Source of the DNA: Owenia fusiformis
Lineage: Eukaryota
Reading direction: 5' to 3'
Assembly: GCA_903813345.2 (NCBI GenBank)
Contig: CAIIXF020000001.1
Coordinates: 310,001-374,000, forward strand
Length of the DNA stretch: 64,000 nucleotides
A model generated the notes under the pieces. The model saw only the letters and a list, made by a program, of their open reading frames with translations. It did not search any database and was not told the DNA's origin. How positions within the stretch are numbered: the first letter of the stretch is position 1; every line of letters begins with the position of its first letter. The translations under genes and the position numbers were made by a program. Shown here piece by piece: positions 1 to 64,000 of the stretch.

Positions 1-585
1 AAAGGTCTTTAATCCGGAAAAATGTGATTTCTTTTGTATTGACTATTCAAACTGTGAATTTTGCAAACTTCAACCAGGCTAACAATGACCCTGGCTCTTA
101 TTGGTTAAAATTTGTTGTTATATAGCCAATTAATTGTAACAACAAAAAGAGTTGGTTGCATTGACCTCATGAGTGTGAGTTGATGTAAGTGACTGAGTGG
201 GCTATAATTATTCTAGCTTCAGTGCACTACAGGTGACTGTCCAGTCCAGAACATTGAATTTGAATACAGCAGAATATTTGTAAGTAAGATAAGATCAATG
301 ATGTAGATAGCAACAAAAATTGATAAATTGTTTTATTCTAAAGAATGCACAGTAACAAGAGAAGGGTACATGTATTTTTACATATATATATTGTTTTTTA
401 GGGAATGAAAACTATCAAAAACTGTCAATGGTCATTTATGTCTCACTTGTTTTTGATAGCTTGCCAAGTGTACATTCTTTAAAAACAATAGAAAAATAAT
501 GCACTTTCCTTTTGATAAAACCATACATTCTTAAAAATAAACCACAGCAAATTCTATTGTGTTGCTACCCAAGTGGGATTTAATT

Positions 586-1480
586 GGGTATAGGTACTAC
601 ATTTGCCTGAACATGCCCAAACATGTCTGGGTTATGATTATTTACTTGCACATTCTTCGGGTATAGGTACTACATTTGCCTGAACATGCCCAAACATGTC
701 TGGGTTATCATTATTTACTTGCACATTCTTCGGGTATAGGTATTACATTTGCCTGAACATGCCCAAACATGTCTGGGTGATCATTATTTACTTGCACATT
801 CTTTGGGTATTACATTTGCCTGAACATGCCCAAACATGTCTGGGTTATCATTATTTACTTGCACATTCTTTGGGTATAGGTACTACATTTGCCTGAACAT
901 GCCCAAACATGTCTTGGTGATCATTATTTACTTGTACATTCTTTGGGTATTACATTTGCCTGAACATGCCCAAACATGTCTGGGTGATCGTTATTTACTT
1001 GCACATTCTTTGGGTATTACATTTGCCTGAACATGCCCAAACATGTCTGGGTTATCATTATTTACTTGCACATTCTTTGGGTATAGGTATTACATTTGCC
1101 TGAACATGCCCAAACATGTCTGGGTTATCATTATTTACTTGCACATTCTTTGGGTATAGGTACTACATTTGCCTGAACATGCCTAAACATGTCTGGGTTA
1201 TCATTATTTACTTGCACATTCTTTGGGTATAGGTACTACATTTGCCTGAACATGCCCAAACATGTCTGGGTTATCATTATTTACTTGCACATTCTTTGGG
1301 TATAGGTATTACATTTGCCTGAACATGCCCAAACATATCTAGGTGCATAATTATTTACTTGCACATTCTTTGGAAAGGTACTAAATTTACCTGAACAAAC
1401 AACATATCTGGGTGATCATTATAATTACTTGCTCATTGTTTGGGAAGTAAAGGTACTACATTTACCTGAACATGCCCCAA
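586..1480. repeat. Tandem repeat, 73/67-bp unit, about 12 copies, overlapping the donor of exon 1466-1660
   Basis: Unit GGGTATAGGTACTACATTTGCCTGAACATGCCCAAACATGTCTGGGTTATCATTATTTACTTGCACATTCTTT; period 586 to 659. Confidence 0.95.
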
Positions 1481-1660
1481 CTGTTCCAATCCAATTGTTG
1501 TTGGCCTGACAGACCACTACAGTCTCTATTAGCCCTGTCTTGAACCTGCCATTGCCATTACATCTGAACTTAGCTTGGAAACCTGTGGGGTAGTAACTCT
1601 GGGTGTTGGACAGGAATGTCCCTGAGGCCTTGGGAAGCTCAGATTGGGGACAACCAATAG
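1466..1660 (-). CDS. Exon: Sushi 1 of module 5
   Basis: IGCPQSELPK...FRCNG...VVCQANNNWIGTVGACS; AG/GT flanks; 195 bp. Confidence 0.85.
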
Positions 1661-4600
1661 CTGAAAGTGTAAGTCATTTATTTTATCATTTTCATTAATA
1701 ATGAAGGAATAGATACATTTGATTGTTATTCGAATAGAAATAGGATGAAGAATATTTACGTCAAGTATACTATACAGTGTATCAGGATAATTTTGACATA
1801 TATTCAGACTTCATTCTCAATATTGTTGAATCAACTGCAATTTGCCCTTTATTTTGGGGACTATTATGCCTTTCTAACAATGATCCTCCTCCCTCTTAAC
1901 AAGTACATGTACTTACATCTGTATGTCAGCCAGAAGCCCTTTTCAGTCTCTGCAAACAAACTATCTGTGATTGGTGCAATGCCAGTCTTAAATGTCACTG
2001 AGAATGTGTTTGACGTTGTCTCTAGTTCTAGACTCAAATCATTATTCTTGCCACAGAACACAGCATCTGAGCCATCATCACTTAAAACATTGTCAACCTT
2101 TAAGCTGTCAAGTTTGCAGTTTGCAGAGTCCCTCATTTTAAGTTCCTGGATTTGAATCCTAGCTCTCATTCCAGGTGGGATGTTCACATCAAACTTACAC
2201 ATCTCATCTTCCTCATAGTCTTCTCTTGGGTAGCCTGGACTTAGGATGTCTCCTGTACGTTCTGTATATTTGCCTCCACAGTTCGGTATAGCTGCAATAA
2301 TGTAACTTGTATTAATACAACATAAAGTCTTCTCTTGGGTAGCCTGGACTTAGGATGTCTCCTGTACGTTCTGTATATTTGCCTCCACAGTTCGGTATAG
2401 CTGCAATAATGTAACTTGTATTAATACAACATAAAGTCTTCTCTTGGGTAGCCTGGACTTAGGATGTCTCCTGTACGTTCTGTATATTTGCCTCCACAGT
2501 TCGGTATAGCTGCAATAATGTAACTTGTATTAATACAACATAAAGTCTTCTCTTGGGTAGCCTGGACTTAGGATGTCTCCTGTGCGATCTGTATATTTGC
2601 CTCCACAGTTTGGTATAGCTGCAATAATGTAACTTGTATTAATACAACATAAAGTCTTTTCTTGGGTAGCCTGGACTTAGGATGTCTCCTGTGCGTTCTG
2701 TATATTTGCCTCCACAGTTCGGTATAGCTGCAATAATGTAACTTGTATTAATACAACATAAAGTCTTTTCTTGGGTAGCCTGGACTAAGGATGTCTCCTG
2801 TACGTTTTCTATATTTGCCTCCACAGTTTGGTATAGCTGCAATAATGTAACATGTATTAATACAACATAAAGTCTTTTCTTGGGTAGCCTGGACTAAGGA
2901 TGTCTCCTGTGCGATCTGTATATTTGCCTCCACAGTTTGGTATAGCTGCAATAATGTAACTTGTATTAATACAACATAAAGTCTTCTCTGGGGTAGCCTG
3001 GACTAAGGATGTCTCCTGTGCGATCTGTATATTTGCCTCCACAGTTTGGTATAGCTGCAATAATGTAACATGTATTAATACAACATAAAGATTTCTCTTG
3101 GGTAGCCTGGACTAAGGATGTCACCTGTACGTTCTGTATATTTGCCTCCACAGTTTGGTATAGCTGCAATAATGTAACTTGTATTAATACAACATAAACT
3201 CTTCTCTGGGGTAGCCTGGACTAAGGATGTCTCCTGTACGTTCTGTATATTTGCCTCCACAGTTTGGTATAGCTGCAATAATGTAACTTGTATAAATACA
3301 ACATAAAGTCTTCTCTGTGGTAGTCTGGACTTAGGATGTCACCTGTACATTCTGTTATATTTGCCTCCACAGTTCTAGCTGCAATAATGCAACATGTATT
3401 AATAAAACATAAAGTCTTCTCTGGTGTAGCCTGGACTGAGGATGTTCCTTTGGTATATTACATAGCCACGATAACTGACTTAGATTTCTTCAGTCCAAGG
3501 ATTTTTATTGAGGCACCCCATATTTCTCTTTTTTAATTTATGAAGGTGATCTCATCATGTTGAAGGTGATAAATCATGTTTACATGCCTTACACATACCT
3601 AAAAAGTCCAGTTTGAATCCTTTGGCTGTTCCCACCTTTGCACCAGTCTCCAGCTCAACACAAATCTCTTCCACTGTGGAAAACAACTCATCTGGGAAAT
3701 CAGATGTCGGTGACGTAGAATTATAAGACCTCATTAGTACATCTGGATTGAGGAAATCATCTTCGAAACATGAATCACTATCATATATCTTGAAATAGTC
3801 ACCATCATTCAGTTCTAGTTCACTCATTGTAACTTTGGCCCTGTAGTTGTATGGGACCTCAATTGAGTGTGTGCAGCGTGTGTTGCCAGAGTTAGGGGGG
3901 TAAGCGTTGGGGTAATTGGGGGATAGGATTCTCCCCTTGAGACCTGATATGATGTAGTTGCACTTAGTGACTGTGGTAGGTGTTGTCATACCCCCTGTCA
4001 CCGGAGACACTGTTGTGAATGTTGCAGCTGTAACATAGAGAGAAATTGTCATGTATTGCAGACAGATATGTTGATAGTACCATACATTTGACATGTGATA
4101 TCTAATGATTCCATCAGTATTAAAGTCTATGCCAAAATGGATTGCATTTTTGGGTCACCAAGTTTACCTGTGCAGGCAGTGACCACTGAAGACCATGTGC
4201 CATCATCCCTACAGGTGATTGTTAGAGTTGACCGTCCATTAATGGTGAACCCAGCATCACATGTATAAGTGGCTATATTCCCGGGTCTATATCCGCGCAC
4301 AACCACTTTACCATTCTTAATTGTCTTCAAAGGTCCTGGACATTGAGCCACTGAAAGATATACAGAAATCAGTCAGGGCTTGCATTAACGGCGTCCCGTA
4401 CATGTTAAGGACTCAAAAATAATTTGGAGGACGCAAAAATTGAAAATATTTCCGTTTTTTGGACGCAAAATTTTTTTAGGTCAATACTACAATGTGTTTA
4501 CAACGATACCTAACAAAAACAAATAATTATGATCTCTCACCTTTATTTGAATCGTAAATAAGGCTCAACATGTTGAATATTTACAAATAATCATGATTCT

Positions 4601-7600
4601 CTCAAATTTTTTCGACTTTGTTTATTTTCAGATTTGAAACCATGACACCCCACAGTTTCTCCTATTCAGAAACAAATATTAGGTTATTCATGAAATAAAA
4701 AGTATTCATTGTCGAATGAACGAACATGCATTTATTCAGTCCGTACTTAATGTTTACTTCCGTTTTAAATTCGCGGCAAGAAATCAAAAACTGAAAAATA
4801 GAGGACACACTTTTTTTTTCAAAGGACACACTTTTTTTAAGAAAATTGCGTCCTTGGGACTCACAAATTTTCTAACCTAATGCAATCGCTGTCAGTGTAA
4901 TCAATGGTATCCATTTTTGGAAATTATCAATGTCATGGTTCTCATGACAACTATTTAGGTTTATAAATGAACAACAACCCATTATTTCTATACAATCTTA
5001 TTTAACTGTTATATAAATGTGAATACAAGATACAACCTGGTATATATTTTTACTTACAAGCACAAATTGGTGGTTCTCCGGTCCACTTGCCATCAGCTCC
5101 ACATGTACGAACCTTAGATCCTCTAATCACCTCACCAGGGAACTCACAAGTGTATGTAGCCTTATCACCAAATGAGTTTCCTGTTGTTGTGACATCCGTG
5201 TCAAAATTGGCATCTGGCTCAGATGGACATTTAACAGCTACAAAAGACAAACATGTGGATTTACAGTTGATGCAATGAAAGATATTGATAGGTGATGATA
5301 GATAATCCAAACATTTCATGGATGTTAGGTTGGCATTGCATCAATTTTATATATTAAAAAAGGGCATTTCATTTGACATAAAATTTCTAACATTAGGCAT
5401 TAAATGACAAAATGTCACCACCACCTAGAAAATTTAATCAATTTGAAGCAAATTGAAAAATACCTTTTAGACCTTTTTTAACCTAAAGACCTTTTAGACC
5501 TTTTTTATGTGTAGATGGTTTTGAAGAAAAAAACCTTTTTGATCATTTTTAACTTGAGGTTATTGAGGGTCAAATCTAAAATATAAAATCAGATTTGAAT
5601 TTCTGAGAAGTTGTAGATGATTTGTAAAAAGATTTGGTCAAATTGAAGTAAGTTGAAAAATACCTTTTTTACCTTGAGAAGGTCATTGAAGGTCAAATCT
5701 CAAATCTATAGTCAGATTTGAACTTCTGAGAACTTAGATTTTGAAGATCAATTGAAGATCAAATCTTAAATCAGCTTTGAACTTCTGAAAACTTATAGAT
5801 AATTTTGAAAAAAAGTTGAATACATAAGCGCAAATGCCAAAGGGAAGGGTGACTAAAAACTTCAAAAAAAAACAACAAGAAAAGCAAACTGCAAGTGCAA
5901 ATCTGTCATAAGAAAAGCAGACCCCACATATCCCAAAACCATGATCCAACGTGAAAAGAAACAATGTCCAACATCCCCCTCCCCCTCCAATCGATACTCC
6001 AATACTCATAACATCAAAAATAGTTGTAGATACTAGTGCTCATAAAAGATAAGAGTATTCAGTCTCAAATGATGTGGGAGAGATAAAATCCAGTCTCCAA
6101 ATACATAGGCAATTCAAAGGGTCAAAGAAGTCATCACAATCCATAAAACACAATAATTCACAATGGTCACCAGGAGAAAACCACGGCTGGCCCAGCTCCC
6201 CACCTCTCAACCACCAATGCCACAGCCGGGATCCACCTCAAAAGGTGCCAAGTGAAAAAACTGCCAATTGCCAATCCACTACACCACTCCCACATCCCCC
6301 AGCATCTCAAGTGGCAAAACCCGAAATTTCGAAACGAATGACCCGCACCCTTCAGCAAAGCCCAGAAAAGAAGTCAGTTTAAACAGTATTTGTTATGTTA
6401 TTGGAAGTTGTAAGAATTTGTTACAGACGCCAACCACCAATCGGTGTCACAAAAAAACGGAGACCATAACAAACTGTCACCACTTTCTGGTGGTGACATA
6501 AAAATGTAGTCAAATTGACTGACTTGACATTCAATATATATAACATTACTCTAAGTTTAAATATTCTAGAATCAAATCAATTAGTAAATGGGAGCAATAT
6601 AACTGAATTGGTCACTTACAAACACAGATAGGTGGCTCTGGTGTCCACTTTCCATTGAAGTCACACGTTCTAGTGTCTGTGCCTGACAGTATGTACCCAC
6701 TGTTGCACTTATAAATGGCGACATTGCCAAAGCCACTGCCATCAGGGCTAATTGCTCCATTTTGCAGTTGTGGGGGATTAGGGCATGTCACAGCTGAAAT
6801 GAAACCATGTTTGCGTGATTGCACAAAAAAAAGATTTAGTGTCTGGACTAAATGAAATTTATAATTGGTTAAGCAATTCTTCTAAAGATTAATCAGTGAA
6901 TGAACTATAATTTATTTTGCATCAACAAAATTAGATATTAGGGAGGTTAAGCTTGCATATAAAATCAAAACAAAAATGCCAAATGTATCAATCATGCAAT
7001 ATACATTGCATGCAATAAACGTCTTCAGTGTTTATGCTTAGATTAGAACAGGATGCAGCATATAAGATACCATTGGTAGTTCTATAGCTGTTTTTGATAC
7101 AAATTTTAAACAAGACATTGACGATGGACAGGTATTGACGCACATACAAGCTGCTTAAATGTTTCTGATCATGTTTACATTGTGCAAGCTTAACCTCTCT
7201 AATACTACATACATACACACCCGATGGGATTAATACACTTGCATTGAGATATCTACAGGTATTTTAAAGTGGAGATATCTGGGTTAAAAATTTAGAATTG
7301 AGTTGAAAAAGATTCAAATAATTTATGTTTCAAATCATTCAGACAGATTTAACCAAAATACAGCACAAAAAATATGTAATACTTACGCATGCACTTCGTT
7401 TCCTGGTCACTCCACTGGCCAGAGGACTGGCAGATTCTGCTAGAAGGTCCACTGAGGGTGAAACCAGATTTACAGGAGAATGTCAGCCTTGAGCCAGGTC
7501 CAAATTTACTGCCCATTCTAAGCCCATTAACTGGATCACCTGGGTCACCACAGCCAATACTGGGAGATACCCCTAAAAATAATAACTTGTTTTGCACAAA

Positions 7601-10600
7601 AAAGTACTGAATTATGTTAAGATGAACTCAGATGGCATCCATTAGATGTCTGAGAACTGAACAAATATTTTAGTGATGATGACGTAAGTAAAAGCAATAC
7701 CTGATGACAAAAGTAAAAGCAATACCTTAGTTAATGAATTATACAACAGTATACATTAGTAAATACAATGTTTAAAAATGAATTAGAGAAGTAAATGCAA
7801 TACTTCAGTGGTGATATTACCCGACTTGATAAAAGAATATTAAAAATTTTACAGAAGGAAAGGTAATGATTGACACAAGTAAAATATCTTAGCAATATAA
7901 ATTATACAACAGTACAAAACCCCTCAACCTTTTCTGATGACAATACATAACTTTCCTCCATATATTATAGCTGTGATCCGTGCTGACGCCGTCAGATGTC
8001 TCTATACTACTGCACTATTTAACTTTGCTCTGTTGTATATTATCATCATCAACTAAAGTATTATTTTATGTAATACCTTATGCATGGCAATTTGAGATGA
8101 ATACATGAATTGATTAATTAAAGTGAACTAATAAAAAGAAAGAAATAAGAAAAACTGTAGAACTGATTTGTAAAACATTTGTACAAGCCAAATAAAATCT
8201 GATGATGATTTTACTCACCATTACAAACAGGAGCAATCCCACTCCAACTGAGGTCTTTCTGGCAAGTCCTTATGTTTGTGCCCAGTAAGGTGCCAGAGTT
8301 ACACCTATATGTGACAGTGCCTCCAATTGCCTTGCTCTGTATTGTTGCTGTAGCTCCTGCAGGAGTAGGGGGATCTCCACATGAGGATGCTGTAGAACAC
8401 ATGGGTTTTCAATATAGAGTACTGTGTATGTTTATATTACCATTTCAAAGCAATTGCAAACTATTACTGAGTGAATAGAATATTCTATAGAGTTTGTGGA
8501 TTGGATTTATATGAGGGTTGTGAAGAAATATTGAACTAATAAGGTTTTGTTGATATTTCTGAAACAATTGATAAACTAGATCTTGTTATTGCCAAAAATA
8601 TGGGAAAACAAAATTAATACACATTAAAGTATAGCACATTTTAAAGGCCCGCTACTAAAAAAATAATGAAAGTTAAAGCAAATATTTATTGATTTGATTG
8701 GCACTTCAATTGGTAATAAGCAGGGGTGTACTTTATCCAGCACTATTTTGAGTTATATAAAAAGAGGTCACTTACCAACACATCTGTCCAGGGTGCCCCT
8801 CCAGATGGAATCTCTACATTGAAGGGTGGTCTCTACCTCTCCATTTTGAAACATAAATGAAGTCTTACAAGCATACCTTGCTATGTAACCATTTGGGTAG
8901 GCATCAGCTTTATTAAGAAGTAAACCATTTCCTAAAGTCTGGAGACCATCAGACGGACACCCAACAGCTGCAAAATAAGATGAAATATAAAATAAATCAG
9001 GTAAATAAAAATTATAGAAATTATTTTGATTTTAACTGCACAGACATTCATACATAGGTTAAGGTAGGTAATCCATGATTCACAGATAGGTTAATGATGA
9101 AAAATTAGTAATACAGTCAATAAAGATAAAAAGATAAGATGATCAAACCTACTTTCATATTTGATCCAGAATCCTTTCTCAATGATAAATGGATCATAGA
9201 TGGTGCTGAACAGCAGGGAAACCTTGTTGGTTAGACTGGTCACTGGTGATATTGATCTTTGACCACAGTATCTTACAGAGCTAGAGGATCTATTGTTTAT
9301 TCCTATAAAAATAAGATGGAGAAACTATTATAAAATGAAAAGCTGAGCAACAGAATATTCAAACAATTTGTGGAGCAATTTTGCATTCCAGCTCGTCATT
9401 CAAAATGTTCTGCCTTTTTTAAGTTTAAATAATGATACATTACAATCCAGTGAGAATGTCACAGGAAAAATATGAAGGCCATGACAATAATATGTTGACA
9501 AAACTGATCCACTTTTATGAAAATACTGAAAACACAGAGAAAGACAATGAACAAAACTAAGTGCTTGTATTGTTGTTGGATAGGTAACTAACTTGTTAAT
9601 ATAGAATCAACTTTGATGTGTGATGTTTAGCTTTGTTGTTTGTTTAGTTGCTGATGGGGCAATATGTGATTGATGTCATAGTTTTATGTGATACATCAAA
9701 TCTTCGAACCACAATCACATCATATGACGTCGTGACAGTTGCCTTGATGATTTGCCATATAAGGAAATAACGGTGGACTTTTGGTCACGTCAATGGTCAA
9801 ATCCCGTTCCATATAACGAATGCCCACTTCGTGGGGGCCTTCATAAAAACTTAAGATACCAAGACACATTTTTGTGTGAACAAACATTTCTTCATTATGT
9901 CTCGTACATTTACCTGTTATAGTGAGATGGTCATCTTCACAGTTGTCTGACAAATCTACTGCAAACTCGAGGAATGTTAGTTTGATTTGTTGGCCAGGTT
10001 TGACTGTTATAATCCAAGTACACTCTTCTAGCTTGTTGTAAGGATGGTACGGATAATTAGGACTTAGGATCTCCCCTTGAGGCTCTCGCAAGTCACCTCC
10101 ACAATTAGGGAGCGCTGAAATACATTTATCAAGTACTATAGTTTATTTATTCTTAGGACTATGATATAGATACAATTTTTTATTATTATTATTATTAATG
10201 TTTTTATTATTCTTAAATCATAGTAATTTACAAAGTACAAGTAAGCAAGACCAATCGCCATTTGGCATTACAGGTCGCTTTAACATAAATATAGTTTAGA
10301 AGCAAGTAATAATAAAACAAAAAAAGTGCATAAAACTATTGAAAAGTTTTGTTGTTAATTGCTTAGTTGCTTAGTTGTTGGGGATATTTTGGTCCAGGAG
10401 GTTTGGGCAAGTTTTAGATTCTCAATGGGTAAATGTAACATGATCTAACAAAGTTGAGCACAATGTTAAGAAGTAAGTTTTGTGAATCACGGCTAAGGGT
10501 ATTTTCATAGAGGAGATATTTGACTTGATCATTTCGGTTGGTGTAGATGTTCTCATCATAGAGAAGGTTGTTTTGTCTAAGTGCAGTAATCATGTTTGTC

Positions 10601-13600
10601 CTATCATCAGTATGGCGGGGGCAAGAAAGGAGAAAGTGCTTAGTATTTTCAGGGGATCCACATGGACACTTGTTTTCGGTTACACCAATAAAATTATGAG
10701 AGAAAAAGTGTTCTTTTAAAAAGAAATCGACACGAAGTCTGTTTAAAATCTTCTCATTTGACCTTGTTAAGTTTAGCTTGGTTGTTGGAATGAAATTTAT
10801 GTTTGGGAGAATTGTTGACCGAACAGCATTTTTAAAACTAGAGATGGTTGGTAATTCTCTTATAAGTTGGCTAAGGTTGTTCCATTGTTTTATAATATTT
10901 AAGACAGGGGCTTTAAGGAGTCTGATAGAAACATTAGTTGGAATATTGTAAGGCATAGAATGTCTCAGTAGTCTGGTGGCTGGGTTTTTATATTTGTCAA
11001 ATATGTCGCATATATATTGTGCTACATTTCTTTTGTTTATTTTGAACATTATCCGAACATTTTTTTCATTTCTCCTTTGACTAAGGGTTTTCCAGTTAAG
11101 GCATTGAAAAACTTTGGAGGTATCTGAGCCATGAAGAACACCTGCACATATTACACCTGCTTGATAGTGCAATTTGTCAAGTTTTGCTAATAGGGCTAAT
11201 GAGGCAGACCCATACAAGGCACTGCAGTAGTCAAAATTTGATGCTACATAGGAGCTATACATTGTTTCAAGGTGTTTGGATCTTACACTATTTGACAGAT
11301 ACTTGAGTGGATTAAGGAGTTTTTGAACTTTCCGTGAAAGATAGTTAATATGGTCTTCATAAGTCAAATTTTCATCAAGGATAAATCCAAGATGTTTGTG
11401 TGAAGTTTTACATGGAATGACTTCTCCGTCAAAATAAAGTGGCGTTTTTTGGAAGTTTTTGATCCGGTTTGAGTGGAATATGACTTGGGCACTTTTGGAA
11501 GGTTTGAATTTAAGGAACCATTTCTTTGACCACAGATTAATTTTATTAAGATCATTTTGAATCTGATCTGTTTGAGCATTTGATGGATGAAAAAATGAAT
11601 ATAGAGATGTATCATCAGCATATATGTATGCTTCAGAGTCTAAGTTGTCTGGGAGGTCATTTATATAGATGAGGAACATGAGGGGGCCTATTACTGAGCC
11701 TTGAGGAACACCAGAGTTTATGAAGTTGTTGTCTGAGAATTTAGAATGTTGGTCATTGATTGATACACAAACTTTTCTATTCCTCAGGTAAGAATCACAA
11801 AGATCAATTGTTTTGCCGTTAATTCCATAAGATTTCATTTTGTGTATTAAGAGCGAATGCGGGACGGTATCAAACGCAGCCGAAATGTCGAGATATACCG
11901 AGTTAATACAGTTTCCTTGTTCCATTTGATGATAAATATAGTCAGTTATTGCTAAAAGTTGAAGTTCTGTGTTGTGGCCTGGGAGAAAACCTGACTGAAA
12001 CTTGTATAAGAGGTCATTATCCATAAGGTGTTTCATGATTCTAGCATGGAGTACCTTTTCAAAAATTTTGGAGAAAGTGCTTAATAATGTTATCGGCCTA
12101 TAGTTTTCAACGAATGACCGGTCAGATTTCTTATGAATTGGAGAAATATTTCCCAACTTCCAACAGTCAGGAAATTCTGACTTTTGGAAAATAAAGTTAA
12201 AAAGCGAAGAAAGTTGGATTGATAGAGTGGCTGAGGCAATTTTCACCATTCTGTTATTTATTCCATCAAGACCGCATGCTTTGTCACGTTCAAGAGACTG
12301 TATGATTTTATTTATTTCATCAGGTGTTGTCGTAATATTGTCAATTTCTTGATTGCACCTTTTTGGAAAATTAGGAAAGACCATATCCCCATGAAGCTCA
12401 TCATGGTGATATTTGCCAGAGAAAAGGTTCATGAAAAGGTTGGCTTTTTCAGTGTCAGATGTAGCAATAGAACATGAAGTTTCACTTCTGAGACAAGGGA
12501 GACAGTCATTGAATTTTTTGGAGAGAAATGAGTTTACAATATTCCAATATTGCTTGCCCTTACATGTGGACTCATTAAGTTGTTGGACTAATTTGTCCTC
12601 ATGAGTTAATTTAGCTTCTTTAATAAGAGTCTTTACATGCTCTGCTTGATTGGCATAATTTTCAAAATGAACAGGATCATCATTTGATTTTGACTTACGA
12701 AAAAGTTTTTCTTTTTTTCTGATCTCAAGTTTGATTTTTTTGTTAATCCATGGCTGGTCATTTGCCTTGGTTATGTAAGTTTTCTGCGGAATGTTATTGG
12801 AAAAAATGTCAAAAACATCGCGAGTAAAGTTTTCAGTAGTTAAGTTCACATTTTCATTGTTATTTATGAAAATGTCGGTCAAATCGATATCGCTGATATT
12901 TGAGTTTATTTTATCTACATCTCCAAGATCATAATTCCATATTGTTTTTCTAGTCACATGTTTTTTGTCTAGTTTAAGTGGAAGAGTGGTCAAAATTGTT
13001 GAATGATCAGTGTTTCCGATAGGATCAATGACTGATATTTCTTTAACCAGAAATGCTTTGTCTGTTATTGAAAGATCTATGCAAGTTCTTGAATTTCTAG
13101 TGATTCTAGTAGGTTCCTTGACTAATTGGAAAAGGTTAAGTTCTGTAAGTATGGTATCTAATTTTGCTCCTTTTGAATCAGTTGTTCCTTCATTCCACCA
13201 CTTTTTATTTTTGCAATTAAAATCTCCATTTATGATCAAATAGTCACATTTAAATTTGGAGGCAAGTTTTAAGTTCTCTTTAAACTCTTCAAAATAAGCC
13301 GCTTCTTGGATTGCATTCATGCTAGGGGAGCGATAATGCACCCCATATAAAACAGATGTGTTTTTTAATTTAACATTTACCCACAGGCTATTTTCTGTGT
13401 TAAATTCAGGCTTTGGAATACATATGAGATCACTTTTTACATAGATCATAAGGCCTCTGCCCCCTGGATGATACATGGGGGTATGGTAATCTGGAATTGT
13501 ATATTTGTCTGAGATAGTTTTTGAATTTAAATTACCAGCCTCACAAAGACCAGCTACAGAGATGTTTCTATCCCTTATTTTTAATTTGAGAGATTCAAAC

Positions 13601-16600
13601 CTGGTGCCTTCATTACTTCCAATGCTATTGATGTTGGAGAAAAGGAATTTCATGTCGCTTTACAATTACAACAAGATACAATTTTGAGTACTTTTATAAT
13701 GAAATCAGACTTTCAGTGGTTTCGTTTCTTTATTTTGAGATGAAATTGGCATGTCATGTTTGGCATCATTTTAAAATTGTTATTCAAGTGCTAATAATTC
13801 TTACCTTTGAAGAGTATTGAGAATCCTTTAGCTGAAGCTGATGTTGCCGTACTGACCAACTCCACACATATACCTTCAGTGTCAGTGGGATAGATATACT
13901 CTGGTACTTTCTTAAATGATCCTTGGTACGTTTTAAGTAAATCATCAAATATGAATCCCTCTTTATCACAATCAATGTTATCATACACATTTACTTTATC
14001 ACCAGGGTTAAGCTCCATCTCTTCAATTGTGAGCTTAAACCTCTGATCATCAGAAGCTATGATCTTCCATTGGCAGGTTTTCTTGCCAGGGTATGGGTTG
14101 GGGTAGTTCTCAGACCTGATGTAGCCATTGTCCACTTTAGTGTTGATGCCACAAGAGCCAAGGATTGAGGGAGTGGTTATTGGGGTTGCTGTTGTTGGAG
14201 CTGTTACAGCTGAAATTTGTAGAGATAACATATCAGAGATTGTTTAGTTCATTATTTGTAATGTTTTCAAAGATGATACCTAAAGCACATTTCATTCAGT
14301 ATTTGCATACGTCCAGTGAGTAAACATTATGTACAACGCAATATAATAGTTGACCATGTCAAAATCTCAAAATATTTTCAGAATATCATTCTTAACATCT
14401 TAGCAGAGAAATACAGACAATTTACAACTATATTTCAATAATTCAACAAAATACATATTTATTGTTTTGGAGTATCTACAAATTTCCCAATTTTAACAAC
14501 ATATTTTTTTAGGTATACGGGGATTATTAGAATGAAGTGAATGATTTAACTTACAAGTACAAGCAGTTATCTTGGTATCCCAAGTTCCCCCAATCTCACA
14601 GGTAAGCACCAGAGTTGGTTTGCCATTGATGTTGAAGCCACTGTCACATGTAATAGTCGCAGTCTGGAATGGGTTGTAGCCTTCAACTTTGATCTTACCA
14701 TTTGGGATGTTCTTCAATGGACCTGGACACTTTGCCGCTGAATAAAAATAGTTCAGTTTCTTTTGATACAGGGTGTTCATGAAATAAAGATAACAATGTC
14801 ACAACTTTTTTATTTGTTCATGGATTTCAATGAAATTTGCGGGATCATAGTTTTAACATATTTAGTTTTACTATTGTAGTTTCAGCTACAAGCGACACTG
14901 TGAAAAAAGCCAAATATAGTTTGTACTATAGCAAACTATTTTTTAGAATAACCCCCATATAGTTTGAATTTCACCTGAAATATGGGCGAGAATAGTTTCT
15001 CCCATATTCCTAAAAACGGAACACTTTCATATAAGTCCTGATATACTCTCCGATACGCCCATATAAACTAAAATAAGTTGCATATATCATTGCAGAGTGT
15101 ATATCTTTACTGAACTATTTTCCACTTATACGCCTCAAAATAGGAATCAAACCTACTATATGCGGTTTAAAACAACTTATATTAAATAAAAACAGACTAT
15201 ATCAAACTATACTTGACTTATTCTCCTCTTATTCTACCTCAAAACAAACTATACGTGTCTTATACGCGATATTACGTAATAGCTTCAGTTCCCGAGTTTG
15301 TTGTTTTAACAGATTAAAAGCAAAGTCCAGCATTGAATGTATTTTGTTTTCAATGCTAATTAATTCGCTTGTTCAGATTAATCTGGTCATTTCTATAACT
15401 GAGGGTTCTAATTTCCATCAAAAAGTCATTTATAAATTAAGCTTTTTACTTTTACTAAATTGGACAATGACAGTCGAATTATAATTAACAGCGTGTTAAA
15501 TTTTGGATTCATTTCATTAAGTCTGTGGAAAGTTACATTTTTCAATTCACTTGGTATTGAAGTAAAAATAATATAGAATAAAATGTTTAATATAGTTGCA
15601 ATAAGAGAGAATCGTAGAGAATATCTTTCCTGTATGGTAGGCAGTTATTTCCTGTATTATAGCGGAATAAGATATAATAACTATTTTTAAAAATTAATTT
15701 TTCTTTAATAATATTATTTGTGTATTATTTGAAGGGAACAACATATAATGCCATATAATATAGAATAATATTCTAATCAGGAGCAAATAATATGTTGGCA
15801 TTTGCAATCAAAACCGGATTATATGCGTTTATTTTTGAGCCGTTAATCCCTAAGTATTCCATTCCTATGAAATGAGTTTCATGCACACTAATTAATCCTT
15901 TTGTTAGGATTAATTTCTACAGATGATGGTTCTTATTCTCAAAAAATTATTTGCAAATTAAGTTTTTACATATGTATTTGATTGTATAATGTCCCTCGAG
16001 TTATGATTAAGATTGTGTTAAATTTGGGATTCAATCGATCAATCCATTGGAAAGTTAATTTTTTATTCTTAATTAATGAGTTTTCCTCACATTTTTACTC
16101 TATTGTTTCTTTGTCACATCAGGTTTACAACAAACAACAATAAATCCCCCTCTTACACAGGTACGAACAATCACCTGTACTTTTCACTTTGCCAACCAAA
16201 AACAGTCATGACACAGAACTGCTCAATATTCAATTAATATATTACGCATTTTATACAAGCCCATACCTAAGGACCCCCTTCCCCTGGCCAACAATTCTTT
16301 AAAGAAATGCAGTTTTCACCATTCACATACATGTATTGACATGTCAGAGCAATGTAATTAGTAAAACTTTAATCCATAAGTATATCAATTTTTATGAATT
16401 GGGTTTTGTTCACCCTGATAAATAATCTGTTTGTTAGAGTTAATGGATTAATTTCTACAGCCTATGGCTCTTATTTCCACAAAAAATACAAAGTAAGTTT
16501 TTCATATTTATTTGATTGTATAGTGTACTTCTTGCTATGATTAATATTGTGTTAAAATTTGGATTCAATCGATTAACTCATTGGGAAGTAATTTCTTGAT

Positions 16601-19600
16601 TTTTAATTATGGGGTTTCCTCACAATTTAACTCCATTGTTTCTCTGTAACATTAAGTTTAATACAACAAACAACATTTAAAGCCCTCTCTTACACAGACA
16701 CAAACAAACACCACTATTCACTTCGCAAACCACACAAAAAGTTTATAACGCAAAATTGCAAAAATATTCAGCTCAATACATTACGCATTTGATACAGGTC
16801 ATGGGGCGGGGGGGGGGGGGGGGGGGGGGGGGGTCGTTGGGGTCATGTGAATCCCCCACCCCCTTGCCAAGATTCTTTCAAAATCATACAGTTTTCACCA
16901 ATCTGAGCACTGTCAAGTGATTTTTGGCCAACACTATCAATTTTGACCCCCTTGGTACGTTGTTTTGAAAATTGACCCCCTGAGCTCAAACTTATTACGA
17001 GCCTGTAATATACCAGAAATATTGCTCAGATTTCATCTGACAAATCACTTATAATAAATTAGGAAATAACATGCATTATGTAAATGATACAAGTAGTATT
17101 AAGCCATATTAAACAAAGTTAAAACTTGTATTCTTTCACATTTCACAATTCATGTGTTTTCTGTTATCCATATGATATCTGAGACAAACACTCGTGATAA
17201 ACAACAGAGATTAGCCCGTGCAATACAATTGTTTCTATTAGAATTGGACGATTTCTGTTTATAACAGCTGGTTTTATTAATCATTCTTTGTTTTCCGTTT
17301 CAATATATACATATACAAAAGGTGCAAGATTCGGTATGTTTAATTGATAATGTAATAATGCAAATAAAGAAACGGGCGCATTTCACATTTATTGCAAATG
17401 TTTCATCTGACAAATTGATGATTATGTTTTGAGTAAATTGGTGCATGGAAGAACAAACTGATGCAAATAACATACAGTATGGACATACAGCTATGTCAGA
17501 GCAATATGATAAGTAAGACTTTAATCCCTAATTATTCAATTTCTATAAAATGAGTTTCGTTAACACTGATAACTCATCTGTTATTAATTTCCTACAGCCA
17601 ACGATTCTAAGTTCCACAAAAAATAATTTGCAAATTAAGTTTTTTATATTTATTTGATTGTATATTATCCCGGGGATAATATACAATCAAATAAATATAA
17701 AAAACTTAATTTGCAAATTATTTTTTGACCCCTATGTTATGATTAACATTGTGTTAAAATTTGGATTCAATCGATCAATTCATTGGAAAAATAATTTTTT
17801 AATTCTTAATTAATAAGTTTTCCTCACATGTTTACTCTATTGTTTCTCTGTCACACCAAGGTTACAATAAAAGACATTTAAATCCCCCTCTTATATTACA
17901 CAGGCACAACCACCTGTATTCACTTTGTCAGCCACACAGAAATGCTCAATATTCAACTAAATACACATTATGCATTTTATACAGGCCCGCACCTAGCGAC
18001 CCATCCCCTTGGCCAACAATTCTTTCAAGATCATGCAGTTTTTCACCATCTCGTACATGTATTGACATGTCAGAGCAATATAAATAAATCTTTAATCCCC
18101 AAGTATTTAATTTCTTATGACATGAGTTTTGTTCACTGATAACTAATCCGTTTGTTATGAGTTAAAGGATTAATATCTACAGCCGATGGTTCCACAGAAA
18201 AATAATTTGCAAATTAAGTTTTTCTAATTTATTTGATTCTTTAGTGTCCCTCTTGCTATGATTAATATTGTGTTAAAATTTGGAATTAATCGATTCACTC
18301 ATTCAAAAGTTAATTTTTTAAGTTTTAATAAATGACTTTTCTTCACCTTTAATCCACAGTTATTACCCAAATGTTGAAAGAAACAGTGAAAGGTTAAACT
18401 AGGCTCATGAGTATGTTTCAATTTGAGACATAGTATGTGATGTGCTCCAGGTACATCAGTATATTAAAAAGTTCAATTTGGCGCATTAGTATAGTTCAAT
18501 TTGGCGCATTATTTATGATGTTCAAAGTACATCCTTACAGTGAAAGATTAAACTTGGCTCATGAGTATGTTTCAATTTGGGGCATAGTATGTCCTGTGCT
18601 CCAAGTACATCAGTATTTTAAAAAGTTCAATTTGGCGCATTAGTATATATCAATTTGGCGCGCTATTTATTATGTTCAAAGTTCATCCTTGTATTGAAAG
18701 GTTAAACTTGGCTTATGAGTAGGTTTCAATTTGGGAATAGTCTGTGACATGCTCTAAGTTCATCAGTATATTGAAAAGTTCAATTTGGCGCATTGGTATA
18801 GTTCAATTTGGCGCGTTATTTATGATGTTCAAAATACATCATTATATTGAAAGGTTAAACTTGGCTCATGAGTATGTTTCAATTTGGGACATAGTATGCT
18901 ATATGCTCTAAGTTCGTCAGTTTATTAAAAAGTTCAATTTGACGCATTATTCATGATGTTCCACAAAGTACATCCTTACATTGAAAGGTTAAACTTGGCT
19001 CATGAGTATGTTTCAATGGGACATAGTATGTGATGTGCTCCAAGTTCATCAGTATATTAAAAAGTTCAATTTGGCGCATTACCATAGTTCATTATGATGT
19101 TCAAAGTACATCCTTACATTGAAAGGTTAAACTTGGCTCATGAGTATGTTTCAATGGGACATAGTATGTGATGTGCTCCAAGTTCATCAATATATTAAAA
19201 AGTTCAATTTGGCGCATTATCATAGTTCAATTTGGCGCGTCATTTATGATGTTCAAAGTACATCCTTACATTGCAAGGTTAAACTTGGCTCATGAGTATG
19301 TTTCAATTTGGGACATAGTATATGATGTGCTGTAAGTTCATCAGTATATTAAAAAGTTCAATTTGGCGCATTAGTATAGTTCAATTTGGCGCATTATTTA
19401 TGATGTTCAAAGTACATCCTTACATTGAAAGGTTAAACTTGGCTCATGAGTATGTTTCAATTTGGGACATAGTATGTGATGTGCTCCAAGTACATCAGTA
19501 TATTAAAAGTTCAATTTGGCGCATTAGTATAGTTCAATTTGGCGCATTATTTATAATGTTCAAAGTACATCCTTACAATAGAAGGTTAAACTTGGCTCAT

Positions 19601-22600
19601 GAGTATGTTTCAATTTGGGATATAGTATGTGATGTGCTTCAAGTACCTTAGTATATTGAAAAGTTCAATTTGGCGCATTAGTATTGTTCAGTTTGGCGCA
19701 TTATTTATAATGTTCAAAGTACATCCTTACATTGAAAGGTTAAACTTGGCTCATGAGTATGTTTCAATTTGGGACATAGTATGTGAAGTGCTCTGACTTC
19801 ATCAATATATTAATAAAAAGCTCAATTTGGCGCATTAGTGTAGTTCAATTTGGCGCATTATTTATGATGTTCAAAGTAAATCCTCACATTGAAAGGTTGA
19901 ACTTGGCTCATGAGAGTATGTTTCAATTTTGGACATAGTATGTGATGTGCTCCAAGTACATCAGTATTTTAAAAAGTTCAATTTGTCGCATTAGTATTTA
20001 TCAATTTGGCGCATTTTTTATGATGTTCAAAGTCCATCCTTACATTGAACGGTTAAACTTGGCTCATGAGTATGTTCCAATTTGGGACTCAGCATATGAT
20101 GTGCTCTCAGTTCAATAGTATATTCAAAAGTTCAATTTGGCGTGTTAGCATAGTTCAATTTGGCGCATTATGAACATCATAAATAATGCGCCAAATTGAA
20201 CTATACTAATGCGCCAAATTGAACCTTTTAATATACTGATGAACCTACAGCACATCACATACTATGTCTCAAATTGAAACATACTCAGGAGCCAAGTTTA
20301 ACCTTTTTAACCATTTTATTCATGATATTGTAAAATATTATAACTACTGTATGCTATGTAATTGACAAATATATTGAAATATATGCATATTTTATACTTA
20401 AACTTTGTGTTTTGTTCTGTATCGTTTTGTGAACACTTGTTGATAAGGTTGATCCGTACTATTATATATGTTATAGATTGTACATGTAACCTAATGATTT
20501 GCATACAAAAATAAGTTTTTGTTCAGCGCAATCCCTCATCCTTCATAATATTTAATCCCGGGGATTTTATACCGATTCCTTATTGTATTTCATACATTTG
20601 AATATTGTTTTCTTTTTTAAAATTTAAAATGCATCATCATCATCAACTTCTGCCACATAATTATACAACAATTAATTTTCCTCCAGATGGCTTCACTCTA
20701 AACCTCCGAACCCCCTCCCTGACTAGGGGTCTAATTTGTCATAGGAAAGTCAGGATTGTCTCAATTTAAAACTGACAAAGAACAAAGATATCACGATACG
20801 CTTTACCTCATTTTAATTTAAATACACCGAAATTGCTGCTGATTTTTGGTAAGACTAAAAACAAACTTCAAATTAATACGCGCTTATTTTACTCAAAATG
20901 GAGAATAAATAATTTACCGATTTATATTTGAAATATACCCAAATTTTTTATTCCACTTTTTGTATTGACTTACATTTTTAAAATTCATTTAAAGTTCATC
21001 TAAAATCATATACTTCAACATCATAAAATTTTAAATGAGATCTCAGACATTAAGTTTGATTAAGCTTTCTCAAGTGAAATGCATGATTTTATTTGTTTAC
21101 ATTAGCGCTTAATTGAAAAATAAAATAGGATTAACTCCAAGCAAATTAAGGCACATCAAAGAATATATAGCCTCGCGTATAAGAGGCGTATAGTTTGTTT
21201 TTGGATTACGTAATACATACTATACTCATCTTTTCTATGTACTTATATCCTACTATTCCTGGCTCTTAAGAATAATCGGAGAATAGTTCAAACGATATTT
21301 AGTATCGTAGAGTATATACCACCAATACTAAATGTTCCGATTCTGAGGCAAGAATAGTTTGTTTCCCATACCGAATACAATATAGTGAGGACATACTGAA
21401 CTATATTCACAAATAGTTTGCCACTTATACGCTACCATATTTGGCTTTTTGCACAGTGCGATTTGATTGGTTGATTCTGTTGTTGTCACAGCAAAGTGAG
21501 TAGCGCAAAGGCGGGGCAGGTGGAGTAACTGCACTTATTTTTGCATGTTTCAATTATTTTAAAAAGAGATTGTATCATGTTTATTACTCAAACTGGACAC
21601 TGAAACATCTTTATAACTATGAGCTCGAAATACTTTGCCAATTAATCAATTCATTCTACATAATTTCATCAATTTTGAACAAATAATCTGTGCCTCCTGA
21701 CCCATTTTTCAAATATTCTACTGAATCCATCCTGACTCATTTCCAAGTTTCTTGAACATGGCAGTCGCTCACTATTCAATTCTACTTTGCGAAGGCACCA
21801 TTTTGAAATTTGAAATAAAATGGACTGTGACTGATTGGTATTAACCAATGTCAAACAGAAAAAAATCCTGGAAAATCCCATTGAATATCATCAAATCTCA
21901 CAACCACCTAGAAAAATCTTTTTGACCATTTTTACCAGGCCAAATCTAAAGTCAGATTTGAATTTCTGAGAACTTGTGGATGATTTTGAGAGAAAAGTAA
22001 GCCAATTTCAAGCAAGTTGAAAAAATACCTTTTTGACCTGTTTTGACCTTGAGAAGGTCATTGAAGGTCAAATCTATAGTCAGAGTTGAACTTCTGAGAA
22101 CTTGTAGATGATTTTGAAAAAAATTAACAATGATGCTTTATACAACAAATTTGGTCAATTTAAAGCAAGTTGAAAAAATAACTTTTTGACCTTTCTTGAC
22201 CTTGAGAGGGTCATTGAAGGTCAAATCTATAGACAGATTGGAACTTCTGAGAACTCGTAGATGATTTGAAGAAAAGATTAGGACAAATTGAAAAAATACC
22301 TTTTTGATCCTTTTTTAACCTTTTTGACCTTCTGAAGGTCATTGAAGGTCAAATCTTAAATCAGCTATGAACTTCTGAAAACTTATAGATGATTTTGAAA
22401 AGAAATTGAAGTCAGTCTAAACAGTATTTGATATTCTTAAACATGTTCTTCAGGTTGGATAATCAAATCACAAAAACTTCTTTTTTAGGTTGTGAAAAGA
22501 AAAAATTTTTTTTGAAGTATTTGATATGTTATTGGAAGTTGTACGAATTTGTTACAGACGACACCTGCCAATCTTAAACCTTTTTTGACCTTGAAAAGGT

Positions 22601-25600
22601 CAATGAAGGTCAAATCTTAAATCTAAAGTCAGATTTGAACTTCTGAAAACTTGTAGTGATTTTGAAAAAATTGAAGTCAGTCTAAACAGTATTTGATAAG
22701 TTATTCCAAGTTAAGAATTTGATACAGACGCAAACCATCAACCGCTGTCACAAAAAATGAAGACCATAACAATATGTCACCACTTTTTGGTGGTGGCATA
22801 ACAATAGAAGAATGTTGTTACTGAGATGCACCAGTAAAGCTGCAATAATGGGAGTCAAAATATGTTAACCATGCCAAATATTACACTTGCCACTTGCACC
22901 GCCTAGCATTACTCATGTTTCTGTGACAAACACAGAATTGACCAAGTCCAATTGATCCAAGTTGTGTCTCTTTGTGCTATTTTATACAGCATGGGCTAGA
23001 ATGTTGTTGGCTATTTTAGTTGCATTCAATCTTATAGAGAATGTATACTCATGCATAATTCCAATGCAATGAACCTACCTCTACATATAGGTGGCGCACC
23101 AGACCACTTGCCATCAGCCCCACATGTGCGGACCTTAGAGCCACTAATGGCTTCACCTGGGAATGCACATGTGTAGGTAGCTGTGTCGCCATACTGAGTT
23201 CCAGTAGTTGTCACATCAGTATCAAAATTGGCATCTGGCTCAGGACATTTTACTCCTAATAAAATAAGAGATAACATCATTAACAATTTCCCTTGCAAAG
23301 AAGGATAAAAACTATTATAACAGATTTGGGTTTATTACAGTAACAATGACATGCAGTGTAATACTTTTTCTGGATTGACTAGAAACCACTATTCAGATAG
23401 AACTTTGGATTTTAGAATTAGCATGATATATCTAATTTAGCATATGATACACACACAGGGCATATTATCATATGTTGGATTATATGTTTGGAAGCTACAT
23501 TAAGTAGAAGATTCAGGTTGATACATACTGACACACAGAGGGCATATATATGCTCGTTTGTAGGATTATATGCTTGGAAACTACATTAAGTAGAAGATTC
23601 AGGTTGATACATACTGACACACACAGGAGCCTCAGGAGTCCAGTTGCCTTTGAAATCACATGACCTGGTCTCACTGCCAGTGAGTGTGTAGCCGAGATTA
23701 CATCTGTAGGTGGCAACATTACCAAATCTATTGCCATCTATGGTCACTGAGCCTCCATCAATTTTTGGAGGCTGGGGGCATTGTGCCGCTAAAATAATGT
23801 TTTAAAATCAATGAAGAACTATTCAAGATGTACGTACAGCTTATCATATTCACAATTAGTTGGCTAAAGTATTGACATAAACAAGAAGTCCTATAGTTCA
23901 AGATCCATTTGGACCTCAATCATGCAATATATTAAAAATTATGAAGTTCACAAGTAAAGTGGATTGGAGTTTTTACTTATTACGGTCTGATGGCATTATC
24001 TACTTACGCAAACACTTAGTTTCCTGGCCACTCCATTTACCAGGAGACTGGCAGATTCTGCTGGATTGCCCACTGAGGGTGAAACCATCATTGCAGACAA
24101 AGTTAATTGTTGCTCCTAATTTAAAGTTATTGCCAAGTTTCTCTCCATTGACAGGGTCTCCAGGGTTACCACAGCCAGCACTAGCAGGCACTCCTGGTGG
24201 AAATCAAATGTTCACTCAAATTAACATGTTGGCATAGATATTGATATATCTTTTATTTAAAACCCCATCCAATGTGGCAAAATTTACCAAAAAATATAGT
24301 ATATTGATTAACATTAATTGTACTAAATCGTAAAATAATTTATAGCAAAATGGGATCTTTTTGACAAGCTTAAACAAGGCATTGACATGACAAAATGTCA
24401 CCACCTAGTTGCTCACAATATTGTAAGTTCAATCTCAATTCAGATTTGAATTTCTGAGAACTTGTACAGTAGATGATTTTGAAAAAAGGTCAATTTGAAG
24501 CAAGTTCAAAAACAACCTTTTTTCCCTTTTTGACTCTTTTCTGACCTTACAAAGGTCACTGAAGGTCAAAATCTAAGTACAAAGTCAGATTTGAACTTCT
24601 GAAAACTTGTAAATGATTTTGAAAAAATGAAGTCAGTCTAAACAGTATTTGTTAAGTAATTGAAAGTTGTAAGAATTTGATACAGATGCCAACCCCTGAT
24701 CGCCAACCGCCGATCGCTGTCACAAAAAAACAAAGACCATAAAAACACTGTTTGGTGCCGATATAAAAATATATATATAAATTATTGTGACTCATTATTT
24801 ACCATTGCATACAGGAGCAACTCCACTCCAGCTGAGGTCTTTCTGGCAAGTCCTTATGTTTGTGCCAAGTAAGGTGCCAGAGTTGCACTTGTATGTGACA
24901 GTACCTCCAACTTTCTTGCTCTGTATGGTTGCTATGGCTCCTGGGGGACTAGATGGTTCTCCACATGCGGACACTAGCAAAGAGAAATAAAAAAATGATT
25001 TCAAATAAAAGCAGTGAATTTAATTTATTCTCAGGGAAGAGATGAAGAAAACATGATTTTAACAAAAGTGTACGATAGCATTTATATAGTATTAGTCCAA
25101 TCAATGAATAATCTATCCCATCTGAGGACAACAAATAAGTCCAACTATTCTTGGTTCTAGAATCCTAATAGTCTAAGAAAAAGTGTGACTCCAGTGTTTC
25201 TCATTTCTTTAACTGAATCATTCTAAGAGCAACAATGTGATTCAATCTTAAACCAATAGTTTAGTTGCATTCCAAGAGTTGCAATATTCTAAGATCTTAA
25301 TTCGCTTATTCCAAGTTCCTCATTCCATTGTATTATTGAAAAATGTATTCATAACATCGTTCACTACACAGATCATTGTTATTGTTACTTACCCTCGCAT
25401 TCTTCCAAAGATCCACGCCATTTCATGGTGACTCTATCACAGAGCACAATGTTTTCCATTGCTCCATCAGAGAATTTGTAACCTGCAGAGCAGACAAACC
25501 TGGCTACAAAGCCACTTGGGTAGGCAGCTGCTTTGTTCACTTGTTTGCCATTGACAAGAGTAGGAAGTCCAGCAGAAGGACAACCAGTAGCTGAAAAACA

Positions 25601-28600
25601 ATAAGTAAATTGTTGCAGAAGAAGAAGTTCAATAGCCACAATTCAGATCAGAGAAAGTAGTTATTCAAACCCAACTAAGGTAGTAACACAATAGAATAAA
25701 CTGTTTCATCTTAAAGAATATCCAGCTGTAACAAAGAGGAGAGCATTATTTTTCTATTTCTAAAGAATGTACATTTGGCATAAAGCTATCCAAAACCAGT
25801 ATTGCACAAAAAACGATTGACTGTCACATGCAGTGCACCAAAGCTGAACAAATTACACCCCCTCACTTCTTAATACACTTCATCTCATAGTAAATACAAA
25901 TACAGTGTGTGGTTTAAGTTTGACAAACCATTCATATTGGGTCTTGGGAGAATAAATAGCATTGGACCAAGGCCCTCTGCAATTATTCCTCCTAAAACCC
26001 AATACTCATGCTTTATCCCCTAACCGAATTGAACAAAATTAAGACATAAAGGGTGTGCGTGAAATCTTAGAGGAATTTTAGAGACCTTATGGACACCCTG
26101 TATATCAGTAAAACTGTGTCCCATATTGAGCCACTCTTACCACCTGGTTCTCTTTGTATTAGAAATGCCTATGTTAATTTATACAATAACATGATAAATA
26201 CAAATACAAACCTTCATATTTGATCCAGAACCCTTTCTCAAATGAGAATGGATCATAGACTGTAGTGAAGAGCAGGGTGACCTTGTTGCTAAGGCTTGTC
26301 ACTGGAGCTATGTTCTTAGACCCACAATACCTTGCAGAGTTCTGCGTTCTGTTGTTAATACCTGCATCCAAAATTTCTTATCATTTCTGTTGTCAAATCT
26401 AATCATTATTAATGGAAAAATGTGTTTAAAACTTGTACAAAAATATTATGACTGATTTTGTTAAAAGGAATTTCTGCAAGTGAATTATGTTTATGGAAAT
26501 TCTAGAAAGGATATGATGAGAAAATAGATTTATAGTACTCGTTGAGATAAATATTCACTTGTTATAAGAAACATATCACATTCAAAAATTTATTCATATT
26601 CATGTTGCATAGTCACCATTCAGCTTTGATCAGACAAAACTATTAATTGCATAAATATGAACATGAACCTGTTATTGTAAGATGATCATCTTCACAATTG
26701 TCTGATGGTTCCACAGCAAACTCGAGGAATGTTAGTTTGATTTGTTGGCCAGGTTTGACTGTTATAATCCAAGTACACTCTTCTAGCTTGTTGTAAGGAT
26801 GGTACGGATAATTGGGACTTAGGATCTCCCCTTGAGGCTCTCGCAAGTCACCTCCACAATTAGGGAGCGCTGAAATACATTTATCAAGTACTATAGTTTA
26901 TTTATTCTTAGGACTATGATATAGATACAATTTTGAGTACTTTTATACTGAAATCAGACTTTCAGTGGTTTCGTTTCTTTATTTTGAGATGAAATTGGCA
27001 TGTCATGTTTGGCATCATTTCAAAATTGTTATTCAAGTGCTAATAATTCTTACCTTTGAAGAGTATTGAGAATCCTTTAGCTGAAGCTGTTGAAGCTGTA
27101 CTGACCAACTCCACACATATACCTTCAGTGTCAGTGGGATAGATATACTCTGGTACTTTCTTAAATGATCCTTGGTATGTTTTAAGTAAATCATCAAATA
27201 TGAATCCCTCTTTATCACAATCAATGTTATCATACACATTTACTTTATCACCAGGGTTAAGCTCCATCTCTTCAATTGTGAGCTTAAATCTCTGATCATC
27301 AGAAGCTATGATCTTCCATTGGCAGGTTTTCTTGCCAGGGTATGGGTTGGGGTAGTTCTCAGACCTGATGTAACCATTGTCAATTGTCATATTTGCTCCA
27401 CAAGAGCCAAGAATTGTAGATGGAGTTGTAAAAGGGACCTGGATACCTAATTCTGAGCCACATCCTTCTGGAGGGTAATCCCATTTGCCATTTCCTTGAC
27501 ATGTTGATACAAATGTCTTCTGGCGATTTATGATGTATGGATCATCACATGTTATGGTGATCTTGCTTCCAAATGTATTACTTTTACCAGAAACCTTGCC
27601 ATTCTTCACTTTATCAATTATTGGACATCTTACAACTGAAAAGATAATATTATTTATCCCATACTTTGACGTGTTATAGGTACATAAAGCCTGTTTGTAA
27701 AAACTTATATTTTCATCAGCGGGCAGATATAGCTTTACGTCCCGCTCCGAGCGGGCAGATATAGTATATCTGCCCGCTACGTCATAATCGCCGCTCGCAT
27801 ATTTTGTTCATAATTTGTAACGTTCGCGTAATGACTGTAAACGACATCCACTTAATCAATCAAAAATTCGAGAAAATAAATGTGGGAATATTTGAGAGAA
27901 CAGGAAAATCCGCCCACGGCCAAGAAAACAAAACTGGACATGAATATTCTAAAATATTTCCATGAACAATGTGAACCAGATGACCAAGATTGGTATGGGA
28001 TAAACATATTATCCTATAGTCGGTTCAGGATATTGGGATTATCCCTTGGCCAATATAGTATATTAAGGTCGTGAAGCCCTCGGGCAAATATATTATATTT
28101 GCCTCGGGATAATCCCAATATCCTGAACCTCATATAGGATAATCTCTATTTATCCGATGGATACTAAATATATATGGGGATACCAACACAAGATATTATA
28201 TTTCGTATACGCAACTAAAATCATATCCGATCCATATAACGTGATATCCAATCATATCCAACGGATACTATTTTAAAAAATATTTTGAAAAAAAAAATTT
28301 GAAAAATTTGAAATTTTGAAAAAAAAAGTTTTTTGAAAAAATTCAAAAAAAAATTTTGAAAAAAAATTGAAAATTAATCTGAGAAAAAATTGAAAAAATA
28401 TTTGGAAAATTTTGAAAAGTTCCCAGGTTATATGCTCAGTTAAACTGAGTTACATTTTTTTCATGCAATCATTTTATAAAAATAAGGTCACAGAAAATAA
28501 AATGAAAAAAAAAGAATAGAATTAGAAAAACAACAACTTTAGGTCAAATTATTTGAAGTCCATACAAAAATAGCGACCATCGGATAAATATAATATCCTA

Positions 28601-31600
28601 TGATTTTCTCGGCTGTCATTTTTATCCACTCTTGGATATTGCCGATCTCCACTCATTCGCTGCGCTCACTCGTGGAGATGAGCGATATCCACTCATGGAT
28701 AAAAATGGTATCCCTCAAAAATCATAGGATATCCTCTATATATTTGAAGAACCCAGTCATCAAAATTGACTGTTCCATGATGAATAAAGTTAAATTATAA
28801 CATATACATATTAAAATGGTTAACTTCATTTATACAAGTACTGCAACAATCTCCTTCAGATGGAGAAATGTTCTTGTACTTACCTATACAGTAAGGTGCT
28901 TGTCCTGTCCACTTGCCACTGCTCTGGCATGTCCGCTGTTTGTTACCCTCCAGGGCATAGCCAGTCTGGCAGGTATAGTTCACCACACTCCCCACAGAGT
29001 TACCATTCAACACAAACTTGGAGAATGGTCGCTTGTAGGGGTAGGGGCAGGTCACTCCTATAATTTAAAAATGAACAAAATAAGTATTTATCAAATGGTA
29101 CCTCACCTAAGTTGACTTTTACCTCTAATGTGGCCTTGACCTCACAACCTTAATATATAACATAGGAATTCAAAACCATAATTATGATAAATCCCAAAGT
29201 CAATCTGACTTCACAGCAATTATGAATCAACCTTCCCAAAATTTACAATGTACAGAGTGGGTAGCACCTAGTATGACTTACTTCTACAATATGGCACTGA
29301 ACCTCCCCACTGGCCACTCTCCAGGCAAGTCCTTCTAATGTTGCCCTGAACCACATAACCAGAATTGCATGTGTAGACTGCAGTGTTCCCATACTTCAAA
29401 CCATCAACTGTCACTGCACCATTGAAGATATTCCCTAGTGTTGGACAAGTCAGGGCTGAAGATGAACATAATGTATGTATTATCATTTTGAATAAACCTG
29501 TAAGCAATGCGTAGAACTTAAAATTAGTGATTTCTTAGTTTACTCAACAGGGTGCTAAATCTTAACACTGTTTTCATCAAAATATTTGAATATTACAATT
29601 TCCAGTAGGTGACAATTTATTGGCTGAAGCACTTGGTTGCTCCAATGCTTGGGAGGCAACCCAATTCAAAAATAGGGTAGGGCACTGCTAGCTTAATATA
29701 ATAGCTAGATGTTTTAAATTGTCTTCTTACATATACAACTAGGCTGTGTGCCGGTCCACTCTCCACTGGTCTGACATGTCCTAGCTGCATCACCGGACAA
29801 TCTAAAGCCAGCATCACACTTGAAGGTTATTTTCTGGTTAAATTTGAAGTCATCTCCAATCCTCTTGCCATTCACAGGATCCCCAGGGTCTCCGCATTGG
29901 CCTGGGGGTGCTACAAAAAGAATATTTAATATATCAAATGACCAGAAATTAAAGGGCCCCTTAGCCAAGACTAAAATTGAAAAAATAAGTAATGAATTTT
30001 GTGTTCTCAAATAAATGTTCATCATCAAAAATTGTCAAGATGGGGTAAAATAACATAATTGAGATTTCTGTTACGTTTAAGAAATGGAAAAGATGTCATA
30101 GTAGAGAAAAGTGAAGCACTTTGTAGTTATGACCTCATAGACACATGGGAATTGGGAAAGATGCCATGAAAGAGAATATTGTGATAATGTGTACTTTCGA
30201 CATCAGAGACACATTGCGATTGGGTAAGATACCATGAAAGACAATAGTGTGACAATACAATGTGTACTTACAACCTCATAGACACATGGGAATTGGGAAA
30301 GATGCCATGAAAGAGAATAGTGAGACAATACAATGTGTACTTACAACCTCGCAGACACATGGGAATTGGGAAAGATGCCATGAAAGAGAATATTGTGATA
30401 ATGTATACTTTCGACATCAAAGACACATTGCGATTGGGTAAGATGTCTTAATAGAGAATAGTGTGACAGTGTGTACTTACGACCTCCTGTGCACTTGGGT
30501 ATTGGGCCTGACCACTGTCTATTGAAGCCACATGTCCTGATAGAGGAGCCTTGTAGAGAATAGCCAGGAAGACAGGTGTATGTAGCTTTGCTCCCAATCC
30601 CTGAACCAGTGATTTTAACATTGCCATTTGCTGGTTTTCCAGGATTACCACAGCCAGATACTAAAACGCAAACACACAATTATCTACTTGATATTTATAA
30701 ACTAAACTATTTTAAACAAAACTCAAAATAAACACTTTTGGTATAACAGAGAATCAGATGTTCATTACTTTTTGAAAAACATACATGACATTCAATACAA
30801 CATGACGCTCTCAAGAGCATATATGTTGGTTTTAACTGGACAGAAATGAGACAGTGCCACTCAAAGAGTGAGACGAATAGAAATGGAGTAAAGAAATACC
30901 TGAGAATGGCACCGGCTAAAGTCTGTTGGAAATCATTTAAAAATGGGGGACAAGGACATAGGGCAAAAGAACAAGTATTAGCAGCTCCTAAGTTTATGAT
31001 ATATAGAAGTTAAGACAGAATGCAGCTGAATGCAGATTTCAAATTGAGAGTGAGGCCGCTTGTAGAATATGAGATATAGAGTTCCAAATTTGCTGACCTT
31101 GAACTTTCACTGAATAGAGGCCAATATTTGTTCTGAACTCGAAGGCATGAATATCATGTGAATGTCTTGTTTGATATCAACGAATGTCAACATTTAACAT
31201 AAAATAGTTCTCAAAAATCTTTCGGTGGACTGATATATAAGACACAAAAAATGTTGCAGCCATCAAGTTCTCATGAAATAAGTCTACTTACATTCACAAT
31301 CCTCTGCCTGTCCCGACCATGTCTTGTCATCTCTACACCTGAATGTTCTCTCAACAACACCGCTGGGGAATTTATATCCTTGACTGCACATATAGCGCAC
31401 AATGTAGCCATTGTCATATGAGTCACTAGGGTTAGCCACAGCAGCATTGCTAAGCTTGGGCAGGTCAGATGTTCTGCATCCAATAGCTGAAAATAATGAT
31501 ATAGTGGTACATGTATATCAGATATAGATGGCGTGTTGTCTATAATATTGCATGCAAAACAAGACATTTCATACAGATACAGAGACTGAGTGGTCCAAAA

Positions 31601-34600
31601 ATTGTTGTATTTTTCATATTACATACATTTTTTCATCTATGTATACTTATTTAATTTGAAATCGGGATACACATACCTCTATACTGTCCCCAGAATCCCT
31701 TTTCTCCAGTGAGTCCAAATATTGTCTTGAAGGTAATAGTTGCATTGTTAGAAACACTCTCCAAAGGTGCTACCTTGCCTTTGCCACATAACCTTCCGAT
31801 GTTATTTGTTATATTCACCATTCCTCTGAACTCCACATGGTCTTGGAGGCAATTCGTTGAAGATTTGACAGCAAATTCTAAAAAGGTAACCCTGGCACGT
31901 TGTCCCTCTGGGAGGTCAAGCTGCCATGTACATGTAGAGGATGGGCTATAAAGGTAGTAGGGGTAGCCAGGACTTAAGAAGTCTCCCTGCTGATCAGATA
32001 ACTTTCCACCACAATCAGCCATATCTAAAATAACATTGAAAAATTACAATAAATTCATATCAAGAATAGAATATCAGAAATATTGGAGGTGGTAAAAAAC
32101 ACTGTCAAGAATAGCATATCAGAATTATTGGATCATGTCCATGTATTTGAGGTGGTAAAGATCACTGTCAAGAAAAGCAAATCAGAATTATTGGATCATA
32201 TCCATGTATTTGAGGTGGTAAAGATCACTGTCAAGAATAGCAAATCAGAATTACTGGATCATGTCAATGTATTTGAGGTGGTAAAGATCACTATCAAGAA
32301 TAGCATATCAGAATTATTGGATCATGTCCATGTATTTGAGGTGGTAAAGATCACTGTCAAGAATAGCATATCAGAATTATTGGATCATGTCCATGCATTT
32401 GAGATGGAAAAGATCACTGTCAAGAATAGCAAATCAGAATTATTGGATCGTGTCCATGTATTTGAGGTGGTAAAGATCACTATCAAGAATAGCAAATCAA
32501 AATTATTGGATTATGTCCATGTATTTGAGGTGGTAAAGATCACTATCAAGAATAGCATATCAGAATTATTGGATTATATCCATGTATTTGAGGTAGTAAA
32601 GATCACTGTCAAGAATAGCATATCAGAATTATTGGATCCTGTCCATGTATTTGAGGTAGTAAAGATCACTGTCAAGAATAGCATATCAGAATTATTGGAT
32701 CCTGTCAATGTATTTGAGGTAGTAAAGATCACTGTCAAGAATAGCATATCAGAATTATTGGATCCTGTCCATGTATTTGAGGTAGTAAATATCACTGTCA
32801 AGAATAGCATATCAGAATTATTGGATCATGTCTATGTATTTGAGGTAGTAAAGATCACTGTCACGAATAGCATATCAGAATTATTGGATCCTGTCCATGT
32901 ATTTGAGGTGGTAAAGATCACTATCAAGAATAGCAAATCAGAATTATTGGGTTATGTCCATGTATTTGAGGTAGTAAATATCACTGTCAAGAATAGCATA
33001 TCAGAATTATTGGATCATGTCCATGTATTTGAGGTGGTAAAGATCACTATCAAGAATAGCAAATCAGAATTATTGGATTATGTCCATGTATTTGAGGTAG
33101 TAAATATCACTGCCAAGAATAGCATATCAGAATTATTGGATCATGTCCATGTATTTGAGATGGTAAAGATCACTGTCAAGAATAGCAAATCAGAATTATT
33201 GGATTATGTCCATGTATTTGAGGTAGTAAATATCACTGTCAAGAATAGCATATCAGAATTATTGGATCATGTCTATGTATTTGAGGTGGTAAAGATCACT
33301 GTAAAGAATAGCAAATTAGAATTGTTGGATCATGTCCATGTATTTGAGGTGGGAAAGATCACTGTCAAGAATAGCATATCAGAATTATTGGATCATGTCC
33401 ATGTATTAGAGGTGGTAAAGATCACTGTCAAGAATAGCATATCAGAATTATTGGATTATGTCCATGTATTTGAGGTAGTAAAGATCACTGTCAAGAATAG
33501 CATATCAGAATTATTGGATCATGTCCATGTATTTGAGGTGGTAAAGATCACTGTCAAGAATAGCAAATCAGAATTATTGGATCATGTCCATGCAGTTGAG
33601 ATGGTAAAGATCACTGTCAAGAATAGCAAATCAGAATTATTGGATCATGTCCATGCAGTTGAGATGGTAAAGATCACTGTCAAGAATAGCATATCAGAAT
33701 TATTGGATCCTGTCCATGTATTTGAGGTAGTAAAGATCACTGTCAAGAATAGCATATCAGAATTATTGGATCATGTCCATGTATTTGAGGTGGTAAAGAT
33801 CACTGTCAAGAATAGTATATCAGAATTTTTGGATCATGTCCATGTATTTGAGGTGGTAAAGATCACTGTCAAGAATAGCAAATCAGAATTATTGGATTAT
33901 GTCCATGTATTTGAGGTAGTAAATATCACTGTCAAGAATAGCATATCAGAATTATTGGATCATGTCCATGTATTTGAGGTGGTAAAGATCACTGTCAAGA
34001 ATAGCAAATCAGAATTATTGGATTATGTCCATGTATTTGAGGTAGTAAATATCACTGTCAAGAATAGCATATCAGAATTATTGGATCATGTCCATGTATT
34101 TGAGATGGTAAAGATCACTGTCAAGAATAGCAAATCAGAATTAATGGATCATGTCCATGTATTTGAGATGGTAAAGATCACTGTCAAGAATAGCAAATCA
34201 GAATTATTGGATTATGTCCATGTATTTGGGTGGTAAAGATCACTGTCAAGAATAGTATATCAGAATTATTGGATCATGTCCATGTATTTGAGGTGGTAAA
34301 GATCACTGTCAAGAATAGCATATCAGAATTATTGGATCATGTCCATGTATTTGAGGTGGTAAAGATCACTGTCAAGAATAGCAAATCAGAATTATTGGAT
34401 CATGTCCATGTATTTGAGGTGGTAAACATGACCTCCAAGGTTCTCATGATTGAAACTCAGTACCTCTAAAGGTCAAAGAGAATCCCTTTGCATCAAGTGA
34501 AGCAGCGTTCCTTGTCATCTTAATACACATTGCAGTGCCAACTGGGAATATGACATCTGGGAAGTTGGTGTTCTTGTATGTGTATGTTCTGATCTTAGTA

Positions 34601-37600
34601 TTTGGAGCATCTAGCCAATCTTCATAGCATTTATCACTCTGGTACACCTCAACAGTGTCCTAGAATAACAAATATTATTAGACTTGAATATCAGTGATCT
34701 TCTCAGTATTGAAACACCTAAGCACATGTGCAGTAAAACATGTATACCAAAACATCTTTCTATTCTGAACACCTGAACAGGTTCATTTTTCTAATCTGCC
34801 ATAGACTTCTTTGTTAAATAACTAGAAATGTGAATATCTGCTGAACACCCTTGTCTGGTCTTAGGGCCTCTATATATATGAAATTGTTTTGGTTCAATTT
34901 TTGTTATTTGCCATAGACTTCATTGTTAAATAACTAGAAATGTGAATATCTGCTGAACACCTTTGTCTGGTCTTAGGGCCTCTATATATGTGAAATTGTT
35001 TTGGTTCAATTTTTGTTATTTGCCATAGACTTCATTGTTAAATAACTAGAAATGTGAATATCTGCTGAACACCCTTGTCTGGTCTTAGGGCCTCTATATA
35101 TATGAAATTGTTTTGGTTCAATCTTTCTTATCTGCCAAAGACTTCATTGTTAAATAACTAGAAATGTGAATATCTGCTGAACACCTTTGTCTGGTCTTAG
35201 GACCTCTGTATATATGAAATAGTTTTGGTTCAATCTTTCTAATCTGCCAAAGACTTCATTGTTAAATAACTAGAAATGTGAATGTCTGCTGAACACCTTT
35301 GTCTGGTCTTAGGGCCTCTATATATGTGAAATAGTTTTGGTTCAATCTTTCTAATCTGCCATAGACTTCATTGTTAAATAACTAGAAATGTGAATATCTG
35401 CTGAACACCTTTGTCTGGTCTTAGGGCCTCTATATATGTGAAATAGTTTTGGTTCAATCTTTCTAATCTGCCATAGACTTCATTGTTAAATAACTAGAAA
35501 TGTGAATATCTGCTGAACACCTTTGTCTGGTCTTAGGACTTCTATATATATGAAATTGTTTTGGTTCAATCTTTCTAATCTGCCATAGACTTCATTGTTT
35601 AATAACTAGAAATGTGAATATCTGCTGAACACCTTTGTCTGGTCTTAGGGCCTCTATATATGTGAAATTGTTTTGGTTCAATTTTTGTTATTTGCCATAG
35701 ACTTCATTGTTAAATAACTAGAAATGTGAATATCTGCTGAACACCCTTGTCTGGTCTTAGGGCCTCTATATATATGAAATTGTTTTGGTTCAATCTTTCT
35801 AATCTGCCAAAGACTTCATTGTTAAATAACTAGAAATGTGAATATCTGCTGAACACCTTTGTCTGGTCTTAGGACCTCTGTATATATGAAATAGTTTTGG
35901 TTCAATCTTTCTAATCTGCCAAAGACTTCATTGTTAAATAACTAGAAATGTGAATGTCTGCTGAACACCTTTGTCTGGTCTTAGGGCCTCTATATATGTG
36001 AAATAGTTTTGGTTCAATCTTTCTAATCTGCCATAGACTTCATTGTTAAATAACTAGAAATGTGAATATCTGCTGAACACCTTTGTCTGGTCTTAGGGCC
36101 TCTATATATGTGAAATAGTTTTGGTTCAATCTTTCTTATCTGCCATACTTCATTGTTAAATACTTGAAATGTGAATGCCTACTGGGATAAGGGGCGTACA
36201 AACAGATACTTGTCCCACTGTACTGTACCCAGATGGGGAATTGAATAGTTGTGACACAATACTACTTTTGAAAACATTGATGTTCTTGAATAGTAATTAG
36301 AAATATAGATTTATGACCACCTACCCCAGGGTTCATCTCAAGTGCAGACATTGTAGCTTTGATTCTCCTTCCCTTTGCGCCTGTGATGGTCCACTGGCAG
36401 CTTGTTCCCTTACCATATGGCTTTGGATACCCTGGACTGGTCACTACACCAGCTTTCTGTCCACTTATTTTAGCTCCACAGCTTGAGACTGTGAAAATCA
36501 AAATTTGACGTTCAAACAAATTGTTACAATTTTACAATATACAGGGTGACAAAAAAAAACTGGAACCCATAAATCATCAACTTTCTCGGAAAGTATTATA
36601 CCTACATTCTTCATTTCTTCAGGGTAGAAACTAGACTGAATGCATAACAAAATGACACAACAATGAGTACTGTAGCTTAGATATTAATCATGCCATGGAC
36701 GACAGAAGAAAAGACTTATATTGTGAGAAAGTATATCGAGACAAAATCCTATAAAGAGACACAAACTGCCTCTATGAGAGATCATAGGGCAAGAAGAGCC
36801 CCTTGCAAGTCACAGATCTTTAGGCTTGTACAGAAGTTTGATTCAGAAGGAACTGTAAAACCAACAAAGAAGAAAGGTGACGGTAAACGAACCTATTCGG
36901 GGAGAGAGAGAGGTCTGTCAGAACTTAAGACAACTCAACAGTCAACTCAGCACGTTACATCCCTAACGTTCAAAAGTTTTGGAGAGCGCTGGGAAGACAA
37001 GGTGACTTGAGAAGGGACCAGCAATGGTTCCAACAAGATGGTGCCACACCCCACACCTCAAATGAGTTCATTCGATGGCTTCAGGCTCACTGTGGTGATC
37101 GATTAATCAGTCACCATACTCGCCACATCTGCCCCCCCTCCCCTGATTTGAACCCCCCAGATTTTTATCTGTGGGGGTATCTCAAGGATAATGTGTAAAC
37201 AGATAGTCCACTGACCATTGATGACCTCAAACTCAACATTGGAAGACTAATTAGAGATATAGACAGAGATGAATGCAGTAGGGTCATTGACAATTTTGCA
37301 AGAAGAATCCAGCTCTGCATTTAACGTCATGGTGCACATTTGGAGCACATTATCTTATCGTCCCTCATTTGGAGACTAATTGAGCTACAATGCTAAAACT
37401 TTATCATCTTGTCATACATTCAGTTGACTATACATGTACCAAATAACTAAGCTCAATATGCATCATTGAAGAAGTTATTAAGACTTAAGTGGGTTCCAGT
37501 TTTTTTTTGTCACCCTGTATTTTGTTTTCATCATTTCATTTCATTCTATTCTGCATCTTAAATCTACAATTACACCTTAATTAATTTTGCAGAAAATAAA

Positions 37601-40600
37601 ATTAGGATTGTTAGGAAAACATTGGCATGTTTTACGTTCTGTTTAATTTGTACAGTATTCCTTACAGGCACACCACTGGTAGAAATATCATAGTGTGCAT
37701 TATGAAAAGTATATGTCGAAAATCTCAATTACTTTGAATTCTAGATCACTCAATAAATGTTATGTTAGGCATGTTGCATACTTACATGTAGGAAGTGTTG
37801 TGGTTGACATGACCATCTTGGTTGTTGTCTTAAAAGTCGTCATGGTAGTTGTGGCTAGAATCATGAAATGAAAATATGTACATGTCTGTATTCTGATTCA
37901 AATTAACAATAGTACATACTAATAACTCGAATGTTCAAATTAAAATTGTACTATGTAGATCTGGGCTGTGTCTCTACAGCATTCAAAGATGAATTTAATT
38001 GAAGGAGGGTGTAATGGGAGGACCAGATTGTCTCTTTATTGTTCTTATTGAAGGAGGGTGTAATGGGAGGACCAGATTGCCTCTTTATTGTTCTTATTGA
38101 AGGAGGGTGTAATGGGAGGACCAGATTGCCTCTTTATTGTTCTTATTGAAGGAGGATGTAATGGGAGGCCCAGATTGCCTCTTTATTGTTCTTATTGAAG
38201 GAGGGTGTAATGGGAGGACCAGATTGCCTCTTCATTGTTCTTATTGAACAAGGGTGTAATGGGAGGACCAGATTGCCTCTTAATTGTTCTTATTGAGGGA
38301 GGGTGTAATGGGAGGACCAGATTGCCTCTTTATTGTTCTGATTGAACAAGGGTGTAATGGGAGGACCAGATTGTCTCTTTATTGTTCTTATTGAAGGAGG
38401 GTGTAATGGGAGGACCAGATTGCCTCTTTATTGTTCTTATTGAAGGAGGGTGTTATTGGAGGACCAGATTGTCTCTTTATTGTTCTTATTGAAGGAGGGT
38501 GTAATGGGAGGACCAGATTGTCTCTTTATTGTTCTTATTGAAGGAGGGTGTAATGGGAGGACCAGATAGTCTCTTTATTGTTCTTATTGAAGGAGGGTGT
38601 AATGGGAGGACCAGATTGCCTCTTTATTGTTCTTATTGAAGGAGGGTGTAATGGGAGGACCAGATTCTCTCTTTATAGTTCTTATTGAAGGAGGATGTAA
38701 TGGGAGGACCAGATTGCCTCTTTATTGTTCTCATTGAAGGAGGATGTAATGGGAGGACCAGATTGCCTCTTAATTGTTTTTATTGAACAAGGGTGTAATG
38801 GGAGGACCAGATTGTCTCTTTATTGTTCTTATTGAAGGAGGGTGTAATGGGAGAACCAGATTGCCTCTTTATTGTTCTTATTGAAGGAGGGTGTAATGGG
38901 AGAACCAGATTGCCTCTTTATTGTTCTTATTGAAGGAGGGTGTAATGGGAGGACCAGATTCTCTCTTTATAGTTCTTATTGAAGGAGGATGTAATGGGAG
39001 GACCAGATTGCCTCTTTATTGTTCTCATTGAAGGAGGATGTAATGGGAGGACCAGATTGCCTCTTAATTGTTTTTATTGAACAAGGGTGTAATGGGAGGA
39101 CCAGATTGTCTCTTTATTGTTCTTATTGAAGGAGGGTGTAATGGGATGCCCAGATTGCCTCTTTATTGTTCTTATTAAAGGAGGGTGTAATTGGAGGACA
39201 AGATTGCCTCTTTATTGTTCTTATTGAAGGAGGGTGTAATGGGAGGACCAGATTGCCTCTTTATTGTTCTTATTGAAGGAGGATGTAATGGGAGGACCAG
39301 ATAGTCTCTTTATTGTTCTTATTGAAGGAGGGTGTAATGGGATGCCCAGATTGCCTCTTTATTGTTCTTATTGATGGAGGGTGTTATGGGAGGACCAGAT
39401 TGCCTCTTTATTGTTCTTATTGAAGGAGGGTGTAATGGGAGGACCAGATTGCCTCTTTATTGTTCTTATTGAAGGAGGGTGTAATGGGAGGACCAGATTG
39501 CCTCTTTATTGTTCTTATTGAAGGAGGGTGTAATGGGAGGACCAGATTGCCTCTTAATTGTTCTTATTGAAGGAGGATGTAATGGGAGGACCAGATTGCC
39601 TCTTAATTGTTCTTATTGAAGGAGGGTGTAATGGGAGGACCAGATCGCCTCTTTATTGTTCTTATTGAAGGAGGGTGTAATGGGAGGACCAGATTGTCTC
39701 TTTATTGTTCTTATTGAAGGAGGGTGTAATGGGAGGACCAGATTGCCTCTTTATTGTTCTTATTGAAGGAGGGTGTAATGGGAGGACCAGATTGCCTCTT
39801 AATTGTTCTTATTGAAGGAGGGTGTAATGGGAGGACCAGATTGCCTCTTAATTGTTCTTATGGAAGGAGGGTGTTATGGGAGGACCAGATTGCCTCGTTA
39901 TTGTTCTTATTGAACAAGGGTGTTATGGGAGGACCAGATTGCCTCTTAATTGTTCTTATTGAAGGAGGATGTAATGGGAGGACGAGATTGCCTCTTTATT
40001 GTTCTTATTGAAGGAGGGTGTAATGGGAGGACCAGATTGCCTCTTTATTGTTCTTATTGAAGGAGGGTGTTATGGGAGGACCAGATTGCCTCTTCATTGT
40101 TCTTATTGAACAAGGGTGTAATGGGAGGACCATATTGCCTCTTAATTGTTCTTATTGAAGGAGGATGTAATGGGAGGACCAGATTGCCTCTTAATTGTTC
40201 TTATTGAAGGAGGATGTAATGGGAGGACCAGATTGCCTCTTTATTGTTCTTATTGAAGGAGGGTGTTATTGGAGGACCAGATTGCCTCTTCATTGTTCTT
40301 ATTGATGGAGGGTGTAATGGGAGGACCAGATTGCCTCTTTATTGTTCTTATTGAAGGAGGGTGTAATGGGAGGACCAGATAGTCTCTTTATTGTTCTTAT
40401 TGAAGGAGGGTGTAATGGGATGCCCAGATTGCCTCTTTATTGTTCTTATTGAAGGAGGGTGTTATTGGAGGACCAGATTGCCTCTTTATTGTTCTTATTG
40501 AAGGAGGGTGTTATTGGAGGACCAGATTGCCTCTTATTGAAGGAGGGTGTTATTGGAGGACCAGATTGCCTCTTAATTGTTCTTATTGAACAAGGGTGTA

Positions 40601-43600
40601 ATGGGAGGACCAGATTGCCTCTTTATTGTTCTTATTGAAGGAGGGTGTAATGGGATGCCCAGATTGCCTCTTTATTGTTCTTATTGATGGAGGGTGTAAT
40701 TGGAGGACAAGATTGCCATATACATGTAGTTCATTGTTTTCAGCTCTTTGTGTTCTCATTGAAGGAGGGTGTAATGGGATGCCCAGATTGCCTCTTTATT
40801 GTTCTTATTGAAGGAGGGTGTTATTGGAGGACCAGATTGCCTCTTTATTGTTCTTATTGATGGAGGGTGTAATGGGAGGACCAGATTGCCTCTTTATTGT
40901 TCTTATTGAAGGAGGGTGTAATGGGAGGACCAGATAGTCTCTTTATTGTTCTTATTGAAGGAGGGTGTAATGGGATGCCCAGATTGCCTCTTTATTGTTC
41001 TTATTGAAGGAGGGTGTTATTGGAGGACCAGATTGCCTCTTTATTGTTCTTATTGAAGGAGGGTGTTATTGGAGGACCAGATTGCCTCTTAATTGTTCTT
41101 ATTGAACAAGGGTGTAATGGGAGGACCAGATTGCCTCTTTATTGTTCTTATTGAAGGAGGGTGTAATGGGATGCCCAGATTGCCTCTTTATTGTTCTTAT
41201 TGATGGAGGGTGTAATTGGAGGACAAGATTGCCATATACATGTAGTTCATTGTTTTCAGCTCTTTGTGTTCACATGGAAATGTGTGCTTCCCATGATCTC
41301 TGTGGTAATTTTATTTTAATATGAGGTACACTATGTTCAGATTCATATGATGATTGTATACATGAGATTTCTAACATTTACAATTGAGGAGATTGTATTC
41401 AAATTTATCAGAGATCTAGATTCGGAGATTATTCCCACTTCTATTTTGCATTCATATTTACAGATGGATAGATTGTTAAGTAATGGATAGAATATTATGA
41501 TTTTAAGAGTTTGAACTCAGAATGAAGTCATGGTAAAATGTTCACTTATAATCCTCCATGTCTCCCTATAGCATTGTAGAGCATCCATAGCCAGTTACAA
41601 AAATATGTAAATATGCTGTGTTTATTTTCCGTGTTTGTTGTTTTACCTTCCTTGCAAGACAATTTTCAATTTTGACCTGACGGAAAACAAAGAATTTAAG
41701 TCAATTGGCCTTATCGAAGTCTCAGACCATTATAAATGCAAAACATTTTGGTTGACTTTACGATCATAGTCACAGAGACTACCCCTTTATGCGTATGTAT
41801 AATGTGACTGAAGTACCTGGTGGGGGTTGTGTGGGGTCACCTGGGGAACAGTCTCTTACATCAGAATCCCATCTCCCATCAGAACCACAAGTCACAGTAA
41901 AGTTCTGTCTCAGTTGAATATTGTAGCCAAACTTACAGTAGAATGTCACAGTGTCTCCATAGTAGTCACCAGTTTGTACAGCTTTGGAGTTCTTGGTATC
42001 AAGGCTAAACACTTTGCATTTCACCACTGTAACAATGTTAACAAATAGTGACTGCCATTTAGGGCAATAGTAAAAAATCATTTCCTCAATTTTCAAAAGG
42101 AAAATGCATTCATCATTTACACTACTTTGAAAAATAAGGGATGTGGTACTGACAAGGAAAATACATGTTCACAGCAATCAAAATATTAAGGAGTCACCTA
42201 AATGGATGGTTCTATCTTCAATTTCCACATTTTCAGATTTTTTGACAATTCTGAGTTAAAAGATATAAACACCTATTGTAAAATACCATTATACTTACAT
42301 TTGCAGTAAGGTGCTTTTCCTGTCCATTGTCCAGTTCCCCCACATGTCCTGGAAGAAGCTCCTTCTAAGACATACCCGCTCTGACATGTGTAGTTAACAG
42401 TGCTACCATATGAGTTCCCACTCAGCACAAAATCTGAGAATGGTCTCTTGTATGGATAGGGGCAGAGTATTACTGAAATAATTAAACCCTTAAGGTGTAA
42501 TAAAATACATTTTTAGCATGATTTGAAACTTGCTCCCATGCTTTATTCCTGATAATTTCATTTAGACGATTATTCATCCATATTCTGCAAAGCCTTTTTC
42601 AGTAAAAGTGTGATTAATTTTTTTAGAGTTGGCCATTTGATTAAAGCAATTAATAAACAGAATATCAGCCATAGTGTATACTGACATAAATGAGACAGAA
42701 AGTGTAATAGTTCTGAATGTACCTCTACATGTGGGTGGAGAACCATCCCATGAGCCAGTCTTGCCACATCTTCTTACTGATCCTCCTCTCAGCTTGTACC
42801 CCTCATTACAACTATAGGTAGCAGTATTACCAAATGCAGTGCCATCTATCTTCACCTGACCATATAAAGGTGGAGTCAAGTTGCTTGGGCATTTGACACC
42901 TAAAAATAAAGTAAGAAATATGTAGGATATATTAGATTCTAGGTATACAGAAGAATCAAGGAGATGTAATAATTAAATTGACTTTACCATAACCTGTAAC
43001 ACCGCAATCTCCAAATCAACAGAAAGTATAAAATGCATTGTAAAAGCTACATGTATGAAAAACTTATTCGAGTCTCTTGGTTGAACATCAGGGCATTTGG
43101 AACAATGTGTACTTAAGAAAAATTCTATTTTAAAAATATTCTGCTATTTTTTAAAACATCTGTTGTTAACTTTATCTTAATGCTGAATAGTGAAAAAACA
43201 AGATGGCCGTTATAACTGAAAGTTTGTTATGAAGTACAGAATTGTAGCAATGTTGTTATTTTATGCAATAACAGAAGTTTAAAACAAGTGCTCCTAAAAG
43301 GTAATGTAAAGGCAGATCTTCCAGGATAACAATACAAAACAACCTCAAATTTAGATTATGTGTAGCTACTAGACCAATGTCACACCACAAGTGTGAGGTA
43401 ACATATTTTACATGACCATTCTCATACCAGAAAGTGGAAAAATCTGACCATTCCAATACCTCAAAAGTAATAATTTTAGGGGGCATTCTCATTCCAGATC
43501 CAGATCTAATGCCAGTGGTGGTGTTAAGTTTGAGGTAAGAAATATGTGTGGCCTGAGATGGCTTTGGCACTAGATAAGGCTTTTCTTGAAAGCCCCATGG

Positions 43601-46600
43601 TAAAATCTAATATTAGAAGCCCAGGATTAGTACCCGGGTATTAGAAGAGTCTCACTTCATCATTTGCATGGGAACATCTCAAGGGAAACTTCTGGGGGGA
43701 CCCATATTCTCAGAACACTTACTCTCACAAGTGGGAAGGTTTCCGCTCCAGAGATCACTAGCCTGACAAGTGAGTGTGGCAAAGCCAGAGATGGTGTATC
43801 CATCATTACACAGGAAGCTAACAGTTGCCCCAGTTCTGAAGTCATTCCCAGTACGTTTACCATTGCTTGGCTCTCCAGGGTCTCCGCAGCTGCCTGTTGC
43901 ACCTGAGCCTGAAGCAAAAATACACACAGAGGCTTATACTAGTTTCAAAAAGTTGATGAACTTTGAATCGATAGGAGAATTCATTCCAACCACTGAGGAT
44001 CAGAGATAGACGCCCTTGCGGCCTTGCTAAATTTTCTTCATCCGAAGATGAACTCGGAAAAATATATTCATACTGTACATGAATATGTCTTGGACTGCTT
44101 CTTAATTGGCTCATAAAGTCTGTAGCCTCTTGGGATATTTTGATGCTTTTCAGCCATGTTAAAAAAAATTATAAAAAATGTGGCTGATAGTGATAGAAGA
44201 CGAAAATCCGTGGGTGAAGTAGGCCTAGAAATTTGAACATTATTAGTATGTAAATTACTTAACACTGTTACAACAGTATCATACGACAACACGACTTCTG
44301 AATTATGTTCTCTGGAGTTTATTACAACTTCGTACCTATAAACCAACAATGCGGATCCCAGTATTTATTCACATTTCTTACTGAGAAATTCGTGTAAACA
44401 TCGTAAAGAACATTTAAAAATGGCGGTCTAATGAGACGGAAGACTATAGCATTTAACCGAACGGAAAGACTTGATGGATTACCGAACGTAGATTTATACC
44501 GACGGATATGCGTAAAGATAAGTTCACACCAACGGCGCTTTGATGGCGCTTTAAAACGCCAAATGGGGGACAAGAAATATTATATCAAAATCAGGGATTG
44601 ATCGCTGGCTCGGGGTCATTGTAAAAGTTGTATGGAATATCACGCCGTCGGTGTGAAGTTAGCTTAACCATGGGCTTTCAACTAGAAGGGTATGCAACTC
44701 TATGTAATAACATGAGACCTTCAAAATGAGCAATGACATGCTTCCCTTTTATGGCAATATTTCAAAAAGTATTAGATAAATGTATATGTTTTAGTATTAT
44801 TTTGAATAAAAATCAATTTTTAATATGATTTAAGCATAAAATATATTCAATATCATATAAAAGTAAACAAAAGACTGGAGACCAATAAGAATAAGAGTTA
44901 TCAAGATGTTCTCTTTGAGTATTGCATTGTGGGTAATTATTCAAGAACACATTCCAATAAAAAGATAATTTGTGGGAGAATGTTCACTTTCTGTATTGTC
45001 ATAATTAGGATGAATTCCAATTTTTATTAAATTATCAAGATGTATGTAAAAGATCATGTTTTTATTTTTGAGTTATTTCTTTAAATCATCAATAAAAAGT
45101 ACAAAATAAGATTTTCTTGGAATGTGTACATTCTCCAATTTTGAAAACCCATGGCAATGTTTATGTATGAAATATGGGAAGTTGCCTACCCTTCTAGTTG
45201 AAAGCCCATGGCTTAACAAAACTGAAGAGCTTGTAACTCATGGTAACAATCTTGCATTCTGATACTCTGATCTTTCCGTTTCACCTGAAACATGATCTTA
45301 GGGCTGAGAAGAAATGAGATCATGGTTTATGATGATGACACTCAGACAGTCTAAATTGACTCTTGTTATATAGTAAGCTTGAAAACTTTCTCATTTTTGG
45401 ATGATGTGGGCTGTTCCATCTGACTTTTACACCCGCTCTCAGCCTTTAAAATCAACCATGTGCCAAAGGATATTTATGTCCAATGTCGGAGTCTTTAGTC
45501 CTAACGATATATTGTCAATCCCGGTTGTTTCCTATTATCAAATAAGGGCTTTTTGCGAGATCAAATGAATTATGTTACCATTAATTTGTAGTGCGTATGC
45601 ATATTTGTTAAAGCTACGTTCACACCAACGGCGAATGCCACGCTTTAAATCGGCGAGCAAAGCGGCACCAAAGCATGGCGCTTTAAAGGGACTTGTAAAG
45701 CGGCACCAAAGCGTACGTAACAAAGCTTAATTAAAGCGTCGGGGTCGTAATAGGTCGTAGAAAAGCTCGAAGTAAAGCGGGATGTTCGACAAGAGCGCCA
45801 ACAATTTTTAAACTGTTTAAAAAATTTGGGAGCTCCGTTACGAATTGATTAAAGCGCCGAGAGCGTATCAAACCTTAACAAACCGTAACAAAGCTCAGCA
45901 AAGCTTGACCCAAAGCGTAGGAAAGCTTAACAGAGCTTGGTTCAAAGCGGGGACACCAGTCTCTTCACGGTCTGTTACTACTTAACACGCTTCGTTTAGA
46001 TGTCTCAACCTTTGCTACGATCTGGCATGAAGATCTGACACGAGTTCAGACGCTTTCATCAATATCTGACACTCTTTGTTACGCTTTCATGAAGGACTCT
46101 CAAGCTTTTTAACGAATTGAGACGCTTTAATCAAGGATTGAAACGCTTTGTTAAGCTTTGTTACGCTTGACAAGCTTCCTCACGCTCTTTCACGCCGTGC
46201 GACAAACATCATGTCTTCTTCAGATAGGTCATGATCTGGTCCATCTGGAAATTCTGGATCTTGTTGTTCTGCCATCGTCTTCTCGAGTCACAGATGCAAT
46301 GGTTTTATGGATCTACTGCATCTTTATACAGCCATTTGATCAAAAGCGTCATGATAAAGGCGATCTCGAAAATGCACAACAGAGCTTGGCAATCGTATCA
46401 GAGCCTGATTAAAGCGTCATAATCGCATCGAACCGTAATAAAGCTTACCAAAGTTTATCAAAGCGTGATTTTAAGCGTAGCAAAGCCTGGTCGAAGCGGG
46501 ATCATAGCGTGAGGAACCGTAACAAGTCGGGAAATCAGAGCGTATCAGAGCTTATCAGAGCCTAACATTACTTAGGAGATCGTGATATTTTTGGAAAAGT

Positions 46601-49600
46601 AAACATAAATGACAGCGCTTTGCTCGCCGATTTAAAGCGTGGCATTCGCCGTTAATGGGAAAAAAGCTTTAAAAATGTTGGCGCTCTTGCCGAATATCCC
46701 GCTTTACTAACTCCGAGCTTTTCTACGACCTATTACGACCCCGACGCTTTAATCAAGCTTTGTTACGCTTTGGTGCCGCTTTACAAGCAACTTTAAAGCG
46801 CCATCAAAGCGCCGTTGGTGTGAACGTAGCTTAAAGCTAAGTTCACACCAACGGCGCTTCGATAGCGCTTTGAACTCCGCTTTAAAGCGCCATCAAAGCG
46901 CCGTTGGTGTGAACTTAGCTTAAACCACATCGTAACCCTGAAACTTTGAGAGCATATGCATGTAAAGTATTAGCGTCTGTCTAAAGCTAAGTTCACAGCA
47001 ACGGCGCTTCGATGGCGCTTTAAGCTAAGTTCCCACCAACGGCGCTTTGATGTCGCTTTAACATGTTTAAAGCGGCGAGCAAATGTTTAGAGGGTTACAC
47101 CCCAGTCACATTTGTCGCACGGCGGCCGCAAGTCGACCGCAGATCAATTAAATCGGTGAATTTCTGCGGCGAGCGTAGTAAAACTACGCTCGCCTTGCGG
47201 CCTCCGTACGGCGAATGCAGATTTTTACAGGCCGCAGGGAAGGCGTAGAAATAATAACTCGGAGTTATAATATTTGTTCATTTCTGAGGTCCCCATAGAA
47301 ATCAACTGGCTCAACAAGATTGAATCATTATTTGTCAATGTTTTACGATCACTTTTCATATGATATTACATCCTAGCACTATGAATTACATTCATAAATT
47401 GTCCTGATGTAAATAAAATGAAAAAAGTATTGATTTATCAACAGAAATTTAAAATTCACCGTGCGGCTGCCGTGGAATATGTGACTGCAAAAGTATGAGC
47501 GCAGAAATTCTGCGGCGAGCGTAGAAATGTTACTGGCCGCAGAAATGATAGACCGCAAGGTCGCCGTAGGAAATGTGACTGGGGTGTTAGGGGTGACCAG
47601 GTGGAATTGGATTTATCTCAAATATACGTTGATTGTCCGATTTGGTTAGGTTTGAAGCTCCAAAAAATAGTAAAATCATTTTTTCATTTCGAGTTTTAAA
47701 TTTTTAAGTTGATATCCGCGTTATGCTTATTCACCGTGCTGAAGAATGGGTAAGTTTACGATACGTTGTGATACTCATATTTACGTGTTACGCGACATAA
47801 GTCACATGTTAGATTCATTATACAAATATCTTATGGAATAAACCTTTCGATATTTTACCTCAGTCTATTTGTTCGGTTTCATATGTCGATCTATTTGTTC
47901 AGTTAAGCTATGTTCACACCAACGGCGCTTTGATGGCCCTTTAAAGCGGCGTGCAAAGCGGCTTTGCACGGTGCTTTAAAGCGCTATCAAAGCGCCGTTG
48001 GTGTGAACTTAGCTTTAGTTATTTTTAGAAATGTATACCAATGGATTTATCTCTTATATTTCACGGACGACATACACCGATCACAGGGCTTCAAGATCCA
48101 GAATATCTTCTTTCTCTATCGGGAAGAAGGAGGTACGGATTCTGGACACCTGCTTAGGAGGATGTACGGACGGGGGCATTCTGATACTCATCACATCTTT
48201 CTGTCTTCAACTAGAAATACTAGAGTGAAGCTAATAGAAGGCCATGATTTCTCATGATGGATGAGAGCGTCTTCATTGTTACTGAGTGTGAAGCATGTTC
48301 TCAAAGAAGTATGAGTCACCGGCATTCGAAAGAAGGCGTCGACACATTGTGATTTCCGAACACTGCGGGAAGACAAAACCATCGAAATAGTTTCAAAATT
48401 CTTACCACCGTCGCAGGCTGGTGCTTTGCCTGACCATTTTCCATTAGCCTGACAAGTAAGTGAGTTTGAACCCTGGAGTGTACGTCCTGCAGTACACGTG
48501 TAGGTAACTTTTGTGCCGTACTTGTAAGAGTTGGGAGGGTTAAAAACAGCATTTCCCCCAACGGGAATACCAGGATCCCCACATGATATTTCTGAAAATA
48601 AAAAAATTAACCTGATTCTCATCACTCTAATTTATAGTTGAGACGCATTAATGTCATGTTTTTGATGAGATGTTCCAATCAACAGCGCTGTACTCTTATA
48701 CGATTTCGCACTCGTTGTGACAACAGCTTCGGCTGGTTTGGTGAAAAACTTTGAGATGCTATATCGCCTAGTTATAGATTATGCTGATGAAAAATCATTT
48801 GAGTAAATAATAAAATATAAAACTCTCTAGTGTTCTTATTTGTACAACCATTCCCAACGATCATTTTATGGAGAATACTGTATAAGACATAATGGCGGTT
48901 TAAAAAATTATCTTATTAAGGATATACAGATTCAGTTCTAAAATGCATCTTATGTACAGGGTGTCCCGAACGTCTGCCCCCCCCCTAGGCAGACATATAC
49001 CAATGTCTCCATAGTATGTGTCATATATCATTTTAACGTTCATCCAAAGTTACATTAATTTGCCAAGTATCATGGTTCAACTCTCATATGTGAAAAAGTT
49101 ACAGGCATTTCAAAATTTAGTGTTTGGCCAAAATTAAAGTCAGTTTTACACCAAAATAATAGTCGGTGTGTCTCCGAAGCCGCCATGTTAACAGCAGCAA
49201 CACTTTCCATATATGACATTAAACGCGCTTCAAATAGGGATGTGGCGTTTTGTAATCCTCATGAAACCTTTTTAACTCATTTAAGAAGAGTTTCCTTGGA
49301 GTATCTACCATAAACGTCCTCTTTTTAGAACTAAATATCCATCCTATCTTCGAGAATAGCATCCATATTTTCGGTCACATTCAGGTCAGGGCTATTTCCA
49401 GGATACTTAAATGAACTATAATTTTGGCAAAACACTAAATTTTGAAATGCCTGTAATTTTTTCACATATGAGAGTTGAACCATGATACTTGGCAAATTAA
49501 TGTAACTTTGGATAAGTTTTAAAATGATATATAACACATACTATGGAGACATTGGTGTCTGCCTAGGGGGGCATACGTTCGGGACACCCTGTATATACAG

Positions 49601-52600
49601 GGTGGGCCAAAAACAACACTTAACCCAAGTTTAAAGATGAATATCATTTATGCTAGATATATCATTTTAAAGATAAATCATTTGCTAGAAATATGACACC
49701 ATCTGATTGAAATTTTTTATTGCGGAGTTAGAGGCTAAAATTAACAGCAAGGGTGTCGAGAGCGACCAAAAAATCCAGAAGCACTCGTTGGCATAGACTG
49801 CGCCCTCAAAACCCGGGTTTGACGTCATCCAAATACGCCTTTCCAAAAAAAAGCGAACGGGCATTATTACTCCACAAGAAAACAGAGGTTTTTCAATCGG
49901 ATGGTGTCATATTGTTAGGAGATGATTTATCTTTTAAAATGATATATAACATATAACATGGTTTAAGATATATCATATGAATCTGTAAACTTGGATATAT
50001 TGTTTCTTTGGTCCACCCTGTAAAACACATTTGGGATTTCATTTGTAATTTCAGTATTGCTCTACCTATACATTTATCCAGCATTCCTGACCAGGATCCG
50101 TCATTTTTGCATTGTAGGATCGTCTCAGCTTTTCCCGTAGAAAGCTTATAACCTGTATTGCATTGGTATTTTACAATGTAACCATAGGAATAATACGGCC
50201 CTTGGTTCATTATAGCACCATTGCCCAACTGTGGAAGGTCTTTGGAGGGACAGCCAATAACTGAAACCATGAAACACATTTGTGAATCGAACACACAATA
50301 ACGCAAGGACTACAGCCCATTTCAATGATTTATTGCGTCAGTAAAACCCCAAAAATAAGAAATCAGGAGACCATTTTGCTATAACATATACAAGTATATT
50401 CATATTGTACTTGAATGACAATTGTATATTTCAGATTATTTAGTTTTTTTGTACAATAAGCCTATGCCCTCTTGTAATTTAAAAAATTTCAGCCATGTTA
50501 ATCTTATTGAAAATAACATGGCAGGGAAGCATCCAAATATAAGAGGCCACACACTTTATTAGCTAAACTAGAAGCAATCCAAGATAAACAAATGTCATTT
50601 ATGTACAAGACGTAAATTCGAATCTTCCCAGTATTGATTTGCCTACCTGTGTATGAAAGCCAGAATCCTTTGTCAGAGAATATGGAATCATCTTCAGCAT
50701 TGAAGGTCACATTGACTGTGCTACCGATGCTTGTCAGTGGCGCCACCTTTAAGTTGCCACACAACCGTAGCTGGCTGTTAGGATCATTTGTTCCAGCAAC
50801 GGCGTCAAGCAGAAGGTAATCAACTTTACAATTTGTTGATTTCAAAATCTTGATCTCCTGAATATTGATTTCTATTTTCTGGCCTGGTTCTGCTTTGATT
50901 ACCCATCTACATGAGAGAAGTGGGTAGTCATCTGGGTAGTCGGGACTTAGGATGTCGCCTTCTTTGCTGGTAAGTTCACCCCCACATCTGGGGAGAGCTG
51001 GAACAGAATCGGGGAAACATGTACTTAAATAACCAGGGAATCACCAACTTCACAGAATCACGAAATCGCCGTAATGAGATGTTATAGTTGGGCAAAGGAG
51101 CACGTAGTTTATCGCAAACAATTTCAGAAGGTTATATCTTGGATTATGACTATTTTCTGACCATGAAGACAAGTTTATCTTTTAGATCAATTCATTATCT
51201 CAAAGAAAATTATATACAGTGATAATAAAGTCAAACAAACACGGAGATATTTAACTAGCAATCAACCCATCAACACACTTTTTCAAAGATGGTGACCCCA
51301 TTTTCACCAAAAATGCAATCATTTTTTACAATGTGTAATGAACATGTCTCAAAGCACACTCTAATTGTGCATTCAACAATATAATAAAAGGTTGCATTTT
51401 TGGTGAAAATTAGGTCAACATTTTTGAAAAAGTATGTTGATTGGTCCATTGTCCCTTCAATATCACTTAGGTCTGATTAACTAAATTATCATTATATATA
51501 CTTTTCTTGAAGATAATGAATGGATCTAAAAGATACACCCATGTTCATGATCAGAAAATATTTATTGGACACCCTGTAGTATTATTTAAACAATTATTAT
51601 ATGAATTCTCAATTATGTTTAGTTTCTTAGTAAATTGAATATGGTATGTGTTTGAGGATACAAATCATATGGACATAATAAAATGTGTCTTTTTTATGAG
51701 TATGAAATATCAAGAAAATCCTTTTTAAGAGCTGGTTACAAACATATTTTATTAACAGGTTGGAAAATATTGAAGCCTTTGGTACATTATTTGTTATGTT
51801 GTCTGAGTTTGTATTCGCAAACTTTGAATTTTGTCTAAAAATCATCATTACTATGCCCGTGCATCTAAGGTTGTAAATGTGGACAATATCTTTGAAATGG
51901 CTCTAAAGATAAAAGTTTGGAGATTCATATTGGGTGATTTTTCCGCATTTGGAGCATCTTTTTAAATGGCCATAAAATCGTGTCCACAAAATGTAGACCA
52001 ATGAAACTTCCCTGTATGAATATAACTGAGTACCCAATGTGCCTTAGTTTGTGAAATATCAAAATCCAAAATGGCCGTTAATTATCCGCACTGAGCACAC
52101 ATGATATCCGCAACGCTTGTTTTCGTATAGCACAGTCTGCATAGAGTGATAAAGTTTTGGTAGATTAAAGTAAATTATACATAAATACCTATGAAGGCAC
52201 AAACCTTAATATGCTAGGGAAAATACCTGAATATGAAGGTAAATACCTGAATTTGAAAGTAAATACCTGAATATGAAGGTAAATACCTGGATTTGAAGGT
52301 AAACTTGAATATGAAGGTAAATACCTGAATTTGAAGGTAAATACCTGGATTTGAAGGTAAACCTGAATATGAAGGTAAAGATCTGAATTTGAAGGTAAAT
52401 ACTTGTATATTCTAAGATAAAAACCTTGAATATCAAGGCAAATACCTAAATTTACTACGGTAAATATCTCAAAATGCTGAGGTAAATACCCGATCGTGAA
52501 GATGCTAAACTAAATACCCGAATATGTTAAGGTGAAGCCCGTTCCTTTCGGTGGCAGCCTACTCCTTCGTGTAAACTTTATGCAAGCCTTTGTTCCAATG

Positions 52601-53751
52601 GTAAAGACAACATCTGGCAAATCTTTTATAGTGCCCTTGTACGTTTTGAGAGTGGCTCCCGGATTCTCCAACCAGTCCTCGCTACATTGACTACCTTCAT
52701 ACACAGTGAGCACATCATTGGCTTGTAAGTCGAGCGTATTAAGTTGAATCTTTATCCTATTACCCTTTGGTAGTGTTATCTTCCATTGGCATTCTTGGCC
52801 TGTTCTATAAGGATTTGGATAGCTTGGGGATGATAATGTTCCACTGGGTTGAGTTAGTGATAGTGCTCCACAATCTGAAATGGTACTGGGAGTTTAAGAC
52901 ATTTCATTACAAAGCGATTTAAACTTATTTAAACATGCAGCAACAGGCAATTAAAAATAAGTTTAAAGTAATTTTGTTATTGCATTTTCTATTTATCACA
53001 TCCATCGGTTACAATTTGTTACAATAATTGGCTTTACCATCCCGTGTGCAAACAATTCCATACTTTTACGGTTTCTTAATTTCTAAGACTTGGGTACGGT
53101 GCCGCCCAAGAGAATAGCGTGTCATGAATTTGGATCAAGTTCCAGAGTGCGTCATGACTGGAATGTTTAGCTATCATTGCTAACATCAGCAAAACTTCGT
53201 TCAAAGTATTTTTTATCGTTCATTTTGATAAATAATTAGAACACACCCAAACTATTGTAAATATTTCAATTTTCTAGAGGAAAACATTTCGTATGATCAA
53301 CACTATTTAGAATTATTACAATCAAGTAATCGTGAATGATATTTACACCCCCTCCATAAATTCCGCAACCTAAAGTGTTCATTTGACAACATGTCAGTCA
53401 AAGCCTGTTAATATTCAAAGATTTTACTTCATCAGGTAGACTAGTTCGGCAAATAACTAAGATTATGTTTTATTGCCATGAAACAAAGACTGGCTTTAAT
53501 ATGCGCTCCAGAAGGGACGTTACCAACCCTTTGTAAGGGGTTGTTTAACCACACTCAAATTATATAAAAAGGTATTAAAACAATGCATAAAATATTATTT
53601 GTAATTTTAGACTTGTCTAGCTATCTTTTTTAAATCATCTAATAACCGAAATTCTGAAAGTAACAAAATGATATATCTTACCTTGAGTTTGTACGAGATT
53701 ATTACCCTCATAAATTATAACCAGTAAAATGATCCAATTGTTCTTATACAT
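1466..53751 (-). CDS. Large multi-exon CUB and Sushi (CCP) domain protein, architecture SP-[CUB-CUB-Sushi6]x4-CUB-CUB-Sushi..., 3'-partial (continues past left edge)
   Basis: 39 exons with GT-AG boundaries and compatible phases (almost all phase 1). CUB motifs (CGG...SPxYP...C.W...KGF) and Sushi motifs (C..P...C..GY...C...G.W....P.C). Summed exon length about 8.45 kb. Domain order differs from vertebrate CSMD, so no symbol is given. Confidence 0.9.
1917..2291 (-). CDS. Exon: CUB-B of module 5
   Basis: PNCGGKYTERTGDILSPGYP...FCG...KGFWLTYR; 375 bp. Confidence 0.9.
2220..3445. repeat. Tandem repeat, 109-bp unit, about 11 copies, each containing the splice acceptor and first ~70 nt of exon 1917-2291
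   Basis: CTGCAATAAT recurs at 2292, 2401, 2510, 2619 ... 3273, with a degenerate copy at 3379. Confidence 0.95.
3599..4027 (-). CDS. Exon: Thr-rich linker + CUB-A of module 5
   Basis: TFTTVSPVTGGMTTPTTVTKCNY...SPNYP...KGFKLDFL; 429 bp. Confidence 0.9.
4168..4350 (-). CDS. Exon: Sushi 6 of module 4
   Basis: CPGPLKTIKNG...YTCDAGF...CRDDGTW...ACT; 183 bp. Confidence 0.9.
4374..4891. mobile_element. MITE with CAG...CTG ends and 5-bp TSD (hAT5-like, tentative)
   Basis: Imperfect TIR CAGGGCTTGCATTA / CAGCGATTGCATTA; TCAGT on both sides (4369-4373, 4892-4896). Confidence 0.55.
5058..5237 (-). CDS. Exon: Sushi 5 of module 4
   Basis: KCPSEPDANFDT...YTCEFPG...CGADGKWTGEPPIC; 180 bp. Confidence 0.9.
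5402..6504. mobile_element. Helentron/HINE-like non-autonomous repeat, copy 1, with a ~550-bp internal insertion
   Basis: Short inverted motif ATGTCACCACCA near both ends, terminal hairpin TGTCACCAC...GTGGTGACA, internal GACCTTGAGAAGGTCATTGAAGGTCAAATC units; homologous to 21900-22802 and 24385-24769. Confidence 0.55.
6620..6793 (-). CDS. Exon: Sushi 4 of module 4
   Basis: CPNPPQLQNG...YKCNSGY...CDFNGKWTPEPPIC; 174 bp. Confidence 0.9.
6940..7200. mobile_element. Short MITE (PIF/Harbinger-like)
   Basis: TIR AG(G/A)GAGGTTAAGCTTGCA in TA-rich flanks; a related copy lies at 56043-56167. Confidence 0.6.
7387..7572 (-). CDS. Exon: Sushi 3 of module 4
   Basis: CGDPGDPVNG...FSCKSGF...CQSSGQWSDQETKC; 186 bp. 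Confidence 0.9.
8219..8389 (-). CDS. Exon: Sushi 2 of module 4
   Basis: CGDPPTP...YRCNSG...CQKDLSWSGIAPVC; 171 bp. Confidence 0.9.
8776..8967 (-). CDS. Exon: Sushi 1 of module 4 (absent from ORF track)
   Basis: Hand translation VGCPSDGLQTLGNG...YACKTS...QCRDSIWRGTLDRCV; 192 bp. Confidence 0.85.
9153..9302 (-). CDS. Exon: CUB-B second half, module 4
   Basis: INNRSSSSVRYCGQ...EKGFWIKYE; 150 bp; paralogous to 26212-26361. Confidence 0.85.
9914..10114 (-). CDS. Exon: CUB-B first half, module 4
   Basis: LPNCGGDLREPQGEILSPNYP...CTWII...CEDDHLTIT; 201 bp. Confidence 0.9.
10180..13673 (-). mobile_element. Non-LTR retrotransposon (LINE, CR1/L2-group-like) inserted in an intron
   Basis: 12-bp TSD AGATACAATTTT (10168-10179, 13674-13685); (TAA)n 3' tail; absent from the paralogous intron 26870-27053. 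Confidence 0.95.
10414..13653 (-). CDS. LINE ORF2: APE endonuclease + reverse transcriptase, 1079 aa, uninterrupted
   Basis: Endonuclease motifs NINS, YRSP, GDFN, PTR, TDH; RT motifs NYRPITLL, LDISAAFD, GVPQGS, YADD, KHLG; C-terminal CPCG...H...C. Confidence 0.95.
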   Translation of the reverse strand: MKFLFSNINSIGSNEGTRFESLKLKIRDRNISVAGLCEAGNLNSKTISDKYTIPDYHTPMYHPGGRGLMIYVKSDLICIPKPEFNTENSLWVNVKLKNTSVLYGVHYRSPSMNAIQEAAYFEEFKENLKLASKFKCDYLIINGDFNCKNKKWWNEGTTDSKGAKLDTILTELNLFQLVKEPTRITRNSRTCIDLSITDKAFLVKEISVIDPIGNTDHSTILTTLPLKLDKKHVTRKTIWNYDLGDVDKINSNISDIDLTDIFINNNENVNLTTENFTRDVFDIFSNNIPQKTYITKANDQPWINKKIKLEIRKKEKLFRKSKSNDDPVHFENYANQAEHVKTLIKEAKLTHEDKLVQQLNESTCKGKQYWNIVNSFLSKKFNDCLPCLRSETSCSIATSDTEKANLFMNLFSGKYHHDELHGDMVFPNFPKRCNQEIDNITTTPDEINKIIQSLERDKACGLDGINNRMVKIASATLSIQLSSLFNFIFQKSEFPDCWKLGNISPIHKKSDRSFVENYRPITLLSTFSKIFEKVLHARIMKHLMDNDLLYKFQSGFLPGHNTELQLLAITDYIYHQMEQGNCINSVYLDISAAFDTVPHSLLIHKMKSYGINGKTIDLCDSYLRNRKVCVSINDQHSKFSDNNFINSGVPQGSVIGPLMFLIYINDLPDNLDSEAYIYADDTSLYSFFHPSNAQTDQIQNDLNKINLWSKKWFLKFKPSKSAQVIFHSNRIKNFQKTPLYFDGEVIPCKTSHKHLGFILDENLTYEDHINYLSRKVQKLLNPLKYLSNSVRSKHLETMYSSYVASNFDYCSALYGSASLALLAKLDKLHYQAGVICAGVLHGSDTSKVFQCLNWKTLSQRRNEKNVRIMFKINKRNVAQYICDIFDKYKNPATRLLRHSMPYNIPTNVSIRLLKAPVLNIIKQWNNLSQLIRELPTISSFKNAVRSTILPNINFIPTTKLNLTRSNEKILNRLRVDFFLKEHFFSHNFIGVTENKCPCGSPENTKHFLLSCPRHTDDRTNMITALRQNNLLYDENIYTNRNDQVKYLLYENTLSRDSQNLLLNIVLNFVRSCYIYPLRI
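13805..14209 (-). CDS. Exon: Thr/Pro linker + CUB-A of module 4
   Basis: TAPTTATPITTPS..SCG...SENYPNPYP...KGFSILFK; 405 bp. Confidence 0.9.
14555..14737 (-). CDS. Exon: Sushi 6 of module 3
   Basis: KCPGPLKNIPNG...TCDSGF...CEIGGTW...ACT; 183 bp. Confidence 0.9.
15845..18350. repeat. Diverged ~0.5-0.6 kb direct repeats (about 4 copies) inside the CACTA-like element
   Basis: TTAATCCCTAAG...CTACAG...TTGTGTTAAAATTTGGATTCAATCGAT block starting near 15845, 16370, 17521 and 18091. Confidence 0.75.
17617..17727. repeat. Perfect palindrome, 55-bp arms, 1-nt spacer
   Basis: 17617-17671 is the reverse complement of 17673-17727. Confidence 0.9.
18387..20307. repeat. Satellite-like tandem repeat, ~154-bp unit, about 12 copies plus a final inverted copy
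   Basis: TGAAAGGTTAAACTTGGCTCATGAGTATGTTTCAATTTGGG... period 18387 to 18541; 20170-20307 is reverse-complemented. Confidence 0.9.
21900..22802. mobile_element. Helentron/HINE-like repeat, copy 2
   Basis: Same internal units and terminal hairpin ATGTCACCACTTTTTGGTGGTGGCAT as 5402-6504. Confidence 0.55.
23079..23255 (-). CDS. Exon: Sushi 5 of module 3
   Basis: KCPEPDANFDT...CGADGKWSGAPPIC; 177 bp. Confidence 0.9.
23615..23788 (-). CDS. Exon: Sushi 4 of module 3
   Basis: Hand translation AQCPQPPKIDGG...YRCNLGY...CDFKGNWTPEAPVCV; 174 bp. Confidence 0.88.
24008..24193 (-). CDS. Exon: Sushi 3 of module 3
   Basis: CGNPGDPVNG...CQSPGKWSGQETKC; 186 bp. Confidence 0.9.
24385..24769. mobile_element. 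Helentron/HINE-like repeat, copy 3
   Basis: Starts ATGACAAAATGTCACCACCTAG and shares the internal unit and end with copies 1 and 2. Confidence 0.5.
24803..24973 (-). CDS. Exon: Sushi 2 of module 3
   Basis: CGEPSSPPG...YKCNSG...CQKDLSWSGVAPVC; 171 bp. Confidence 0.9.
25393..25590 (-). CDS. Exon: Sushi 1 of module 3
   Basis: GCPSAGLPTLVNG...FVCSAGY...CDRVTMKWRGSLEEC; 198 bp. Confidence 0.9.
26212..26361 (-). CDS. Exon: CUB-B second half, module 3
   Basis: INNRTQNSARYCG...EKGFWIKYE; 150 bp. Confidence 0.88.
26669..26869 (-). CDS. Exon: CUB-B first half, module 3
   Basis: Near-identical to 9914-10114; 201 bp. Confidence 0.9.
27054..27635 (-). CDS. Exon: Sushi 6 of module 2 + linker + CUB-A of module 3
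   Basis: RCPIIDKVKNG...CQGNGKWDYPPEGC...SCG...KGFSILFK; 582 bp, open throughout. Confidence 0.9.
27653..28143. mobile_element. Non-autonomous element with short IR pair and long terminal hairpin (Crypton-like, tentative)
   Basis: TTTATCCCATAC (27653) / GTATGGGATAAA (27993), then an imperfect hairpin 28007-28143. Confidence 0.4.
28149..28732. mobile_element. Second element of the same architecture (Crypton-like, tentative)
   Basis: TTTATCCGATGG / CCATCGGATAAA, then hairpin 28595-28732 with loop CATTCGCTGCGCTCACTCG. Confidence 0.4.
28884..29057 (-). CDS. Exon: Sushi 5 of module 2
   Basis: TCPYPYKRPFS...YTCQTGY...CQSSGKWTGQAPYC; 174 bp. Confidence 0.9.
29282..29455 (-). CDS. Exon: Sushi 4 of module 2
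   Basis: TCPTLGNIFNG...CLESGQWGGSVPYC; 174 bp. Confidence 0.9.
29731..29910 (-). CDS. Exon: Sushi 3 of module 2
   Basis: CGDPGDPVNG...CQTSGEWTGTQPSC; 180 bp. Confidence 0.9.
30120..30486. repeat. Irregular tandem repeat (~60-75 bp subunits) including copies of the exon 30481 donor
   Basis: GTGTACTTACAACCTC...GACACATGGGAATTGGGAAAGATGCCATGAAAGAGAATA repeated. Confidence 0.8.
30481..30660 (-). CDS. Exon: Sushi 2 of module 2
   Basis: CGNPGKPANG...CGFNRQWSGPIPKC; 180 bp. Confidence 0.9.
31292..31486 (-). CDS. Exon: Sushi 1 of module 2
   Basis: Hand translation IGCRTSDLPKLSN...YMCSQGY...CRDDKTWSGQAEDCE; 195 bp. Confidence 0.88.
31677..32024 (-). CDS. Exon: CUB-B of module 2
   Basis: DCGGKLSDQQGDFLSPGYP...LCG...KGFWGQYR; 348 bp. 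Confidence 0.9.
32070..34425. repeat. Intronic minisatellite, 63-bp unit, about 37 copies
   Basis: Unit TTGGATCATGTCCATGTATTTGAGGTGGTAAAGATCACTGTCAAGAATAGCATATCAGAATTA. Confidence 0.97.
34464..34659 (-). CDS. Exon: CUB-A second half, module 2
   Basis: DTVEVYQSDKCYEDW...MCIKM...KGFSLTFR; phase 0 to 1; 196 bp. Confidence 0.88.
34785..36180. repeat. Intronic tandem repeat, 112-bp unit, about 12 copies
   Basis: GCCATAGAC at 34798, 34910, 35022 and onward. Confidence 0.95.
36325..36488 (-). CDS. Exon: CUB-A first half, module 2
   Basis: SSCGAKISG...SPGYPKPY...CQWTI...EMNPG; phase 1 to 0; 164 bp. Confidence 0.88.
36542..37517 (+). mobile_element. Tc1/mariner-superfamily transposon, internally deleted and decayed
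   Basis: TIR CAGGGTGACAAAAAAAAACTGGAACCCA; TA TSD; transposase remnants inside. Confidence 0.92.
36690..37350 (+). pseudogene. Broken Tc1/mariner transposase
   Basis: N-terminal HTH-like MPWTTEEK...IFRLVQKF; C-terminal WFQQDGATPH...SPDLNPPDFYLWGYLK; frameshift, stops and a missing central part. Confidence 0.85.
37786..37854 (-). CDS. Small exon: Thr-rich linker between modules 1 and 2
   Basis: TTCTAG acceptor, GTAAGT donor, 69 bp, phase 1-1; encodes TTTMTTFKTTTKMVMSTTTLPT. Confidence 0.75.
37998..41270. repeat. Intronic minisatellite, 49-bp unit, about 65 copies
   Basis: Unit GAAGGAGGGTGTAATGGGAGGACCAGATTGCCTCTTTATTGTTCTTATT. Confidence 0.97.
41817..42026 (-). CDS. Exon: Sushi 6 of module 1
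   Basis: VKCKVF...FYCKFGY...CGSDGRWDSDVRDCSPGDPTQPPP; 210 bp. Confidence 0.88.
42299..42472 (-). CDS. Exon: Sushi 5 of module 1 (absent from ORF track)
   Basis: ILCPYPYKRPFS...YTCQSGY...CGGTGQWTGKAPYC; 174 bp. Confidence 0.88.
42723..42899 (-). CDS. Exon: Sushi 4 of module 1
   Basis: KCPSNLTPPLYG...CNEGY...CGKTGSWDGSPPTC; 177 bp. Confidence 0.9.
43723..43908 (-). CDS. Exon: Sushi 3 of module 1
   Basis: CGDPGEPSNG...CQASDLWSGNLPTC; 186 bp. Confidence 0.9.
44669..45210. mobile_element. MITE with CATG ends and 7-bp TSD (P-element-like, tentative)
   Basis: TIR CATGGGCTTTCAACTAGAAGGGTA; GCTTAAC on both sides (44662-44668, 45211-45217). Confidence 0.7.
47098..47586. mobile_element. PIF/Harbinger-like MITE, second family
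   Basis: TIR CACCCCAGTCACATTT; TTA TSD. Confidence 0.75.
48406..48591 (-). CDS. Exon: Sushi 2 of module 1
   Basis: SCGDPGIPVGG...YTCTAG...CQANGKWSGKAPAC; 186 bp. Confidence 0.9.
48957..49591. mobile_element. Tc1/mariner MITE with long (~180 bp) TIRs
   Basis: CAGGGTGTCCCGAACG ends, TA TSD; minus-strand remnant YPGNSPDLNVTEN of a Tc1 transposase. Confidence 0.85.
49598..50020. mobile_element. Tc1/mariner MITE adjacent to the previous one
   Basis: CAGGGTGG(G/A)CCAAA ends, TA flanks, internal inverted arms. Confidence 0.8.
50066..50260 (-). CDS. Exon: Sushi 1 of module 1
   Basis: IGCPSKDLPQLGNG...YQCNTGY...CKNDGSWSGMLDKC; 195 bp. Confidence 0.9.
50647..50997 (-). CDS. Exon: CUB-B of module 1
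   Basis: PRCGGELTSKEGDILSPDYP...CKVDYL...LCG...KGFWLSYT; 351 bp. Confidence 0.9.
51152..51576. mobile_element. Decayed palindromic Tc1/mariner MITE
   Basis: Long imperfect inverted arms; right end GGACACCCTG-TA; left terminal motif missing. Confidence 0.55.
52220..52535. repeat. Tandem repeat, ~20-bp unit AAATACCTGAATATGAAGGT, about 14 degenerate copies
   Basis: Period 20 at 52221, 52241, 52261, 52281; resembles the junction AAATACCCGAATATGTTAAGGT at 52512. Confidence 0.85.
52518..52874 (-). CDS. Exon: CUB-A of module 1
   Basis: DCGALSLTQPSGTLSSPSYP...CQWKI...GFTLTYS; 357 bp. Confidence 0.9.
53682..53751 (-). CDS. Candidate first coding exon (signal peptide)
   Basis: CAAAATG context; MYKNNWIILLVIIYEGNNLVQTQ; CAAG|GTAAGA phase-1 donor fits the next exon. 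Confidence 0.55.
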
Positions 53752-54499
53752 TTTGAGGTTTTATATGCTCCTACCCCTTATAAGGGAACTGAGCCTGGGA
53801 AATGGAAAGTTATGTTGAAAGAGTGGTCGTCTTTCAGGATCTAGAAAAAGCCGAAATCGTTCACATTAGCCGCCTCTCTAGGACAATGACAGCAAATGTT
53901 GATGTAAGTAATGAGTTACTTTGGTTGGATAACTCTGTTTCACAATGCTTTTTATCTAATCACGTTGAGGTTTCACCAAGATATAGAATTCTTCATATGG
54001 AGAAAGTTCTATACAAAATGACTTGAGGTAATATAAATGAGTGCAAATGAAGATATAAGATGTTCTTATCTGACAGAGTATATAATGAAAGTTGAAGGTT
54101 CACTTGTGATTTCAAATTATTTAGAATAAAAGACTGATACCAATGCCATGACTGGGACAGTTCAGTTATCTATGTGATGAATGTATTTATGTAGATTGTA
54201 TATATTACCATATCTTATTACTAGAATAGTATATATAACATATAAAGTCAAGCGGATAACTCCAAGAAATCTCGAACCATTATATAAATTTCTCCGTCAT
54301 CACAGTTTTATGAATACAGGATTGATCCAAGTTTAGTAATTTGGGGGTTTGTTCATTGTGGTGATTAAAGAAGAAAAGCCCCCCCCCCCGAAAAACAAAA
54401 ATATGTGAGAAATTAAAAAATTATTTGATGGATTTGACAAAATGGAGCCAAATACAAAAATCGAAAGGAGACATTTATTGTTGGAGGAATCCTCGTCTG

Positions 54500-54830
54500 T
54501 CAAATGAAAGTATTTCAAAGAAGGATTGGCTCCCAAGGTTCCAACTCGATATTTTTTTTATCTCAACACAATTCATACAGTGCCGATTTCTATGGCAAAG
54601 TTCGCCTTTTCTTGACTGTCCCCTCTATGTTGCCCAAAGAACAACTCTTTTCAGGGAATTAGGGAACATAGATGTAACCAATAGACATAATCTTCTCAAT
54701 CACATAATTCATGGAAATAAAGATTCTTCATTTATTTACAACTGCACTCTATTTAATCATGTCCAGACATTCATCAGAGACACTCAGAGATTTTTATAAC
54801 CATATAAAACTGTCTAACTTATTGCATGAC
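54500..54830 (+). mobile_element. 3' fragment of a CR1-like LINE
   Basis: FLDCPLY...R..LF...HGN...N..LF..VQTFI..T.RF resembles LINE ORF2 C-termini, including that of 10414-13653. Confidence 0.55.
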
Positions 54831-55066
54831 ATCTCAAAATTTTATATGTAGACCCCTAGGGATATAATAGTGTAAACTGTAAACCCTAGGCTAAATAAAA
54901 TGATTTAAAAAAAAGTTCGCTTGGTAGAACTACGAGGAGAATTGCCGATTTCTGTTTGACCTTGAACGGCATCAAAATTAAAAATGTCGTTATCACGCCC
55001 GGTGATCGTACAAATGGGATGGTGGGGGGATTAGGCGATTCCTGCAAGAAAACTCAACAAAGAGCG

Positions 55067-55364
55067 AGGGAAAGTATCGCAACAGATTTTTGACAGTAAA
55101 TAATTTTTTTCTAGTAGTTTCTGGCTGTACAAAAATGAATGCATATGAAAGGCCAATGTATAATCTTTAAGAAAAATTCAAAGAATGGTTTCAAGACCAA
55201 TTGGATTATCTCATAAGCCATGTTTAATCCACCCATCAACAAGCTTTTTTTCAAAATACAATCGTCATTTTCACCATCGTCCCTCATTTTTTTTACAATT
55301 TTCATGCAAAGTTACATTGTACTTGAACACATGTTTCATCACTTAAAATATATAAGGAACTCCT
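55067..55364. repeat. Dispersed ~300-bp repeat; inverted copy at 63601-63904
   Basis: AGGGAAAGTATCGCAACAGA...AAGGAACTCC versus its reverse complement. Confidence 0.85.
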
Positions 55365-56042
55365 CGTGGATTAGGATTATGATAATCCAATATAAGGGGA
55401 TCCAATGGGGCTATGCTTTTAGTACAGCACACTCATATAAGATGTCATTAGTGTGCCATAAAGTTAGTTCAAAATGTTTTCATAAATGAATGGTTGGACT
55501 TGTTTGATCCCCTGCTGTTTGATCCCCTGTTTAATCAATGGAGCATAACCGCAGCATTTCCCAAAAAATTCTGAATACCTGTCAAGTTGACTGTTTAATG
55601 TTTGAGTGCAGTTAAACCTGTGTATGTGTGTAAGTTGCTAAGAAATTCTAAATACCTCTCTTTATGATAATTTCTATGATGCCTTATTATAGCATTTACT
55701 TTGAACAGGTTTTCTGTATCTTGTTTATCAGTAATGATTCACGAGGTACAGTGCTATTAAAATCATAAATACAGTACAAGAATTTAGTACATCATACCTT
55801 TGCCAATCATTTTAGTAAGACAAATATTTTGATCCAGCTTCAGAAAAAACATTGAACATGTTTCTATATGATGATGTGTTATAACACACTTCCTTATTTG
55901 AGTTTATCTCCAGATTGATTATTCAAATTATGAAATGAAGGATGATATGCTAAGAATAATTTTTGCATATTCATCAATTCAAGAAATGTTATCCTAAGAA
56001 AATGTTATGAGTAACATACACTCTTACCTTAATGTTAACATT

Positions 56043-56167
56043 AGGGAGATTAAGCTTGCATATAAAATCGAAACGCCAACCTATGACCAATCGCCCATAC
56101 AAATGCATCGCTAAATATTTTCCATTCACATTTAGGTTGTGAAAACATTGCAAGCTTAAAGTCCCTA
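56043..56167. mobile_element. Short MITE related to 6940-7200
   Basis: AGGGAGATTAAGCTTGCA ... TGCAAGCTTAAAGTCCCT. Confidence 0.55.
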
Positions 56168-57288
56168 TTGAGAGTCTCTGAAAACCACAATCAATACCAT
56201 TGAGTGTGTGGTGTATACTACCTTTATCATTATTTCTAAGATTTACAATAACATCTTTTTAGCAAAATGTCCGATTTTCTTCCATATTAATGTGAACAAA
56301 TATAAACAAACCAGTCGAAATGTTGAGGCATGCGCAGACCTCTATTTAGTGATATTTTCATTTCAAATATGGCGGCCAATCCGATGTCTGACGACCCTTA
56401 CAAAGAATCTAGGCAGTTTGCATTTTTACCTCCTGTGAAATAACAAGTGGAATTTAGTAGTTGTTTTGTGTTTTATTATCATTCTGCATCGTAATTCTAT
56501 GTGATGTGGTGTTGAAATGTCAGCAGAAATACATATCCATACGATAATCGAGTGAATCAGATAACAGATTTTTCGAAAACCCGTCTCGTGCTAAGAGTGT
56601 AAAAACTTGTATTAACATGCTCAAAAGTGCCAATGTGCACATCAATGTCAAGCTAAATCAATGTTGTGTCTAAAACAGGTACCCGATCTACTCAAAACAG
56701 CTTGTCATTCACGTATACACGCTTAGCAAACACGGCGAAATGACCTGAATCTTGGAATTTCGTTCAAGAGCTAGTAATGTTTGCTCCGGTCTTCGTCATA
56801 AGTGTTCATCAGACTTCACGCATGCGCAGGAGAAAAACCATCAACCAATAAGGTTTATAAATCAATTTTGCGCATGCGCCTTACAACGGTAAACAAATTC
56901 GTATTTATAAACGAACCAGTTTGAGATAACCCGATATCAGTCGGAGAAATCTGACGATCTACGAAACTCACTTCAAAAAATCAAATGCGGACTGACGGCG
57001 TATTCTACTATGTTTGGATCTAAGATTTTCAGTATAGATAAAGTCTTTTATGATCTTTCGAATGAGGTAAGTCTCTAGTTCGAAAGACAATCGTATCAAC
57101 TTGAACAAAAGTTGAGTTTTGACGAAAAATTTTAACATGCGCAGAAGTCCCATTTTCGTTGTACCATATTGACTGAAACATAGAATGATTCTATTGGTTG
57201 AGTCAACAATTTCAGTTATTAGGGAGGTTAAGATCGCACTATTTTGATGAACGTACACATGGAATGTGTAAACTTATGGTCCCCTATT

Positions 57289-57907
57289 CACGGTGTTATA
57301 GCATGACGGTTACGTCAAGGCGATTTGCAAAATTTTGCGGTAACGATAACAAAAAATGGCGGATGGGAAAGGCAGCATGTCCTCTTTCTCACCTGTAGGC
57401 AATATTCACAGATACGATTTCCTTTTAAACTAGTTCCATTCGGTGACGTATATATGGATGGTTATAAAGACTGGGTCAAATCTGCCAGGTGGTCTACAAG
57501 AAACAGAATATAATCTGTAAACCTACCGACTGAGATATTAAAGTTTATAAGTTTTGATCCATTCTCGTGTTGTTTCAGTACATGAGCCACTCAAAATATT
57601 AACTGTAAGTATAAGTACTGTGTATAACTACTGCAAATTCAAAATACATTATTATGGCTTGAGTAGAACATATTAGGTGGTTTCCAATGCTGAATTGGCT
57701 TTGTATGATCGTATGTAGGTTACATCTATATACCACAACGTTTTCTTACATAAATCTTTCATCCTTTCATTGATACACAGAAGTAGAAAATAATGCGCCA
57801 ACCTTAGTTTTCTCTTCCATCGCGGCCATTTTATTGGATAAATCAGTGAACGTAGCTGTCCAACCTCGTTTTCAGAGGTGGCGTAACCGTCATGCTATAA
57901 CACCGTG
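57289..57907. mobile_element. Transib-like MITE
   Basis: 25-bp perfect TIR CACGGTGTTATAGCATGACGGTTACG; 5-bp TSD CTATT. Confidence 0.8.
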
Positions 57908-58811
57908 CTATTGACTATTTTCACATCACTGGCCTCTTTTTGCCTGATTGATATAATGCCAATTGATGTAATGGTGCCCAGTTAAACCAGTTGAGAGATG
58001 GACAACATTACTGGGGGTCATATCCACGGGTAATATCTAAAGCCCCGCTATGATTGAAAAATCGCGAGCAAGTCCCCGCTGAAATCGCGAGCATAGTCCT
58101 GTTTATTTGTATCACTTTGGAAAATGAACCAAAAGGATGAAAATACTTATTACCGTTCTTTGATACTCCAGCAAAACTTTGAAAACAGATATATTTGACA
58201 AAAAATGACATGAAAAATGATTATTTTGTACTTGCATGAAGGAAAGGGGCGTCAACATGCACGTTTGCATAATTTACTGTTCATATATTACCTTTATCGT
58301 TAAAATAAAGGCAATAAATACGATTTACATACTCCATAATAAATATCGGATCAAGATGGTCTGTATTGATAAGTTACTGGACAATGACACCTGCAATGGG
58401 GGTCGAAATACATCATTAAAGGTGTTCCAGTGGCCCCGCTGAAAAAATGAGGAGGCCCCGCTGAAAACATGAGGAGACCCCGCTGAAAACACGAGCAAAT
58501 TTCACGACTACCCGCTTCGATCACGAGGAAAGCTTCATCATTATTCCATGAATATAGTGAGCTTCTTTATATGAACGTACACGAATGTGCAAATAACGTA
58601 TTAATGACAATCACTTAACATATCATTCTATGGCAACATCAAAAATATTTCTTCTTCAACTTCAGGCAGTCTACTCCATCTGTCAGCGGCATGATCAATT
58701 TTTTATATGTAAATAGACTTTGTACATTTCGGAGTTAAATGTACATTCTACATAATTAACTATTCCAAGGATTATACTTCTGAGGACAAATATATTTCAT
58801 TGGTTTCTTTG

Positions 58812-59390
58812 TCCGACCGTTCATTCGTGCGTGCATTCGACCGACCGTTCGTTCGTGCGTGCGTTCGTCCGACGGTCCGTTCGTTCATGCGTACGTTCAT
58901 CCGACAGATTGATCGTTCGTGCGTGCGTGCATCGCCCAATCATGCGTTCGTGGCAGCGTTCGTCCGACCCTCCATTCGTTCGTTCGTGCGTGCATCCGTG
59001 AGATTGTCCGTCCGTTTGTGTGCGCATGCGTTCGTCTGACCGTCCGTTTGTGCTTGCTTTCGTCTGACTGCCCTTTCGTTCGTGGGTTCGTCCGTCTAGC
59101 CGTCCGTTCCTCCGTGCGTGCTTTCGTTCAACCGTCCATTCATGCGTGCGTTCGTCTGTTCGTTCTTTTTGCGTTCGTTTGTGTGTTCGTTCGTTCGTGC
59201 GTTCATTCGTGCGTTCGTTTGTAACTACGTTCTTGCGTGCGTGGGTTCGATCTTTTGTAAATTGTTTTCTTCTATCTTTCCTTCATGCGTTCTTTTGGCC
59301 GCCTATCCATCCGTTTGTTCATTCATTTTTTTTCGGCTGTTCTTCTGTCCATCCTTGCGTTCTTTCCTCGTTCGTTTGTTCGTTTGCAGG
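58812..59390. repeat. Degenerate (TCGT/GCGT)n microsatellite
   Basis: Tetranucleotide periodicity. Confidence 0.9.
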
Positions 59391-59439
59391 TTTTCATCAA
59401 AATTTGTCTTTCCACTGCCATATGAAAGAATGTAAATAA

Positions 59440-61436
59440 TCAAGAAAGCAAGCAAGGATGTGAGGAAGTAAACAAGCAACGAAGTAAGTAATTGAGTTAG
59501 CAAGCAAGTAAAGAAGGGATGGAGGAAGTAAATCGAAGAAGTGAAGGTGGGAGTAATATAAGTAAGCAAGGTAGGAAAAAAAGGAAGGAAGGAGGGAAGG
59601 AAAGAAGCAATGAAGCAAGGAAGGAAGGAAGAAAGGAAGGAAGTGAGGAAGAAATTTGTGAAGGAAGCGAGGAAGCAAAGAAGGGGGAAAGAAGGAAAAA
59701 AGCAAGGAAGGAAAGAGGGAAACGAGGAAAGAAGGAAGCGAGGAAGCAAGGTAGGAAGTGAGGAAGGAAAGATTCCGAGGAAGGAAGGACGCAAGGAAGC
59801 AAAGAAGGAAGGAAGGAAGCAAGGAAACGAGAAAGCGAGGAGGGAAGAAAGTGAGGAAGCAAGGAAGGAAGGAACTGAGGAAGAAAGAAAGGACGGAAGC
59901 TAGGGAACAAGGAAGGAACGATGCGAGGAAGGAAGGAAGGAACTGAGGAAGCAAGGAAGGGAACGAGGAAGAAATGAAGCCAGGAAGCAAAGAAGGAAGG
60001 AAACGATGAATCAAGGAAGGAAGGAAGCAAGCAAAGACGCAAGAAAGGAAGGAAGGAAAAAAGCAGGGAAGGAAGTAAGTAAGGAAAGAAGGCGAGAAAG
60101 CAAGGAGGGAAGGAAGCAAGGAAGGAATGAAGCGACAAAAGAACAACGCGAGGAAAGAATGAAGGGAACGAGGAAGCAAGGAAGGAGGAAAGAAGGAAGT
60201 GAGGAAGGGAGGAAGCAAGGAATGAAGGAGGGAAGTGAGGAAGGAAGGAAGCGAGGAAGGAAGGAAGGAAGGAAGGAAAGAAGGAAGCGAGGAAGCCAGG
60301 AAGAAAGCAAGCGAGGAAGCATGGAAGGAAGGAATAAAGCAAGGAAGGAAGGAGGAAAGGAAGTGAGGACGAAATTTATGAAGAAAGCGAGGAAACAAAG
60401 GAGGAAAGAAGGGGGCGAGGAAGGAAAAAAGCATGGAAGGAAAGATGCGAGGAAGGAAGGAAGCGAGGAAGGAAGGAAGCGAGGAAGCAAGGTAGGAAGG
60501 AAGCGAGGAAGGAAAGATGCGAGGACGGGAGGAAGCGAGGAAGCAAGGAAGGAAGGAAGCAAGAAAAGAAGGGGCGAGGAAGGAAGGAATGAATGAAGCA
60601 AGGAGGGAAGGAAGGAAGTGATGAAAGAGAGAGGCGAGGAAGCAAGGAAGGAATGAAGCGAGGGAGGAAGGAAGCGAGGAAGCAAGATGGGAAGCAAGCG
60701 AGGAAGGAAAGATGCGAGGAAGGAAGGAAGCAAAGAAGGAAGGAAGCAAGAAAAGAAGAGGCGAGGAAGAAAGGAAGGTAGGAAGCGAGGAAGGAAAGAA
60801 GCAAGGAAGGAAGGAAGCGAGGAAGGAAAGAAGCGAGGAAGCAAGGAAGGAAGGAAGGAAGTCAGGAAGGAAGGAAGCGAGGAAGCAAGGAGGGAAAGAA
60901 GCAAGGAAGGGAGGAAGCAAGGAAAGGAGGAAGCAAGGAAGGAAGGATGCGAGGAAGGAAGTAAGCGAGGAAGCAATGAAGGAAGGAAGCAAGGAAGGAA
61001 GGAAGCGAGGAAGGAAGGATGCAACAAGCGAAGAAGGAAGGAAGTGAGGAAGCAAGGAAGGGAGGATGCAAGAAATAAAGGAAGGAAGCAAGGATGGAAG
61101 GAAGGAAGCGAGGAAGGAAGGATGCAAGAATGCGAGGAAGCAAGGAAGGGAGGAAGTGAGGAAGGAAGCGAGGAGGGAAGCAAGGAAGGAAGCAAGAAAT
61201 AAAGGAGGGAAGTGAAGAAGGAAGGAAGCAAGGAATGGAGGAAGCGAAGGAATGAAGTGAGGAAGCAAGGAAGGAATGAAGCAAGGAAGCAAAGAAGGAA
61301 GGAAGCGAGGAAGGAAGGAAGCAAGGATGGAAGGAAGCGAGGAAGGAAGGATGTGAGGAAGCGAGGAAGGAAGCAAGGAAGGAAGGAAGCGAAGAAGCAA
61401 GGAAGGGAGGAAGCGAGCAAGCAAGTAAGCAACAGG
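59440..61436. repeat. Degenerate (GGAA)n purine-rich low-complexity tract, ~2 kb
   Basis: GGAA/GCAA/GCGAGGAA motifs; explains the long low-complexity ORFs. Confidence 0.95.
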
Positions 61437-63600
61437 AGATTGATATAGGAATAATAATCATAAACATTATTCTGACTAAATCATTTTAGGTTGACCTAAA
61501 CGCACGCTTATACGTGTATCTTACTGAATATCGACTTGTACTCAAAGATGGAACAGAGGGTACAGTTGCAATACAGAGAATACAGAATATCTTATATTAC
61601 TTCAAATTATGAAAATGAGGTTAAATGTTTAACATTTCGTCCGATCTAATACTCATCACATTTCTCAGATGATCTTTCTTATTCTGTAAAATGGCATGGA
61701 AATATGATACTGCAGTTTTCCATAACAATGTATCATAATATGAACTATATTAAACAGTTGTGTTTGCTGTTATTGAGAATTGTATTGACAAATAATGTAT
61801 TCATCAAACTGGGTACAATAGTGGATCAAGGTGGGTACGAAAGTGGGAAATTTCCAGGGTATAATAGGATTCACTCCATTTTTGAGAGACACTTGCTCCT
61901 GTTTTCAGCGGGACCTCCTCATGTTTTCAGCGGGGCCTCCTCCTGATTTCAGCGGGATCTTTGCTTAATTGCTCCTGCTAGAAGCGGGGCCTTGAGGGAT
62001 ATGATCAAATTTAAATATAAAATGTTCTGTAAAGCTTTAGGAAGTGAAACTCGGTACATCTTTATTTCATATCACTATCGTTATTTCAACCACAGGACAA
62101 CATCGTTCTTCACCAATAACGTATAGAAATATATAGATAAAGATTCAAAAAGATACTTTCTCTCTTCAATTGACAAATAACGAACCACAGAACGACCGCT
62201 CGTGATACATTTTTTCCAGCAGTTGCTTTTTTAGTCTCAATACCATGTAATCATTGGGAAAAATTAAAAGAAAACGTTTTGCAAATCATACAATTCAAGA
62301 ACACAAAAAAGAACCCATGACTTATTTTTATTCCTCGCGATTTCAGCGGGAACTTGCTCGCGATTTTTAAATCATAGCGGGGCTTTAGATACTACCCGTG
62401 ATATCAGTACTCGTTCATGTTCAAGTTCTCACACAAGTGTTTTACACAGTCCGTAGCCAGCTTTTACCAAGGGGTAGGAGCAGTTTTACCAAGGGCAAAG
62501 CTTTTGCCTAGGGATGAACTTTTTGACAGTTTTGGCTAAAAAATCATGCTAAGTGCTCAGATTGGTGAGAAACTGCATCATTTTGAAAGAATCTCTTGGG
62601 GGAGCAGCAGCTCCCTTTATCTCTCCCTCTACCTGCCTACGAGCCTGTGTACTTAACCTCTCTAATGTTCATGATCAATACTAAATGTAAAATTTTCACA
62701 TTTTTCATATTTCTACTATTCATATTGACCAATCCCCATTCATGTCATTTTAACAGGTCCTCAATCCCTTGTTTTCTAGTCGTATGTGCTTTTATTATTC
62801 AGTTTCACAATCTATTGTTTTGCCATGCCAGTTTTACATGTTTGCATGCTGAGTTTGTTTTATGTAATGTTTTTTTTGTCCCTTATATGGTTTACACATT
62901 CACTCAGTTGAGTTGGGGTGTTGCCCAATTACTAGTTAATGTTGCCTAGAGTTTGTGACTGTACATACACAAAGTATTTCAAATAAATATTTTAGAAAAC
63001 ATTTTATATTTGATTCCCACCCAAGGGTCTTCAACTCACCCATTAACATAAACAAAACATGAACTCTAATAAAAATGCCAACAAGACTGCAAGGGAAACT
63101 TAATCTATGAATTGGACTTTGCCATATCACATGTATTAGTCCCACGACCAGGGAGGGGGAGGAGGGGGGTTGAGAGACGACCCTCTTCCCTAGGCACATT
63201 TTCTGTCAACATCCTGCAATTTTTCACCACTTTAGTACTTTTCAAGTGATGTTCGGATGATGCTTTCATTTAATTGCTTGCACTGATGGTTTCTCTTGAA
63301 AATTCATGCACATAAGGTGATCTTGTATTTCAACACAGGACCCTGAAAGCGCTATTTGAGCTTGAAGTAGAAGTATTCATAGTATTACCGTTTGTATTAT
63401 TAATCTCTATGATTTTTCAATAGGCTAACTCAGTCAGTGAATGCAGGATTAAAACACAACACACATGAGTAATTCACCCACCTATGCATGTTATTATTGA
63501 AAAACATTGCCATCTTTTACATCACTCCTAAATCATTTTTGTAAACATGCATTTTAAGAGGTTCATTTTTTCAAAAAAAAAACTCAAAAACAAACTTCAT

Positions 63601-63904
63601 GGAGTTCCTTACATATTTTACTTGAAGAAACATGTGTTCAAGTACAATGTAACTTTGCATGAAAAATTGTAAAAAAATGAGGGACGATGGTGAAAATGAC
63701 GAATGTATTTTGAAAAAGCTTGTTGATGGGTGGATTAAACATGGATTATAAGATAATCCAATTGATCTGGAAACTATTCTTTGAACTTTTCTTGAAGATT
63801 ATAGATTCGCCTTTCCCAAGCATTTACTTTTTACAGCCAGAAACTACTCACAAAAAAATTATCAACTGTCAAAATTATCAAAAGTCTGTTGCGATACTTT
63901 CCCT
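63601..63904. repeat. Inverted copy of 55067-55364
   Basis: Reverse-complement similarity over ~300 bp. Confidence 0.85.
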
Positions 63905-64000
63905 GCTCCTTTGGAAGATTTATTTTTTTCAAGAGAAAAGGACGGGTGTCATTAAGGGCCCTTTTCAGCCCCCAAAGATATCTGATAATAATGCATATCA

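Follow-up and report, generated by a model that had tools for sequence, protein, structure and literature searches.

Mirage minisatellites at exon–intron junctions of a CUB/sushi mosaic gene in Owenia fusiformis

Tandem arrays whose repeat unit spans an exon–intron boundary recur in a CUB/sushi mosaic gene of Owenia fusiformis. They are mirage minisatellites, a repeat type already known from lancelet and from human F7, and are probably for the most part a neutral by-product of tandem duplication in a short-intron gene with a high minisatellite load. We analysed a stretch of 64,000 nucleotides (the window, C1:310001-374000, C1 being the contig that carries it) from the 499.5 Mb genome assembly. 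A coordinate-based gene model, built from minus-strand open frames and splice candidates, runs on the minus strand from 52874 down to 1466 (38 exons, 8379 nt), with every intron GT..AG and a translation of 2,792 amino acids that contains no stop. Pfam assigns the exons at the five junction arrays described below to CUB or Sushi, the exon ending at 1466 scoring 20.5 bits for Sushi, slightly below the cut-off of 20.7. Left of the window, at C1:212-309 kb, lie 36 more CUB/sushi exons, curated by hand, which may belong to the same gene or to a tandem paralogue, continuity being seen only at the first junction.

Arrays at and between the junctions

The original prediction held that five unrelated tandem repeats of this gene include the neighbouring splice site in their unit. 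Comparing 76 junction 24-mers with the adjacent intron, and counting copies at 17/24 or better, recovers exactly these five sites (5/76); the best intron match among the other 71 is 16/24. The arrays are as follows:

584..1481, minus strand: 73-bp donor mirage, its unit formed by the end of exon 1660-1466 and the intron start
2217..3449, minus strand: 109-bp acceptor mirage whose unit joins 34 nt of intron tail to the first 75 nt of CUB exon 2291-1917
23449..23627, minus strand: 86-bp donor duplication, 2.1 copies, with ~13 nt of exon
30085..30506, minus strand: ~70-bp donor mirage, copies ~80% matching
52190..52527, minus strand: 20-bp donor array, degenerate copies reaching the donor; the weakest case

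The splice sites concerned are, in the same order, GT 1465-1464, AG 2293-2292, GT 23614-23613, GT 30480-30479 and GT 52517-52516. Junction 24-mers are copied at up to 23/24 by the 73-bp array (12 copies), up to 24/24 by the 109-bp array (9 copies), 23/24 by the 86-bp duplication (one copy) and up to 18/24 by each of the ~70-bp and 20-bp arrays (two copies each). The unit clearly spans the junction for the 109-, 73-, 86- and ~70-bp repeats and marginally for the 20-bp repeat, a weak junction array that ends 66 nt short of the donor according to TRF and whose consensus matches its own junction at 16/20, against 15/20 at the best three places elsewhere in the window.

The arrays extend into the intron and form decoy splice sites, as predicted, and most decoy dinucleotides are intact. 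The exception is the 73-bp array, in which the donor position reads GC in 11 of 12 window copies and GT in one (1390-1389); over the whole intron, 18 copies carry a GC donor. This array runs on into L001, left of the window, and fills a 2865-nt intron to within 60 nt of the next acceptor; because it occupies nearly all of that intron, the ancestral intron would have been near 110 nt. It is interrupted twice, by an element with long terminal inverted repeats (L001:8930-9616, read by eye) and by a second insertion from L001:9841 to window 583.

The 109-bp array sets ten decoys upstream of the real AG, all of which keep AG (10/10) and the nearest two of which are identical to the exon. Its decoy acceptors have a median score of 10.7, as against 10.7 for the real site, and the unit read as exon meets an in-frame stop after 29 codons. 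Four reads from another sample carry the joint at which the sequence goes back 109 nt and confirm the tandem, which is no assembly artefact. The 86-bp duplication has a single decoy, GT intact (1/1), 86 nt into the intron; the ~70-bp array has four, with GT in two (at 136 and 209 nt into the intron); and the 20-bp array keeps GT in 7 of 9 decoys, which outscore the real site (7.0 vs 5.3). The exon copies within the decoys hold five synonymous and seven non-synonymous distinct variants, small numbers for judging translation.

Genome-wide searches for the 109- and 73-bp units, with queries of 218 nt and 151 nt, returned only their own arrays and one sister array of the 109-bp unit, and a dispersed mobile repeat is rejected for both units on this ground.

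TRF finds nine long arrays within the gene, five at junctions (5/9) and four comparably large ones that span none and were absent from the original list:

18387..20171, no strand: 154-bp intronic array, ~2.9 kb or more from either junction
32081..34426, no strand: 63-bp array that fills its intron except for 37 and 56 nt next to the junctions, a near miss
34780..36176, no strand: 112-bp array inside an intron, leaving 148 and 120 nt to the flanking junctions
37998..41233, no strand: 49-bp array inside an intron, leaving 583 and 143 nt to the flanking junctions

By eye, the 154-bp array seems to end in an inverted partial copy (window 20170-20300).

The gene has other features of its own. Eight exons are duplicated as a block (window 5058-14209 vs 23079-27635), within which two CUB exons and their common intron are 95-96% identical and the neighbours 71-86%, a pattern that suggests recent conversion. 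A 1081-aa frame at window 10417-13659 (minus strand), with LINE-type endonuclease and reverse transcriptase domains by Pfam, interrupts an intron; the duplicate of that intron, 95-96% identical and located at ~26890-27050, is without the insertion. The modelled donor at window 26669 is weak (GTTCAT), its near-identical paralogue at 9914 reading GTAAAT. Outside the modelled gene, at window 58811-61413, a CGTT-rich tract adjoins a purine-rich (AAGG) tract, both simple repeats.

Further arrays and the overlap expected by chance

Left of the window, the same gene region carries four more mirages on C1:212-309 kb, one of them the sister array treated below and the others being:

C1:219094-221843: 89-bp donor mirage, 31 copies, 29/30 decoys GT
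C1:244697-249383: 68-bp acceptor mirage, 69 copies, 54/68 decoys AG
C1:266691-267307: 43-bp acceptor mirage, 14 copies, 13/13 decoys AG

The region therefore holds at least nine, with up to ~69 copies, and inspection of sampled loci reveals clear mirages in several other genes of this genome. Since most decoys keep GT or AG (10/10, 13/13, 54/68, 29/30), they appear to be tolerated and not purged; purging is rejected as a rule, only the 73-bp array having lost GT, a loss explicable by one change spread through homogenisation. Array content is 34.7% in C1:210-374 kb and 9.7% in 840 kb sampled elsewhere. C1 starts 0.3 Mb from the window, but a subtelomeric hot spot is rejected as a general cause because two other contig-end samples give 6.7% and 7.2% and one interior sample 59.6%.

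Other duplications were seen among the sampled loci. Sushi exons are tandemly duplicated together with intron at L019:3310-4575, in L030 (304-bp period) and at L018:5858-7503, the periods being 354, 304 and 283 bp, and L042 and L043 contain the same intron–exon stretch on opposite strands (C6:8.48 Mb and C6:28.68 Mb).

The prediction further proposed that duplications arise, or survive, preferentially at junctions. The expectation by chance was taken from 456 introns, each array collapsed to one unit, by counting random units that extend across a junction by 6 nt or more. The collapsed introns have medians of 354-519 nt and the units measure 40-120 nt, and with introns this short frequent overlap is expected from geometry. 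In the window, 4/16 arrays overlap a junction vs 2.97 expected (P 0.33), or 5/16 with the 20-bp array included (P 0.11). An independent sample, chosen non-randomly, comprised 1 Mb of sequence from this genome surrounding sushi and fn3 matches, with exons called by profiles, splice matrices and codon bias; on the window this caller, partly trained there, found 32/38 exons (31 exact), and it called 152 exons without a profile match, 20 of them on the opposite strand. At period 30 or more, 13/67 arrays overlap vs 8.5 expected (P 0.047), or 13/34 vs 7.7 in collapsed introns of up to 1500 nt (P 0.015); genes other than the CUB/sushi gene give 9/48 vs 6.9 (P 0.20), and a pooled, global null gives P 0.025-0.095. 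Two overlaps, with periods of 18 and 24, are coding repeats outside these sets, and whole-exon tandem duplications were set aside. Curation, which removed the non-independent sister array, an array with 67% matches and a duplicated locus, leaves 11/65 vs 8.1 (P 0.145), or 11/32 vs 7.3 in collapsed introns of up to 1500 nt (P 0.063).

These figures bear on an alternative in which duplications seed preferentially at or near junctions, with a modest bias beyond geometry that might come, for instance, from breaks linked to transcription or from the step in composition at the borders of exons. In its favour, the independent loci exceed expectation under every null tried, by ~1.4-1.7-fold (P 0.015-0.15 depending on null and curation). 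Ends that just miss a junction are also in excess (10/54 non-overlapping arrays end within 45 nt of one vs 6.4 expected, P 0.048), and at L022, L027, L026 and L021 arrays begin 5-7 nt past a donor or stop 0-2 nt short of an acceptor, with the site itself uncopied. The pooled set missed at least two known junction arrays, so the excess may be understated. Against it, significance goes after curation, several cut-offs were tried, the loci were picked by their sushi and fn3 matches, and the null is too lenient because later insertions lengthen introns. We regard such a seeding bias as unlikely. Junction arrays are common in the sampled loci and largely geometric, with an enrichment, perhaps, of ~1.5-fold at most that is unproven; the marked junction preference first proposed is weakly supported at best.

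Decoy sites and the spliced RNA

Any use of a decoy in the 109- or 73-bp array must bring 2292-2325 or 1392-1465 into the RNA. Among the indexed sequencing runs listed as containing this sequence, none is registered as RNA. Three raw RNA runs (X21-X23) and one contig set (X15) were aligned to window 1330-2330. X15, whose RNA label is a guess although the contig is spliced, yields one 4806-nt contig at a depth of 151 that joins exon 4027-3599 to 2291, 1917 to 1660, and 1466 to the exon that follows in L001, with zero depth on the decoy-only sequence of both arrays; assembled contigs drop rare forms. The raw runs contribute 2, 4 and 0 reads, all within repeat units and none on unique exon sequence. 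The exon-proximal copy, predicted to be the functional one, is thus the site used in RNA at two of the five arrays (109- and 73-bp), a result largely forced by the layout, in which only that copy adjoins the whole exon.

Modelling of decoy choices gives a premature stop in 23/23 valid cases, within 2-65 codons (one of 24 shifts was dropped as not at an AG). No donor in the 109-bp unit is usable, the best score being 1.8. Decoy use would accordingly lose or truncate the protein. Transcripts that take a decoy are probably degraded, and would hence be hidden by decay.

Comparable repeats are known. In amphioxus, PMC3087553 and PMC3902484 describe repeats spanning exon–intron boundaries under the name 'mirage' minisatellites, in Adh3, the globins BflGb6 and BflGb9, troponin C and PGBD5, and report that they leave splicing undisturbed, with no aberrant mRNA. 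The Owenia arrays resemble them in a unit that spans the boundary, in extra copies within the intron and in a mature mRNA spliced at the authentic site; length instability is a feature shown for the lancelet mirages. They differ in belonging to a non-lancelet genome, in numbering at least nine in one gene region with up to ~69 copies, and in the apparent transfer of one array between paralogous exons. For human F7, PMC1557585 describes a 37-bp VNTR in intron 7 whose first unit spans exon and donor, as in the donor arrays here with their downstream donor copies; its account, based on mutagenesis, is that the identical downstream pseudo-donors stay silent even when strengthened and that the most upstream donor is used, through upstream-first scanning. 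F7 has donors only, whereas the Owenia gene region also has acceptor arrays, in which 10 to 54 intact decoys lie upstream and which upstream-first scanning leaves unexplained. In human paralogues, PMC2812944 reports variable internal tandem repeats at exon–intron boundaries, often with alternative transcripts or new introns; the likeness lies in the boundaries of duplicated genes, and the difference in that modelled decoy uses here all bear stops and none was seen in the RNA contig.

The decoys were also proposed as a heritable control of splicing. Under that alternative, a share of nascent transcripts set by copy number would take a decoy, reach a premature stop and be degraded or yield a shortened protein. 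The decoy sites are intact, with scores similar to those of the real sites or, in the 20-bp array, higher; tandem repeats that affect splicing in cis are catalogued in humans according to PMC10078293; and, since all decoys lead to stops, steady-state RNA would under-report their use. Against this stand a contig set in which the normal contig of depth 151 has no decoy-containing companion, the silence of the F7 pseudo-sites and the undisturbed amphioxus mRNAs as those sources describe them, and the loss of GT from nearly all copies of the 73-bp array. We judge this dial very unlikely; a decoy use that rose and fell with the number of copies would amount to a heritable control of expression, which the present data do not support. 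That introns are gained or new exons born by way of these arrays, the raw material for new introns once suggested, is extremely improbable: PMC3087553 proposes that route for amphioxus globins, PMC2812944 links repeats to new introns, and one sushi domain left of the window (L001:8600-8502 and 8200-8123, minus strand) is interrupted by an additional 301-nt phase-1 intron, possibly gained, where window sushi domains occupy one exon each, but the flanks of that intron show no duplication or repeat remnant by eye, and the 109-bp unit lacks a usable donor while all modelled shifts bear stops.

Origin of the arrays and transfer between exons

If, as we think probable, the arrays are mostly a neutral by-product of tandem duplication, their history may be pictured as follows. 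A local duplication of 20-110 bp would start each array, its unit being local sequence, as found for the 109- and 73-bp units. Pre-expansion introns measure only ~110-400 nt, so that, as computed, a sizeable part of such seeds crosses a junction by geometry. One copy would stay joined to the whole exon and leave the protein unharmed, the remainder becoming intron, as the layout suggests. Unequal exchange and conversion would then expand and homogenise the array, to which the identity gradient and the common GT-to-GC change point. The exon-proximal donor would be kept, with the most upstream donor winning as published for F7, and definition of the acceptor would probably depend on a pairing with the donor at the other end of its exon. 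Rare decoy use would run into the computed premature stops, with decay the probable outcome. Finally, as the sister array strongly suggests, one array would have reached a paralogous CUB acceptor, at a distance of 70 kb, through ectopic recombination.

That sister array lies at C1:242323-243169 (L007:2323-3169), at the acceptor of the CUB exon C1:242347, 70 kb from the 109-bp array. It is the only sister in the whole genome, its units are 86-88% identical to the window unit, and the likeness between the two loci is confined to the array. Over exon bases 28-75, the sister unit agrees with the window exon 2291 at 44/48 and with its own exon at 26/48; over bases 1-27 it agrees with its own exon at 26/27 and with the window exon at 22/27. 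The intron tails of sister and window match at 29/34, where other CUB acceptors match at 8-17/34, excepting one recent duplicate pair. On the simplest reading, ectopic recombination carried the array from the acceptor in the window to its paralogue, and conversion with the new exon start followed. The alternative is that the 3' part of the recipient exon was replaced later, and no donor for such a replacement was found in C1:210-374 kb. We consider it very probable that mirage arrays spread between paralogous exons through ectopic recombination, rewriting the recipient acceptor and the first nine codons. A compound scenario, in which arrays spread ectopically and decoy acceptors are also used in proportion to copy number, degrading transcripts and tuning gene output, is very improbable. 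A literature search of titles and abstract openings, subscription journals lying outside it, returned no case of a junction array passing from one exon to a paralogous one.

The gene is an example-rich locus for mirages, and the comparison made here gives a first rough figure, ~1.5-fold at most, for their excess over chance. Its acceptor arrays, with ten intact decoys in the window and 54 in a neighbouring intron, are a ready-made system for testing how a genome with short introns selects the last 3' splice site. The sister of the 109-bp array indicates that mirages are able to transport splice signals, along with codons, from one exon to a paralogous one.
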